Positions 1-64,000 of a DNA stretch of 64,000 bases are shown here, in pieces. The DNA comes from Rebecca billardiae RCC1528 (lineage: Eukaryota > Protista > Haptophyta): positions 2,542,001-2,606,000 of the forward strand of contig OZ251227.1 of the NCBI GenBank assembly GCA_965240325.2, read 5' to 3'. Numbering within the stretch: the first letter of the stretch is position 1; each line of letters opens with the position of its first letter. The position numbers and the translations under genes are program-made. The notes below the pieces were generated by a model. That model saw only the letters and a program-made list of their open reading frames with translations. It made no database searches and was not told where the DNA came from.

Positions 1-1315
1 CACGACGGGCTGCCCGCCGTCGACCCCGTGGGCTACGTCCAGCTCGTCGGCGGGCGCGAGCAGATGAACAAGCACCGCTTCCTCGTGCTCGATGGGCTGT
101 TCTACGCGCACGCGCTCAACCGCACTTTTGTCGAGCCCGCCGTGGCGAACTCGCGGCTGGTGGAGTCGCCGCGGCGGGCGCGGGAGCTGCTCGGCTCGTC
201 GGAGACGCTCGGCTTCGGCTCGTACTGGGAGATGGACTCCCTGTGCGCCTTCCACCGCACGATCGACCTCGTCGCGTTCACGAGGCTCAATGTGCGCGCT
301 GCTGCCTGCCGCCCGCGCCGCCGCACGCGCCGCCGCACGCGCTGGGTGCCACCCTCCCCTCCCCGTGCCCGCTGCCGGGGCAAGCACGGGCGTGGCGCGG
401 GGCGGCCGCTGTGGGAGGCCGCAGGGGCACCCCTGGCCCGGCCTGCCACGGCGCGTGCGCGCGGGGCAGCGGCTCACCCCTCACCCTCGCCCTCGCCCTC
501 CCCCCCCCCCCCCGCGCGCGCAGGAGGCCAACGCCCTGCGCTCCGTCCTCGTGCTCCCGCGCACGGCGCGCGAGACGCGGATCGGTGGCATCAACCTCGA
601 GACGGAGCGGCAGGTGCAGGCTGCGTTCGAGCCGTTCACAGAGTACAAGCTGATCCAGCTCGACACGTTCTACCGCTCGTCGCTGCTCCGACCCGTCGCG
701 CTGCGGCTCTCGCCCAAGATCGAGGCGTTCGCCAAGCGGCAGGCCAAGTCGTTCATGGGCGCCAAGTACATGGCGGTGCAGTGGCGCTCGGAGACGGTGG
801 CGCGCGACCGGTGGGAGCCGTGCGTCGAGTACGTGTCCGCGGTGGTGCAGCGCATCGCGTCGCGGCTGCGCTTCGGCGGCATGCAGATTCTGCTGATTTC
901 GGACGTCTTCCCGGACACTTCCGACACCGACTTCCGCGGGCCGAGCGCGCGGCTCGCCGCGCTGCGCAAGTTCGAGGAGAAGATGCCGGGCATCATCTCG
1001 CAGCCGATCCACCCGGCGATCGCGATGATCGCCGACTCGGGGATCAAGGCGATCGTCGAGCAGTACCTCGCGATCAACGCGCCCTACTTCTTCGCCGCGT
1101 CGATGGGGGAGACGAACAAGGTGGTGGGCGAGGGCGGCACGTGCGCCAAGCCGGGCTCGGGCTTCGTCGACACGATCGTGCGCGAGCGGCTGGAGCGCGG
1201 GCTGAAGAGCTACCCGCTGCTGCACGTGCGGCTCACCAACGCGGCGGGCAAGGTGATCGAGTCGTTCGGCGGGCCGAACGTGGGCGAGACGACGGTGCAG
1301 CGGCCGCGGAGGTGA
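1..1315 (+). CDS. GDP-fucose O-fucosyltransferase-like glycosyltransferase, 5'-truncated; exons <1-291 and 524-1315
   Basis: Frame is open from base 1. A phase-0 intron GTGCGC(292)...GCGCAG(523) joins ORF 28 to ORF 92. Motifs GREQMN, LNRTFVEP and YMAVQWRSE resemble O-FucT family motifs (LNRTLVLP, YxAvHxRxE). Stop TGA at 1313-1315. Confidence 0.6.
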
Positions 1316-1560
1316 CCAGGTGGTGGGCGGTGGAGGGTTGAGACCCGGCGGCACGGTTGCTCGAGCTGACGTCTAACGTCAGGTCGCAGGCACAGCCAGT
1401 CAGCCACAGACGCCTCCCATCGTCAGTATTGGCGCTCGATCGCCCATCAATAATGAAATGAATAACCAATAACTACATCATCCAATATAACATTTCCAAC
1501 GTGCTTTTCTGAATTTCCACCTGACGAGACTGCGGAGAAGTCCGCACAAGCGACACAAGG

Positions 1561-3239
1561 ATGGCGGCCGACACGTCCGGCACGGCCGAATCATCAGCGC
1601 AGCAGCTGCGCCACCGCGCAGGGGCGGCGCGCCCAGCGGCCAGGCGCCTGCCGCGCGCGGACTCGAACGAATCCGAGCTTGGCGACACCGATGGCGACGT
1701 GAGCGCCGACGAGACGGACCGCAGCCTGCACGCACCGGCGGCGTCGTCGTCGAAGGAGCCCAAGTGGCGGCGCGTGGCCGTGCGCGCCTTCTCCGCGTGG
1801 TGCATGACGGCGGCGGCGCTGGTGATCCTCTACCTCGGCCACCTCGCCGTGTGCACCCTCGTCTTCGCCATCCAGGTGATGATCTTCAAGGAGGTCACGA
1901 TGGTGCGCTACCGGACGGAGAAGTCGTCCGAGGTCCCAATGTTCCGGACGATCCAGTGGCTGTGGTTCGCGGTGGCGATCTTCTTCAGCTACGGCGACGC
2001 GCTGTCGAACACGATGCCCACGCCGCTCAGCCGCTGGCTCCACCGACGCCGCCACCGCGTCTCCGTCTTCGCCTTCTTCATCGCAAACCACGAGGTGATC
2101 TCGATGCTTTGCTACTCGACTGTACTCGTCCTCACGGTCCTCTCGTTCAAGAAGCGGTACTACCGGTACCAGCTGGGCCAGCTGTCGTGGACGATGGTGA
2201 CCGTGTGGATCTGCGTCGGCCAGCTCCACGCCGTCGTGACCAACGTCTTCACCGGCCTCTTCTGGTTTGTGTACCCGGTGTCGCTCGTGATCGTGAACGA
2301 CTGCATGGCCTACTTCTGCGGCATGGCGCTCGGCCGCAGGCTCATCTCGGTGCGCGCGCGCGGCGCGGGTTGGGAGCGGGGGTGGCGTCGGGGGCGCGCG
2401 CGGGCGCGCGCGCGAGGCGCCCAGAGCCCGCCGCGCCCCGCGCTGCCTGCGTGACGCGCACGTGCCCCCCGCCGGCCGCGGCCGCGGCCTCCGGCGCCGC
2501 CCGGTGCGCAGCGGCCGTTCCTGAAGCTGTCGCCGAACAAGACGTGGGAGGGGTTCATCGGCGGCGGCGTGTTCACGGTGGTCTGGGCGTTCCTCGCGCC
2601 CAAGCTCTTCAGCCGCTGGCCCGGCCTCATCTGCCAGTGCACCGACGTGGACAACATTCCGCACTGCAACGCGGAGGAGGCGCACGACCTGAGCTCAGGC
2701 TTCCCGCTCTTTATGACGAAACAGTACCCGCTGCCCGAGGCGCTGCACGGCGCGCTGGGCAGCGCGCACCTCGAGCTCTTCCCGATCCAGGTGCACGGCC
2801 TCGCCTTCGGCGTCTTCGCCTCGCTCGTCGCCCCCTTCGGCGGCTACCTCGCCTCGACGATCAAGCGCGCGTACAAGGTGAAGGACTTTGAGCAGACGAT
2901 CCCGGGGCACGGCGGGGTGATGGACCGGATGGACTGCCAGCTGCTGATGGCGCTCTTCACCACGGTGTACCTGAACACCTTCGTGCGGTGCGCGGCCGCG
3001 CGGCGCGGCCGCGCGCTCATCCGGGCCGGGCCGCGCGCTCGGCGCGCGGCCGAACGCGCGCGGCTGAACTGAACACGCGCGCTGTGGCCGCGCGCGCGCT
3101 GCGCTCCGCGCGCAGGATGGACGTGTTCTCGGTCAAGTCGATGCTCAGCGCGATCGCCAGGCTGTCCAGGGAGGAGCAGCTCACCCTGTACAAGGAGCTC
3201 AAGTCCAAGTTGAGAAACGAAGGCCTGCTCCCGGCGTGA
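1561..3239 (+). CDS. CDS1: Phosphatidate cytidylyltransferase (CDP-diacylglycerol synthase); exons 1561-2349, 2512-2987, 3116-3239
   Basis: Multi-TM protein with NDCMAYFCG, LSPNKTWEGFIGG and KDFEQTIPGHGGVMDRMDCQ signatures. Two GTGCGC...CAG introns restore the frame. Confidence 0.95.
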
Positions 3240-4191
3240 TGCCCGCGGTGCGCGCGAGGAGTCGAGAGCGCGCACCCGCTCGACCGCGTGAAGTTGACGC
3301 GGCGGCAGCTGCCGGTCATCTCAGTGGTCCTCCGTTAGTTAGGCCCGCGCGCACGCGGGCTGTGCTGAGTGTGCAGTGTGTGGTGGACGCCCAGCCTGGG
3401 CGCAGCGGGCGAGCTGTGAGCTGGAGCATCGCGCAGCTTTCTACCGCGGGCCGACGGCCGTCGCCAGCGCCGCCACCACCGGCCTGGCCACCGGAGGCAC
3501 TCCGGCCTGGCCGCACTTGCGACGATGGCGACAGACAGCAGTACGCGAATGTCACTGCTTCCCAGAGTTCCCAGCAGTGGCATTGTCTCCGGCACGGCAT
3601 GTGTGCGGTGATCACGACAGGCGACTGTGACGACACCGCGATCCGCCGCACGGCCGCCATCATCCGATCGGCGCATCACATCAGCAGCGCGCATTCTGAT
3701 TCACTGACGCCATCTGATCCTGGACCTGGGAGTGCGGACGACGGACTCGGTCGTCATCATATTCATCACGCAGTAGCCGAGTCTGAGCAGCGCTGCTGAG
3801 CAGCGCTGCTGTGACGGGTCCGAGGCCTCCTAAGTCAGATAGGCCGGCGCCCGTGTTACCAGGCCCGACTGACCTGAGCGCCGGCGGGCCGCCGCCATGC
3901 CCATGGCACCGGACCGTACTCTGCATAGTCTGCTTAGTCAGTCTGCTGCATATCACTCTCTGAGCCTGACGCTTGATGGGAAATGATGCCCGTTGCATAC
4001 CACGTCGTTATAGATCGTCTATGCATGCATTTTGAAAAAAAAAACGCATGTATGATGCTCTCGATCCGACTCAGTGATCCGGACGACAATCGTCATCTGG
4101 AGACTCCGGTCCGGACGGGCCGCGCGCGGCACGTGACTCACTACGTACGTTGAGGAAGTGACCGTGTGCGCCATCCGCTCGAGCATCGTCG

Positions 4192-5252
4192 CTACTCCTT
4201 GCTATCGGCCGAGCCCGACGGCGAGCCCATGGAGACCATGACCCCCGCGGGGCGCACGAGCTTGTCGCCGATCGCGAAGCCGCGCTGCAAGACCGTCATC
4301 ACGTGGTTCTCCGGCACGTCCTCTGACGGCTGGCGGGTGATGGCCTCATGCAGGTTGAAGTCGAACTCCTTGCCCTCCGCCTCGATCTCCGCGGCGCCGA
4401 GGTTCTTCGTGATCACCTCCAGCATCTGCTTGTACAGCTGCTGGTACGAGTTCTGCACGCCGATGGCGTCCTCCGAGGCCAGCCTGCGGCGGGGGGCGGG
4501 CGGCAGAGGGCCGCAGCAGGCGGGGGGTGGGGTGCGAGCGTGCGCGCGCGTGAGCACGCTGCGCGCATCGGTGCTGCGAGGGCTGGCGGGCGCGTACTTG
4601 AGCTGGCCAGCGCGGTCGAAGTTGTCGATCACAGGCAGAAGCTGCTTGATGGCGTCGACCGTGGCCATATCGCGCTGCGTGGGTGGGGCGGGCGACGGAG
4701 GCAGGGGCCGCGCGGAGGCAGTGTGAATGTGGCGGCGCGCGGGCATGCGGATGGGGCGTGGCCGGGCGCCGGTCGGACGTCGCGGGCTCCGCACGGGGCG
4801 CGCACCGTCTCGGCCATCTGCTCGGTCGTTCGCCTGCGCAGGTTCTCAAAGTCCGCCTGGAGGCGCAGCACCATCGGCGAGTTGGCCTCGTCCTCCAGCT
4901 TGGCGGCGAGCTCGTCCCGCTCGGCCGTCATCTTGGAGAGCTCGTCCTCGAGGACCTCGATCTTCTTCTTGAGGAAGGCAGGGGAGTTGAGAAGCCCATC
5001 CCCATCCTCAGCCGGCGCATCGTCATCGCCCGTCGCCTCGCCATCCGCCTCCCCGTCAGCGTCGCTGTCAGCTGCAACTTCGCTCGCGGCGTCCTCGTCT
5101 GCCGCGGCCATGCAGAACACGCGGCTGCTCGGACGGACGGCAGAGCGGTGTGCGCGCGCCACGCATGCTCGTGACGTCGAGACCAGCGCCGACGCGCTGT
5201 GCGCAGCGCCCAGGAGCGCGACGAGAAGGAGGGCGACGAGACGCGCAATCAT
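4192..5252 (-). CDS. grpE: GrpE nucleotide exchange factor, probably plastid-targeted; exons 5252-4806, 4674-4598, 4483-4192
   Basis: Motifs LRLQADFENLRRR, LLPVIDNFDRA, GKEFDFNLHEAI and VLQRGFAIGDKLVRPAGVMVS. N-terminal signal peptide MIARLVALLLVALLGAAHSASA is followed by a Ser/Arg-rich transit-like segment. Introns 4805-4675 and 4597-4484 are GT-AG. Confidence 0.93.
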
Positions 5253-5831
5253 CGTTCCCGCACGTGACGCGGACGGAGTCCAGACACGATGGAGATCGGC
5301 TTCGACGTGGCCTCGGCGCGCTCTGGACCTCTCTCTTCGGCAAGATTCGTCAACCAGTCCCGTCAACTCCCAATTCCAATGTGAATGTCGCTGGCCAAGC
5401 CCAAGGCCTTGCCGCGGCTGCGCTGCGGCCTGCCTGCGGACCCCGGAGGCTGGCGGTGGCGGATGCGGCAATGCGGGATGATTCTAATGCGCGTTGCCAC
5501 CGACGGCGGACGCTCCGCGACTGGCTGGGTAGTGGGTCAGACTGAAGAAGAAGTGTCATCGGAAGCCAGCTTGTCACGCGGCATATCGACGAGGTGCGGC
5601 CATGGGCATGGTCATGGACTCGGACATCTGCCATCTGGGCACTGCACAGGTCCGTCCCGCCCTCCGCCGAGACACGCACGAGAGAAGCAGCGCGCGCCGG
5701 GGTACCACTCGCGGCCAAAGCTGTGCCCGTTGTTGCCGCCGCCCGAGGACGGAGCGGCCGAGTGCCGGCGTGCGGCCTGCATGCATTGGGGAGGTCGGGC
5801 TCAAGCCACCGACCACGGGCGCGCACGTCTC

Positions 5832-6581
5832 TCACGGCTTGCTCGTCACGCTCATCGCCTCGACCAGCTCGCGAGGAGCGTCGCGGTCTTCGAGCACCTC
5901 CGCGGGGAGCCGATGGGACGTGAGCAGCCCGGTGCACTCACGGTCGGCATCGCCCGCGCCAGCCTCCTCCACCGGGCCGAGCTCGTCCGGCACGCCGTCG
6001 CTCGGCAGACTGAGCAACGGGTCGGGTGGCACGTCGGCCGGTGCCGCGCCGCCGCTGGCAGCTCCGGCGCGCGCGATGCTCACGATCGTATCCAGGGCGT
6101 TCTGCTTGTGCCGGCTTCTCTTGCCGTGCGCTTGCCGCGGGCCCGTGTCGCGCCGCGCCACGTCAGGCGTGTGCGCATACGTCGCGCGATCTGGAAACGG
6201 AGGAAGCCATGGCGGGATGTGCGTGTCGCGCCTGGGCTCCGGGTCGGCGCGCTCGTCGTCCGGGGTCTCGAGGACGCGCTTGCGCCGCACGGGAAAGTTC
6301 GGCACCACGCGCGCGCACGGCATCTCGTCCGCGGCGCGAGCAAACTCGGTCAGGTCCGCGGTCGTGACGTTCAGCTCGGCGAGCGCCGTGTGCACGTCCA
6401 CAAAGTTCACCTGCGTGCGGCCCGCGTGCTCGGCGGTGTCCTTGGCGACCAGGCCGATGGTCTCGAGGTATTTGAGCAGCATGTCGACCAGAAGCTCGCA
6501 TGCCGACTCCTGAGCGCGCACATATCCGACGGACTGCGCGATCTGTGCGAGCGAGACGCGCAGCAACTCGCGAGCGACCAT
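5832..6581 (-). CDS. TAF8: TFIID subunit 8-like (bromodomain-associated histone fold plus TAF8 C-terminal motif)
   Basis: Histone fold (SLAQIAQSVGY...AEHAGRTQVNFVDVHTAL) followed by the TAF8 hallmark HIPPWLPPFPDRATYAHTP. Single exon, 249 aa. Confidence 0.85.
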   Translation of the reverse strand: MVARELLRVSLAQIAQSVGYVRAQESACELLVDMLLKYLETIGLVAKDTAEHAGRTQVNFVDVHTALAELNVTTADLTEFARAADEMPCARVVPNFPVRRKRVLETPDDERADPEPRRDTHIPPWLPPFPDRATYAHTPDVARRDTGPRQAHGKRSRHKQNALDTIVSIARAGAASGGAAPADVPPDPLLSLPSDGVPDELGPVEEAGAGDADRECTGLLTSHRLPAEVLEDRDAPRELVEAMSVTSKP

Positions 6582-6684
6582 GCTGGTGCAGCTCGGTCGC
6601 GGGCTTTCGGCCTAGTCGCTGCCGACCGGCTCCCGTGCGTCCGGGACGCCACGGCCACTTTCTCTTTTGCACCGATGCATCAGC
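6582..6684. promoter_or_regulatory. Probable bidirectional promoter between TAF8 and the SET gene
   Basis: Only 103 bp separate the two divergent ATGs (6581 and 6685). Confidence 0.5.
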
Positions 6685-7188
6685 ATGGCGGCCCTCGATC
6701 GTGAGCTGGCCCTTGAGCAAGGCCTGGATGTGCGGGAATCGCGCATTCCTGGCGCCGGGCAGGGGCTGTTTGTGACGCGGCGATTCGCAAAGGGCACGGT
6801 GCTGGCGGAGTACAGGGGCGACGTGCTCAGTCTCGCGAAGGTGCTCAAGATGTCGGTTGCTGATCGCGACTATGTGATGGGTGGCTTTGGGCTCAACGTC
6901 CACATCGACGCGCGCCGTGATCTGAACGTGCTCGGGAGGTATGTGAACGACAACCAGGATGCCTCGCAGCTGAACGCAGAGTTTGTCAAATTGCGCGAGG
7001 AGCGCAAAGCCCTCGTCACCGCCTTGCGAGACATCGAGGCGGGCGAGGAGGTGTACGCCAGCTATGGCGAGGGGTACTGGCGTGTGCGAGGCCACCTAGC
7101 AGCGACGAGTCCGGACACGACTGGGGCAGATTCAAACGGCAGCGCGCTCGCAGCCGCGAGTCCGCCGGCTGGCGCAAGCGAGCTTTAA
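6685..7188 (+). CDS. Small stand-alone SET-domain lysine methyltransferase (167 aa)
   Basis: SRIPGAGQGLF, LAEYRG, LGRYVND and ALRDIEAGEEVYASYGEGYW match SET motifs. ATG at 6685. Confidence 0.88.
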   Translation: MAALDRELALEQGLDVRESRIPGAGQGLFVTRRFAKGTVLAEYRGDVLSLAKVLKMSVADRDYVMGGFGLNVHIDARRDLNVLGRYVNDNQDASQLNAEFVKLREERKALVTALRDIEAGEEVYASYGEGYWRVRGHLAATSPDTTGADSNGSALAAASPPAGASEL

Positions 7189-7630
7189 GGCATGCTGCCG
7201 AGATCGGACGTTCTCCGAGCCGCCCGGAGATGACGTTGTCGTTCGGTTGCGATCAGCGATGAAATTATTATAATAATTATTATCGTCGCGTCCGCGACGA
7301 TGACGACCGCCGATTATATGACGATTATATGCGCGCATGCGCGCATGTATATAGTTATATAGCCCGGCGGACTGACGCCGACGCGATGTCGATAATCGAT
7401 ATGATGACGACATCATCACTCATTATGATACCAGTATACGACATGCTGGCAGACTCGTCTGAACAGGCCGCGCATCAGTGCCGTCGTCACTCGGAGTCGT
7501 CATCACTAGCCGCCGCGGCCACGCGCCTCCGCAGACAAGGCCTCTGCGGCGCCCTCTGCTGACTGCTGCCGCCCGCGCGCATTAAGCCGCGAAAAAGCAG
7601 CAGTAGCATAGCAGCTGCGCGCCTCGCGCG

Positions 7631-10600
7631 TCAGATGGAAGGAGCGCCGAAGACGACGAAAGGCGCCCACTGGTGCAAGAGGAAGGCGCGCGAGCCATCC
7701 TCGCGCTTCCTGTGCACGAGCTCGCGCATCGTGGCGCAGAGCACGCCTGCCACATCCACGCGCCCATCGCCCCCCGCCTCGGGCTGAGGATCCAAGCCAG
7801 CAGCCAGGCGTGGGTACAGCTCCTGCATCAGCTCGCGCGTCTGCGTGTCGTCCACGGGCCACAGCGAGGCGAGCAGCGTGCCGCAGCCTGCGGAGAGGAA
7901 GGCGCGCGCGATGCCGATCAGGCCCTCCGAGCTCAGCTCGCCGCGGAACGTGTCGCACGCGCTCAGCAGCATGAGCCGCACGTGGCGCAGGTCGAGTGGC
8001 TCGACGTCCGCCATGTCCAGCGTCGCCTCCTCAGCGCTCGAGCCCGCCAGATGGAGGCCCGTCGGCGAGCCATGCAGCGCGAGGTGCACGAGGCTTGCGT
8101 GCCTGAGCTCGCGCAGCAGCGCGCGCTTCGTCACCTGCGCGCCAGTCAGCCTCGTCACCTCCAGCCGGCGCGCCTTCGCCGCGCTCGACTTCAGCAGATC
8201 TACCGCCACTTGCAATGCCTCCAGCTCCGCTTCGCAGAGGTCGTCCAGCGCTTCGCCCACCACGTCGCCCACCTGGAGCTGCTCTGCGAGCTCCCTCCGC
8301 GCACTGCGCTCGAGCTCGCGCACGTGCACGCGGGAGCCGCCATCCACGGCCTGCGCCTCGACCCAGACGCACCACCTGTCCTTCGTGCGCACGGCCTCCT
8401 GCGCCTGTTCCAGGTGCTCGTCGCTCTGCAGCCGCCACGGCAGCGCGTGCGCGCTGTACTCGTTGATGCCCGCGACCAGCGCGCGCTGCGCCACGCCTGC
8501 GGCCGAGGTGGGCACGCGGCCGGCGGAGCGCTGCTCATCGAGCCGCATCAGCGTGCCGACCGACGGCGCCACGCTCATGTCAAAGCGCTCGACCAGGTGC
8601 TTGCCATCGGCGTCGAGCAGCGCGGCGAACGGCAGCGCGTGCAGCTCGCCGTCGGGCAGCAGGATGAGCCTGTCGAACCCAGTGAGCGATTGCGCCAGCG
8701 GCTGCAGCAGGAGCTCGTGACACCGCCGCAGCTGCTGCTGTGCAGCCGCCTCCGCCTCGGCCAGCTCCGCATCGCTGCGCCGGCGCTTGCCCCTCGAGGT
8801 CGCACGCGCCTCCTGCGCCCCGACCCGCACTGAGGCGCGGACACGCGTGGCTGCGGCCACGCCTGCTGCGCTGCCGTCGATGCGGCTGTAGGCGTCAGGA
8901 GCGTATTTGCGGCACCGGCGGATGGCGCCGCGCGTCTCCTTCACGAGCGTGAGCACCGACTGCTCGCCCAGCGAGAGCTCGTGGAAAAGCGGCGGCGAGC
9001 TCTCGTCTGGTCGGACCACCCACGCGCACACGCGGTCGCTGCTCGTCGGCTGCGAGAAGAGCACAAGGCAGGCTCGGTGGCGCAGCGCATACGCGCGCAT
9101 CTGCTGCCACGAGAGCGCTGGCGGCAGGGCGCGCGAGCCAGTCGAGGCGTCAGGAGCGGCGGCGCGACGCGGGTCCCGCGCGCAGTGCTGCCGCGCCAGC
9201 AGGAGCGCGAGCGAGCGAGCGCGGCCGCGCTCGGCCGCTTCGAGCGCCTCTGCCTGCCGCCCTGAACGCACGAGCACCAGCTGCAGGCCTGCGGAGGCGC
9301 CGAGAGTGTCGCTAAAAGACACGCGCGCCCGATCCGAGCTGAGGTCGATCCACAGCGTGTCGTGCACAGCCAAGGCGGCAGTGAAGTGCTCCGCTGCGCG
9401 CTGGTACTGCTCGAGGCCTGCATACGCGCTGCCCAGGCTGCTCAGACAGCTGCCCTCGCCCTCCCTGTCGCCGATCTCGCGGGTGATGGCCAGCGCCTGC
9501 GTGTAGTGCTCGATGGCGCGGTCGTACTGCCCGAGGTTGCGGTACGCGCTGCCCAGGTTGTGCAGGCAGCTGCCCTCGCCCTGCCTGTCGCCGATCTCAC
9601 GGCGGATGGCCAGCGCCTGCGTGTGGTGCTCGATGCCGCGGTCATGCTGCCCAAGGCGGTCGAACGCGCTGCCCAGGTGGCCCAGGCCAGCACCCTCACC
9701 CCACCTGTCGCCGATCTCGCGGCTGATGGCCAGCGCCTGCGTGTGGTGCTCGATGGCGCGGTCGTGCTGCCCGAGGCTGTCGTACGCGCTGCCCAGGTTG
9801 CGCAAATCAGCGCCCTCACCCTGCCTGTCACCGATCTCGCGGCTGATGGCCAGCGCCAGCGTGTGGTGCTTGATGGCGCGGTCGTACTGCCCGAGGCTCT
9901 CGTACGCGACGCCCAGGTTGCCCAGGCAAGCGCCCTCGTTCCGCCGGTCGCCGATCTCGCGGGTGATGGCCAGCGCCTGCGTGTGGTGCTCGATGGCGCG
10001 GTCGTACTGCCCGAGGCTGCGGTACGCGCCGCCCAGGCCGCCCAGGCGAGTGCCCTCGCCCCGCCTGTCGCCGATCTCGCGGGTGATGGCCAGCGCCTGC
10101 GCGTGGTGCTCGATGGCGCGGTCGTACTGCCCGAGGTCGCAGTATGCACTGCCCAGGTTGCCCAGGCAAGTGCCCTCGCCCCGCCTGTCGCCGATCTCGC
10201 GGGTGATGGCCAGCGCCTGCGCGTGGTGCTCGATGGCGCGGTCGTACTGCCCGAGGTCGCAGTATGCACTGCCCAGGTTGCCCAGGCAAGCGCCCTCGCC
10301 CTGCCGGTCGCCGATCTCGCGGCTGATAGCCAGCGCCTGCGTGCAGTGCTCGATGGCGCGGTCGTACTGCCCGAGGCTGTCGTACGTGCTACCCAGGTTG
10401 TTCAAGCAAGTGCCCTCGCCCTGCCTGTCGCCGATCTCGCGGCTGATGGCCAGCGCCTGCGTGTAGTGCTCGATGGCGCGGTCGTACTGCCCGAGGCTGT
10501 CGTACGCGTGGCCCAGGTCGCACAGGCGAGCGCCCTCGCCCTCCCTGTTGCCGATCTCGCGGGTGATGGCCAGCGCCTGTGTGTGGTGCTCGATGGCGCG

Positions 10601-12889
10601 GTCGTACTGCCCGAGGTTGCGGTACGCGCTGCCCAGGTTGCCCAGGCAAGTGCCCTCGCCCCACCTGTTGCCGATCTCGCGGAAAATGGCCAGCGCCTGC
10701 GCGTGGAGCTCGATGGCGCTGTCGTACTGCCCGAGGCTGTCGTACGCGCTGCCCAGGTTGCCCAGGCAAGCGCCCTCGCCCACCCTGTTGCCGATGTCGC
10801 GGCTGATGGCCAGCGCCTGCGTGTAGTGCTCGATGGCGCGGTCGTACTGCCCGAGGCTGTCGTACGCGCTGCCCAGGTTGTTCAGGCAAGTGCCCTCGCC
10901 CTGCCTGTCGCCGATCTCGCGGAAAATGGCCAGCGCCTGCGTGTAGTGCTCGATGGCGCGGTCGAACTGCCCGAGGCTGTCGTACGCGCTGCCCAAGCTG
11001 CCCAGGCGAGCGCCCTCGCCCTGCCTGTCGCCGATCTCGCAACTGATGGCCAGCGCCTGCGTGTGGTGCTCGATGGCGCGGTCGTACTGCCCGAGGCTGT
11101 GGTACGCGCTGCCCAGGTTGCCCAGGCAAGCGCCCTCGTTCCGCCGGTCGCCGATCTCGCGGGTGGTGGTCAGCGCCTGCGTGTAGTGCTCGATGGCGCG
11201 GTCGAACTGCCAGAGGCTGCGGTACGCGCTGCCCAGGTTGCCCAGGCAAGCGCCCTCGTCCTGCCTGTCGCCGATCTCGCGGCTGATGGCCAGCGCCTGC
11301 GTGTAGTGCTCGATGGCGCGGTCGTACTGCCCGAGGCTGCTGTATGCACTGCCCAGATTGCCCAGATCAGCGCCCTCGCCCACCCTGTTGCCGATGTCGC
11401 GGCTGATGGCCAGCGCCTGCGTGTAGTGCTCGATGGCGCGGCCGTACTGCCCGCTGCTACGGTACGCGCTGCCCAGGTCGCACAGGCGAGTGCCCTCGCC
11501 CTCCCTGTTGCCGATCTCGCGGGTGATGGCCAGCGCCTGCGTGTGGTGCTCGATGGCGCGGTCGTACTGCCCGAGGCTGTCGTACGCGCTGCCCAGGTGG
11601 CCCAGGCAAGTGCCCTCGCCCCGCCGGTCGCCGATCTCGCGGGTGATGGTCAGCGCCTGCGTGTAGTGCTCGATGGCGCGGTCGTACTGCCCGAGACTGT
11701 CGTACGCGCTGCCCAGGTTGTTCAGGTAAGCGCCCTCTCCCTGCCTGTCGCCGATCTCGCGGCTGATGGCCAGCGCCCGCGTGTAGTGCTCGATGGTGCG
11801 GTCGTACTGCTCGAGGCTGTCGTACGCGCGGCCCAGGTTGCCCAGGCGAGCGCCCTCGCCCTCCCTGTCGCCGATCTCGCGAGTGATGGCCAGCGCCTGC
11901 GTATGGTGCTCGATGGCGCGGTCGTACTGCCCGAGGCTGTCGTACGCGCTGCCCAGGTTGCCCAGGCAAGCGCCCTCGTCCCGCCGGTCGCCGATCTCGC
12001 GGGTGATGGTCAGCGCCTGCGTGTAGTGCTCGATGGCGCGGTCGTGCTGCCCGAGACTGTCGTACGCGCTGCCCAGGTTGTTCAGGTAAGCGCCCTCTCC
12101 CTGCCTGTCGCCGATCTCGCGGCTGATGGCCAGCGCCCGCGTGTAGTGCTCGATGGTGCGGTCGTACTGCTCGAGGCTGTCGTACGCGCGGCCCAGGTTG
12201 CCCAGGCGAGCGCCCTCGCCCTCCCTGTCGCCGATCTCGCGAGTGATGGCCAGCGCTTGCGTATGGTGCTCGATGGCGCGGTCGTACTGCCCGAGGCTGT
12301 CGTACGCGCTGCCCAGGTTGCCCAGGCAAGCGCCCTCGTCCCGCCGGTCGCCGATCTCGCGGGTGATGGCCAGCGCCTGCGTATAGTGCTCGATGGCGCG
12401 GTCGTACTGCCCGAGACTGCGGTACGCACTGCCCAGGTTGTTCAGGTAAGCGCCCTCTCCCTGCCTGTCGCCGATCTCGCGGCTGATGGCCAGCGCCTGC
12501 GTGTAGTGCTCGATGGCGCGATCGTACTGCCCGAGGTTGTCGTACGCGCGGCCCAGGTTGCCCAGACGAGCACCCTCGCCCTCCCTGTCGCCGATCTCGC
12601 GGGTGATGGCCAGCGCCTGCGTGTAGTGCTCGATGGCGCGGTCGTACTGCCCGAGGCTGTCGTACGCGCTGCCCAGGTTGCCCAGGCAAGCGCCCTCGTC
12701 CCGCCGGTCGCCGATCTCGCGGGTGATGGCCAGCGCCTGCGTGTGGTGCTCGATGGCGCGGTCGTACTGCTCGAGGCTGTCGTACGCGCTGCCCAGATCG
12801 CACACGCATCTAAGTTCGCGCCGTCTGTCGCCGCCCTCGCGGCTGGCGCGCAGTTCTGACGTCAACAAATCATCGATGACATCGGCCAT
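7631..12889 (-). CDS. TPR-repeat plus CHAT (caspase-like, clan CD) protease, TTC28-like architecture, ~1752 aa, intronless
   Basis: ATG at 12889. 29 TPR units of 40 aa, then AERGRARSL, ILLPDGELHALPFAAL, catalytic His (VHLALHG, 8072-8074), catalytic Cys (LSACDT, 7955-7957) and ARAFLSAGCGTLLASLWPVDD. Confidence 0.92.
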   Translation of the reverse strand: MADVIDDLLTSELRASREGGDRRRELRCVCDLGSAYDSLEQYDRAIEHHTQALAITREIGDRRDEGACLGNLGSAYDSLGQYDRAIEHYTQALAITREIGDREGEGARLGNLGRAYDNLGQYDRAIEHYTQALAISREIGDRQGEGAYLNNLGSAYRSLGQYDRAIEHYTQALAITREIGDRRDEGACLGNLGSAYDSLGQYDRAIEHHTQALAITREIGDREGEGARLGNLGRAYDSLEQYDRTIEHYTRALAISREIGDRQGEGAYLNNLGSAYDSLGQHDRAIEHYTQALTITREIGDRRDEGACLGNLGSAYDSLGQYDRAIEHHTQALAITREIGDREGEGARLGNLGRAYDSLEQYDRTIEHYTRALAISREIGDRQGEGAYLNNLGSAYDSLGQYDRAIEHYTQALTITREIGDRRGEGTCLGHLGSAYDSLGQYDRAIEHHTQALAITREIGNREGEGTRLCDLGSAYRSSGQYGRAIEHYTQALAISRDIGNRVGEGADLGNLGSAYSSLGQYDRAIEHYTQALAISREIGDRQDEGACLGNLGSAYRSLWQFDRAIEHYTQALTTTREIGDRRNEGACLGNLGSAYHSLGQYDRAIEHHTQALAISCEIGDRQGEGARLGSLGSAYDSLGQFDRAIEHYTQALAIFREIGDRQGEGTCLNNLGSAYDSLGQYDRAIEHYTQALAISRDIGNRVGEGACLGNLGSAYDSLGQYDSAIELHAQALAIFREIGNRWGEGTCLGNLGSAYRNLGQYDRAIEHHTQALAITREIGNREGEGARLCDLGHAYDSLGQYDRAIEHYTQALAISREIGDRQGEGTCLNNLGSTYDSLGQYDRAIEHCTQALAISREIGDRQGEGACLGNLGSAYCDLGQYDRAIEHHAQALAITREIGDRRGEGTCLGNLGSAYCDLGQYDRAIEHHAQALAITREIGDRRGEGTRLGGLGGAYRSLGQYDRAIEHHTQALAITREIGDRRNEGACLGNLGVAYESLGQYDRAIKHHTLALAISREIGDRQGEGADLRNLGSAYDSLGQHDRAIEHHTQALAISREIGDRWGEGAGLGHLGSAFDRLGQHDRGIEHHTQALAIRREIGDRQGEGSCLHNLGSAYRNLGQYDRAIEHYTQALAITREIGDREGEGSCLSSLGSAYAGLEQYQRAAEHFTAALAVHDTLWIDLSSDRARVSFSDTLGASAGLQLVLVRSGRQAEALEAAERGRARSLALLLARQHCARDPRRAAAPDASTGSRALPPALSWQQMRAYALRHRACLVLFSQPTSSDRVCAWVVRPDESSPPLFHELSLGEQSVLTLVKETRGAIRRCRKYAPDAYSRIDGSAAGVAAATRVRASVRVGAQEARATSRGKRRRSDAELAEAEAAAQQQLRRCHELLLQPLAQSLTGFDRLILLPDGELHALPFAALLDADGKHLVERFDMSVAPSVGTLMRLDEQRSAGRVPTSAAGVAQRALVAGINEYSAHALPWRLQSDEHLEQAQEAVRTKDRWCVWVEAQAVDGGSRVHVRELERSARRELAEQLQVGDVVGEALDDLCEAELEALQVAVDLLKSSAAKARRLEVTRLTGAQVTKRALLRELRHASLVHLALHGSPTGLHLAGSSAEEATLDMADVEPLDLRHVRLMLLSACDTFRGELSSEGLIGIARAFLSAGCGTLLASLWPVDDTQTRELMQELYPRLAAGLDPQPEAGGDGRVDVAGVLCATMRELVHRKREDGSRAFLLHQWAPFVVFGAPSI
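9370..12840 (-). repeat. Tandem array of ~29 x 120-bp coding repeats (40-aa TPR)
   Basis: The tacgcgctgcccagg-type motif recurs every 120 bp from 9421 to 12781 with no indels. Confidence 0.97.
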
Positions 12890-13688
12890 CAGGCCCCCGC
12901 CCGGTCGGTACCGTTGCGGGACCACCCTTGCCGTTGCGGTACCGGCTGTACAGACCGCTGAGCGTCGTCTCCGACCACCGACCGGACACTTTTTGGCACA
13001 GCGTCCGGGCAGTGCCACTGGCGGAACTGGCCTGCCGGTGCGGGTACTGTGCGAAAGCTAGCCGGCTGGACTGTGGACAGCCTGGACTTGTCACTTGAGC
13101 AAGGGACAGGGTACTGAAGGGTGAGCCACTCCGCTGGCGACAGCCACCGAGGTCGGTCGGGCTCTGTTTGCCTCGGCGCTCGGTGCGAGCGGAGTGGAGC
13201 GAGTACTATCAGCGGCGGAGGGCGCTGAGGCCGCGCACGGCGTGAGGCGCGGCGTCGGCAGGGTCGGTCCACGGAGGATGCGCGGCGCTCGGCCCGCGGC
13301 AGTGCGCCTCACTTTGCCCCGAGCGCCGTCCTCCGCGTCGCCTCCTTCCCGCCTTGGAGCAGCACGCATGTGCGCACCACCACGTTGAAGGCGGCACAGG
13401 CTCGCTCAGACGACCGTGCGCGCGTGGCGCGCGACTTGGTCGACCGCGCGCGCGCGCTGCCGCCGGTGCAAGGTAGCGCCACCGCATGCGCGCGCCGTGC
13501 CCGCGCGAGAGCGTGTGCGCGGTCGTCCGCGCCGTGCCCACCCGAGAGCGTGTGCCCGCGCGAGAGCGGTGCGAGCCCACACACACGTCGAAGGCTGCCT
13601 GCGCACCCGACTTGCTGACTGACGGGAAGCTGCTGCGCGCCCAAGAAGCAAGGGCGTCGCCGCAGCGTGCCCGCGCGCGGCGCCGCGC

Positions 13689-15834
13689 TCACTGCCTCCT
13701 CATCAGCGCCTCCGGCCACGTGCCGGTCAATCGGTAGTAGATGGAGACCACCTCGTCCATGGCCGCCTCGACGTGGCTCGACGCGTCGGCCGACGAGGTG
13801 ACGAACGTGCGCTCGGCCAGCCCGTTCGACGTGGGCTCGTGGTACGGCGCGACCTCGACGAAGTACTTCTCCGCGGGCTGGAGCATCGCGAGCGCGGGGC
13901 CGAGCTCGCGGTCGGCGATCTCCTTCACGTTCGACCCGTCGAGCGGGCCCTCGACCACCGTCGACGCCACGCCGATCCACACGTCCTTCGGGCACACCTC
14001 GTGCTCCGCATTCACCGCGACCACGTGCACGTCGTGCTCGCGCCCGAGCTGCGAGGCGGGCACGGTCACCTGGCAGGAGGGCTTGCCGTCCGTCCCGTGC
14101 AGCTCGTGGCTGGCGCGACGCCGAGGCCGCGCGGCGCGCGCCGCGCGAGCGCTGACGCGTGAGCCCGCGCGACGATCGCAGGGCGCGCGGGCGGCCTCCG
14201 CGCGCGCACGCGCCGCGGGAGGGGCGCGGCAGCGGCGCAGCGCGCAGCGGCGGTGCGCGGTGCGCGGTGCGCGCACACCGCATGATAGCGAGCACGCGCA
14301 CGACGTAGTGCGTCGTCTTGACCTTGGCCGGGAAGTAGGACGGGTCGCCGATCACGCAGCGCCCGTACGCCTTCTCCTCGCCGCAGCGCACGCCGCACGC
14401 GCCGCCGCCCTCGTCGTACAGCACCTCGTCCACAGGCCGCTCGAGCAGGAAGGTGCCGCCAAACACGGAGGAGAGGCGCGAGAAGGCCTGCGGCAGCTCG
14501 CCCATGCCGTAGAGTGGGTAGAGGAACGGCGAGTTCTGCGTCTCGCTCCCGCCGACCGTGATCGACTCGCGGTACAGCTGCATCCGGCGCACGAGCTCGG
14601 CGGCGGGCTGGTTGAGGTACGCGTCGTCCTGGTAGAGCGCGACGCCGCGCATCGCGAGGTCGATCGTGCCGGGCTGCAGCTGCCAGTACTGCAGGAAGCT
14701 CGCGCCGCTCATCTGCTGCAGGTTGAGCGTCGTCTTGCGCACGACGCCCGCGAGGTGGGTGCTCGGATCGTCCGGCTTATAACGGTTCACCCAGCTGAAG
14801 AAGCGCGAGGCCTGGATCTTCTCCTGCTCGGCAGAGGCCGCGCGGCGCGGGCGGCGCGGCGCGGGCGGCGCGGGGCGGGCGGCGCGGCGCGGGTGGCGCG
14901 GGCGGCGGCGGGCGGCGGCGCATGGGCGCAGCGGCAGCGATCAGCGAGCGCGCGCTCGTGCCACGGCTTGGCACCGGCGCGACGCGGAGTGTGCGCTCGC
15001 AGCTCGGGTGCCGCATCGCACGCGCTCCCGCCGAGCCCTCCGCGCGCGCCGCTGTCGTCCCGCCCCGCCGCCATCTCACGCCCCGCCGCTCCCGTCCCAA
15101 ACCCACCGCCGCGCGCTCCGCTCCGCTGCCATCGCACGCCCCGCCGCGCTTCGTCCGCGCGCCCTGCGCCCCGCCCTGCGCCCGCCCGTCCGCGCCGCTC
15201 CGCGCGCCCCGCCGCCGCTCCGTCCGCGCGCCCTCCGCCCCGCCCTCCGCCCCGCCCTGCGGCCGCCGCTCCGCGCGCCCCGCCGCCGCTCCGTCCGCGC
15301 GCCCTCCGCCCCGCCCTGCGGCCGCACCTGAATGGAGACCAGCGGCGAGGTCGTCACCTCCTTGCCCGTGGTCGGCAGGTGGTGCAGCTCGCCGTTGCGC
15401 ATGACGAGGCTGTCGTCGACGCGGCGGAACTGCATGTGCCTGTGCGCGCCCGTGTCCATCAGGATCGTCGCCAGCTTCCCCTTGATCAGCATGAACTTGG
15501 GCGCGCTGTCGACGTAATAGGACTGAGGGTTGCCCAGGCCGCCCGCGACGCTCGGCTCGGGCGCGGTGCCGCCGTACGCCTCGAAGAGCTTGGCGAGGTC
15601 GCAGCACGCGGAGGAGCCGCCGTAGTACGCGTTGCGGTCGAGGTGCAGCACCCGCCTCCCGGCCTTGGACAGCAGCCCCGAGAGCACGCACTCCTTCATG
15701 CCGGTGCCGAGCACGATCACGTCATACTTCTGGCCGCCAAAGGCCTTCTTCCACTCCTGCGACGCCTCGCTGAGGTGCGAGGCGGCGACGAGGAGGGCCG
15801 CGAGCGCGGACGCTCGCCGCCGCACGTGCCACAT
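13689..15834 (-). CDS. GDI: Rab GDP-dissociation inhibitor (GDI) homologue; exons 15834-15328, 14823-14279, 14109-13689
   Basis: Motifs YDVIVLGTGMKECVLSGLLS, VLHLDRNAYYGG, YVDSAPKF, SPFLYPLYGMGELPQAFSRLSSVFGGTFLL and SSADASSH. Introns 15327-14824 and 14278-14110 are GT-AG and restore the frame. Confidence 0.9.
15135..15325. repeat. Imperfect GC-rich minisatellite in GDI intron 1
   Basis: The unit cgccgccgctccgtccgcgcgccctccgccccgccc(tgcg) is repeated about 3 times with variation. Confidence 0.7.
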
Positions 15835-16045
15835 GCCGCGCCGCGCGCGCGATGCGGCCGCCGCAGGCGGTGCTGCAGCCGCGCGGTCGCAATCACGCGG
15901 CCGATCACAGCCAGCCCTGCTGCTGCACGCCTTGCGATCACGCGGATCGGCCAGTTCAGCCGGACACGTCACCGGCTCCGGTTCCAGGAGTCAAAGAAAT
16001 AGAGGGCTATTTCTTTGCAGGAGTGAGCGAGCGCAGGCCACAGCG

Positions 16046-17527
16046 ATGGCGGCCCGACGGGGCAGCCCGCTGCTCCTCCACCCACGGCTCGAGCCGTGGG
16101 TGGAGGAGCAGTGGGCGATCGCCGAGGAGCTCGCGCGGCAGCACCTCGCGCAGCAGCGCGCGACGCACGGCGCCGAGAGCGCGCAGGCGCTCGCCGCCCT
16201 CGCCAACCTCGGCACCGTGCTCGTCGGCCAGGGCCGATCGGACGAGGCTGAGCGCGTCTTCGCCGAGGCGCTGCGCGGGCAGCAGCGCGTGCTGCGGGCG
16301 CCCGAGCGCAGCCTCGCGCTCGCGTCGACGTGCGCCAGCCTCGCGCGCCTCCAGCACGCGCGCGCGCACACCGAGCCCGCCGCGCGCCTCTTCGAGCGCG
16401 CGCTCGCCATCCGCACGCGCGCGCTCGGCCCTGACCACACGCTCACGCTCGTCGCGCTGCACGAGCTGTCGATCGCGCTCGCGGAGCTCGACGCGGACGA
16501 CGGGCGCGCGCGCGAGCTGCAGCGCGAGACGCTCCGGCGGCACGGCCGCGCGCGCGCCGCCGCGATCCGCGCCGTGCACATTCCCGCGCCAGCGCGGACG
16601 GCGCGCGCGGAGGTGGTGGCGGGTGCGCGCGCGCGCGCGCGCGACTCACTGCGCGAGCGCTCGGCGCTGCAGCGCGCGCGCCGGGCCCGGCTGGCCGCGC
16701 AGCTCGAGCTGGGGGACGCGCAGGCGCTCCCGCCTGGCGTGCGCCGCCGCCTCGCGCTCGAGGAGCGCGAGCTCCTCTCCAGCCTCACGGCGCACCTCAC
16801 CGGCGCGCCGCCGCCGCAGCCGCAGCCGCAGCCGCAGCCGCCGCCGAGCGCGCGGCGAGCGGCGCGCGCGGCCGAGCCGCGCGCGCCGCTCGCGCCGGCG
16901 GCGTGGGCGGAGCTGGAGGGCGTCGAGCTCGTGGTGGACACGCTTCGGCACCTGCGCTCGACGTACGCCGTGGGCGAGCGCTGGGTGCGCGCGCTCGCGG
17001 CACAGCGCAGCCCGAGCTCGGTGCCTGGCTCGCCGCAGTCGGCAGGGGTGGGCCGTGCCGTGCGCGCGCCCGCTGGCGGTGGCGTGGGCTGGGTGGCTGG
17101 CGCCGCAGCCGGCGGTGGCGGCAGCGGGGCGGAGGGGGAGGGCGCGGTAGACAGCACGGGGTCTGATGACAACGGGAGTGGGAGCGCCTCGGCGGCGGCG
17201 AGCGGGGCCAGTGGCAGCGGCAGCGGCAGCGGCAGCGGCAGCGGCAGCGGCAGCGGCAGCGGCAGCGGCAGCGGCAGCGGCAGCGGCAGCGGCAGCGGCA
17301 GCGGCAGCGGCAGCGGCAGCGGCAGCGGCAGCGGCAGCGGCAGCGGCAGCGGCAGCGGCAGCGGTAGCAGCAGCAGCGGCGGCTCGTCCGCATCAGAGCG
17401 CGCTGGCGATGAGGACGACAGCTCGTCAGCGCAGGAGACGGACGCCGAGTCCGGTGCCAGCGCCGAGTCCGGTGCTGCCGCCGAGTCCGGTGCCAGCGGA
17501 GAGTCCGGTGCCACCGCCGAGTCCGCT

Positions 17528-17566
<39 letters not shown>

Positions 17567-19900
17567 AGCGACGATGGCGGCGCGTCTCTGCCGCGGAGCG
17601 GCGGGTCAGTCGGCGCTGCCGGGGCGGCTGCCCGGCCCTCGGCAGCGCAGCTCCAGCCGGCAGGGCTGCTGCTGGAGCTCGACGCGTCGGCGTTGGCGCG
17701 CGACACACTGGCGGCTGGCCGCGGCACCGTCACTGCCTGGCTGTGGCGCGCGCTCGGCGCGCGCTGCCCTGAGCTGGCCAGCATGGCCGCCGCCCTCGGG
17801 CCGGGCGCGCGCGTGCTGATCAGCGAGGGCGGCGAGGGCGGCCATGCTGACCCCGGCAGCCATGCTGACCCTGGCGGCCATGCTGACCCCGGCGGCCATG
17901 CTGACCCCGGCGGCCATGCTGACCCCGGCGGCCATGCTGACCCCGGCGGCCATGCTGACCCCGGCGGCCAGGCCGACGACGCGCTTCCCCCGACGCTGCT
18001 CGTCCGCCTCGCCGCCGCGCCCGCTCACGCGGGCACCGACCTGACAGCCGCCGCCCCCACCGCCCCCACCGCCGCCACCGCCGCCGCCACCGCCCACGGC
18101 AGCGGCGCCGCGCCCGGGCTCGGCGCGTGGCGCGTGCAGGTCTCGCTCTCGACGCTCGACCTAGTGCACGTGCGCGCACACAGGGAGTGGCTCGGCTGGC
18201 ACGAGGCCGAGGCGCTGGACGAGGCGCGGCTGCGCCGACTCCTCGCGCCCGGCTGTGAGCTGTTCGAGCTCGGCGGCTGGCGCGCGCTCGCGCGCGGCGC
18301 GCGGCCGCGCGCGAGCGGCGCGGCGGCTGTGGCGCAGCGGCTTTGCTCGAGCGCGGCGCACGCGCCGATGCGCCGCGCGATGCGCGCGTGCGCGCGGCGC
18401 AGCGGGCCCGCGGGGCTGGCGCTCTGGCCAGCCGTGCGCGCGGGCGGCGTCACGGGCTGGGCCCTCGGCACCGCGCGCACACACGCATTCCTCGGGAGCG
18501 AGCTCACGCTCGCGGCCGGCGGCCGCGCCGCGCCGCCGCCGCGCGCCCTCGAGGAGCTGCACTGGGACCGGCGCGGGCGCGTGTGCGCGATCGTCCGGCT
18601 GGCGGAGCCGCCACTACTCGGGCTCGAGCTGCTGGAGATGGTGGCGGCGGGCGACCGCGACGGGCTGCGCGACGCGGCGGCGCCGGCCTTTGCGTGCGAG
18701 CTGCTGAGCGCGCGCCGCGCGCGCGCGCGCGCCGAGGTGGCAAGTGCCACGGCGGCGGCGGCCCCGGCGGCGCGCGCGCGAGGCGGCGCTGCGCACGCGC
18801 GGCCGACGCGGTCGGCCGCGGCTCCTGCTCGATCGCCGCGCGCGCTCAGCGCCCGGCAGGCGGCCGAGCTCAGCGCGCACGAGCCCGCGCGCCTCACCTT
18901 TGCCCAGCCGGGCCACCCGAGCGCGAGCGCGCGCGTGCCGCCGGCCAGCGGCGGCCGGCAGCAGCGCGGCGGCGGCGGCGCAGAGTCTGCGCGCGCGCAC
19001 CCGGCGCGCGCGCAGCTGGCTGAGCTCGAGCGCGTGCTCGCGCGGGTGCGCGGTCAGTGCACGGCGTGCGGGCCGGCGCGCGCGGCCGACGCGGACGGCG
19101 CGCGCGCGCGGAGCACCGGACTTCTCGAGCCGGACTCGAGCCAGCTGGCCGCCGTGTGGCAGCCTCTGCTGGCTGTGCAGCCGAGCGTGCGCGTCCGGCT
19201 GAGCGTGGGCGCGCGCGCCCACGCCGCCGCCGGCGGGCGCGCCGTGAAGGCGCGGCTGCGCCTGTCCAGCGCGCTCTCGCGCCCGCCCTCTGCGTTCACG
19301 CTCGCCGGCCACTGGGTGCCGCTCGGCGAGCTCCCCGCAGCACAGGCGCCGCCGCACGCCGCCGGCGCGCCCAAGCCAGCGCCGACCACGATGGGACGGC
19401 TCGTCATCCGCTGGGCGGAGGGGCGCCCCGCCTCCGCCCGGCCGCGCGCGCCGGCTGCGCGGAGCGCGGGGCCGGGCGCACGTGCGCCCGTGAGCGCCGC
19501 GGGGGCGGCAGCTGCCCACCACGCCGACGGCGGCGGCCGCGCGCACCCCGCCGCCGTCGGCGGGGGGGTGCGCGCGGGTGGTGGTGGTGGTGGTGGTGGT
19601 GACGACGGCGACGACGGCGCGGCCGCGCGCCAGACAAGCGTTGGCGGCGGCGGCGGCGGCGCAGTCGCCTCGATCCACTGGAGCTGCAGCTACGTGGCGC
19701 GGCGGCGGCAGGCGGCGGCGGCGGCGGCGCACGGGCGGCGCGGTCGCGATGACGACCGTCCGCCCGCCTCGAGCCGCGCGTCGCGTGCGGCCCGTCGGCG
19801 GCGGCCCTCGCCGGCGGCGGCTCGTCCGATGACTGCTCCGCCTCCGACCGAGCCGCGTGTCGGGGCGGAGGAGTCAGACATCCAGCCTTGGGAGGCTTGA
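16046..19900 (+). CDS. Hypothetical 1284-aa protein with N-terminal kinesin-light-chain-type TPRs, Gly-Ser and acidic low-complexity tracts
   Basis: ATG at 16046 to TGA at 19900. TPR-like helices ALANLGTVLVGQGRSDEAERVFAEAL and LFERALAIRTRALGPDHTLTLVALHELSIAL. The rest is not recognised, and hidden in-frame introns cannot be excluded. Confidence 0.6.
17213..17362 (+). repeat. (GGCAGC)25 coding microsatellite encoding (Gly-Ser)25
   Basis: 150 bp of perfect hexamer repeat. Confidence 0.95.
17840..17965 (+). repeat. 7 x 18-bp coding minisatellite (GHADPG)
   Basis: ggccatgctgaccccggc repeated 7 times with two substitutions. Confidence 0.95.
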
Positions 19901-20825
19901 TGATGTCCGGACTCCGGAGGACCCCGGCACTCACGGCAGCCGACCTGACTCCTGAGTCTGTCAGTCACTGAGTCTGAGTAGTCACTACCGATGACCACTA
20001 TCTATACCACGCATACCATCAGAGTGTCATATAGGTCGTGCCTCTGCGTGCCTGCGTAGGTTAATGCTGCTAGACGATCACGACCTAAGGGACGACGACG
20101 TGACGACGTAGCCTTCGGTCTGGTGGTTGTCTCTCGGTCGGTCGGGCCATCGGCGGCTGACCGAGCCATGCCGGGCATGCGGGGCTGCCGTGGTGCTGCA
20201 TGCGGGCCAGTCATGGCAGGCCGGCAGCGCGCACTCCATGCTCAGACGCGCAGCAAGAGCGTCGCCAGGCCCTCCGTCGTGCTCCCAGAGCGCCGTCGCT
20301 TGCGCCCCTGGCACAGCGTCGGGAGTTTGGTGGGCGACCGGTCGCGAGCCGGCGGGCGACCCCATCGTCAGGGCATTTCCAGCCCAAGTTGACGCGCGGC
20401 GCGCCAACCCATGTATGTAAGTAGCCCGCTGGCGGGCCGGGCTGCGACGTCGGCTACAACCACATCCGCTCCATCGCCCAGCGCACACTTGGCGGCGCGC
20501 CCCCTCTCCAAGCACATCATCGCCCGCCGCGGGTGGTGCACTGCCTGACCTGGTCGGAAGGCGCGGATCCACACACTCGCCTGAGCCAAAGGAATACTGA
20601 GCCAGAGCTTGTGCGTCCCGTAGCTCAGTCATTAAGTATTTAAATGAACTACCGCCCACTACTAGTAGTAACAAACTCGAATACACAACGCCCTATTGCG
20701 CTGCGATAATGACAGAATATGGGGGTATCGAAACGTTGTTAATTGTACATTTGTAGGTGAACCCTAATGACGAATCAGGGTTGGTAAATTATCGTATGTC
20801 ACCCCTCTAGCGCAATTTAGTAATC

Positions 20826-20842
20826 ATATATATATATATATA
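20826..20842. repeat. (AT)n microsatellite in an AT-rich intergenic patch
   Basis: atatatatatatatata seen directly. Confidence 0.85.
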
Positions 20843-20931
20843 CATACGGCCCATACGTTTTCAACGAACCAACGATGATACCTTATCATCAGCAGTTCCC
20901 CTTTTACTGCTATTGGGCTCGAAGCCTCCAG

Positions 20932-22011
20932 TGGAGGCCACTTCACCGAAATCCAGGTTGGGGAGGATCTCCGCTGCACTGGTGGGGAGGATGTCATCCT
21001 CCCCGCTCGCCACGGCTGGGGAGGATGTCCGCCGCGCTGTCCGGTCTTTCGCCGCTGACAAAACTTTCGAAAACGAAAGTCGCGCTATGGCGGACCCGGT
21101 GTTCCCGCCCGGCGGCGAAAGGGGCGCGGGGCCGGTGGCTCGCGATCCGAAGGGCAGTAGCACGCGACCTCGCTTGGGCGGTGGCAGCGGCGCTGTGGCA
21201 CAGCGTGTACCATCCGCGCGGCTGTGCGCGATCGCGCGGTCCCGTTCGTCGCCACGCCGCGCGCGACCGTTCACGCCACAGTCTTTCCGCACTGGCATGC
21301 ACCCGTTGCAAGCGCATGACGGCGGAGAGCTCAGAGAGCCCGTCACGCGCGTGACGACCGTGTGGGATGGGTTGTACAGCTTGTCTTCATGTTCAGGGAG
21401 GCACGCGCCGGCCCATGAGGCGGGCATGCGGATCATGGACGGCTGCTGTACTGTCCACAACTCCATGGCCGTGTGGCAGGCGATGACTCATCTTTCAGCA
21501 GTTAGGAATGGTCTGAACGTTGGATGGGCTCATCAGAAAGCCTACGAAGGGCAGCCTTCATATCGGCACAACCCATCCCACACGGTCGTCACGCGCGTGA
21601 CGGGCTCTCTGAGCTCTCCGCCGTCATGCGCTTGCAACGGGTGCATGCCAGTGCGGAAAGACTGTGGCGTGAACGGTCGCGCGCGGCGTGGCGACGAACG
21701 GGACCGCGCGATCGCGCACAGCCGCGCGGATGGTACACGCCGTGCCACAGCGCCGCTGCCACCGCCCAAGCGAGGTCGCGAGCTACTGCCCTTCGGATCG
21801 CGAGCCACCGGCCCCGCGCCCCTTTCGCCGCCGGGCGGGAACACCGGGTCCGCCATAGCGCGACTTTCGTTTTCGAAAGTTTTGTCAGCGGCGAAAGACC
21901 GGACAGCGCGGCGGACATCCTCCCCAGCCGTGGCGAGCGGGGAGGATGACATCCTCCCCACCAGTGCAGCGGAGATCCTCCCCAACCTGGATTTCGGTGA
22001 AGTGGCCTCCA
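20932..22011. mobile_element. Non-autonomous foldback/MITE-like DNA element with 444-bp terminal inverted repeats
   Basis: 20932-21375 is the reverse complement of 21568-22011 with 2 visible mismatches and no indels; the spacer is 192 bp. Direct repeat CCAGTGG at 20928-20934 and 22009-22015 is a candidate target-site duplication. Subterminal TGGGGAGGAT motifs are present. No transposase. Confidence 0.75.
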
Positions 22012-22136
22012 GTGGCTACAAGGTGCTCCGAATCTTTGCTGATGAAGTATCACCAATCGCGATTCCAAATTCCAATCGCGATTTGACGATACCTTGGTTC
22101 GATCTCCTTCACTCCTCAGCCGTCGGACACGCGACG

Positions 22137-25100
22137 ATGCACCACTCGTCAGCAGTGCACCCTGCGAGCGCCTCGGGCGCTCCAACCACGTCGAGCAGCA
22201 CGTCGACCGACGACGACGAGTCGGTGCTGGGGGTTGATTTCAGCTTCAAAGACGTGGTCCAGCCGCTGCGCTTGACGCGAGTGCTCACCTTCGCCGACGA
22301 CGCTCTGGAGCGCGCGTACGAGAAGGAGATGCTCGCGCGCTACCCGTGGCGCCTGGCGACCGCCGCCCTCCTGCTCGCTCTCATCTTCGGCGCCAGCGCT
22401 ATCTCGCGCGCAGTGGAGCTCCACGACGTGCTGTCGGAGACGAGCGCGCCGTTTTGGATCGCTGTCGGCTCCAGCGCGACCTGTCTCGGCATGGCGGGCG
22501 TCAGCCTGGCTCTCCCGAGGTTGCGCCTTACGCTCGGTGCAGTCGAGGGCGTCATTGTCTCGCTCCTGCTGTGCTTCGCCGCCTCGTTCTTCGCCATCTC
22601 CTTCTACGAGCAGAGGTTTCACGCCTCGAGCTGCGCCATGCACAGCGGCGATTGCAACGCCGAGATCAGTGCCGCTCGCCGCGTGGCTGCGCTGTACAAC
22701 GGGCTGTTGCATGCTCTCGTGGTTCCGGTCGTCGCGCTGACCATGCTCCCGATGCAGGCCATTGCCGCGTGCGCGGGGAGTGCCGCCGTCCTGCTCCTGC
22801 AGCTGGTGCTCGTGGCGATGGCCTACGAGCCCCAACTCGACGACGTCGACGCTGGAAAGGTCTCCGAGCACTCGGCGCGCAACCAGGCAGAGACGCTCGA
22901 GAGCATCGCCCCTGTCGTGCTCTTGCTGGGCGGTGCGCTGCTGGGCCGGCTCTCGCACATCACATTGCATCGCGCGCAGTTCCACGCACACATTGCCAAG
23001 GAGCGCGCCAGCAAGCAGCTGGTGGCCGAGACGAGGATCGCAGCCCGCGCTAAGGCCGACCTCAAGGAGAGCGAGACATCGAAGCAAATGCAGCTGCAAC
23101 GCTCGCTTGCGGGAAAGCAGGCGCGATCTCGCCTCATCAGGATTGTGATGCACGACCTGCGCTCTCCGCTCCTTGCCGTCTCCAACGTGGTGTCGACTCT
23201 GAGCGACCTCGAGCCGAGCACGCAGCTGGGCAGCGCCGAGGTGGTCGACTCCGTGCATGCGCTCGCAAAGATGTCCAAGCTCATGCAGCACATTGTCTCC
23301 GACATGATGGACTGTACGTGCTGCGCCCAGCCAGCCAGACCCCGGCTGATGCGCCATCGCGCGCGCTCGTCATCATGGACGCTTCATCGCATCAGTCGGC
23401 ATCTATCTGGTGCTCCCAGCCCCCGATGCGCCACGACTGACCGACATCCCCCCCCCCACTCCCCTCCCCCCCGCTCCCCTCCCCCCCGCCGCGATGTGCG
23501 TGCCCCGCGCCCTTCACCCCGCCGCGTTCTCGGCGCGCAGTTGAGCGCGTCGACAGCGGGCGGCTCGTCTTGGTGGCTGCGCCCTTCTTTGTGGGCCAGC
23601 TGCTCGAGGACGCGTGCACGACCTTTATGGGGCTGGCGAACAGCAAGGGAGTGGTGCTCAAGGTGGAGCCGCTGCCTCCGGACCTGGTCGCAGTGCCGCT
23701 CATCGGAGACTCACGCCGGCTGCAGCAGTGCACGAACAACGGCTTGTCCAACGCGGTGTGTGCTCCGCAGCGACAGCGCACCGCGCGTCAATTCCTACGA
23801 TCATCGCGCGCGCCCGCGCCGAACTCACGCGCGCACCACCGCGGCGCGGCGGCGCCGCGCGCAGCTCAAGTTCAGCGAGCGTGGCGGCACGATCGTGCTG
23901 CGAGCACGCGCCACGAGCATGCGGTCCTTTGCCACGCCATCCCCCACGAGCCCGTGCGCCACCCACCCGTCCGCCAGCTCGGACCAGGCTGCGGTCTCGG
24001 TGTCAATCGTCGATTACGGCATCGGCATGAGCCACGACGAGCTGCGGATGCTGCGCACGGGCGAGGCGTTTGTTGGCCAAGGCCAGCTGCAAGGCGTCGG
24101 CGGCACCGGCCTCGGCCTCACTGTCACGCGCGAGCTGCTGCAGATGCACGACGACTCCGAGCTGCACCTCGAGTCGCCCGGGCTGGGGCTGGGCTTCACC
24201 TTTGAGCTCCGGCTCAAGCTGTGGCATGCGCTTGAGAACACGCTCGGCGAAGGCAGTGCGGAGCAGCGGCGTGCGGAGACCTCCACACCGGTGTTGCACG
24301 AGCGCATGGCCGCGGTGCGCGCGCTCGCTCGGAGCCAGGCCATCGCCAGGTCGCAGGAAGGGCTTGAGCGCAGCCTGGGGCACGTCGCTCAGGGCGCGCC
24401 CCGCCGCACAAGCAGCCCGCCGCGTACGAGCATCGCGGCTGAGGACAACGGCGACGGTGCGCCGGAGCCTGCGCCGAGCGGCCACCGCTCCACGATCGTG
24501 CCGCCGAGTGCCCCGACCGTCGACGCGGTGCCCACCGCGGCCGTCGCCCTGACCGCCGGCGCCGGCGGCATGGCACCGGCCACCAAGACGGCGCCACGGC
24601 GGCGCAGCCCGGAGCTCGACGGCAGGGACTACCCCTCTGGCTTTGCCTGCCTCTACGTGGACGACGACCGCATCCTGCAGAAGTCGTTCGTGAAGCGCGT
24701 CTTTGAGCGAATGGCTGCGCCGTACGCGCAGGCGTGGGACGGGCGCGAGGCGGTGGAGCGGATCGTCGAGAAGGGCGAGCAGTACGACATCATCGTGATG
24801 GACAACCAGGTGCGCGCTCGCTCGCGTGCTGCGTGCCGCCGGGCGCTCGGACCGACCCACGCGGCTGCACCCGGCGGAAGCCGTTGCTGCCGAGAGCCGA
24901 CGGAGCCGCGCGCGGGCCTCTGAATCACGCACTCCCTGTCTCACTCAACCCACCACCTGGCCCGGCTGCCCGCGCCCCTCGCTGCCGCCGCGACGCCAAG
25001 CAGATGCCGCGCATGACTGGCATCCTCGCGACGCGCGCGCTGCGCGCAGCCGGCTTTGCCGGCGTGATCATCGGCATGACGGGCGACCCGTGCGGCTCGC

Positions 25101-25573
25101 CTGAGCGCGACGAGTTCGACTGCGCCGGGCTCGACATGAGCTTGGATAAGGACGACAAGGGCGTCAAGGAGGTGCTGCGCGTGCTCGAGAGCTGCCTGGC
25201 CCCCATCGGCTCGACCGGCGGCGCGGAGACGCCGCCGGCGTCGGCGGCGGCATCGGCGTCGGCATCGGCGGCAGCGACGGAGCCGCTCGACCAGCGCGCT
25301 GGCTCGGAGGCAAGCGACGCGCACCACGAGCAGCAGGCCGGCGCGGCGAGCAAGCCCGCGGCTGGGGTGGATGCCCAGGCGTGGAGCGCGTTGTGCGCAA
25401 GCCATGCAGCGTCGGTGCGCGGTCGAGCACGCCATCACTCAACCGATGCAGCTGGCTTCGTTCGCAGCCGCCCTGACGCGCGCGACGAGGCGGATTATAC
25501 GGGCGAAGACGACCTGCTGCGCTCGCGGCCGCGCACAGTCTCAGCCTTCATGATGCCATACGACCTCGAGTGA
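22137..25573 (+). CDS. Membrane hybrid sensor histidine kinase (6TM-HisKA-HATPase-receiver); exons 22137-23313, 23541-23755, 23865-24809, 25004-25573
   Basis: H-box MHDLRSPL, N-box NGLSNA|LKFS, G1 DYGIGM, G2 GGTGLGL, receiver YVDDD...DIIVMDNQ|MPRMTG...IIGMTG. Three GT-AG introns rejoin the motifs exactly. The start codon at 22137 is the most plausible choice, not proven. Confidence 0.9.
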
Positions 25574-25973
25574 CGAGTGTGAGTGATGACTAATGACGAT
25601 GCTGATGATGTGATGACGCGCGAGTGAATAATAATATAACGCCGCGCGTGATGCGCCGGCTGGCGGCCGAACTCGATCGCTGCGGCGGACGCGAGGCGGA
25701 TTCAATCCCGCCATTCAAATTCAATCCGCCGCCGCCGCGCACCGCGGCGGACGGACTGTCGTCGTACGTCGTAATAAGGTACTATACTGCGCTATATATG
25801 CGATACTGATCAATCATGCTCATGCGGACATGCTGGTGCTGATGCTGAGACTGCTGCTGAGAGTAAGTGTGCAGAGCGAGGAGGAGCCTGAAGCTCGAGT
25901 AGAGACGAATGCGCATGCGGCATGCCGAGGACGAGAGACAAGAGAGTAAAGAGACGACTCAGTCCGAGTCGAA

Positions 25974-28900
25974 TCACTCCTCCTCCTCCTCCTCCTCCTC
26001 CTCGGGCGAGGAGCCGCCGCCGCGCCGCCGCTCGCCTGCGGCGGACATCGCCGCCACGCGCCACGCGCTGAAGAGCGCGCGGCCCGTGCTGTGCCGGATG
26101 AGCTCCTTGAGCGCGGCGCGCAGCGTGAGCACCTGCGCGTACCGGCGCACCTCGGCGCTCTGCTCGGCGGTCGCCGCCTTCCAGCTGCGAGCGGCGCGGC
26201 GGGCGCGCGGATGGCGGGGACGGTCGGGCGGGCGGCGGGCGCGTGAGCGGGGGCGCGGCGGCGGTGCGCGGCGCGCAGGCGCGCGCGCGGGGGGGGAAGG
26301 GGGGGTGCGGGTGCGCGCGCACGCACCTGGCGTACAGCCGCCACTGGCCGAGGCGCGCGCGCAGCAGCGCGCGGATCTCTGCGCGGCTCGGCGCGCTTGG
26401 CAGCCGGCGCTTGCGGCGCGCGGTCTCCGCCCACGTGTGGAGCGCCTGCTGCGCGGCGCTGAGCTGCAGGTAGCGCGCGCGCACGGTCGCGGCGCGCGCG
26501 CGCGAGCCGAGCCACGCCGCCTGCATGCCCGGCGTGCGGTGCAGGCTCGGCACGCGCGCGCTCGCCAGCTCAACCGTCGAGATTGCGATGAGCTGCGCCA
26601 CGCGCGCGCCCCGCAGCCACGCGCCGAGCGCCGCGCCGCCCGCGCGCAGCCGGTGCAGCTGCGCGCTCGCCGCGGCCTGCTCGGCGGCGGCGCGGCGGTA
26701 GAGGGCGAAGAGGTACCAGCGGCGCAGGCCGACGGTGCAGCCGTGCCGCGCGCGCCGGCTCGCCAGCGCGCCGCGCCCCGCCGCGCGCCGCGCGCCCGCG
26801 CGCCACGCCGCGAGCGCGGTGCGCTGCGCGGCGCGCGCCACCGTGTCGGCGCGCGCGGCGCGCGCGAGCTGCCGAGCGCGCTCGCGCGCGAGCGCGGCGG
26901 TGCGCCGCCAGCGGCGCAGCGCGCGGAGCGCGCGGCGGCGGTCGGCCGTGCCCGCGTGCGCGCGCGCGCGCGACGACGCCGAGAGCACCCGCTTCCACGA
27001 GCGCATCGCCGCGAGCGTCGCGCGCAGCTCCGAGCGGACGGTGACCGCGGCCGCGCGCTGCAAGGTGCGCGTTGCCGCGGCCGCGGCGGCGCGCCACGTG
27101 GCCAGCGCGGCGCGCAGCGCGGCGGCGGCGGCGGCGTCTTCGGCGCGGCGCGCGGCGTCGTCGGCGGGCGCGCGCGCCGTGCGCGCGCGCCACGCGCGCA
27201 GCGCCGCGCGCGCGGGCGCGCGCAGGCCGCGCGCGAGCCGCGCGGCGGCGGCGGCGCGCGGCGCGGCGCGCGCCGCCCAGCCGCCGAGCGCGCCGCGCCG
27301 CGCGAGCCGCGCGCGGCCGCGGTCGGCGGTGCGCGCGAGCGCGGCGGTGAGCGCGCCCGCCGTGGCGCGCGAGTGCCACGCGTCGAGCGCGGCCGACGCC
27401 GCGCTCCGCGCCCAGCCGCCCTCGCCCAGCCGGCCGAGGCCGGCGGCGCGCGCGGCGGCCGCCCAGCGCGCCCACGCGGCGCGCAGCGCGCCGGCCGCGC
27501 GGTGGTCAGCGGCGACCATCCTCGCGGCGTCCGCGCCGACCTGCGCGCCGATCGCGTCGACCCAGCGGCCGAAGAGGCGGCCCACGTCGGAGGCGGACGA
27601 CGCGTCCGCGCCGCGCGCGTGCAGGTACGCGGCTCGCCGCGCCGCCGCCCACGCCGCCCACGCGGCGCGCGCGGCGCGCGCGCGCCAGCGCGCCGCGGCG
27701 GCGCGCGCGCGCGCGGACGCAGCGTGCGCGCGCTCGCCGTGCGCGCGCCAGCCCTCGAGGGCGTCGGCGCGCGCCATCGAGCGCCAGAGCGAGGCGGCGA
27801 GCGCGGCGCGCCGCGCGACCGACGTCGCGTGGCGCCACGGGCGCAGCGCGCGCGCCTGACCGAGCGCGCGCCACGCGCGCGCGGCGCGCGCGCCGAGCGC
27901 GGCGCGGCGCGAGGCGTCGCGCCAGCGCGCGAGCGCGCCGCGCGCGCCGCCCGCGGCGCGCAGCGCGCCGAACGCGCGCGCGCCGCGCTCGACGGCGGCG
28001 CGCGCGCGCGCGCGGCGCAGCGCGGCGGCGCGCAGCGCCCAGCGGTCCAGCGCGCCCGCGCTCGCGCGCAGCCGCGCGTGCTCCGCGCTCAGAGTCCGGA
28101 TGGACGCCTCGACGAGCCCGAGCGCTACCCAGTCCTGCCACAGCGAGAAGGCGAGAAGCAGCGGCGGCGTGCGGAAGCGCGCGGCGCGCGCCTCGCGCCG
28201 CGCCTCGCGCGCCTCGCGCGAGTGGTCGCGCCGCCAGCGGCGCAGCGCGGCGCTGGACGCGCCGATCCCCGCCATCTCCGCCGCCGCGCCCAGCTGCGCG
28301 CGCGCCGTGCGCCGCAGCGCGGCGTGCGCGCGCAGGCGCGCCCACGCGGCGCGCGCGTCGCGCGCGGCCGACGCGCCGCGCGCGCGCGCGCGCAGCGCGG
28401 CGGCGAGCCGCCAGAAGCGCCAGCTCGAGGCGGCCTCGGCGGCGCGCCAGCGCGCGGCGGCGCGGCGCGCGCGCTCGAGCGCGAGCGACCGCGCCCCGTG
28501 CGACGCGGCCCAGCCGTCCAGCGCGCGCGCCGCGCGGCCCGCGCGCACGCGGCGGAGCGCGCGACGCGCGCTCGCCGCGCGCCGCGCCGCGCGCGCCCAC
28601 TCGGACCACGACGCCGCGCGCCCGCCCGCCGCCCACTGCTCGGCGGCGGCGGCGGCGGCGGCGCGCGCGCGCGCGCGCGCGCGCGCGCCAGCACCCCAGC
28701 GCGCCAGCGCGCCGCGCTCCGCGCCGCGGCCGACGCCGGTGCGCCGCATCAGCGCAAGCTCGGCGGCGCGCGCCGCCCAGCCGCCGAGCGCGCGCGCGCT
28801 CGCGAGCCGAGCCCACCGGCCGAGCGCGGCGCCGAGCGCGGCGCGCGCGGCGGCGCGGCGGCGGTGGTCGTCGCGCCACGCGTCGAAGAGCCGCGCCGTC

Positions 28901-31900
28901 GCGCCGCCCGCCCAGCCGCGCCCGCCCGCGCGCAGCAGCGCGGCGCGGCGCGCGCCGCGCGCCCAGCCGCCGAACGCGCCGCGGAGCGCGCGCGCCGACC
29001 ACGCGTCGGCGGCAATTAGGCGCGTCGCGTCCGCCTCGACCTGCGCGCCGATGGCGTCGAGCCACGCGCCGAAGAGGCGCGCGGTCTCGCCGTGCGCGAA
29101 CGCCTGCGCCGCGCGCCGCGTCAGCCGCTCGCGCGCCAGCCCGCCGCGCCACGCCTGCAGCGCGCCGCGCGCCGCGCGCGCCGACCAGTGCGCGAGCGGG
29201 CGCGCGAGCGCGGCGAGCGCGCCGCGCCGCGCGCGCGCGCTCTCGCGCCACGCGTCGAAGAGCCGCGCAGAGGCGCCGTGCGACCAGTCGCGCGCGCCGC
29301 GCCGGACCAGCGCGCGCTGACGCGCGCTCGCCGCCCAGCCGCCGAACGCGCCGCGCGCCGCGCGCGAGCCGAGCCGCTCGGCCGCGCGCGATCGCGCGGC
29401 GTCGCGCGCCGCCGCGTCGCGCGACGACTGCGCCCACGCGTGGAACAGCCGCGCGGCCTCGCCGTGCGAGAAGGCCTGCGCCGCGCGCAGCCGCGCGGCG
29501 TACAGCGCGCGCGCCTCGCGCCAGCCGCGCCACGACGCGAGCAACGAGCGCTGCTCCCAGTGCGACAGCGGCGTCGCCAGGGCGGCCGTCGCCGCGTTGC
29601 GCCGCGCCACGTCCTCGCGCCACGCGTCGAAGAGCCGGCCGAGCGCGCCGTGCGCCGCGCGCCGCGCGGCCTGCTGCATCAGCCCACGCTCGCGTGCAGC
29701 TCCGGCCCAGCCATTGAACGCCGCGATCTCCGCGCGCCGCGCCATGCGCTCGCTCGCACGCTCCAACGTCGCGAGCGAGGCGCGCGTCTCGCGCGTGTAG
29801 TCCGACCACGCGTGGAAGAGCCGCGCAGACTCGCCGTGCGCAAAGCCCTGCGCCGCGCGCTGGCGGAGCGCGCGCGTCTCGCGCGCCGACCGCCAATCAC
29901 GCCACGACGCGCGCAGCTGCCGATCCGACCAGTGCTCGAACGGCGCCGCGAGCGCGGCCGACGCGGCGGCACGGCGAGCCGTGTCGTCGCGCCACGCGTC
30001 GAACACGCGCCCGACCGGGCCGAACGCAGCGCCGCGCGCCGCCTGCTGCATGAGCGCGCGCTGGCGCGCGCCGTGCGCCCAGCCGGCAAACGCCAGCCGC
30101 GGGCCGCGCTGCTGCCAGCGCTGCGTCGCCGCCAGACGCGCCGACTCGGCGTCCGCGCGCGCACGCGCAGCAGCCACCCACGCGTGGTACAGCCGCGCGC
30201 TCTCGCCGTGCGTGAACGCCTGCACGCCGCGCTGCTGCGTGCGCAGCGCGCGCGCACTCGCGTGCCAGCCGCGCCACGCCGAGCGCAGCGCGCGCCGCGA
30301 CCAGTGCTCGAACGGCGTCGCGAGCGCCGCGCGCGCCGCCTCGAGCTCGCGCAGCAGGCCTGCCCACGTCGAGAACGCACGCAGCGTCTCGACGTGCGCG
30401 AACGCGCGCACACCCGCGAGCGCGAGCGACTGCAAGCGGGCGTGGTCCGCCCACGCGTGGTACAGCCGCGCGGACTCGCCGTGCATGAACGCCTGCGCCG
30501 CGCGCCGCTGCAGATACTCCATGTCGCGCGCCTCGCGCCAGCCGCGCCACGACGCGAGCAACGAGCGCTGCTCCCAGTGCGACAGCGGCGTCGCCAGGGC
30601 GGCCGTCGCCGCGTTGCGCCGCGCCACGTCCTCGCGCCACGCGTCGAAGAGCCGGCCGAGCGCGCCGTGCGCCGCGCGCCGCGCGGCCTGCTGCATCAGC
30701 CCACGCTCGCGTGCAGCTCCGGCCCAGCCGTTGAACGCCGCGATCTCCGCGCGCCGCGCCATGCGCCCACTCGCATGCTCCAGCACCGCCATCGAATGGA
30801 GAATCTCGCGCGTGTAGTCCGACCATGCGTGGAAGAGCCGCGCAGACTCGCCGTGCGCAAAGCCCTGCGCCGCGCGCTGGCGGAGCGCGCGCGTCTCGCG
30901 CGCCGACCGCCAGTCACGCCACGACGCGCGCAGCTGCCGATCCGACCAGTGCTCGAACGGCGCCGCGAGCGCGGCCGACGCGGCGGCACGGCGTGCCGTG
31001 TCGTCGCGCCACGCGTCGAACACGCGCCCGACCGGGCCGAACGCAGCGCCGCGCGCCGCCTGCTGCATGAGCGCGCGCTGGCGCGCGCCGTGCGCCCAGC
31101 CGGCAAACGCCAGCCGCGGGCCGCGCTGCTGCCAGCGCTGCGTCGCCGCCAGACGCGCCGACTCGGCGTCCGCGCGCGCACGCGCAGCAGCCACCCACGC
31201 GTGGTACAGCCGCGCGCTCTCGCCGTGCGTGAACGCCTGCACGCCGCGCTGCTGCGTGCGAAGCGCGCGAGCACTCGCGTGCCAGCCGCGCCACGCCGAG
31301 CGCAGCGCGCGCCGCGACCAGTGCTCGAACGGCGTCGCGAGCGCCGCGCGCGCCGCCTCGAGCTCGCGCAGCAGGCCTGCCCACGTCGAGAACGCACGCA
31401 GCGTCTCGACGTGCGCGAACGCGCGCACACCCGCGAGCGCGAGCGACTGCAAGCGGGCGTGGTCCGCCCACGCGTGGTACAGCCGCGCGGACTCGCCGTG
31501 CATGAACGCCTGCGCCGCGCGCCGCTGCAGATACTCCATGTCGCGCGCCTCGCGCCAGCCGCGCCACGACGCGAGCAACGAGCGCTGCTCCCAGTGCGAC
31601 AGCGGCGTCGCCAGGGCGGCCGTCGCCGCGTTGCGCCGCGCCACGTCCTCGCGCCACGCGTCGAAGAGCCGGCCGAGCGCGCCGTGCGCCGCGCGCCGCG
31701 CGGCCTGCTGCATCAGCCCACGCTCGCGTGCAGCTCCGGCCCAGCCGTTGAACGCCGCGATCTCCGCGCGCCGCGCCATGCGCCCACTCGCATGCTCCAG
31801 CACCGCCATCGAATGGAGAATCTCGCGCGTGTAGTCCGACCATGCGTGGAAGAGCCGCGCAGACTCGCCGTGCGCAAAGCCCTGCGCCGCGCGCTGGCGG

Positions 31901-34900
31901 AGCGCGCGCGTCTCGCGCGCCGACCGCCAGTCACGCCACGACGCGCGCAGCTGCCGATCCGACCAGTGCTCGAACGGCGCCGCGAGCGCGGCCGACGCGG
32001 CGGCACGGCGTGCCGTGTCGTCGCGCCACGCGTCGAACACGCGCCCGACCGGGCCGAACGCAGCGCCGCGCGCCGCCTGCTGCATGAGCGCGCGCTGGCG
32101 CGCGCCGTGCGCCCAGCCGGCAAACGCCAGCCGCGGGCCGCGCTGCTGCCAGCGCTGCGTCGCCGCCAGACGCGCCGACTCGGCGTCCGCGCGCGCACGC
32201 GCAGCAGCCACCCACGCGTGGTACAGCCGCGCGCTCTCGCCGTGCGTGAACGCCTGCACGCCGCGCTGCTGCGTGCGAAGCGCGCGAGCACTCGCGTGCC
32301 AGCCGCGCCACGCCGAGCGCAGCGCGCGCCGCGACCAGTGCTCGAACGGCGTCGCGAGCGCCGCGCGCGCCGCCTCGAGCTCGCGCAGCAGGCCTGCCCA
32401 CGTCGAGAACGCACGCAGCGTCTCGACGTGCGCGAACGCGCGCACACCCGCGAGCGCGAGCGACTGCAAGCGGGCGTGGTCCGCCCACGCGTGGTACAGC
32501 CGCGCGGACTCGCCGTGCATGAACGCCTGCGCTGCGCGCCGCTGCAGATACTCCATGTCGCGCGCCTCGCGCCAGCCGCGCCACGACGCGAGCAACGAGC
32601 GCTGCTCCCAGTGCGACAGCGGCGTCGCCAGGGCGGCCGTCGCCGCGTTGCGCCGCGCCACGTCCTCGCGCCACGCGTCGAAGAGCCGGCCGAGCGCGCC
32701 GTGCGCCGCGCGCCGCGCGGCCTGCTGCATCAGCCCACGCTCGCGTGCAGCTCCGGCCCAGCCGTTGAACGCCGCGATCTCCGCGCGCCGCGCCATGCGC
32801 TCGCTCGCATGCTCCAACGTCGCGAGCGAGGCGCGCGTCTCGCGCGTGTAGTCCGACCACGCGTGGAAGAGCCGCGCAGACTCGCCGTGCGCAAAGCCCT
32901 GCGCCGCGCGCTGGCGGAGCGCGCGCGTCTCGCGCGCCGACCGCCAATCACGCCACGACGCGCGCAGCTGCCGATCCGACCAGTGCTCGAACGGCGCCGC
33001 GAGCGCGGCCGACGCGGCGGCACGGCGAGCCGTGTCGTCGCGCCACGCGTCGAACACGCGCCCGACCGGGCCGAACGCAGCGCCGCGCGCCGCCTGCTGC
33101 ATGAGCGCGCGCTGGCGCGCGCCGTGCGCCCAGCCGGCAAACGCCAGCCGCGGGCCGCGCTGCTGCCAGCGCTGCGTCGCCGCCAGACGCGCCGACTCGG
33201 CGTCCGCGCGCGCACGCGCAGCAGCCACCCACGCGTGGTACAGCCGCGCGCTCTCGCCGTGCGTGAACGCCTGCACGCCGCGCTGCTGCGTGCGCAGCGC
33301 GCGCGCACTCGCGTGCCAGCCGCGCCACGCCGAGCGCAGCGCGCGCCGCGACCAGTGCTCGAACGGCGTCGCGAGCGCCGCGCGCGCCGCCTCGAGCTCG
33401 CGCAGCAGGCCTGCCCACGTCGAGAACGCACGCAGCGTCTCGACGTGCGCGAACGCGCGCACACCCGCGAGCGCGAGCGACTGCAAGCGGGCGTGGTCCG
33501 CCCACGCGTGGTACAGCCGCGCGGACTCGCCGTGCATGAACGCCTGCGCTGCGCGCCGCTGCAGATACTCCATGTCGCGCGCCTCGCGCCAGCCGCGCCA
33601 CGACGCGAGCAACGAGCGCTGCTCCCAGTGCGACAGCGGCGTCGCCAGGGCGGCCGTCGCCGCGTTGCGCCGCGCCACGTCCTCGCGCCACGCGTCGAAG
33701 AGCCGGCCGAGCGCGCCGTGCGCCGCGCGCCGCGCGGCCTGCTGCATCAGCCCACGCTCGCGTGCAGCTCCGGCCCAGCCGTTGAACGCCGCGATCTCCG
33801 CGCGCCGCGCCATGCGCTCGCTCGCATGCTCCAGCACCGCCATCGAATGGAGAATCTCGCGCGTGTAGTCCGACCATGCGTGGAAGAGCCGCGCAGACTC
33901 GCCGTGCGCAAAGCCCTGCGCCGCGCGCTGGCGGAGCGCGCGCGTCTCGCGCGCCGACCGCCAATCACGCCACGACGCGCGCAGCTGCCGATCCGACCAG
34001 TGCTCGAACGGCGCCGCGAGCGCGGCCGACGCGGCGGCACGGCGAGCCGTGTCGTCGCGCCACGCGTCGAACACGCGCCCGACCGGGCCGAACGCAGCGC
34101 CGCGCGCCGCCTGCTGCATGAGCGCGCGCTGGCGCGCGCCGTGCGCCCAGCCGGCAAACGCCAGCCGCGGGCCGCGCTGCTGCCAGCGCTGCGTCGCCGC
34201 CAGACGCGCCGACTCGGCGTCCGCGCGCGCACGCGCAGCAGCCACCCACGCGTGGTACAGCCGCGCGCTCTCGCCGTGCGTGAACGCCTGCACGCCGCGC
34301 TGCTGCGTGCGAAGCGCGCGAGCACTCGCGTGCCAGCCGCGCCACGCCGAGCGCAGCGCGCGCCGCGACCAGTGCTCGAACGGCGTCGCGAGCGCCGCGC
34401 GCGCCGCCTCGAGCTCGCGCAGCACGGTCGCCCATGCGCTGAACGCGCGCAGCGTCGCGCCGTGCGCGAATGCACGCGCACCCGCGAGCGCGAGCGACCG
34501 CGCGCGGGCGTGGTCCGCCCACGCGTGGTACAGCCGCGCGGACTCGCCGTGCATGAACGCCTGCGCCGCGCGCCGCTGCAGATACTCCATGTCGCGCGCC
34601 TCGCGCCAGCCGCGCCACGACGCGAGCAACGAGCGCTGCTCCCAGTGCGACAGCGGCGTCGCCAGGGCGGCCATCGCCGCGTTGCGCCGCGCCACGTCCT
34701 CGCGCCACGCGTCGAAGAGCCGGCCGAGCGCGCCGTGCGCCGCGCGCCGCGCGGCCTGCTGCATCAGCCCACGCTCGCGTGCAGCTCCGGCCCAGCCGTT
34801 GAACGCCGCGATCTCCGCGCGCCGCGCCATGCGCTCGCTCGCATGCTCCAACGTCGCGAGCGAGGCGCGCGTCTCGCGCGTGTAGTCCGACCACGCGTGG

Positions 34901-37900
34901 AAGAGCCGCGCAGACTCGCCGTGCGCAAAGCCCTGCGCCGCGCGCTGGCGGAGCGCGCGCGTCTCGCGCGCCGACCGCCAGTCACGCCACGACGCGCGCA
35001 GCTGCCGATCCGACCAGTGCTCGAACGGCGCCGCCAGCGCGGCCGACGCGGCGGCACGGCGAGCCGTGTCGTCGCGCCACGCGTCGAACAAACGCCCGAC
35101 CGGGCCGAACGCAGCGCCGCGCGCCGCCTGCTGCATGAGCGCGCGCTGGCGCGCGCCGTGCGCCCAGCCGGCAAACGCCAGCCGCGGGCCGCGCTGCTGC
35201 CAGCGCTGCGTCGCCGCCAGACGCGCCGACTCAGCGTCCGCGCGCGCACGCGCAGCAGCCACCCACGCGTGGTACAGCCGCGCGCTCTCGCCGTGCGTGA
35301 ACGCCTGCACGCCGCGCTGCTGCGTGCGCAGCGCGCGCGCACTCGCGTGCCAGCCGCGCCACGCCGAGCGCAGCGCGCGCCGCGACCAGTGCTTGAACGG
35401 CGTCGCGAGCGCCGCGCGCGCCGCCTCGAGCTCGCGCAGCACGGTCGCCCATGCGCTGAACGCGCGCAGCGTCGCGCCGTGCGCGAATGCACGCGCACCC
35501 GCGAGCGCGAGCGACCGCGCGCGGGCGTGGTCCGCCCACGCGTGGTACAGCCGCGCGCTCTCGCCGTGCAGGAACGCCTGCGCTGCGCGCCGCTGCAGAT
35601 ACTCCATGTCGCGCGCCTCGCGCCAGCCGCGCCACGACGCGAGCAACGAGCGCTGCTCCCAGTGCGACAGCGGCGTCGCCAGGGCGGCCGTCGCCGCGTT
35701 GCGCCGCGCCACGTCCTCGCGCCACGCGTCGAAGAGCCGGCCGAGCGCGCCGTGCGCCGCGCGCCGCGCGGCCTGCTGCATCAGCCCACGCTCGCGTGCA
35801 GCTCCGGCCCAGCCGTTGAACGCCGCGATCTCCGCGCGCCGCGCCATGCGCCCACTCGCATGCTCCAGCACCGCCATCGAATGGAGAATCTCGCGCGTGT
35901 AGTCCGACCATGCGTGGAAGAGCCGCGCAGACTCGCCGTGCGCAAAGCCCTGCGCCGCGCGCTGGCGGAGCGCGCGCGTCTCGCGCGCCGACCGCCAATC
36001 ACGCCACGACGCGCGCAGCTGCCGATCCGACCAGTGCTCGAACGGCGCCGCGAGCGCGGCCGACGCGGCGGCACGGCGAGCCGTGTCGTCGCGCCACGCG
36101 TCGAACAAACGCCCGACCGGGCCGAACGCAGCGCCGCGCGCCGCCTGCTGCATGAGCGCGCGCTGGCGCGCGCCGTGCGCCCAGCCGGCAAACGCCAGCC
36201 GCGGGCCGCGCTGCTGCCAGCGCTGCGTCGCCGCCAGACGCGCCGACTCGGCGTCCGCGCGCGCACGCGCAGCAGCCACCCACGCGTGGTACAGCCGCGC
36301 GCTCTCGCCGTGCGTGAACGCCTGCACGCCGCGCTGCTGCGTGCGAAGCGCGCGAGCACTCGCGTGCCAGCCGCGCCACGCCGAGCGCAGCGCGCGCCGC
36401 GACCAGTGCTCGAACGGCGTCGCGAGCGCCGCGCGCGCCGCCTCGAGCTCGCGCAGCAGGCCTGCCCACGTCGAGAACGCACGCAGCGTCTCGACGTGCG
36501 CGAACGCGCGCACGCCCGCGAGCGCGAGCGACCGCGCGCGGGCGTGGTCCGCCCACGCGTGGTACAGCCGCGCGGACTCGCCGTGCAGGAACGCCTGCGC
36601 TGCGCGCCGCTGCAGATACTCCATGTCGCGCGCCTCGCGCCAGCCGCGCCACGACGCGAGCAACGAGCGCTGCTCCCAGTGCGACAGCGGCGTCGCCAGG
36701 GCGGCCGTCGCCGCGTTGCGCCGCGCCACGTCCTCGCGCCACGCGTCGAAGAGCCGGCCGAGCGCGCCGTGCGCCGCGCGCCGCGCGGCCTGCTGCATCA
36801 GCCCACGCTCGCGTGCAGCTCCGGCCCAGCCGTTGAACGCCGCGATCTCCGCGCGCCGCGCCATGCGCCCACTCGCATGCTCCAGCACCGCCATCGAATG
36901 GAGAATCTCGCGCGTGTAGTCCGACCATGCGTGGAAGAGCCGCGCAGACTCGCCGTGCGCAAAGCCCTGCGCCGCGCGCTGGCGGAGCGCGCGCGTCTCG
37001 CGCGCCGACCGCCAATCACGCCACGACGCGCGCAGCTGCCGATCCGACCAGTGCTCGAACGGCGCCGCGAGCGCGGCCGACGCGGCGGCACGGTGTGCCG
37101 TGTCGTCGCGCCACGCGTCGAACAAACGCCCGACCGGGCCGAACGCAGCGCCGCGCGCCGCCTGCTGCATGAGCGCGCGCTGGCGCGCGCCGTGCGCCCA
37201 GCCGGCAAACGCCAGCCGCGGGCCGCGCTGCTGCCAGCGCTGCGTCGCCGCCAGACGCGCCGACTCGGCGTCCGCGCGCGCACGCGCAGCAGCCACCCAC
37301 GCGTGGTACAGCCGCGCGCTCTCGCCGTGCGTGAACGCCTGCACGCCGCGCTGCTGCGTGCGAAGCGCGCGAGCACTCGCGTGCCAGCCGCGCCACGCCG
37401 AGCGCAGCGCGCGCCGCGACCAGTGCTCGAACGGCGTCGCGAGCGCCGCGCGCGCCGCCTCGAGCTCGCGCAGCACGGTCGCCCATGCGCTGAACGCGCG
37501 CAGCGTCGCGCCGTGCGCGAATGCACGCGCACCGGCGAGCGCGAGCGACCGCGCGCGGGCGTGGTCCGCCCACGCGTGGTACAGCCGCGCGCTCTCGCCG
37601 TGCAGGAACGCCTGCGCTGCGCGCCGCTGCAGATACTCCATGTCGCGCGCCTCGCGCCAGCCGCGCCACGACGCGAGCAACGAGCGCTGCTCCCAGTGCG
37701 ACAGCGGCGTCGCCAGGGCGGCCATCGCCGCGTTGCGCCGCGCCACGTCCTCGCGCCACGCGTCGAAGAGCCGGCCGAGCGCGCCGTGCGCCGCGCGCCG
37801 CGCGGCCTGCTGCATCAGCCCACGCTCGCGTGCAGCTCCGGCCCAGCCGTTGAACGCCGCGATCTCCGCGCGCCGCGCCATGCGCTCGCTCGCATGCTCC

Positions 37901-40900
37901 AACGTCGCGAGCGAGGCGCGCGTCTCGCGCGTGTAGTCCGACCACGCGTGGAAGAGCCGCGCAGACTCGCCGTGCGCAAAGCCCTGCGCCGCGCGCTGGC
38001 GGAGCGCGCGCGTCTCGCGCGCCGACCGCCAATCACGCCACGACGCGCGCAGCTGCCGATCCGACCAGTGCTCGAACGGCGCCGCCAGCGCGGCCGACGC
38101 GGCGGCACGGCGAGCCGTGTCGTCGCGCCACGCGTCGAACAAACGCCCGACCGGGCCGAACGCAGCGCCGCGCGCCGCCTGCTGCATGAGCGCGCGCTGG
38201 CGCGCGCCGTGCGCCCAGCCGGCAAACGCCAGCCGCGGGCCGCGCTGCTGCCAGCGCTGCGTCGCCGCCAGACGCGCCGACTCAGCGTCCGCGCGCGCAC
38301 GCGCAGCAGCCACCCACGCGTGGTACAGCCGCGCGCTCTCGCCGTGCGTGAACGCCTGCACGCCGCGCTGCTGCGTGCGCAGCGCGCGCGCACTCGCGTG
38401 CCAGCCGCGCCACGCCGAGCGCAGCGCGCGCCGCGACCAGTGCTTGAACGGCGTCGCGAGCGCCGCGCGCGCCGCCTCGAGCTCGCGCAGCACGGTCGCC
38501 CATGCGCTGAACGCGCGCAGCGTCGCGCCGTGCGCGAATGCACGCGCACCCGCGAGCGCGAGCGACCGCGCGCGGGCGTGGTCCGCCCACGCGTGGTACA
38601 GCCGCGCGGACTCGCCGTGCATGAACGCCTGCGCTGCGCGCCGCTGCAGATACTCCATGTCGCGCGCCTCGCGCCAGCCGCGCCACGACGCGCGCAGCGA
38701 GCGCTGCGCCCAGCTGCTCACGGGGTCTGCGAGCAGACGCTGCGCCGAGCGCCGTGCGCGTGCGCTCGCGCGCCACGCGTCGAAGAGCCGCGCCGACGCG
38801 CCGTGCGCCCAGCTGCGCGTGCTGCCGCGCAGCAGCTCGCGTTCGCGCGCGCCGCCCGCCCAGCGGCCAAACGCGGCGTGGAGCGCGCGCTGCGACCAGC
38901 GCATCACGCCGGAGGCGAGCGCGGCCCTCGCCTCGTCGCGTGCGCGGGCAGCCGCGGCCCACGCGTGATACAGCCGCGCGGTCTCGCCGCGCGCAAACGC
39001 CTGCGCCGCGCGCCGCTGCGCGATGTGCACGTCACGCGCCTCCGCCCAGCCGCGCCACGACGCGCGCAGCGAGCGCTGCGCCCAGTGCGAGATCGGGCGC
39101 GAGAGCGCGGCCACGGCGGCGTTGCGCCGCGCCAAGTCGTCGCGCCAGACGTCGAAGAGGCGGCCGAGCGCGCCGTGCGCTGCGCGCCGCACCGCGAGCC
39201 GCATGAGCCCGCGCGAGCGCGCGCCGTGCGCCCAGCCGCCAAACGCGGCGTGCAGCGCGCGCTGCGACCACCGACCCGCGGCGGGCTCGAGCAGCGACAG
39301 CGCGTCGCGCACGGCGCGCGCCGCGCGCGACCAGCGGTGATAGAGCCGCGCGGACTCGCCGAATGTGAAGGACTGGAGCGCGCGCCGCGTGAGACCACGC
39401 TGGCGGGCCGCGCCGCGCCAGCCTCGCCACGCGGAGTGCAGCGCCCGCTGCACCCAGCTGCTCAGCGGGTCTGCGAGCGCGCGCCGCGCCGAGCGCGCCG
39501 CGCGAGTGCTTGCGCGCCACGCGTCGAAGAGCCGCGCCGCCGCGCCGTGCGCCCAGTCGCGCGCCGAGCGGCGCAGCAGCGCGCGCCCGCGCGCGTTCTC
39601 CGCCCAGCCGCCGAGCGCGAACGCCTGCGAGCGCTGCGACCAGCGGCCGAGCGCGCTCTCGACGAGCGCGAGCGCCGACACGCGCGCGCGGGCCTGGTCC
39701 GCCCACGCGTGGTACAGCCGCGCGGACTCGCCGTGCAAGAACGCCTGCGCCGCGCGCCGCTGCACAAAGTGCATGTCGCGCGCCTCGCGCCAGCCGCGCC
39801 ACGACGCGAGTAGCGAGCGCTGCGCCCAATGCGAGAGCGGGCGAGAGAGCGCGGCCACGGCCGCGTTGCGACGCCGGTGGTCGTCGCGCCAGACGTCGAA
39901 GAGGCGGCCGAGCGCGCCGTGCGCCGCGCGCCGCACCGCGAGCCGCATGAGCCCGCGCGAGCGCGCGCCGTGCGCCCAGCCGCCAAACGCGGCGTGGAGC
40001 GAACGCTGCGACCACCGACCCGCGGCGGGCTCGAGCAGCGACAGTGCAGCCGAGCGCGCGCGCGCCGCCTCCGCCCACGCGTGGTACAGCCGCGCCGACT
40101 CGCCGTGCGCAAAGCCCTGCGCCGCGCGCCGCTGCACAAGGCGCACGTCGCGCGCCTCGCGCCAGCCGCGCCACGACGCGAGCAGCGAGCGCTGCGCCCA
40201 GTGCGACAGCGGCGTCGCCAGGGCGGCCGTCGCCGCGTTGCGCCGCGCCACGTCCTCGCGCCACGCGTCGAAGAGCCGGCCGAGCGCGCCGTGCGCCGCG
40301 CGCCGCACCGCGAGCCGCATGAGCGCGCGCGAGCGCGCGCCGTGCGCCCAGCCGCCAAACGCGGCGTGGAGCGCGCGCTGCGACCACCGACCCGCGGCGG
40401 GCTCGAGCAGCGACAGCGCCGCCGAGCGCGCGCGCGCCGCCTCCGCCCACGCGTGGTACAGCCGCGCCGACTCGCCGCGCGCAAACGCCTGCGCCGCGCG
40501 CCGCTGCAGCGCGCGCCGGCGCTGGCCGGCGCACCAGCCGTCAAAGGCGGCGTGCGCCGCACGGCGCGACCAGTGGGCGAGCGGCGTGCTCAGCACGAGC
40601 CGCGCGCGCCGCGCGGCGCGCGCGGCGTCGCGCCAGTCGCCGAGCGCGCGCGCCGTCGAGCCGTGGGCGAACGAGCGCGCGCCAGCGAGCGCGAGCGCGC
40701 GAGAGCGCGCCACGCTCGCCCACCGGTGGAACAGCCGGCCGCGCTCGGCCTGCGCAAACGTGCGACCGCAGAGGGCGCACAGCGCGCGCAGCCGCGCCGC
40801 GCTGCGCCAGCCGCGCCACGAGCCGCCAAGCGTGCGCCGGCTCCAGTGCGCGAGCGGCGACGCGAGCGCGCGCCGCGCCGAGCGCGCCGCGCGAGTGCTC

Positions 40901-43900
40901 GCGCGCCACGCGTCGAAGAGCCGCACCGCCGCGCCGTGCGCCCAGTCGCGCGCCGAGCGGCGCAGCAGCGCGCGCCCGCGCGCGTTCTCCGCCCAGCCGC
41001 CGAGCGCGAACGCCTGCGAGCGCTGCGACCAGCGGCCGAGCGCGCTCTCGACGAGCGCGAGCGCCGACACGCGCGCGCGGGCCTGGTCCGCCCACGCGTG
41101 GTACAGCCGCGCGGACTCGCCGTGCAAGAACGCCTGCGCCGCGCGCCGCTGCACAAAGTGCATGTCGCGCGCCTCGCGCCAGCCGCGCCACGACGCGAGT
41201 AGCGAGCGCTGCGCCCAATGCGAGAGCGGGCGAGAGAGCGCGGCCACGGCCGCGTTGCGACGCCGGTGGTCGTCGCGCCAGACGTCGAAGAGGCGGCCGA
41301 GCGCGCCGTGCGCCGCGCGCCGCACCGCGAGCCGCATGAGCCCGCGCGAGCGCGCGCCGTGCGCCCAGCCGCCAAACGCGGCGTGGAGCGAACGCTGCGA
41401 CCACCGACCCGCGGCCGGCTCGAGCAGCGACAGTGCAGCCGAGCGCGCGCGCGCCGCCTCCGCCCACGCGTGGTACAGCCGCGCCGACTCGCCGTGCGCA
41501 AAGCCCTGCGCCGCGCGCCGCTGCACAAGGCGCACGTCGCGCGCCTCGCGCCAGCCGCGCCACGACGCGAGCAGCGAGCGCTGCGCCCAGTGCGACAGCG
41601 GCGTCGCCAGGGCGGCCGTCGCCGCGTTGCGCCGCGCCACGTCCTCGCGCCACGCGTCGAAGAGCCGGCCGAGCGCGCCGTGCGCCGCGCGCCGCACCGC
41701 GAGCCGCATGAGCGCGCGCGAGCGCGCGCCGTGCGCCCAGCCGCCAAACGCGGCGTGGAGCGCGCGCTGCGACCACCGACCCGTGGCGGGCTCGAGCAGC
41801 GACAGCGCCGCCGAGCGCGCGCGCGCCGCCTCCGCCCACGCGTGGTACAGCCGCGCCGACTCGCCGCGCGCAAACGCCTGCGCCGCGCGCCGCTGCAGCG
41901 CGCGCCGGCGCTGGCCGGCGCACCAGCCGTCAAAGGCGGCGTGCGCCGCGCGGCGCGACCAGTGGGCGAGCGGCGTGCTCAGCACGAGCCGCGCGCGCCG
42001 CGCGGCGCGCGCGGCGTCGCGCCAGTCGCCGAGCGCGCGCGCCGTCGAGCCGTGGGCGAACGAGCGCGCGCCCGCGAGCGCGAGCGCGCGCGAGCGCGCC
42101 ACGCTCGCCCACCGGTGGAACAGCCGGCCGCGCTCGGCCTGCGCAAACGTGCGACCACAGAGGGCGCACAGCGCGCGCAGCCGCGCCGCGCTGCGCCAGC
42201 CGCGCCACGAGCCGCCAAGCGTGCGCCGGCTCCAGTGCGCGAGCGGCGACGCGAGCGCGCGCCGCGCCGAGCGCGCCGCGCGAGTGCTCGCGCGCCACGC
42301 GTCGAAGAGCCGCGCCGCCGCGCCGTGCGCCCAGTCGCGCGCCGAGCGGCGCAGCAGCGCGCGCCCGCGCGCGTTCTCCGCCCAGCCGCCGAGCGCGAAC
42401 GCCTGCGAGCGCATCGACCAGCGGCCGAGCGCGGCGTCGAGCGCCGCGCGCGCGGCGGCGCGCGCGGCCGCGGCGGTGACCCACGCGCGCAGCGCGCGCG
42501 CGCGCGCGCCGCCGCCGAGCGCGCGCGCGCCGTGCAGCGCGGCCGCGCGCAGCCGCGCCGCGCCGCGCCAGCCGGCCCACGAGCCGCGCAGCGCGCGCCG
42601 GCTCCAGTGCGCGAGCGGGCGCGAGAGCGCGGCGCGGCCGGCGGCGCGGCGCGCGACGGCGCCCGCCCACGCGTCCAGCGCGCGGCCGAGCGCGCCGCCC
42701 GCCCAGCGCGCGAGCGCCAGCTGCAGCGCCGCGCGCGAGAAGGCGCCGAGCGCGAATGCGTCGAAGGCCGCGTGCTGCGCGCGCCGCGCCCAGCGGCCAG
42801 CCGCGCGCGCGCCGAGGGCGCGTCCGGGCGCGCGCGCGGCCACGCGCGCCGCCCACGCGCGGAAGAGGCGCGAGGACTCGCTGCCGAGGAAGGCGCGCGC
42901 GGCGCGCAGCCGCAGCGCGCGGCGCGCGGCCGCGGCGCGCCACGTGCGCCACGCGCGCGCGGCCGAGTGCCGCGCCCAGTGCGCGAGCGTGCCGCCGAGC
43001 GCGGCGCGCGCGGCGGCCGCGGCGCGCCACCGCTCGCGCCACCGCCGCCACGCCTCCCTCGCGCGCGTGCGCGGCGCCGCGGCGGCGCCGAGGCGGCGCG
43101 CGGCTCGCGCGGCGCGCGCGCTCGCCGCCCAGTGGCGGAAGAGCCGCGCGCGCTCGCCGTGCGCGAACGCGCGCGCCGCGCGCCGCAGCAGCGCGCGCGG
43201 CGGCGGCCGGCGCGCCAGCCACGCCGCCCACGCGCCGCGCACGCGCCGCGCGGCGAGGTGGTGCCGCGCGGCGCGCGCGGCGCGGCGCGCGGCGTGGCGC
43301 GCGCGCGCGCACGCGCGCCACGCGCGCGTGCCGCGCGCGCACGCCGCGTGCCGCCAGCGCGCCGCCGCCGTGCGCCACACGAGCCGCGTGCCCGTGGCCG
43401 CCGCCCACGCGCGCCACGCGGCGAGCGCGCCCGCCAGCTCGACGCGTGCGCCGGCCGAAGCCTCGCGCACGAGCAGCGAGAGCTGCTCGGCGCTGGCGCG
43501 GCGCCAGGCGTCGAAGGCGCGCGCGCGCGCGCCGCCGCCGAGCGCGGCGGCCGCCGTGCGCGCCGTGCGCAGGCTGCGCCGCCGCGCGCTCAGCGCGGCC
43601 CACGCGGCCCACGCGCGCGCGGAGCCGCCCGACGCCCAGTGGCGCGCGGCGGCGCGCGCGGTGTCGCGCTGCGCGGCGCGGCGCACCGCTCGGCGCGCCC
43701 AGCCCTCGAACGCGCGCAGCAGCGCGCCCGAGCGCAGCTCGGCGAGCGAGACGCCGAGCAGCACGCGCCGGAACGCCGTGCGGTACAGCCGGCCCCACGC
43801 GCGGAACAGCGCGCCGTGCCGCCAGCGCAGCAGCGCGGCCTCGAGCGCGGCGCGCGCGAGGCGCGCGCGCTCGTGCGCGCCGCGCCACGCTTCTAAGGCC

Positions 43901-44133
43901 GACGCGGTCGAGGCGGCGCGCCAGCGCTGCGCGCCCGCGAGCAGCAGGTGGCGCGCGCGCGCCGCGAGCGCCCAGCGCCCGAGCGCCTCGGCGGCCGCGT
44001 CGGCGCGCCACGCCGCCACGCCGCCGGCCAGCAGGCGCGCGCCGCGCGCCGCCTCTCGCCAGCGCGAGAAGGCGGCGCGCGTGCGGCGCACGCCCGCGCG
44101 GAACACACGCACACTCACAGACACAGCACTCAT
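25974..44133 (-). CDS. Giant Sfi1-like repeat protein B (~6005 aa; putative centrin-binding filament); exons 44133-26327, 26184-25974
   Basis: Uninterrupted Ala/Arg-rich helical ORF with (F/W/Y)xxW every 29 or 33 aa, matching the Sfi1 consensus style Ax7LLx3F/Lx2W(K/R). Terminal intron 26326-26185 (GTGCGT...TCGCAG) leads to a poly-Glu tail and TGA. The first ATG is at 44133 if this is a separate gene. Confidence 0.75.
29510..38692 (-). repeat. 9 tandem copies of a 1017-bp (339-aa) coding super-repeat
   Basis: Equivalent shadow ORFs recur at 29981, 30998, 32015, 33032, 34049, 35066, 36083, 37100 and 38117 (period 1017). Confidence 0.97.
39473..42412 (-). repeat. ~2.1 tandem copies of a 1389-bp (463-aa) coding unit
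   Basis: Offsets 39829/41218, 40044/41433 and 40541/41930. Confidence 0.93.
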
Positions 44134-44514
44134 CACGCGCGCGGCCTGAGACGTCGAGTGGCCACGCAGAGCGCGCGCGTGGCGCGGTTGAGCGCGCGCG
44201 GCGGCGCGCGGGCGTGCGCCGTGCCGCTTCCTTCCCCCGCTCCCCAGCCCTCCTCCCTCCCTGCCCCCGCGTGCACGCCGCAGCGCACGCGCCCACACAC
44301 GGACTGGCGTGTCGTGGGTGCGGGCGTGTGCGCGCGTGCATGTGCACGCGTGTGTGTCGTGTGTGCGTGTGCGTCGCGCGGGCGGCCCATCCCCGGCCGC
44401 CCGCGCGCGCCCCCTCCCCGCCCCGCGTGCGCGCCGCCCCCGAGCAGCCCCGCGGGCGAGCGGTCGAGCGGCCCCCGCTGGGCTGGGCCCGCCCGCCCGC
44501 CCAACCCACCCCAA

Positions 44515-44534
44515 CCCTAACCCCCTAACCCTAA
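44515..44534 (-). repeat. Short interstitial telomere-like (TTAGGG)3 tract within a G-run cluster
   Basis: CCCTAA at 44515-20, 44523-28 and 44529-34 on the + strand. Confidence 0.8.
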
Positions 44535-44538
44535 CCCC

Positions 44539-47500
44539 TCACTCCAGCTGCTCGGGCAGCGACCACTGCACCCGCCACGCGTCGAACACGTGCCGGAGCG
44601 CGCACGCGCGGCTCCACTTGCGGAGCGCGCGCGTGTACGCGCCGAACACGGTCAGCGCGCGGAGCAGCGCGCCGCGCTCCGCCACCGCGCTCGCGTACAG
44701 CGCAAACACCACCCACGCGCGCACCGCACCCCGCGCGCGCGCGCGGTTGGTTACCTCCTCCCAGCGCGCAAAGCGCGGCCCGGCGAGCACGCGCGTCGCG
44801 ATGGCGTCCGGGGCGGCGAGGAGGTACGCGGCGGCGACGTGGCGCGCCCAGCGGCGCCACGCGGCGCGCGACGCCGCGTGCCGCCGGTGCGCGCGCGTCG
44901 CGCCGCGCAGCTCGCGCGCCACCGCCCGCAGCGAGACGGCGTCGAGCCAGACGCCGAGCGCGGCCGCGAGCCGGCGTCGTAGCGCGCGCCGCGCGCTCGC
45001 GGGCGCCGCGGCCGCGGCGCGCGTGCGCGCCGCGGCGCGCGAGCCCGCCGCCCAGCCGGCGAACGCGCGCGCCGCGTCGCCCAGCTCGCGCACGGCGGCC
45101 GCGTGCGTCAGCCGCGTCGCCGCGTCGCCCTGCGCGCGCGCGCGCGCGCGCCACGCGCCGAGCGCGCCGCCGAGCCGGCTCACCGCCAGGAGGAGGGCGA
45201 CGCCGCGCGCGCGCTCGCGCGACACGTCGCGGTAGCGCGCGTAGAGCTGCCAGCGCATCACGCCGCGCGAGGCGGCGGTGAAGCGGCCGTACAGCCCGCT
45301 CTGCGCCAGCTGCGCCGACGCCACGCGCGCGTACGAGTGCCGCAGCCGCCACAGCTCGAGCGCGTCGCGCGCCGTGCGCGCGGCGTCGCGCGCCGACGCG
45401 CCGCGGCCTGCGCGGCCGGCGCGCGCCGCGCCCGCGAGCGTGTTGAAGCCGCGCCACAGCGCGGCGCGGAGGAGGCGGCGCGCGCCGAGCGCGGCGCGCG
45501 CGCGCAGCGCGCGCGTGCGCCGCCAGCCCGCCCACGACTCGCGCTGCGCGCCCGCCGACCAGCGGCGCGCCGCGCGGCGCAGCAGGCCGCCAGCGGCCGC
45601 GGCCGCGGCGGCGTGCGCGGCCCACGCGCGCAGCGCGTGCGCGGCGCGCGGCCGGTGCAGCCGCTGCGCGGCGCGGCGCGCGAGCGCGCGCGGCGCGGTG
45701 GCCGCGCGCAGCGTGCGCGCCGCGCGCGCCAGCGAGGCGTGCCGCCAGCGCAGCGCCGCCGCGGCGAGCACCGCGCCCGCGCCGTGCGAGCGCTCCACCC
45801 ACGCGCGCCACGCGTCGAGCGCGCGCGCGGGCGCGCTGAGCCGCCAGCGCGAGAGCGCGAAGTGGGCGCGGCGGCCGAGCGCGCCGGCGGCGCGCAGCGC
45901 GCGCCACGCGCCGCCGAGCGCGCCCGCGCGCCAGCCGCGCGCCGCGCGCGAGCCCAGCCGCGTCGCGCGCGCCACCTGCCGCCACGCGCCGAACGAGGCG
46001 CGGCGCGAGAGCGCGCCGCGCGCCTCGCCCGTGAACGCGCGCGCGGCGCGCAGCGCGCGCGCGCGCGCGCGCCAGCGCAGCAGCGCGAGGCGCAGCGCGG
46101 CGGCGGCCGACTGCACGCGCAGCGCGCTGGGCAGCGCGCGCGCCGCCGCCGCGTGCGTCCGCCACGCGCGCCAGCCGCCGCGCAGCGCCGCGCTGCGGCC
46201 CACGCCGAGCGCGCGCCGCGCGAGCGCGAGCCCGCGCGACGTCGCGCCGAGCCACGCGCGCAGCGCGCCGCCCGCCGCGCCGTGCTGCCAGCGCAGCACC
46301 GACGCGGCGAGGACGGCGCGCAGCCCGTGCACCAGCTCGACGTGCGTGCGCCACTGCTCGAGCGCGCGCGCCGGGCCGAGCCGCGCGGCGCGCGCGAGCG
46401 CGCGCCGCTGCAGCCGCTCGGCGCGGCCGCGCGCGGCCCAGCCGGCCCACGTGGTGCCCAGCAGCTGCCCCGACCAGTGCGAGGCGGCGGCGGCGGCGGC
46501 GGCGCGCGCGCGGCGCGCGGCGCGCGCGCGCGGCGCCCACGCGCGCAGCGCGCGCGCCTCGGCGGCGCGCGCCCACGTGCGCGCGCTCGCGCGCAGCTGC
46601 AGCAGCGCGGCCGTGCGCGCCGCCCACGCGCGCCACGCGGCGTGCACCGAGCCGAGCTCCCAGCGCACCATCGCGCCCGTCGCGGCCACGAGGCGGCGCC
46701 AGCGCGCCGCGGCCCAGCCGCGCCACGCGTCGAAGGCGAGCGCGGCGGGGCCCGCGACGAGCACGCGCGCGCCCGCGCGCTGCGTGCGCCGCGCCGCACC
46801 GAACGCGAGCCACGCGCGCCACGCGCCGCCGAGCGCGCCCGCCGCCCAGCGGCCGAGCGCGCGCCGCGCCGCGGCGCGCGCGGCGGCGCGGCGGCGGTGG
46901 CCGTCGCGCCACGCGTCGAAGAGGCGCGCCGTCGCGCCGTGCGCCCAGTCGCGCGCCGAGCGGCGCAGCAGCGCGCGCTCGCGCGCGCCCGCCGCCCAGC
47001 CGTCGAACGCCGCGTGCTGCGCGCGCATCGACCAGCGGCCGAGCGACGCGCCGAGCGTCGCGCGCGCGCCGCGCGCCGCGCGCGCGCCCCGCACCCAGCG
47101 GTGGAAGAGGCGCGCGCTCTCGCCGTGCGCGAGCGCCTGCGCCGCGCGGCGGTGCAGCGCGCGCGAGCGCGCGCGCGCCGCCCAGCCGTCGAACGCCGCC
47201 GCCTGCGCGCGCAGCGTCCACCGGCCGAGCGAGCGGCGCAGCGCGGCGCGCGCGCCGCCGACGAGGCGCGCGCCGGCCGCCCACGCGCCGAACAGCCGCG
47301 CGGCCTCGCCGCCGAGGAAGGTGCGCGCGCCGCGCAGCAGCAGCGCGCGCGACGCCGCCTCGGCGGCCCAGCTGCGCCACGACGCGCGGATCGAGCGCTG
47401 CGACCAGTGCGCCACCGTCGTCGCGAGCGCGCGCCGCGCCGCCGACGCGCGGCGCCCGCTCGCGCGCCAGCCGTCGAGCGCGCGGCCGAGCGGGCCGCGC

Positions 47501-50500
47501 GCGAGGCCGCGCGCGGCGCGGCGGAGCCCGCCGAGCATGCGCGCGGCGGCGGCCCAGCGCGCGAAGAGCGCGGCCGACGGGCCGTGCGCGAAGAGCGTCG
47601 CCGCGCGCTGCTGCAGGCCGCGCGCGCGCGCGCCCTCGCGCCAGCCGTCGAGCGCGGCGGCCGGGCCGCGCCGCGCCCAGCGGCGCGCGGCCGCGCCGAG
47701 CGCGGCGCGCGCGCCGCCGACGCGGCGCGCGCCGTCCGCCCACGCGTGGAAGAGCCGCGCGGCCTCGCCGTGCGCGAGCGCCTGCGCGGCGCGCGCGTGC
47801 AGCCGCGCGCCGCGGACCTCGGCGCGCCAGCCCGCCCACGAGCCGCGCAGCGCGCGCGCGCCCCAGTGCGCGAGCGTCGCGCGCGCCGCGCCGAGCGCGT
47901 CCGCGCGGCGCGCGTGGTCGTCGCGCCACGCGTCGAAGAGCCGGCCGAGCGCGCCGCGCGCCCAGCCGCCCGCCGAGCGGCGGAGCAGCGAGAGCTCGCG
48001 CGCGCTCGCGGCCCAGCGGCCGAGCGCGGCCGCCTGCGCGCGCATCAGCCAGCGGCCGAGCGCGCGCGTCGCGCCGCCGAGCGCCGCGCGCCGCGCGGCC
48101 ACGACTTCGCGCCAGCCGTCGAAGGCGCGCGCGCGCGCGCCGTGCAGCCAGCCGCGCGCGCCGCCGGCCATCAGCCGGCGCGCGCGCGCGCCCGCGCGCC
48201 AGCCGTCGAAGCCCGCCGCCTGCGCGCGCAGCGACCAGCGGCCGAGCGCCGCGCCGAGCGCCGCGCGCGCGCCGCGCACGGCGCGCGCGCCCTCCGCCCA
48301 CGCGCCGAAGAGCCGCGCGCTCTCGCCGTGCAGGAACGCCTGCGCCGCGCGCGCGTGCACCCGCTCGCGCGCGAGCGCGGCGCGCAGCCGGCGCCACGCG
48401 CCCGCGAGCGCGCCCGACGCCCAGCGCGCGAGCACCGCGTCCGCCGTGGCGAGCGCGGCGGCGCGGCGCGCGAGCGCGGCGCGCCACGCGTCGAAGAGCC
48501 GGCCCGGCGCGCCGCGCGACCACTCGCGCGCCGCGCGGCGCACCAGCCCGCGCGCGCGCCCCGCGGCCGCCCACGCCGCGAGCGCGCGCCGCAGCGCGCC
48601 GCCCGCCCAGCTGCGCACCGCGCCGCCGAGCGCGGCGCGCAGCGCGGCGCGCTCGGCGAGCGCGCCGCGCCACGCGTCGAAGAGGCGGCCGAGCGCCCCG
48701 CGCGCCCAGCCGCGCGCCGCGCGGCGCAGCAGCCCGCGCGCGCGCGCGTTCTGCGCCCAGCCGCCAAACGCGGCGTGCTGCGAGCGCATCGACCACCGGC
48801 CGAGCGAGCGCGCGCCGACCGCGGCCGCGCGCGCCGCGCCGCGCGCGCGCCAGCGCCAGCGCGCGAGCGCGCGCGCCCACGCGCCGTGCTGCCACGCGAG
48901 CGTGGCCGCGCGCATCGACGCGTGCGCTGCCGCCGCCGCCGCCCACGCGTTGAACGTCGCCACCGCCGCAGCGAGCTCCCAGCGCACGAGCGCGCGCGCG
49001 GCGCGCGCGCGCACGCCCTCGGCGCGCGCCGCGCGCGCGGCCCACTCGGCGAAGGCGACGCGCTGCGGCGAGAGGAGCTGCACGGCGACGCCGCGCGCGA
49101 GCGAGTCGGCGTCGCGCCGCGCGTCCGCCGCGGCGCACCACGCGCGCCACGCCGCCGCCGGCGCGCGCCGCGCCCAGATGGCGAGCGCGCCGCGCGCGAG
49201 CGCGCGCGCGGCGCGCGCGTCGACCGCGCGCGCCGCCCACGGCCGGAAGGCGGCGGCGGCGCCGCGCGCGGCCAGCCGCTGCGCGGCGCGGCGCGCGAGC
49301 GCGCGCGGCGCGGTGGCCGCGCGCAGCGTGCGCGCGCCGCGCGCGAGCGCCGCGTGCCGCCAGCGCAGCGCCGCCGCGGCGAGCACCGCGCCCGCGCCGT
49401 GCGAGCGCTCCACCCACGCGCGCCACGCGTCGAGCGCGCGCGCGGGCGCGTCCAAGTGCCGCAGGGCGAGCGCGTACCGCGCGAGGCGGCCGAGCGCGCC
49501 GGCGGCGCGCAGCACGCGCCACGCGCCGCCGAGCGCGCCCGCGCGCCAGCCGCGCGCCGCGCGCGAGCCCAGCCGCGTCGCGCGCGCCACCTGCCGCCAC
49601 GCGCCGAACGAGGCGCGGCGCGAGAGCGCGCCGCGCGCCTCGCCCGTGAACGCGCGCGCGGCGCGCAGCGCGCGCGCGCGCGCGCGCCAGCGCGCCAGCG
49701 CGAGGCGCAGCGCGGCGGCGGCCGAGCGCGCGGCGCTGGGCAGCGCGCGCGCCGCCGCCGCGTGCGTCCGCCACGCGCGCCAGCCGCCGCGCAGCGCCGC
49801 GCCGCGGCCCGCGCCGAGCGCGCGCCGCGCGAGCGCGAGCCCGCGCGACGTCGCGCCGAGCCACGCGCGCAGCGCGCCGCCCGCCGCGCCGTGCTGCCAG
49901 CGCAGCACCGACGCGGCGAGGACGGCGCGCAGCCCGTGCACCAGCTCGACGTGCGTGCGCCACTGCTCGAGAGCGCGCGCCGGGCCGAGCCGCGCGGCGC
50001 GCGCGAGCGCGCGCCGCTGCAGCCGCTCGGCGCGGCCGCGCGCCGCCCAGCGTGCAAACGCCGCGCCGGCGGCCGACTCGGCCCACCGGCCGAGCGAGCG
50101 GCGCAGCGCGGCGCGCGCGCCGCCGACGCGGCGCGCGCCGGCCGCCCACGCGCCGAAGAGCCGCGCGGCCTCGCCGCCGAGGAAGGCGCGCGCGGCGCGG
50201 AGCCGCAGCGCCGCGAGCGCGCCGTTGGCGCGCCACGCGCGCCACGCGCTCGCTACCGAGCCGCGCGCCCAGTGCGCGAGCGGGCGCGCGAGCGCCGCGC
50301 GCGCCGACGCGCGCCGCCGGTGGTCGTCGCGCCACGCGTCGAACAGCCGGCCCTGCGCGCCGTGCACCCAGCCGCGCGCCGCGCGCCGCGCGAGGCCGCG
50401 CGCGCGCGCGCTCGCCGCCCAGCCGCCAAACGCGGCCGCGCGCGAGCGCGGCGTCCAGCGGCGCACCGCCGCGCCGAGCGCGGCGCGCGCGCCGCCGACG

Positions 50501-53500
50501 CGGCGCGCGCCGTCCGCCCACGCGTGGAACAGCCGCGCGGCCTCGCCGTGCGCGAGCGCCTGCGCGGCGCGCGCCTGCAGCCGCGCGCCGCGCTCCTCTG
50601 CGCGCCAGCCGGCCCACGAGGCGCGCAGCGCGCGCGAGGCCCAGTGCGCGAGCGTCGCGCGCAGCGCGGCGCGCGCGCGCGCGTCGGCGCGCCAGCCGTC
50701 GAAGGCGCGCGCGCGCGCGCCGTGCAGCCAGCCGCGCGCGCCGCCGGCCATCAGCCGGCGCGCGCGCGCGCCCGCGCGCCAGCCGTCGAAGCCCGCCGCC
50801 TGCGCGCGCAGCGACCAGCGGCCGAGCGCCGCGCCGAGCGCCGCGCGCGCGCCGCGCACGGCGCGCGCGCCCTCCGCCCACGCGCCGAAGAGCCGCGCGC
50901 TCTCGCCGTGCAGGAACGCCTGCGCCGCGCGCGCGTGCACCCGCTCGCGCGCGAGCGCGGCGCGCAGCCGGCGCCACGCGCCCGCGAGCGCGCCCGACGC
51001 CCAGCGCGCGAGCACCGCGTCCGCCGTGGCGAGCGCGGCGGCGCGGCGCGCGAGCGCGGCGCGCCACGCGTCGAAGAGCCGGCCCGGCGCGCCGCGCGAC
51101 CACTCGCGCGCCGCGCGGCGCACCAGCCCGCGCGCGCGCCCCGCGGCCGCCCACGCCGCGAGCGCGCGCCGCGGCGCGCCGCCCGCCCAGCTGCGCACCG
51201 CGCCGCCGAGCGCGGCGCGCAGCGCGGCGCGCTCGGCGAGCGCGCCGCGCCACGCGTCGAAGAGGCGGCCGAGCGCCCCGCGCGCCCAGCCGCGCGCCGC
51301 GCGGCGCAGCAGCCCGCGCGCGCGCGCGTTCTGCGCCCAGCCGCCGAGCGCGGCCGCCTGCGAGCGCAGCGCCCACCGGCCGAGCGAGCGCGCGCCGACC
51401 GCGGCCGCGCGCGCCGCGCCGCGCGCGCGCCAGCGCCAGCGCGCGAGCGCGCGCGCCCACGCGCCGTGCTGCCACGCGAGCGTGGCCGCGCGCATCGACG
51501 CGTGCGCTGCCGCCGCCGCCGCCCACGCGTTGAACGTCGCCACCGCCGCAGCGAGCTCCCAGCGCACGAGCGCGCGCGCGGCGCGCGCGCGCACGCCCTC
51601 GGCGCGCGCCGCGCGCGCGGCCCACTCGGCGAAGGCGACGCGCTGCGGCGAGAGGAGCTGCACGGCGACGCCGCGCGCGAGCGAGTCGGCGTCGCGCCGC
51701 GCGTCCGCCGCGGCGCACCACGCGCGCCACGCCGCCGCCGGCGCGCGCCGCGCCCAGATGGCGAGCGCGCCGCGCGCGAGCGCGCGCGCGGCGCGCGCGT
51801 CGACCGCGCGCGCCGCCCACGGCCGGAAGGCGGCGGCGGCGCCGCGCGCGGCCAGCCGCTGCGCGGCGCGGCGCGCGAGCGCGCGCGGCGCGGTGGCCGC
51901 GCGCAGCGTGCGCGCGCCGCGCGCGAGCGCCGCGTGCCGCCAGCGCAGCGCCGCCGCGGCGAGCACCGCGCCCGCGCCGTGCGAGCGCTCCACCCACGCG
52001 CGCCACGCGTCGAGCGCGCGCGCGGGCGCGTCCAAGTGCCGCAGGGCGAGCGCGTACCGCGCGAGGCGGCCGAGCGCGCCGGCGGCGCGCAGCGCGCGCC
52101 ACGCGCCGCCGAGCGCGCCCGCGCGCCAGCCGCGCGCCGCGCGCGAGCCCAGCCGCGTCGCGCGCGCCACCTGCCGCCACGCGCCGAACGAGGCGCGGCG
52201 CGAGAGCGCGCCGCGCGCCTCGCCCGTGAACGCGCGCGCGGCGCGCAGCGCGCGCGCGCGCGCGCGCCAGCGCGCCAGCGCGAGGCGCAGCGCGGCGGCG
52301 GCCGAGCGCGCGGCGCTGGGCAGCGCGCGCGCCGCCGCCGCGTGCGTCCGCCACGCGCGCCAGCCGCCGCGCAGCGCCGCGCCGCGGCCCGCGCCGAGCG
52401 CGCGCCGCGCGAGCGCGAGCCCGCGCGACGTCGCGCCGAGCCACGCGCGCAGCGCGCCGCCCGCCGCGCCGTGCTGCCAGCGCAGCACCGACGCGGCGAG
52501 GACGGCGCGCAGCCCGTGCACCAGCTCGACGTGCGTGCGCCACTGCTCGAGAGCGCGCGCCGGGCCGAGCCGCGCGGCGCGCGCGAGCGCGCGCCGCTGC
52601 AGCCGCTCGGCGCGGCCGCGCGCCGCCCAGCGTGCAAACGCCGCGCCGGCGGCCGACTCGGCCCACCGGCCGAGCGAGCGGCGCAGCGCGGCGCGCGCGC
52701 CGCCGACGCGGCGCGCGCCGGCCGCCCACGCGCCGAAGAGCCGCGCGGCCTCGCCGCCGAGGAAGGCGCGCGCGGCGCGGAGCCGCAGCGCCGCGAGCGC
52801 GCCGTTGGCGCGCCACGCGCGCCACGCGCTCGCTACCGAGCCGCGCGCCCAGTGCGCGAGCGGGCGCGCGAGCGCCGCGCGCGCCGACGCGCGCCGCCGG
52901 TGGTCGTCGCGCCACGCGTCGAACAGCCGGCCCTGCGCGCCGTGCACCCAGCCGCGCGCCGCGCGCCGCGCGAGGCCGCGCGCGCGCGCGCTCGCCGCCC
53001 AGCCGCCAAACGCGGCCGCGCGCGAGCGCGGCGTCCAGCGGCGCACCGCCGCGCCGAGCGCGGCGCGCGCGCCGCCGACGCGGCGCGCGCCGTCCGCCCA
53101 CGCGTGGAACAGCCGCGCGGCCTCGCCGTGCGCGAGCGCCTGCGCGGCGCGCGCCTGCAGCCGCGCGCCGCGCTCCTCTGCGCGCCAGCCGGCCCACGAG
53201 GCGCGCAGCGCGCGCGAGGCCCAGTGCGCGAGCGTCGCGCGCAGCGCGGCGCGCGCGCGCGCGTCGGCGCGCCAGCCGTCGAAGGCGCGCGCGCGCGCGC
53301 CGTGCAGCCAGCCGCGCGCGCCGCCGGCCATCAGCCGGCGCGCGCGCGCGCCCGCGCGCCAGCCGTCGAAGCCCGCCGCCTGCGCGCGCAGCGACCAGCG
53401 GCCGAGCGCCGCGCCGAGCGCCGCGCGCGCGCCGCGCACGGCGCGCGCGCCCTCCGCCCACGCGCCGAAGAGCCGCGCGCTCTCGCCGTGCAGGAACGCC

Positions 53501-56500
53501 TGCGCCGCGCGCGCGTGCACCCGCTCGCGCGCGAGCGCGGCGCGCAGCCGGCGCCACGCGCCCGCGAGCGCGCCCGACGCCCAGCGCGCGAGCACCGCGT
53601 CCGCCGTGGCGAGCGCGGCGGCGCGGCGCGCGAGCGCGGCGCGCCACGCGTCGAAGAGCCGGCCCGGCGCGCCGCGCGACCACTCGCGCGCCGCGCGGCG
53701 CACCAGCCCGCGCGCGCGCCCCGCGGCCGCCCACGCCGCGAGCGCGCGCCGCGGCGCGCCGCCCGCCCAGCTGCGCACCGCGCCGCCGAGCGCGGCGCGC
53801 AGCGCGGCGCGCTCGGCGAGCGCGCCGCGCCACGCGTCGAAGAGGCGGCCGAGCGCCCCGCGCGCCCAGCCGCGCGCCGCGCGGCGCAGCAGCCCGCGCG
53901 CGCGCGCGTTCTGCGCCCAGCCGCCAAACGCGGCCGCCTGCGAGCGCAGCGACCAGCGGCCGAGCGACAGCCGCAGCGCGGCGGCGGCGCCGCGCAGCCG
54001 CGCGGCGTGGCGCGCCCACGCGCACAAGAGGCGCGCCGACTCGCCGTGCGCGAGCGTGCGCGCGGCGCGCAGCTGGAGGCTGCGCAGCCGCGCCGCCTCG
54101 CGCCAGCCGGCCCACGAGCCGCGCAGCTCGCGCGAGCCCCAGTGCGCGAGCGCGGCGCCGAGCGCGCGGCGCGCGGCCACGCGGCCACGCCAGCCGTCAA
54201 AGGCGCGCGCCTGCGCGCCGCGCAGCCAGCCGCGCGCGCCGCCGGCCATCAGCCGGCGCGCGCGCGCGCCCGCGCGCCAGCCGTCGAAGCCCGCCGCCAG
54301 CGCGCGCATCGACCAGCGCCGCGCGGCGAGCGCGCCCGCGCCGCGGGCACCGCCGAGCCGCGGCGCGGCGCGCGCCCACGCGCCAAAGCCGCGGCCGGCC
54401 GCGCCGCGCGCGAGCGCGAGCGCCGCGCGCCGCGTGAGCCGCCGCAGCCGCGCGGCCTCGCGCCAGCCGCGCCACGAGCCGCGCCGGGCGGCGCCGCGCC
54501 AGTCGCGCGCCGCCGCATCGAGCGTGGCGCGCGCGGCGCGCGCGGCGCGCGCCGCGCCGTGCCACGCGCCGAGCGCGCCGCCGAGCGCGCCGCCGTGCCA
54601 GCGCGCGGCGGCGGTGCGCAGCAGGTCGGCGCGCGCGCCGCGCGCGAGCCACGCCGCCCACGCGCCGCCGAGCCGCGCGAGCTCGCGGCGCGAGACGACG
54701 CCGCCGACGCGCGAGAGCAGATCGAGCCGCGCGGCCGCGCGGCCGCGCCACGTGCCGAGCGCGCGGAGCGCCGGCGGCTCGCGCAGCGCGCGCACGCCGG
54801 CGGCGAGCCGCGCGCGCGCGCGCGCGCGCGCCGCCCAGCCGCCGAGCGCGCGCGCGCGCTCGAGCCGCGCCCAGCGGCCGAGCGCCGCGCCGAGCATCGC
54901 GCGCGCGCGCTCCGCGCGGCCGTGCGCGCCGCGCCACGCGCGCCACGCCGCGGCGCACCGCGCGTGCGCCCAGCGGCCGAGCGCGCGCGCGCGCAGCGCG
55001 CGCGAGCGGCCGAGCGCCGCCCAGCGGCCGAGCGCGGCCGGCAGCGCCGCGCCGCGCCGCGCGCGCGCGCCGAGCGCGTCGAGCGCGCGCGCGAGCGCGA
55101 CGAGGTTCCACGCGGCCCACGAGGCGCGCAGCCGGCGCGCGTGCGCGCGGAACGCGCGCGCCGCGCGGCGCGCGCGCGCCGCGCGCGCCCAGTGCGCGTG
55201 GTGCGCGCCGAGCGTCGAGGCGGCGAAGCGGCGCGCGGCGCGGCGCGCGCCGCCGCGCAGCGCGGCGCTGAAGGCGGCGGCCTCGCCACGCGCGCGCCAC
55301 GCGCCGAGCGCGCGCGCCTCGGCGCGCATCGCCCAGTGGCGCGCGGTCGCGAGCAGCAGCGCGCGCGACACGGCGCGCGCCTCGAGAGACTCGAGCCACA
55401 CGCCGAACCCGGCCTCGAGCACGCGCAGCCGCGCGAGGCCGGAGCGCGCGCGCGTCTGCCGCGCGCGCGCCGCGTGCCGGAACCACGCGCCGAGCGCGGC
55501 CGCCTCCGCCTTGAGCGCGCAGAAGGTGGCGGAGCTGGCGAGCTGCGCGCGCGTGAGCGCGAGCAGCCGCGCCGCGCGCCGCGCGCGCAGCAGCGCCGCG
55601 CCGAGCGCGCCGCGCGCGTCGAGCAGCGCCGACGAGCCGAGCTGCGAGGCGAGCACGCGCGCGAGCGTCGCGGCGACGGCCCAGCGCGCGAGCGCGCGCG
55701 CGAGCGCGTGCGACGGCGCGATCGGCGCGATCAGCCGCGCGAGCGCGCGGTCGGCCGCGCCGGCGCGCCAGCCGGCGAGCGCGGCGCCGCGCGCGCCCGC
55801 CGCCCAGCGCGCCGCCGCGCCGCGCAGCACGGCCGCCGCGCCGCGCCGCGCGGCCGCCGCGTCGCGCCACGTGCCGAGCGCGCGCGCGGCCGCGCCGTGC
55901 GCGAGCCGCGCGCCCGCGCGCGCGCCGAGCGCGGCGCGCGCGCGGCCGCCGAGCGCGGCGCGGCGCCACGCGCCGAAGGCGGCGCCGCGCGTGCCCGCCG
56001 CCAGCCGGCGCAGCGCTGCGCCAAACGCGCCGCGCCGCGCGCGCGCCGCCGCCGCCGCGCCGCGCAGCGCGCGCAGCGCGCCGCCGAGCGCGCCCGCGCG
56101 CCAGCGGCGCGCGCACGCGGCGGCGCGGCGCCGCGCGTCCTCCGCCTCGCGCCACGCGCGCCACGAGCCCACCATCCGCGCGAGCTCCCAGCGCACGAGC
56201 ACCGCCGCGGCGCGCGCGCGCACGCCGAGCTCCGCGCGCGCGTGCGCGCGCAGCCGCTGCAGCGACGCGCCGAGCGGCGCGCGCAGGAAGGCGGCGGCGC
56301 CCGCGCGCAGCAGCGCGGCGGCGCGGCGCGGCGGCGCGGCGGCGCGCCACGCGCCCAGCGCCGCGGCGGTGGCGGCGTGCCGCCAGCGCGTGCCCGCCGC
56401 GCGCAGCGACGCGGCGCCGCGCCGCGCCGCCGCGCCCGCCTCCCAGCCGCGCAGCGCGCGCCGCAGCCCGCCCGAGCGCAGCTCGATGATCGAGACGCGC

Positions 56501-59500
56501 ACGCGCATCCGCTCGAGGGCGAACTCGGCGAGCACGCTCCACGCGCCGTCGATCGCGGCGGTGCGCCAGCGGCGCAGCGCGGCGGCGAGCGCGGCGCGCA
56601 GCGCGGCGCGGCGCGCGGCGGCGTGCGTCCAGCGCGCAAACGCGCGCGCGGGCGCGCCCAGCCTCCACATGGCGAGCGCGAAGCGCGCGCGCCGGCCGAG
56701 CGCGCCGCCGTCGGCGAGCGCGCGCCACGCGCCGACGAGCCCGCGGCCGCGCCAGCGCGCGGCGGCGCGCGCGAGCAGCGCCTCGCGCGGCGTGCGCGCG
56801 GGCGGCGCGCTCGCCCAGCGCAGCAGCGCGCGCGCCTCGGCGCGGCGGCGCAGCCGCGCGCCCGCGCGCCGCGCCGCCGCGCGCGCGCTCGCCGCCGACG
56901 CCCACGCGCTCAGCGCCGGCCGCGCGAGCAGCGTCGCGGCGCGCGGCCGGCGGCCGCGCGCGCGGCCGGCGGCGCGGCGCGCGGCGACCGCCACGCGGCC
57001 GAACGCCGCGGCGCGCGCGCGGCCGACGCGGCGCTCGTCGAGCGCCGCGTCGAGCGCGGCGACGAGCACCGCCGCGCGCGCGCGGTCGCGCCAGCAGCCG
57101 AGCGCGAGCGCGCTCGCCGTCGCCGCGTACGCGCGCCGCGCGCGCGCGCGCTCGCGGCCGCGCGCCGCGCGGCGCGCCCAGCGCGCGAGCGCGCGCGCGC
57201 TCGCGAGCGCGGCGCGCAGCGCGTCGGCGTCGGCGAGGCGCGCGCGCGCGGCGCGCGCGAGCGCGAGCCCCGCCGCCCAGACGCGCAGCGCGCGCGCGCT
57301 CTCGCGCGCGCGCGCGCCCACCAGCGCGCGCGTCGCCGCGTGCCCGACGGCGCGCAGCCGCGCGCCGGCGCGCAGCCGCGCCCACGCGCGGCCGAGCGGC
57401 GCGCCGAGCGGCGCGCCGGCGCGCGCGAGCAGCGCGCGCGCCGCGCCGCGCGCGGCGGACGCGGCGCGCCACGCGCGCAGCGCGCGAGCGGGCGCGGCGC
57501 GGCGCAGCGCGAGCGCGCTGCGGCGCAGCACGCCGCCCACGCGCGCGGCCGCCGCCCAGCCGCCAAACGCGACGTGCTGCGCGCGCATCGACCAGCGGCC
57601 GAGCGACAGCCGCAGCGCGGCGAGCGCGACGCCGACGCGGAGCGCGGCGTCCGCCCAGCGCAGGAAGAGCCGCGCGGTCTCGCCGTGCGCCCAGTCGCGC
57701 GCCGCGCGGCGCAGCAGCGCGCGCGCGCGCGCGCCCGCCACCCAGCCGTCGTACGCCGCCGCCTGCGCGCGCACCGCCCAGCGGCCGAGCGCGCGCGCGG
57801 CGCGCGCGCGCAGCGCCGAGCCGGCGGCCCAGCGGTCGAACGCGCGCGCGCTCGCGCCCGCGCGCCAGCGCGCCGCGCTCGAGTGGAGCAACCGACGCGC
57901 GTGCGCGACGTCGGCCCACGAGCGCCACGCGCGGTGCGACGCGGAGAGCTCCCATCGCGCCGCGACGCTCGCGGCGCGCGCGAGGAGGTCAAAGTGCGCG
58001 CGCGTGCTCGCCGCCCAGCCGTCGAACGCGGCCGCGGCCGGGCCGGAGACGAGCGCGCGCGCGCCCGCGCGCAGCCGGCGGCGGTCGTCGGCGTGCGCGA
58101 GCCACGCGCGCCACGCGCGGCCGTGCGCGGCGCGGATCCAGCGGCCGAGCGCGCCGCCCGCCGCGGCGAGCGCCGCGCCGCGCCGCCGGTGGTCGTCGCG
58201 CCACGCGTCGAAGAGCCGGCCCTGCGCGCCGTGCACCCAGCTGCGCGCCGCGCGCCGCGTGAGCGCGCGCTCGCGCGCGCGCGCCGCCCAGCCGTCGAAC
58301 GCGGCGGCCTGCGAGCGCAGCGTCCACCGGCCGAGCGACGCGCCGAGCGACGCGCGCGCCTCGCCCAGCGCGCGCGCGCCGCGCGCCCACGCGCCGAAGA
58401 GCCGCGCGCTCTCGCCGTGCAGGAACGTGCGCGCGCCGCGCAGCAGCAGCGCGCGCGACGCCGCCTCGGCGTCCCAGCTGCGCCACGACGCGCGCAGCGA
58501 GCGCTGCGACCAGTGCGCCACCGTCGCGCCCAGCGTCGCGCGCATCGCCTCCCTCGCGCGGTGGTCGTCGCGCCACGCGTCGAAGAGGCGGCCGAGCGCG
58601 CCGTGCGCCGCGCGCCGCACCGCGAGCCGCATGAGCCCGCGCGAGCGCGCGCCGTGCGCCCAGCCGCCAAACGCGGCGTGGAGCGCGCGCTGCGACCACC
58701 GACCCGCGGCGGGCTCGAGCAGAGCGAGCGCCTCGCGCAGCGCGCGCGCCCAGTCGAGCCAGCCGAGGAACGCGCGGCCCAACCCGCCGGTCATCGCGAT
58801 CACGAGGGCACGCCGCCGCAGCTGCAGCGCGCGCGCCTGGTCCGCCCACGCCGCCCACGAGCTCCGCAGCGATTGCGCCGCCCAGCGCTCGACCGAGGCG
58901 TCGAGCGTGCGCAGCGCGGAGGCGCGCGCCGCGCTGAACTCCGTCCAGCACGAGAGCGCGCGCGCGAGCGCGCCGCCGACAAAGAGGCGCACGCCCGTGC
59001 GCAGCAGCCGCGCGCCCGACGCGCCCTGCTCCCACGAGCGCCACGCGCGGAGCAGCGCCGACAGCTCCCAGCGCGCGACGACGCCCGCGGCAACCGCGAG
59101 CACGGACAGCTCGGTCTCAGTGAGCAGCTTCCACGCGCCAAACGCAACGCCGACGCCGGCGACCTCCTTGAGAGCGGTCGCGCCGGCGAGCAGGCTGGCG
59201 CGCTGCGCCGCGAAGGCCGTCCACGCGCGCCACGCGCGGCCCTGCGCCATCGAGGCGAACGCGCGCGCCGGCGCGGCGAGCAGCTCGCGCGCGCGCGCCA
59301 GCTCGGCCACGCCCGCGCGCCACACGTCAAAGAGCCGCGCCTGCGCGCCGTGCACCCAGTCGCGCGCCGAGCGGCGCAGCAGCGCGAGCCCGCGCGTGTT
59401 CGCCGCCCAGCCCGCAAACGCGAACGACTGCGAGCGCTTCGACCAGCGGCCGAGCGCCGTGCCCAGCGTGCCGCGAGCGTCGCGCACCGCGCGCGCGCCG

Positions 59501-62500
59501 GACACCCAGCGGTGGTACAGCCGCGCCGACTCGCCGTGCACAAACGCCTGCGCGGAGCGACGCGCGAGCGCGCGCTCGCGCGCGCGCGCCGCCCAGCCGT
59601 CGAACGCGGCGGCCTGCGCGCGCAGCGTCCACCGGCCGAGTGATGCGCCGAGCGAGGCGCGCGCGTCGCCCAGCGCGCGCGCGCCCAGCGCCCACGCGCG
59701 GAAGAGCCGCGCGCTCTCGCCGTGCAGGAACGTGCGCGCGCCGCGCAGCAGCAGCGCGCGCGACGCCGCCTCCGCGTCCCAGCTGCGCCACGACGCGCGC
59801 AGCGAGCGCTGCGACCAGTGCGCCACCGTCGCGCCCAGCGTCGCGCGCATCGCCTCCCTCGCGCGGTGGTCGTCGCGCCACGCGTCGAAGAGCCGCGCCT
59901 GCGCGCCGTGCGTGAACGTGCGCACGGCGCGCCGCACGAGCCCGCGCTCGCGCGCGTTCTCCGCCCAGCCGCCAAACGCGGCGTGCAGCGTGCGCTGCGA
60001 CCACCGACCCGCGGCGGGCTCGAGCAGAGCGAGCGCGTCGCGCAGCGCGCGCGCCCAGTCGGACCAGCCGAGGAACGCGCGAGCCAGGCCGCCCTTCATC
60101 GCGACCACGAGGGCGCGCCGCTGCAACTCGCGCGCGCGCACCTCGGACGCCCACAGGGACCACGTCGCCAGCAGCGACCCCGCCGCCCAGCGCTCGACAG
60201 AGGAGTCGAGCGTGCGCAGCGCGGAGGCGCGCGCGGATGAAAACTCCATCCAGCACAAGAGCGCGCGCGCGAGCGCGCCGCCGATGAAGCGGCGCACGCC
60301 AGAGCGCAGTAGCTGCGCGCGCGACGCGGCCTCGTCCCACGAGCGCCACGCCTTGTGCACCGAGGCCAGCTCCCAGCGCACCATCACCACGGCCGCGCGC
60401 TCGAGCACGGAGAGCTGCGCCACTGCCGTCCGCTTCCATGACGCGAACGCAAAGCCAACGCCCGTGACGGGGCCCTCGGCGAGCGCGGTGGCGGCGGACA
60501 TGAGCTGCGCGCGCTGCATCGCGAACACAGTCCACGAACGCCACGCGCGGCCCTGCGCCATCGAGGCGAACGCGCGCGCCGGCGCGGCGAGCAGCTCGCG
60601 CGCGCGCGCCAGCTCAGCCACGCCCGCGCGCCACACGTCAAAGAGCCGCGCCTGCGCGCCGTGCACCCAGTCGCGCGCCGAGCGGCGCAGCAGCGCGCGC
60701 CCGTGCGCGTTGTCCGCCCAGCCCGCAAACGCGAACGACTGCGAGCGCTTCGACCAGCGGCCGAGCGCCGTGCCCAGCGTGCCGCGAGCGTCGCGCACCG
60801 CGCGCGCGCCGGATACCCAGCGGTGGTACAGCCGCGCCGACTCGCCGTGCACAAACGCCTGCGCGGAGCGACGCGCTCGCGCGCGCTCGCGCGCGCGCGC
60901 CGCCCAGCCGTCGAACGCGGCGGCCTGCGCGCGCAGCGTCCACCGGCCGAGTGACGCGCCGAGCGACGCGCGCGCGTCGCCCAGCGCGCGCGCGCCGAGC
61001 GCCCACGCGCGGAAGAGCCGCGCGCTCTCGCCGTGCAGGAACGTGCGCGCGCCGCGCAGCAGCAGCGCGCGCGACGCCACCTCCTCGTCCCAGCTGCGCC
61101 ACGACGCGCGCAGCGAGCGCTGCGACCAGTGCGCCACCGTCGCGCCCAGCGTCGCGCACATCGCCTCCCTCGCGCGGTGGTCGTCGCGCCACGCGTCGAA
61201 GAGCCGCGCCTGCGCGCCGTGCGTGAACGTGCGCACGGCGCGCCGCACGAGCCCGCGCTCGCGCGCGTTCTCCGCCCAGCCGCCAAACGCGGCGTGCAGC
61301 GTGCGCTGCGACCACCGTCCGGCCGCGGGCTCGAGCAGCGACAGCGCGTCGCGCAGCGCGCGCGCCCAGTCGGACCAGCCGAGGAACGCGCGAGCCAGGC
61401 CGCCCTTCATCGCGACCACGAGGGCGCGCCGCTGCAACTCGCGCGCGCGCACCTCGGACGCCCACAGGGACCACGTCGCCAGCAGCGACCCCGCCGCCCA
61501 GCGCTCGACAGAGGAGTCGAGCGTGCGCAGCGCGGAGGCGCGCGCGGATGAAAACTCCATCCAGCACGAGAGCGCGCGCGCGAGCGCGCCGCCCATGAAG
61601 CGGCGCACGCCAGAGCGCAGCAGCTGCGCGCGCGACGCGGCCTCGTCCCACGAGCGCCACGCCTTGTGCACCGAGGCCAGCTCCCAGCGCATCATCACCA
61701 CGGCCGCGCGCTCGAGCACGGACAGCTGCGCCACCGCCGTCCGCTTCCACGACGCAAACGCAAAGCCCACGCCCGTGACGGGGCCCTCCACGAGCGCGGT
61801 GGCGGCGAACATGAGCTGCGCGCGCTGCGTCGCGAACACAGTCCACGCGCGCCACGCGCGGCCCTGCGCCATCGAGGCGAACGCGCGCGCCGGCGCAGCG
61901 AGCAGCTCGCGCGCGCGCGCCAGCTCGGCCACGCCCGCGCGCCACACGTCAAAGAGCCGCGCCTGCGCGCCGTGCACCCAGTCGCGCGCCGAGCGGCGAA
62001 TGAGCGCGAGCCCGCGCGCGTTCACCGCCCAGCCCGCGAAGGCGCGGTGCTGCGAGCGCTTCGACCAGCGGCCGAGAGCGACGTCCAGCGTGCCGCGCGC
62101 CGCGGCGCTCCGCCGGTGGTCGTCGCGCCACGCGTCGAAGAGCCGCGCCTGCGCGCCGTGCACCCAGCTGCGCGCCGCGTGCCGTGCGAGGGCGCGCTCG
62201 CGCGCGCGCGCCGCCCAGCCGTCGAACGCGGCGTGCTGCGCGCGCAGCGTCCACCGGCCGAGTGACGCGCCGAGCGACGCGCGCGCCTCGCCCAGCGCGC
62301 GCGCGCCGAGCGCCCACGCGCGGAAGAGCCGCGCGCTCTCGCCGTGCAGGAACGTGCGCGCGCCGCGCAGCAGCAGCGCGCGCGACGCCGCCTCCGCGTC
62401 CCAGCTGCGCCACGACGCGCGCAGCGAGCGCTGCGACCAGTGCGCCACCGTCGCGCCCAGCGTCGCGCGCATCGCCTCCCTCGCGCGGTGGTCGTCGCGC

Positions 62501-64000
62501 CACGCGTCGAAGAGCCGCGCCTGCGCGCCGTGCGTGAACGCGCGCACGGCGTGCCGCACGAGCCCGCGCTCGCGCGCGTTCTCCGCCCAGCCGCCAAACG
62601 CTGCGCGCAGCGTGCGCTGCGACCACCGCCCGGCGGCGGGCTCGAGCAGCGACAGCGCCTCGCGCAGCGCGCGCGCCCAGTCGGACCAGCCGAGGAACGC
62701 GCGAGCCAGGCCGCCCTTCATCGCGACCACGAGGGCGCGCCGCTGCAACTCGCGCGCGCGCACCTCGGCCGCCCACAGGGACCACGTCGCCAGCAGCGAC
62801 CCCGCCGCCCAGCGCTCGACAGAGGAGTCGAGCGTGCGCAGCGCGGAGGCGCGCGCCGCGCTGAACTCCATCCAGCACGAGAGCGCGCGCGCGAGCGCGC
62901 CGCCCATGAAGCGGCGCACGCCAGAGCGCAGCAGCTGCGCGCGCGATGCGGCCTCGTCCCACGAGCGCCACGCCTTGTGCACCGAGGCCAGCTCCCAGCG
63001 CACCATCACCACGGCCGCGCGCTCGAGCACGGACAGCTGCGCCACCGCCGTCCGCTTCCACGACGCGAACGCAAAGCCCACGCCCGTGACGGGGCCCTCC
63101 ACGAGCGCGGTGGCGGCGAACATGAGCTGCGCGCGCTGCGTCGCGAACACAGTCCACGCGCGCCACGCACGGCCCTGCGCCATCGAGGCGAACGCGCGCG
63201 CCGGCGCGGCGAGCAGCTCGCGCGCGCGCGCCAGCTCGGCCACGCCCGCGCGCCACACGTCAAAGAGCCGCGCCTGCGCGCCGTGCACCCAGTCGCGCGC
63301 CGAGCGGCGCAGCAGCGCGCGCCCGTGCGCGTTGTCCGCCCAGCCCGCAAACGCGAACGACTGCGAGCGCTTCGACCAGCGGCCGAGCGCCGTGCCCAGC
63401 GTGCCGCGAGCGTCGCGCACCGCGCGCGCGCCGGATACCCAGCGGTGGTACAGCCGCGCCGACTCGCCGTGCACCAACGCCTGCGCGGAACGACGCGCGA
63501 GCGCGCGCTCGCGCGCGCGCGCCGCCCAGCCGTCGAACGCGGCGTGCTGCGCGCGCAGCGTCCACCGGCCGAGCGACACGCCGAGCGACGTGCGCGCCTC
63601 GCCCAGCGCGCGCGCGCCGAGCGCCCACGCGCGGAAGAGCCGCGCGCTCTCGCCGTGCAGGAACGTGCGCGCGCCGCGCAGCAGCAGCGCGCGCGACGCC
63701 GCCTCCGCGTCCCAGCTGCGCCATGATGCGCGCAGCGAGCGCTGCGACCAGTGCGCCACCGTCGCGCCCAGCGTCGCGCGCATCGCCACCTTCGCGCGGT
63801 GGTCGTCGCGCCACGCGTCGAAGAGCCGCGCCTGCGCGCCGTGCGTGAACGTGCGTACGGCGCGCCGCACGAGCCCGCGCTCACGCGCGTTCTCCGCCCA
63901 GCCGCCAAACGCGGCGTGCAGCGTGCGCTGCGACCACCGACCCGCCGCCGGCTCGAGCAGCGACAGCGCGTCGCGCAGCGCGCGCGCCCAGTCGGACCAG
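44539..64000 (-). CDS. Giant Sfi1-like repeat protein A (>6480 aa, 5'-truncated by the window edge)
   Basis: The frame is open from 64000 to TGA at 44539-44541, with the same periodic (F/W)xxW repeats (RLFDAWR, AAFDGWA, ASWRSWD). It may instead splice to protein B. Confidence 0.75.
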   Translation of the reverse strand, partial: WSDWARALRDALSLLEPAAGRWSQRTLHAAFGGWAENARERGLVRRAVRTFTHGAQARLFDAWRDDHRAKVAMRATLGATVAHWSQRSLRASWRSWDAEAASRALLLRGARTFLHGESARLFRAWALGARALGEARTSLGVSLGRWTLRAQHAAFDGWAARARERALARRSAQALVHGESARLYHRWVSGARAVRDARGTLGTALGRWSKRSQSFAFAGWADNAHGRALLRRSARDWVHGAQARLFDVWRAGVAELARARELLAAPARAFASMAQGRAWRAWTVFATQRAQLMFAATALVEGPVTGVGFAFASWKRTAVAQLSVLERAAVVMVRWELASVHKAWRSWDEAASRAQLLRSGVRRFMGGALARALSCWMEFSAARASALRTLDSSVERWAAGSLLATWSLWAAEVRARELQRRALVVAMKGGLARAFLGWSDWARALREALSLLEPAAGRWSQRTLRAAFGGWAENARERGLVRHAVRAFTHGAQARLFDAWRDDHRAREAMRATLGATVAHWSQRSLRASWRSWDAEAASRALLLRGARTFLHGESARLFRAWALGARALGEARASLGASLGRWTLRAQHAAFDGWAARARERALARHAARSWVHGAQARLFDAWRDDHRRSAAARGTLDVALGRWSKRSQHRAFAGWAVNARGLALIRRSARDWVHGAQARLFDVWRAGVAELARARELLAAPARAFASMAQGRAWRAWTVFATQRAQLMFAATALVEGPVTGVGFAFASWKRTAVAQLSVLERAAVVMMRWELASVHKAWRSWDEAASRAQLLRSGVRRFMGGALARALSCWMEFSSARASALRTLDSSVERWAAGSLLATWSLWASEVRARELQRRALVVAMKGGLARAFLGWSDWARALRDALSLLEPAAGRWSQRTLHAAFGGWAENARERGLVRRAVRTFTHGAQARLFDAWRDDHRAREAMCATLGATVAHWSQRSLRASWRSWDEEVASRALLLRGARTFLHGESARLFRAWALGARALGDARASLGASLGRWTLRAQAAAFDGWAARARERARARRSAQAFVHGESARLYHRWVSGARAVRDARGTLGTALGRWSKRSQSFAFAGWADNAHGRALLRRSARDWVHGAQARLFDVWRAGVAELARARELLAAPARAFASMAQGRAWRSWTVFAMQRAQLMSAATALAEGPVTGVGFAFASWKRTAVAQLSVLERAAVVMVRWELASVHKAWRSWDEAASRAQLLRSGVRRFIGGALARALLCWMEFSSARASALRTLDSSVERWAAGSLLATWSLWASEVRARELQRRALVVAMKGGLARAFLGWSDWARALRDALALLEPAAGRWSQRTLHAAFGGWAENARERGLVRRAVRTFTHGAQARLFDAWRDDHRAREAMRATLGATVAHWSQRSLRASWRSWDAEAASRALLLRGARTFLHGESARLFRAWALGARALGDARASLGASLGRWTLRAQAAAFDGWAARARERALARRSAQAFVHGESARLYHRWVSGARAVRDARGTLGTALGRWSKRSQSFAFAGWAANTRGLALLRRSARDWVHGAQARLFDVWRAGVAELARARELLAAPARAFASMAQGRAWRAWTAFAAQRASLLAGATALKEVAGVGVAFGAWKLLTETELSVLAVAAGVVARWELSALLRAWRSWEQGASGARLLRTGVRLFVGGALARALSCWTEFSAARASALRTLDASVERWAAQSLRSSWAAWADQARALQLRRRALVIAMTGGLGRAFLGWLDWARALREALALLEPAAGRWSQRALHAAFGGWAHGARSRGLMRLAVRRAAHGALGRLFDAWRDDHRAREAMRATLGATVAHWSQRSLRASWRSWDAEAASRALLLRGARTFLHGESARLFGAWARGARALGEARASLGASLGRWTLRSQAAAFDGWAARARERALTRRAARSWVHGAQGRLFDAWRDDHRRRGAALAAAGGALGRWIRAAHGRAWRAWLAHADDRRRLRAGARALVSGPAAAAFDGWAASTRAHFDLLARAASVAARWELSASHRAWRSWADVAHARRLLHSSAARWRAGASARAFDRWAAGSALRARAARALGRWAVRAQAAAYDGWVAGARARALLRRAARDWAHGETARLFLRWADAALRVGVALAALRLSLGRWSMRAQHVAFGGWAAAARVGGVLRRSALALRRAAPARALRAWRAASAARGAARALLARAGAPLGAPLGRAWARLRAGARLRAVGHAATRALVGARARESARALRVWAAGLALARAARARLADADALRAALASARALARWARRAARGRERARARRAYAATASALALGCWRDRARAAVLVAALDAALDERRVGRARAAAFGRVAVAARRAAGRARGRRPRAATLLARPALSAWASAASARAAARRAGARLRRRAEARALLRWASAPPARTPREALLARAAARWRGRGLVGAWRALADGGALGRRARFALAMWRLGAPARAFARWTHAAARRAALRAALAAALRRWRTAAIDGAWSVLAEFALERMRVRVSIIELRSGGLRRALRGWEAGAAARRGAASLRAAGTRWRHAATAAALGAWRAAAPPRRAAALLRAGAAAFLRAPLGASLQRLRAHARAELGVRARAAAVLVRWELARMVGSWRAWREAEDARRRAAACARRWRAGALGGALRALRGAAAAARARRGAFGAALRRLAAGTRGAAFGAWRRAALGGRARAALGARAGARLAHGAAARALGTWRDAAAARRGAAAVLRGAAARWAAGARGAALAGWRAGAADRALARLIAPIAPSHALARALARWAVAATLARVLASQLGSSALLDARGALGAALLRARRAARLLALTRAQLASSATFCALKAEAAALGAWFRHAARARQTRARSGLARLRVLEAGFGVWLESLEARAVSRALLLATARHWAMRAEARALGAWRARGEAAAFSAALRGGARRAARRFAASTLGAHHAHWARAARARRAARAFRAHARRLRASWAAWNLVALARALDALGARARRGAALPAALGRWAALGRSRALRARALGRWAHARCAAAWRAWRGAHGRAERARAMLGAALGRWARLERARALGGWAARARARARLAAGVRALREPPALRALGTWRGRAAARLDLLSRVGGVVSRRELARLGGAWAAWLARGARADLLRTAAARWHGGALGGALGAWHGAARAARAARATLDAAARDWRGAARRGSWRGWREAARLRRLTRRAALALARGAAGRGFGAWARAAPRLGGARGAGALAARRWSMRALAAGFDGWRAGARARRLMAGGARGWLRGAQARAFDGWRGRVAARRALGAALAHWGSRELRGSWAGWREAARLRSLQLRAARTLAHGESARLLCAWARHAARLRGAAAALRLSLGRWSLRSQAAAFGGWAQNARARGLLRRAARGWARGALGRLFDAWRGALAERAALRAALGGAVRSWAGGAPRRALAAWAAAGRARGLVRRAAREWSRGAPGRLFDAWRAALARRAAALATADAVLARWASGALAGAWRRLRAALARERVHARAAQAFLHGESARLFGAWAEGARAVRGARAALGAALGRWSLRAQAAGFDGWRAGARARRLMAGGARGWLHGARARAFDGWRADARARAALRATLAHWASRALRASWAGWRAEERGARLQARAAQALAHGEAARLFHAWADGARRVGGARAALGAAVRRWTPRSRAAAFGGWAASARARGLARRAARGWVHGAQGRLFDAWRDDHRRRASARAALARPLAHWARGSVASAWRAWRANGALAALRLRAARAFLGGEAARLFGAWAAGARRVGGARAALRRSLGRWAESAAGAAFARWAARGRAERLQRRALARAARLGPARALEQWRTHVELVHGLRAVLAASVLRWQHGAAGGALRAWLGATSRGLALARRALGAGRGAALRGGWRAWRTHAAAARALPSAARSAAAALRLALARWRARARALRAARAFTGEARGALSRRASFGAWRQVARATRLGSRAARGWRAGALGGAWRALRAAGALGRLARYALALRHLDAPARALDAWRAWVERSHGAGAVLAAAALRWRHAALARGARTLRAATAPRALARRAAQRLAARGAAAAFRPWAARAVDARAARALARGALAIWARRAPAAAWRAWCAAADARRDADSLARGVAVQLLSPQRVAFAEWAARAARAEGVRARAARALVRWELAAAVATFNAWAAAAAAHASMRAATLAWQHGAWARALARWRWRARGAARAAAVGARSLGRWALRSQAAALGGWAQNARARGLLRRAARGWARGALGRLFDAWRGALAERAALRAALGGAVRSWAGGAPRRALAAWAAAGRARGLVRRAAREWSRGAPGRLFDAWRAALARRAAALATADAVLARWASGALAGAWRRLRAALARERVHARAAQAFLHGESARLFGAWAEGARAVRGARAALGAALGRWSLRAQAAGFDGWRAGARARRLMAGGARGWLHGARARAFDGWRADARARAALRATLAHWASRALRASWAGWRAEERGARLQARAAQALAHGEAARLFHAWADGARRVGGARAALGAAVRRWTPRSRAAAFGGWAASARARGLARRAARGWVHGAQGRLFDAWRDDHRRRASARAALARPLAHWARGSVASAWRAWRANGALAALRLRAARAFLGGEAARLFGAWAAGARRVGGARAALRRSLGRWAESAAGAAFARWAARGRAERLQRRALARAARLGPARALEQWRTHVELVHGLRAVLAASVLRWQHGAAGGALRAWLGATSRGLALARRALGAGRGAALRGGWRAWRTHAAAARALPSAARSAAAALRLALARWRARARALRAARAFTGEARGALSRRASFGAWRQVARATRLGSRAARGWRAGALGGAWRVLRAAGALGRLARYALALRHLDAPARALDAWRAWVERSHGAGAVLAAAALRWRHAALARGARTLRAATAPRALARRAAQRLAARGAAAAFRPWAARAVDARAARALARGALAIWARRAPAAAWRAWCAAADARRDADSLARGVAVQLLSPQRVAFAEWAARAARAEGVRARAARALVRWELAAAVATFNAWAAAAAAHASMRAATLAWQHGAWARALARWRWRARGAARAAAVGARSLGRWSMRSQHAAFGGWAQNARARGLLRRAARGWARGALGRLFDAWRGALAERAALRAALGGAVRSWAGGALRRALAAWAAAGRARGLVRRAAREWSRGAPGRLFDAWRAALARRAAALATADAVLARWASGALAGAWRRLRAALARERVHARAAQAFLHGESARLFGAWAEGARAVRGARAALGAALGRWSLRAQAAGFDGWRAGARARRLMAGGARGWLHGARARAFDGWREVVAARRAALGGATRALGRWLMRAQAAALGRWAASARELSLLRRSAGGWARGALGRLFDAWRDDHARRADALGAARATLAHWGARALRGSWAGWRAEVRGARLHARAAQALAHGEAARLFHAWADGARRVGGARAALGAAARRWARRGPAAALDGWREGARARGLQQRAATLFAHGPSAALFARWAAAARMLGGLRRAARGLARGPLGRALDGWRASGRRASAARRALATTVAHWSQRSIRASWRSWAAEAASRALLLRGARTFLGGEAARLFGAWAAGARLVGGARAALRRSLGRWTLRAQAAAFDGWAARARSRALHRRAAQALAHGESARLFHRWVRGARAARGARATLGASLGRWSMRAQHAAFDGWAAGARERALLRRSARDWAHGATARLFDAWRDGHRRRAAARAAARRALGRWAAGALGGAWRAWLAFGAARRTQRAGARVLVAGPAALAFDAWRGWAAARWRRLVAATGAMVRWELGSVHAAWRAWAARTAALLQLRASARTWARAAEARALRAWAPRARAARRARAAAAAAASHWSGQLLGTTWAGWAARGRAERLQRRALARAARLGPARALEQWRTHVELVHGLRAVLAASVLRWQHGAAGGALRAWLGATSRGLALARRALGVGRSAALRGGWRAWRTHAAAARALPSALRVQSAAAALRLALLRWRARARALRAARAFTGEARGALSRRASFGAWRQVARATRLGSRAARGWRAGALGGAWRALRAAGALGRRAHFALSRWRLSAPARALDAWRAWVERSHGAGAVLAAAALRWRHASLARAARTLRAATAPRALARRAAQRLHRPRAAHALRAWAAHAAAAAAAGGLLRRAARRWSAGAQRESWAGWRRTRALRARAALGARRLLRAALWRGFNTLAGAARAGRAGRGASARDAARTARDALELWRLRHSYARVASAQLAQSGLYGRFTAASRGVMRWQLYARYRDVSRERARGVALLLAVSRLGGALGAWRARARAQGDAATRLTHAAAVRELGDAARAFAGWAAGSRAAARTRAAAAAPASARRALRRRLAAALGVWLDAVSLRAVARELRGATRAHRRHAASRAAWRRWARHVAAAYLLAAPDAIATRVLAGPRFARWEEVTNRARARGAVRAWVVFALYASAVAERGALLRALTVFGAYTRALRKWSRACALRHVFDAWRVQWSLPEQLE
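48108..53950 (-). repeat. ~2.3 tandem copies of a 2580-bp (860-aa) coding unit
   Basis: Offsets 48171/50751/53331 and 50052/52632; the lines are nearly identical by eye. Confidence 0.93.
59219..64000 (-). repeat. At least 3.6 tandem copies of a 1311-bp (437-aa) coding unit, with a degenerate copy extending to ~58200
   Basis: Offsets 59327/60638/61949/63260, 60384/61695/63006 and 59722/61033/62344. Confidence 0.92.

Follow-up and report, generated by a model that had tools for sequence, protein, structure and literature searches.

Tandem giant reading frames with Sfi1-type repeats as candidate centrin-fibre backbones in the haptophyte Rebecca billardiae

Two giant reading frames and their repeat arrays

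The window analysed here, a 64,000-nucleotide stretch of the genome of Rebecca billardiae RCC1528, carries two consecutive minus-strand open reading frames (ORFs), A and B, which lie in the same frame and run without internal stops over 38 kb (Table 1). Both ORFs had been recognised in a preliminary description of the locus, and they were recovered here with lengths of 6,107 aa for A (previously ~6005 aa) and 6,486 aa within the window for B (previously >6480 aa). The 5' end of B, and with it the N-terminus of the encoded protein, lies beyond the window edge; its total length exceeds 6,486 aa, and the out-of-window N-terminus could hold a head domain that would change the reading given below. 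In A, the repeats start ~20 aa past the initial Met. The G+C contents of the first, second, and third codon positions (GC1/2/3) are 0.80/0.68/0.93 in A and 0.83/0.72/0.98 in B, the latter encoding 374 Trp with 0 internal stops. Both chains are strongly basic, with 18-19% Arg and 5-7% Asp plus Glu. A 1,000-aa piece of A that ends just upstream of its C-terminal tail, at position 26500, had no Pfam match.

Table 1. Features of the A/B locus, with positions numbered from the first nucleotide of the window.
Feature	Positions	Strand	Description
ORF A	25810..44133	-	Candidate complete giant gene, 6,107 aa; first in-frame ATG at 44133, stop at 25810-25812
ORF A C-terminal tail	25813..26538	-	Pro-rich, Trp-poor, ~240 aa, no repeats; last bin with 3 Trp and 27 Pro
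ORF A repeat array	27229..44034	-	~170 repeats, 155 of them in one unbroken chain
Young higher-order array in ORF A	29500..39000	-	1,017-bp units (339 aa, 11 repeats); self-identity 0.96 at lags 1017, 2034, and 3051
Junction between B stop and A ATG	44134..44538	-	405 nt, non-coding; intergenic spacer or intron
AC/ACGC-rich microsatellite-like tract in junction	44305..44375	-	Read from sequence
Telomere-type GGGTTA/GGTTAG units and G-tracts	44500..44538	-	Directly after ORF B stop; read from sequence
ORF B	44539..64000	-	3' part of candidate giant gene; 6,486 codons within the window; stop TGA at 44539-44541
ORF B repeat array	44809..63999	-	~190 repeats of 29/33 aa, from HMM domain table and per-bin counts
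Higher-order duplication in ORF B	47500..58000	-	2,580-bp units; self-identity 0.65 at lag 2580; recurring HMM domain pattern
Higher-order units in ORF B	58000..64000	-	1,311-bp units (437 aa); self-identity 0.79 at lag 1311 and 0.73 at lag 2622

The junction between the two ORFs has a flat codon-position G+C content (0.82/0.81/0.76) and no repeat units, and it is in frame with both ORFs with no further stop. Enumeration of splice sites across it yielded 164 in-frame GT/GC-AG pairs. A and B are possibly two tandem genes, or possibly one spliced gene, as judged from these sequence features. Homologous C-terminal tails on A and B, which would favor two complete paralogues, were unsupported in a BLASTP comparison (E=3.1).

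The repeats of both chains end in Trp and follow a regular grammar. Autocorrelation of the Trp positions is maximal at lags of 62 and 124 aa, and the predominant distances between Trp are 29, 33, and 21+12 residues, with minor steps of 30 and 32; the strict alternation of 29 and 33 generates a 62-aa Trp period inside 124-aa super-units. An iterated hidden Markov model (HMM) of the super-unit covers 5,252 of 6,242 aa (84%) in A and 5,927 of 6,486 aa (91%) in B, equivalent to ~360 repeats of ~31 aa in A and B together. Trp-ended 29/33-aa repeats make up most of both ORFs, as first described; the ~400 repeats then counted represent an upper bound in which every residue is included. The longest unbroken chain of motif Trp at steps of 27-33 aa is found in A. 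In B, the array is well formed at 58-64 kb and degenerate in a zone of 87% G+C (45.5-58 kb) that is rich in Ala, Arg, and Gly and that still encodes 24-32 Trp per 500 aa. Higher-order duplications are superimposed on this grammar in both ORFs (Table 1), and no strong lag identity was seen in the segments at 39-47.5 kb and 25.9-29.5 kb, which are unique sequence. The number of near-identical 1,017-bp units, it should be noted, depends on how the array was assembled.

Sfi1 motifs, predicted structure, and relatives

Two sequence patterns defined by Kilmartin for Sfi1 (PMC2173958) were counted in A and B. The first, A-x12-[FL]-x2-W-[KRH] (threshold of at least 3 per ORF), had 28 matches in A and 43 in B, as compared to means of 2.4 and 3.1 and maxima of 7-8 in shuffled sequences of the same composition. 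The second, [FWL]-x2-W-[KRH]-x21-34-[FWL]-x2-W-[KRH] (threshold of at least 2 per ORF), had 33 matches in A and 21 in B, as compared to shuffle means of 0.36 and 0.49 and maxima of 3-4; the other five frames had 0-2 matches to these patterns. Complete L-x3-F/L-x2-W triads of the kind that docks centrin numbered 238 (125 in A and 113 in B), whereas 15 and 21 would be expected from shuffles. These triads have the same register, L8-x3-F4-x2-W1, as that of algal Sfi1 (PMC3871271), and the spacing of 29/33 aa falls within the Sfi1 range of ~23-36 residues. The motif logo has F/L/W at -3, L in 40% at -7, and A in 45% at -16. The consensus is W-K/R, but only ~31% of motif Trp are followed by K or R at +1; roughly one third of repeats are without a full triad, and complete triads become sparser across the zone of 87% G+C in B.

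Pro makes up 1.0-1.3% of residues, and the chains are thus proline-poor, as is the helix of Sfi1. An AlphaFold2 (AF2) model of eight repeats was ~97% helical (pLDDT 70, pTM 0.23); its helical segments were 45-61 residues long, kinks occurred at HG, and it predicts a chain of kinked long helices rather than a compact fold. A helical-hairpin solenoid of the TPR or HAT type, in which each repeat of ~34 aa would form two short antiparallel helices stacked in a compact superhelix, was rejected, given that the modelled helices span 1.5-2 repeats, that pTM was 0.23, and that there were no TPR/HAT Pfam matches. A wide structural search with VIA-align returned nothing beyond generic matches, either a single long helix or a coiled coil, at Z below 8, Foldseek found no match in the PDB, and searches of the ESM Atlas by features and by shape found nothing meaningful.

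A profile of the 124-aa unit retrieved 1,454 database relatives, 401 of them at E<=1e-10, including proteins of Pavlovales sp. CCMP2436, Prymnesium parvum, Micromonas, and Pseudoscourfieldia. Among these are proteins that carry Sfi1 names by automatic annotation, including one of Pseudoscourfieldia marina called 'protein SFI1' (20 matching stretches, E=1.3e-49) and a cluster with a 4,266-aa 'Sfi1 spindle body domain-containing protein' of Micromonas (9.5e-45, 31 stretches). The closest relatives are from Pavlovales, one protein being 31% identical over 2,273 aa (E=2e-108). Relatives with less biased composition have a clean 33-aa Trp period, which is also that of human SFI1, with A/V at -16, L at -7, F/L/W at -3, and R at +1. 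Some relatives have kinesin or EF-hand heads, with one carrying true EF-hands on the same chain, and a transcript-derived member of the family was found in Teleaulax. The homologous locus in Pavlovales sp. CCMP2436 has ~31 kb of repeats, although changes of frame and N totalling ~4 kb interrupt it, indicating that the giant size is conserved.

When the window protein was scanned as six pieces of 1,000 aa, the Pfam Sfi1 model (PF08457, gathering threshold 22 bits) had no match at E<=1, nor did it match the Micromonas, Prymnesium, and Pavlovales proteins among the nine relatives scanned; the best score, 18 bits (E=0.0012), was obtained with a single relative (P0008) and lies below the threshold. 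The gene records of relatives listed no precomputed Pfam domains. Searches of PDB sequences by profile and by phmmer yielded no Sfi1 chain, the sole matches being EF-hand matches to relative P0021. A word-index search for homologues, started from a piece of 1,000 aa, was blank, being swamped by low-complexity candidates, and a search of the same kind starting from P0008 did not reach named SFI1 proteins. The Sfi1-like identity proposed in the preliminary description therefore stands on the sequence patterns, the triad, the spacing, the predicted helix, and the named SFI1 relatives (1e-45 to 1e-49), but does not extend to a match with the Pfam Sfi1 model.

Proposed mechanism and comparison with known systems

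Judged from sequence, giant Sfi1-type chains are a known kind of protein that is new for haptophytes, and their function can be proposed from that of their counterparts. Each chain would form a very basic and almost entirely alpha-helical rod, kinked at one Gly or Pro per repeat. Each repeat would end in an L-x3-[F/L/W]-x2-W triad, which in the Sfi1 of yeast, human, and green algae is the docking element for the C-terminal lobe of centrin; by analogy, one acidic centrin could be bound per repeat at ~170-200 putative sites per chain. The resulting centrin-coated filament would measure up to ~0.9-1 micrometre per chain if fully extended, and the binding of Ca2+ to centrin might cause it to stiffen, coil, or shorten. 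The length of ~1.9 micrometres given in the preliminary description would apply if A and B were fused into one chain. The sequence establishes the ORFs, their repeat grammar and coding signatures, the enrichment of motifs, the homology, and a predicted helicity; from these we infer centrin binding, its stoichiometry, the Ca2+ response, the location, and the expression of A and B.

Centrin was first discovered in algal contractile flagellar roots, and Pavlovales are a group with a reduced haptonema. Because the closest relatives of A and B are from Pavlovales, the haptonema suggested earlier as one site of action is less likely than a fibre attached to basal bodies or flagellar roots, of which the filament would most likely be part. 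Centrin arrays near basal bodies have been seen in haptophytes (10.1101/2024.10.18.618984).

Canonical Sfi1 proteins (Saccharomyces cerevisiae Sfi1p and human SFI1) comprise ~20 repeats within ~950-1,250 aa and have separate domains at either terminus (PMC2173958, PMC2063913). A and B resemble them in their tandem Trp-ended repeats, 23-36-aa spacing, triad of W with positions -3 and -7, low proline content, and predicted long helix. They differ in having ~170-200 repeats per chain in strict 29/33 alternation within 124-aa super-units, 33-mers that carry an additional Trp at -12, K/R at +1 in only about one third of repeats, almost no terminal domains in A, and no match to PF08457. In green algae, Sfi1 of Ostreococcus lucimarinus and O. 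tauri have 28 and 22 motifs, respectively (PMC3871271). The triad, the high helix content, and direct profile matches are shared with green-algal Sfi1 and with the proteins of Micromonas commoda (XP_002508586, 4,266 aa) and Pseudoscourfieldia; however, the green-algal Sfi1 and database giants are 1.5 to ~9 times shorter, with a uniform 33-aa period and a less extreme composition. Literature searches found no study of these proteins as a fibre backbone.

The proteins closest in scale, and the micrometre-scale chains evoked in the preliminary description, are the centrin/spasmin-binding backbones of ciliate contractile systems, including GSBP1/2 of Spirostomum (13,125 and 17,974 aa), the Sfi1 family of Stentor, and the CenBP of Paramecium (PMC9946354, 10.1101/2024.11.07.622534, 10.1101/2025.08.11.669701). 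The background statements on yeast, human, and ciliate proteins in the preliminary description agree with these papers. Like the ciliate proteins, which are intronless, A and B comprise thousands of residues in an uninterrupted frame, consist almost wholly of repeats (84-91%) with a conserved Trp, and have one helix-breaker per sub-repeat, compatible with a kinked rod. In ciliates, however, an AT-rich gene encodes units of 69 aa (36+33 or 23+46) that carry a KGA[LV]...W[RK] motif, whereas the unit here is 62 aa (29+33) with a motif of the A-R-L-F-x-A-W type at 77-87% G+C, which places A and B outside the ciliate type. Based on these sequence differences, the haptophyte and ciliate expansions are probably independent. 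The ciliate proteins are backed by mass spectrometry, antibodies, RNAi, and Ca2+ compaction in vitro, although for GSBP poly(A)-based RNA protocols were unsuccessful (PMC9946354); A and B are known from sequence.

Alternative readings and significance

It is also conceivable, although rather unlikely, that A and B are real giant Trp-repeat helical proteins of the same sequence family that do not serve as a centrin-driven contractile scaffold. Such rods could be passive spacers, rulers, or tethers, or could bind another acidic partner (another EF-hand protein, tubulin tails, or nucleic acid) through their strongly positive net charge. The minority of repeats with K/R at +1 and the many that are without a full triad are consistent with this, and the varied heads to which family members are fused (kinesin, EF-hands) suggest that the rods serve as general tethers. 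However, the triad register and 29/33 spacing match the experimentally defined centrin-binding unit, the density of Trp is constant even under extreme GC pressure, and repeats of the Sfi1 type bind centrin or spasmin in every case that has been studied.

A separate question is whether the frame is coding at all. A non-functional or decaying GC-rich tandem array (for instance, a pseudogene or a paralogue in runaway expansion), hardly expressed if at all, could have its frame kept mostly by base composition and gene conversion. At the local G+C content of 77-87%, long ORFs also arise by chance, such that ORF length alone is weak evidence: an antisense ORF of 4,846 aa is present, and just 2 stops interrupt the B region when it is read in one of the other frames. 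The relative synonymous codon usage (RSCU) correlates with that of a neighboring gene in both the sense (r=0.80-0.83) and the antisense direction (r=0.87) and does not separate the two. Purifying selection on the repeats is moderate only, pN/pS between repeat copies being 0.64 in the A/B frame versus 1.15-1.42 in shifted frames, and the middle of B is degenerate. Nevertheless, the A+B frame contains 0 stops in 12,700 codons, as compared to 9-53 in shifted frames of the A region, and the order GC3>GC1>GC2 in A and B is that of the neighboring TPR-CHAT gene, with a different order in the antisense ORF. It is the periodic Trp (TGG), kept throughout, together with pN/pS, the codon-position G+C pattern, and homologues (the long Pavlovales alignment and a widespread family with its Teleaulax transcript-derived member) that carry the case for coding. 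A decaying array is consequently improbable, and A and B are, on balance, probably real protein-coding genes, the pair being giant Sfi1-repeat family members in tandem or perhaps a single spliced gene. It is very improbable that the size is in part a product of the assembly, with real genes but a miscounted number of near-identical higher-order units or a mis-join at the telomere-repeat junction. The 96% identity of the 1,017-bp units over 9.5 kb, the telomere-type repeats exactly at the A/B junction, and the broken CCMP2436 locus would fit such an artefact; the unique segments flanking the 1,017-bp array, a frame that is held across all unit boundaries, and a similar ~31 kb of repeats in CCMP2436 speak against it.

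To the best of our knowledge, experimental characterisation of the scaffold that organises centrin into micrometre-long fibres is confined to yeast and human, where it is short, and to ciliates, where it is giant. Centrin fibres that are micrometres long and respond to calcium are known mainly from giant ciliates, and the A and B rods are, from their sequence, good candidates for the backbone of such fibres. More tentatively, and as a possibility that is not the likelier outcome, they may be the long-missing backbone of algal centrin fibres, i.e., a micrometre-scale, ATP-independent Ca2+ spring or ruler that links basal bodies to the nucleus or to flagellar roots in a flagellate of ~5 micrometres and that evolved independently of ciliate myoneme proteins.

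A tiny haptophyte appears to encode chains of the Sfi1 type that exceed 6,000 residues and whose putative sites for centrin number in the hundreds, and a second Pavlovales assembly has a similar array. Current annotations miss or fragment such genes, the best public relatives being listed as 'partial hypothetical proteins'. If the rods do bind centrin, they would provide a molecular handle on Ca2+-driven, ATP-independent motility and on basal-body positioning in an ecologically important group of algae, as well as a second independent expansion for comparing how fibre mechanics are set by the repeat grammar, the period of which is 62 aa in A and B and 69 aa in ciliates.

ORF content and coding status

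Between 25.8 and 64 kb the window has a G+C content of 77-87%, and the flanks of this region (62-81%, mostly 65-75%) are compatible with the 73% reported for the Diacronema lutheri genome. This region carries two giant minus-strand open reading frames, ORF A and ORF B, which share a frame; ORF B continues past the window edge. Both are rich in Ala (27-30%), Arg (18-19%), Leu (9-11%), and Trp (5-6%), while acidic residues are scarce. The autocorrelation of Trp has maxima at 62 and 124 aa, with Trp spacings of 29, 33, and 21+12. Each 124-aa unit consists of four repeats (33+29+33+29): the 33-mers carry Pro and an additional Trp at -12, and the 29-mers have His-Gly inside and A-R-L-F/Y-x-A-W at the end. 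An iterated HMM built on this super-unit covered 84% of ORF A and 91% of ORF B, corresponding to ~360 repeats of ~31 aa each, and ORF A includes 155 repeats in unbroken succession with every step being 27-33 aa. The Trp-terminated 29/33-aa repeat ORFs of the preliminary description are thus borne out by open frames, Trp period, and HMM coverage; its count of about 400 repeats becomes an upper bound. At the DNA level, the arrays contain higher-order units that are young, and the copy numbers of the arrays therefore depend on the assembly.

Features of the window and of the junction between ORF A and ORF B
Feature	Position	Strand	Description
ORF (side observation)	7631-13018	minus	1,795 aa; long, highly homogenized ~40-aa TPR-like array, then C-terminal domain; the TPR-CHAT gene used as codon-usage reference
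ORF (side observation)	15632-19900	plus	1,422 aa, 80% GC; long (GS)n, (HADPGG)n, and Ala-rich low-complexity tracts
ORF A	ATG 44133 (first in-frame) to stop 25810-25812	minus	6,107 aa
1,017-bp unit	29.5-39 kb		96% identical copies
A/B junction			405 nt; TGA, telomere-type GGGTTA units, G-tracts, AC-rich microsatellite, in that order
AC-rich microsatellite	44305-44375	minus	after the telomere-type tract
Telomere-type tract	44500-44538	minus	four GGGTTA/GGTTAG units and G-tracts directly after ORF B stop
ORF B	window edge to TGA 44539-44541	minus	6,486 codons inside window, single open frame
Antisense ORF	45103-59643	plus	4,846 aa, overlaps ORF B; Arg/Ala/Pro-rich, GC1 0.99
2,580-bp unit	47.5-58 kb
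1,311-bp unit	58-64 kb

Because G+C is so high, ORF length alone is weak evidence of coding: a long antisense ORF is also present, and one alternative frame of the ORF B region has only 2 stops. Independent lines of evidence support coding by the minus frame. First, pN/pS among repeat copies is 0.64 in this frame versus 1.15-1.42 in the 2 shifted frames. Second, GC by codon position in ORFs A and B follows the order GC3>GC1>GC2 (0.93-0.98, 0.80-0.83, and 0.68-0.72), as it does in the neighboring TPR-CHAT gene used as the codon-usage reference (0.91, 0.71, and 0.49); in the antisense ORF the order is GC1>GC3>GC2, and across the A/B junction the three values are flat. Third, Trp density is still 24-32 per 500 aa in the 87%-GC zone. 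Finally, relatives exist at the protein level in other species, with far less biased composition. The antisense ORF arises from the GCN/CGN codons of the opposite strand and is no gene candidate.

The junction is in frame and without further stops, and a single gene would therefore have 164 in-frame GT/GC-AG pairs at its disposal, among them a GTGAGG donor that overlaps the ORF B stop and pairs with 7 acceptors. The stop itself, the non-coding-type sequence that follows it, and an ATG placed just where the second array begins, with repeats resuming ~20 aa past that codon, tip the balance slightly toward two tandem genes. No homology was detectable between the C-terminal tails of the two ORFs. 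The telomere-type tract may be an interstitial telomeric sequence, or it may mark a mis-join or the scar of a repair.

Membership in the Sfi1-repeat family

In a search of 1.84 billion representatives, the profile built on the 124-aa unit matched 1,454 proteins with E<=1e-3, of which 401 had E<=1e-10; the majority matched in many stretches. These matches included 'partial hypothetical' proteins of Pavlovales sp. CCMP2436, a Prymnesium parvum protein (3,234 aa), the cluster of Micromonas commoda XP_002508586 (4,266 aa; UniRef name 'Sfi1 spindle body domain-containing protein'), Pseudoscourfieldia marina 'protein SFI1', proteins of Chlorokybus, Chromosphaera, and Picozoa, and a Teleaulax transcript ORF. 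The less biased relatives have a clean Trp period of 33 aa, with A/V at -16, L at -7, F/L/W at -3, and R at +1, and share this period with human SFI1 (PMC2173958). One relative, P0008, has a sub-threshold match to the Pfam Sfi1 model (18 bits versus a cutoff of 22) in a Trp-array part adjoining the profile-matched part.

The Pfam model itself (PF08457) gave no score on any of six 1,000-aa pieces of the window protein, and the repeat profile had no match by sequence among solved structures. The Sfi1 repeat of Kilmartin is A-x7-LL-x3-F/L-x2-W-K/R with gaps of 23-35 aa, searched for with 2 ScanProsite patterns at thresholds of 3 or 2 matches per ORF (PMC2173958). These patterns matched 28 and 33 times in ORF A and 43 and 21 times in ORF B, versus ~3 and 0.4 times in same-composition shuffles and 0-2 times in the remaining five frames. 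Moreover, the complete centrin-docking triad, L8-x3-[L/F]4-x2-W1 (PMC3871271), is present in 238 repeats versus 15-21 expected. The repeat logo has F/L/W at -3, L at -7, and A at -8 and -16, with K/R at +1 in only ~31% of repeats. ORFs A and B conform to these literature definitions. The Sfi1-like identity first proposed is supported by motif patterns, triad, and relatives named SFI1; judged by motif and homology, ORFs A and B belong to the Sfi1-repeat family, although they stay below Pfam's curated threshold.

In Pavlovales sp. CCMP2436, one strand of contig MU631596.1 holds ~31 kb of repeats homologous to those of the window (loci L001 and L003, ~22-31,050). The array is interrupted by ~4 kb of N and frame changes, stops at the contig edge, and probably represents one or two giant genes missed by annotation, in which it appears solely as three hypothetical proteins that are short or partial. 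The window protein is ~31% identical to these models. Giant size is therefore conserved in the group, and CCMP2436 differs in species from the source of the window.

An unannotated giant of Bryopsis sp. KO-2023 (P0208, 3,765 aa) is related to P0008 at E=7.6e-133, and giant Sfi1-type proteins seem to be widespread also in green algae. A metagenomic protein (P0021, 3,377 aa) combines a 33-aa Trp period with true EF-hands at both rod ends (residues 19-46, 180-206, and ~3344-3366; Pfam EF-hand_1 48.7 bits versus a 25.4 cutoff), so that a Ca2+-binding module and Sfi1-type repeats are naturally fused in one protein. A protein from a Logan assembly (P0029, 5,055 aa) has an N-terminal kinesin motor domain (residues ~300-450, E=4.5e-52) and 35 stretches of Sfi1-type repeats; this may be a rod with a motor as its head or a fusion produced by gene calling.

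Predicted fold and putative function

Because each repeat contains one helix-breaker, a compact TPR/HAT-like hairpin solenoid was considered. AF2, applied to 248 aa (8 repeats) with an alignment of 24 rows that included Pavlovales relatives, instead predicted ~97% helix, in helices of 45-61 residues with single-residue kinks at His-Gly positions. Mean pLDDT was 70 and pTM 0.23, and thus no confident compact fold was predicted, which gives the solenoid no support. Foldseek gave no match to the predicted 8-repeat fold, VIA-align returned solely generic long helices and coiled coils (Z<8), and an Atlas shape search gave TM <0.5. The predicted fold fits a kinked rod and does not prove an Sfi1-like complex. 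Such a rod resembles the description of Spirostomum repeats, in which 69 aa are divided into 36+33 by two Pro residues.

At the alpha-helical rise of 0.15 nm per residue, the repeat region of ORF A (~5,600 aa) would measure up to ~0.84 micrometre as an extended helix and the in-window part of ORF B ~0.97 micrometre; both rods would be shorter if kinked or supercoiled. Centrin is acidic and would be a charge match for such a strongly basic rod. Yeast, human, and green-algal Sfi1 bind one centrin per repeat (PMC2173958; PMC3871271) and, by analogy, ~170-200 centrins per chain may be possible. A mechanical precedent for the proposed rods is provided by the ciliate giants, in which Ca2+ makes centrin-Sfi1 units compact and causes them to self-associate, and whose complexes of giant spasmin-binding proteins with spasmin exceed 2 micrometres in length (PMC9946354; 10.1101/2024.11.07.622534; 10.1101/2025.08.11.669701). 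In haptophytes, centrin occurs around basal bodies, in arrays that are maybe flagellar roots (10.1101/2024.10.18.618984). These surroundings are the most likely location of the rods. The haptonema is a less attractive site since it is reduced in Pavlovales.

Ciliates are already known to have giant Sfi1-type backbones. In algae, Sfi1 proteins with 22-28 motifs are on record (PMC3871271), and databases contain longer, unstudied algal entries, the longest of which within the top 150 matches has 5,055 aa; proteins of this kind are therefore not new in themselves. A literature search for Sfi1 in haptophytes found no paper making that link. As read from their sequence, ORFs A and B are very large, newly seen Sfi1-type proteins with a 29/33 grammar of their own and a putative function, and their expansion was probably independent.
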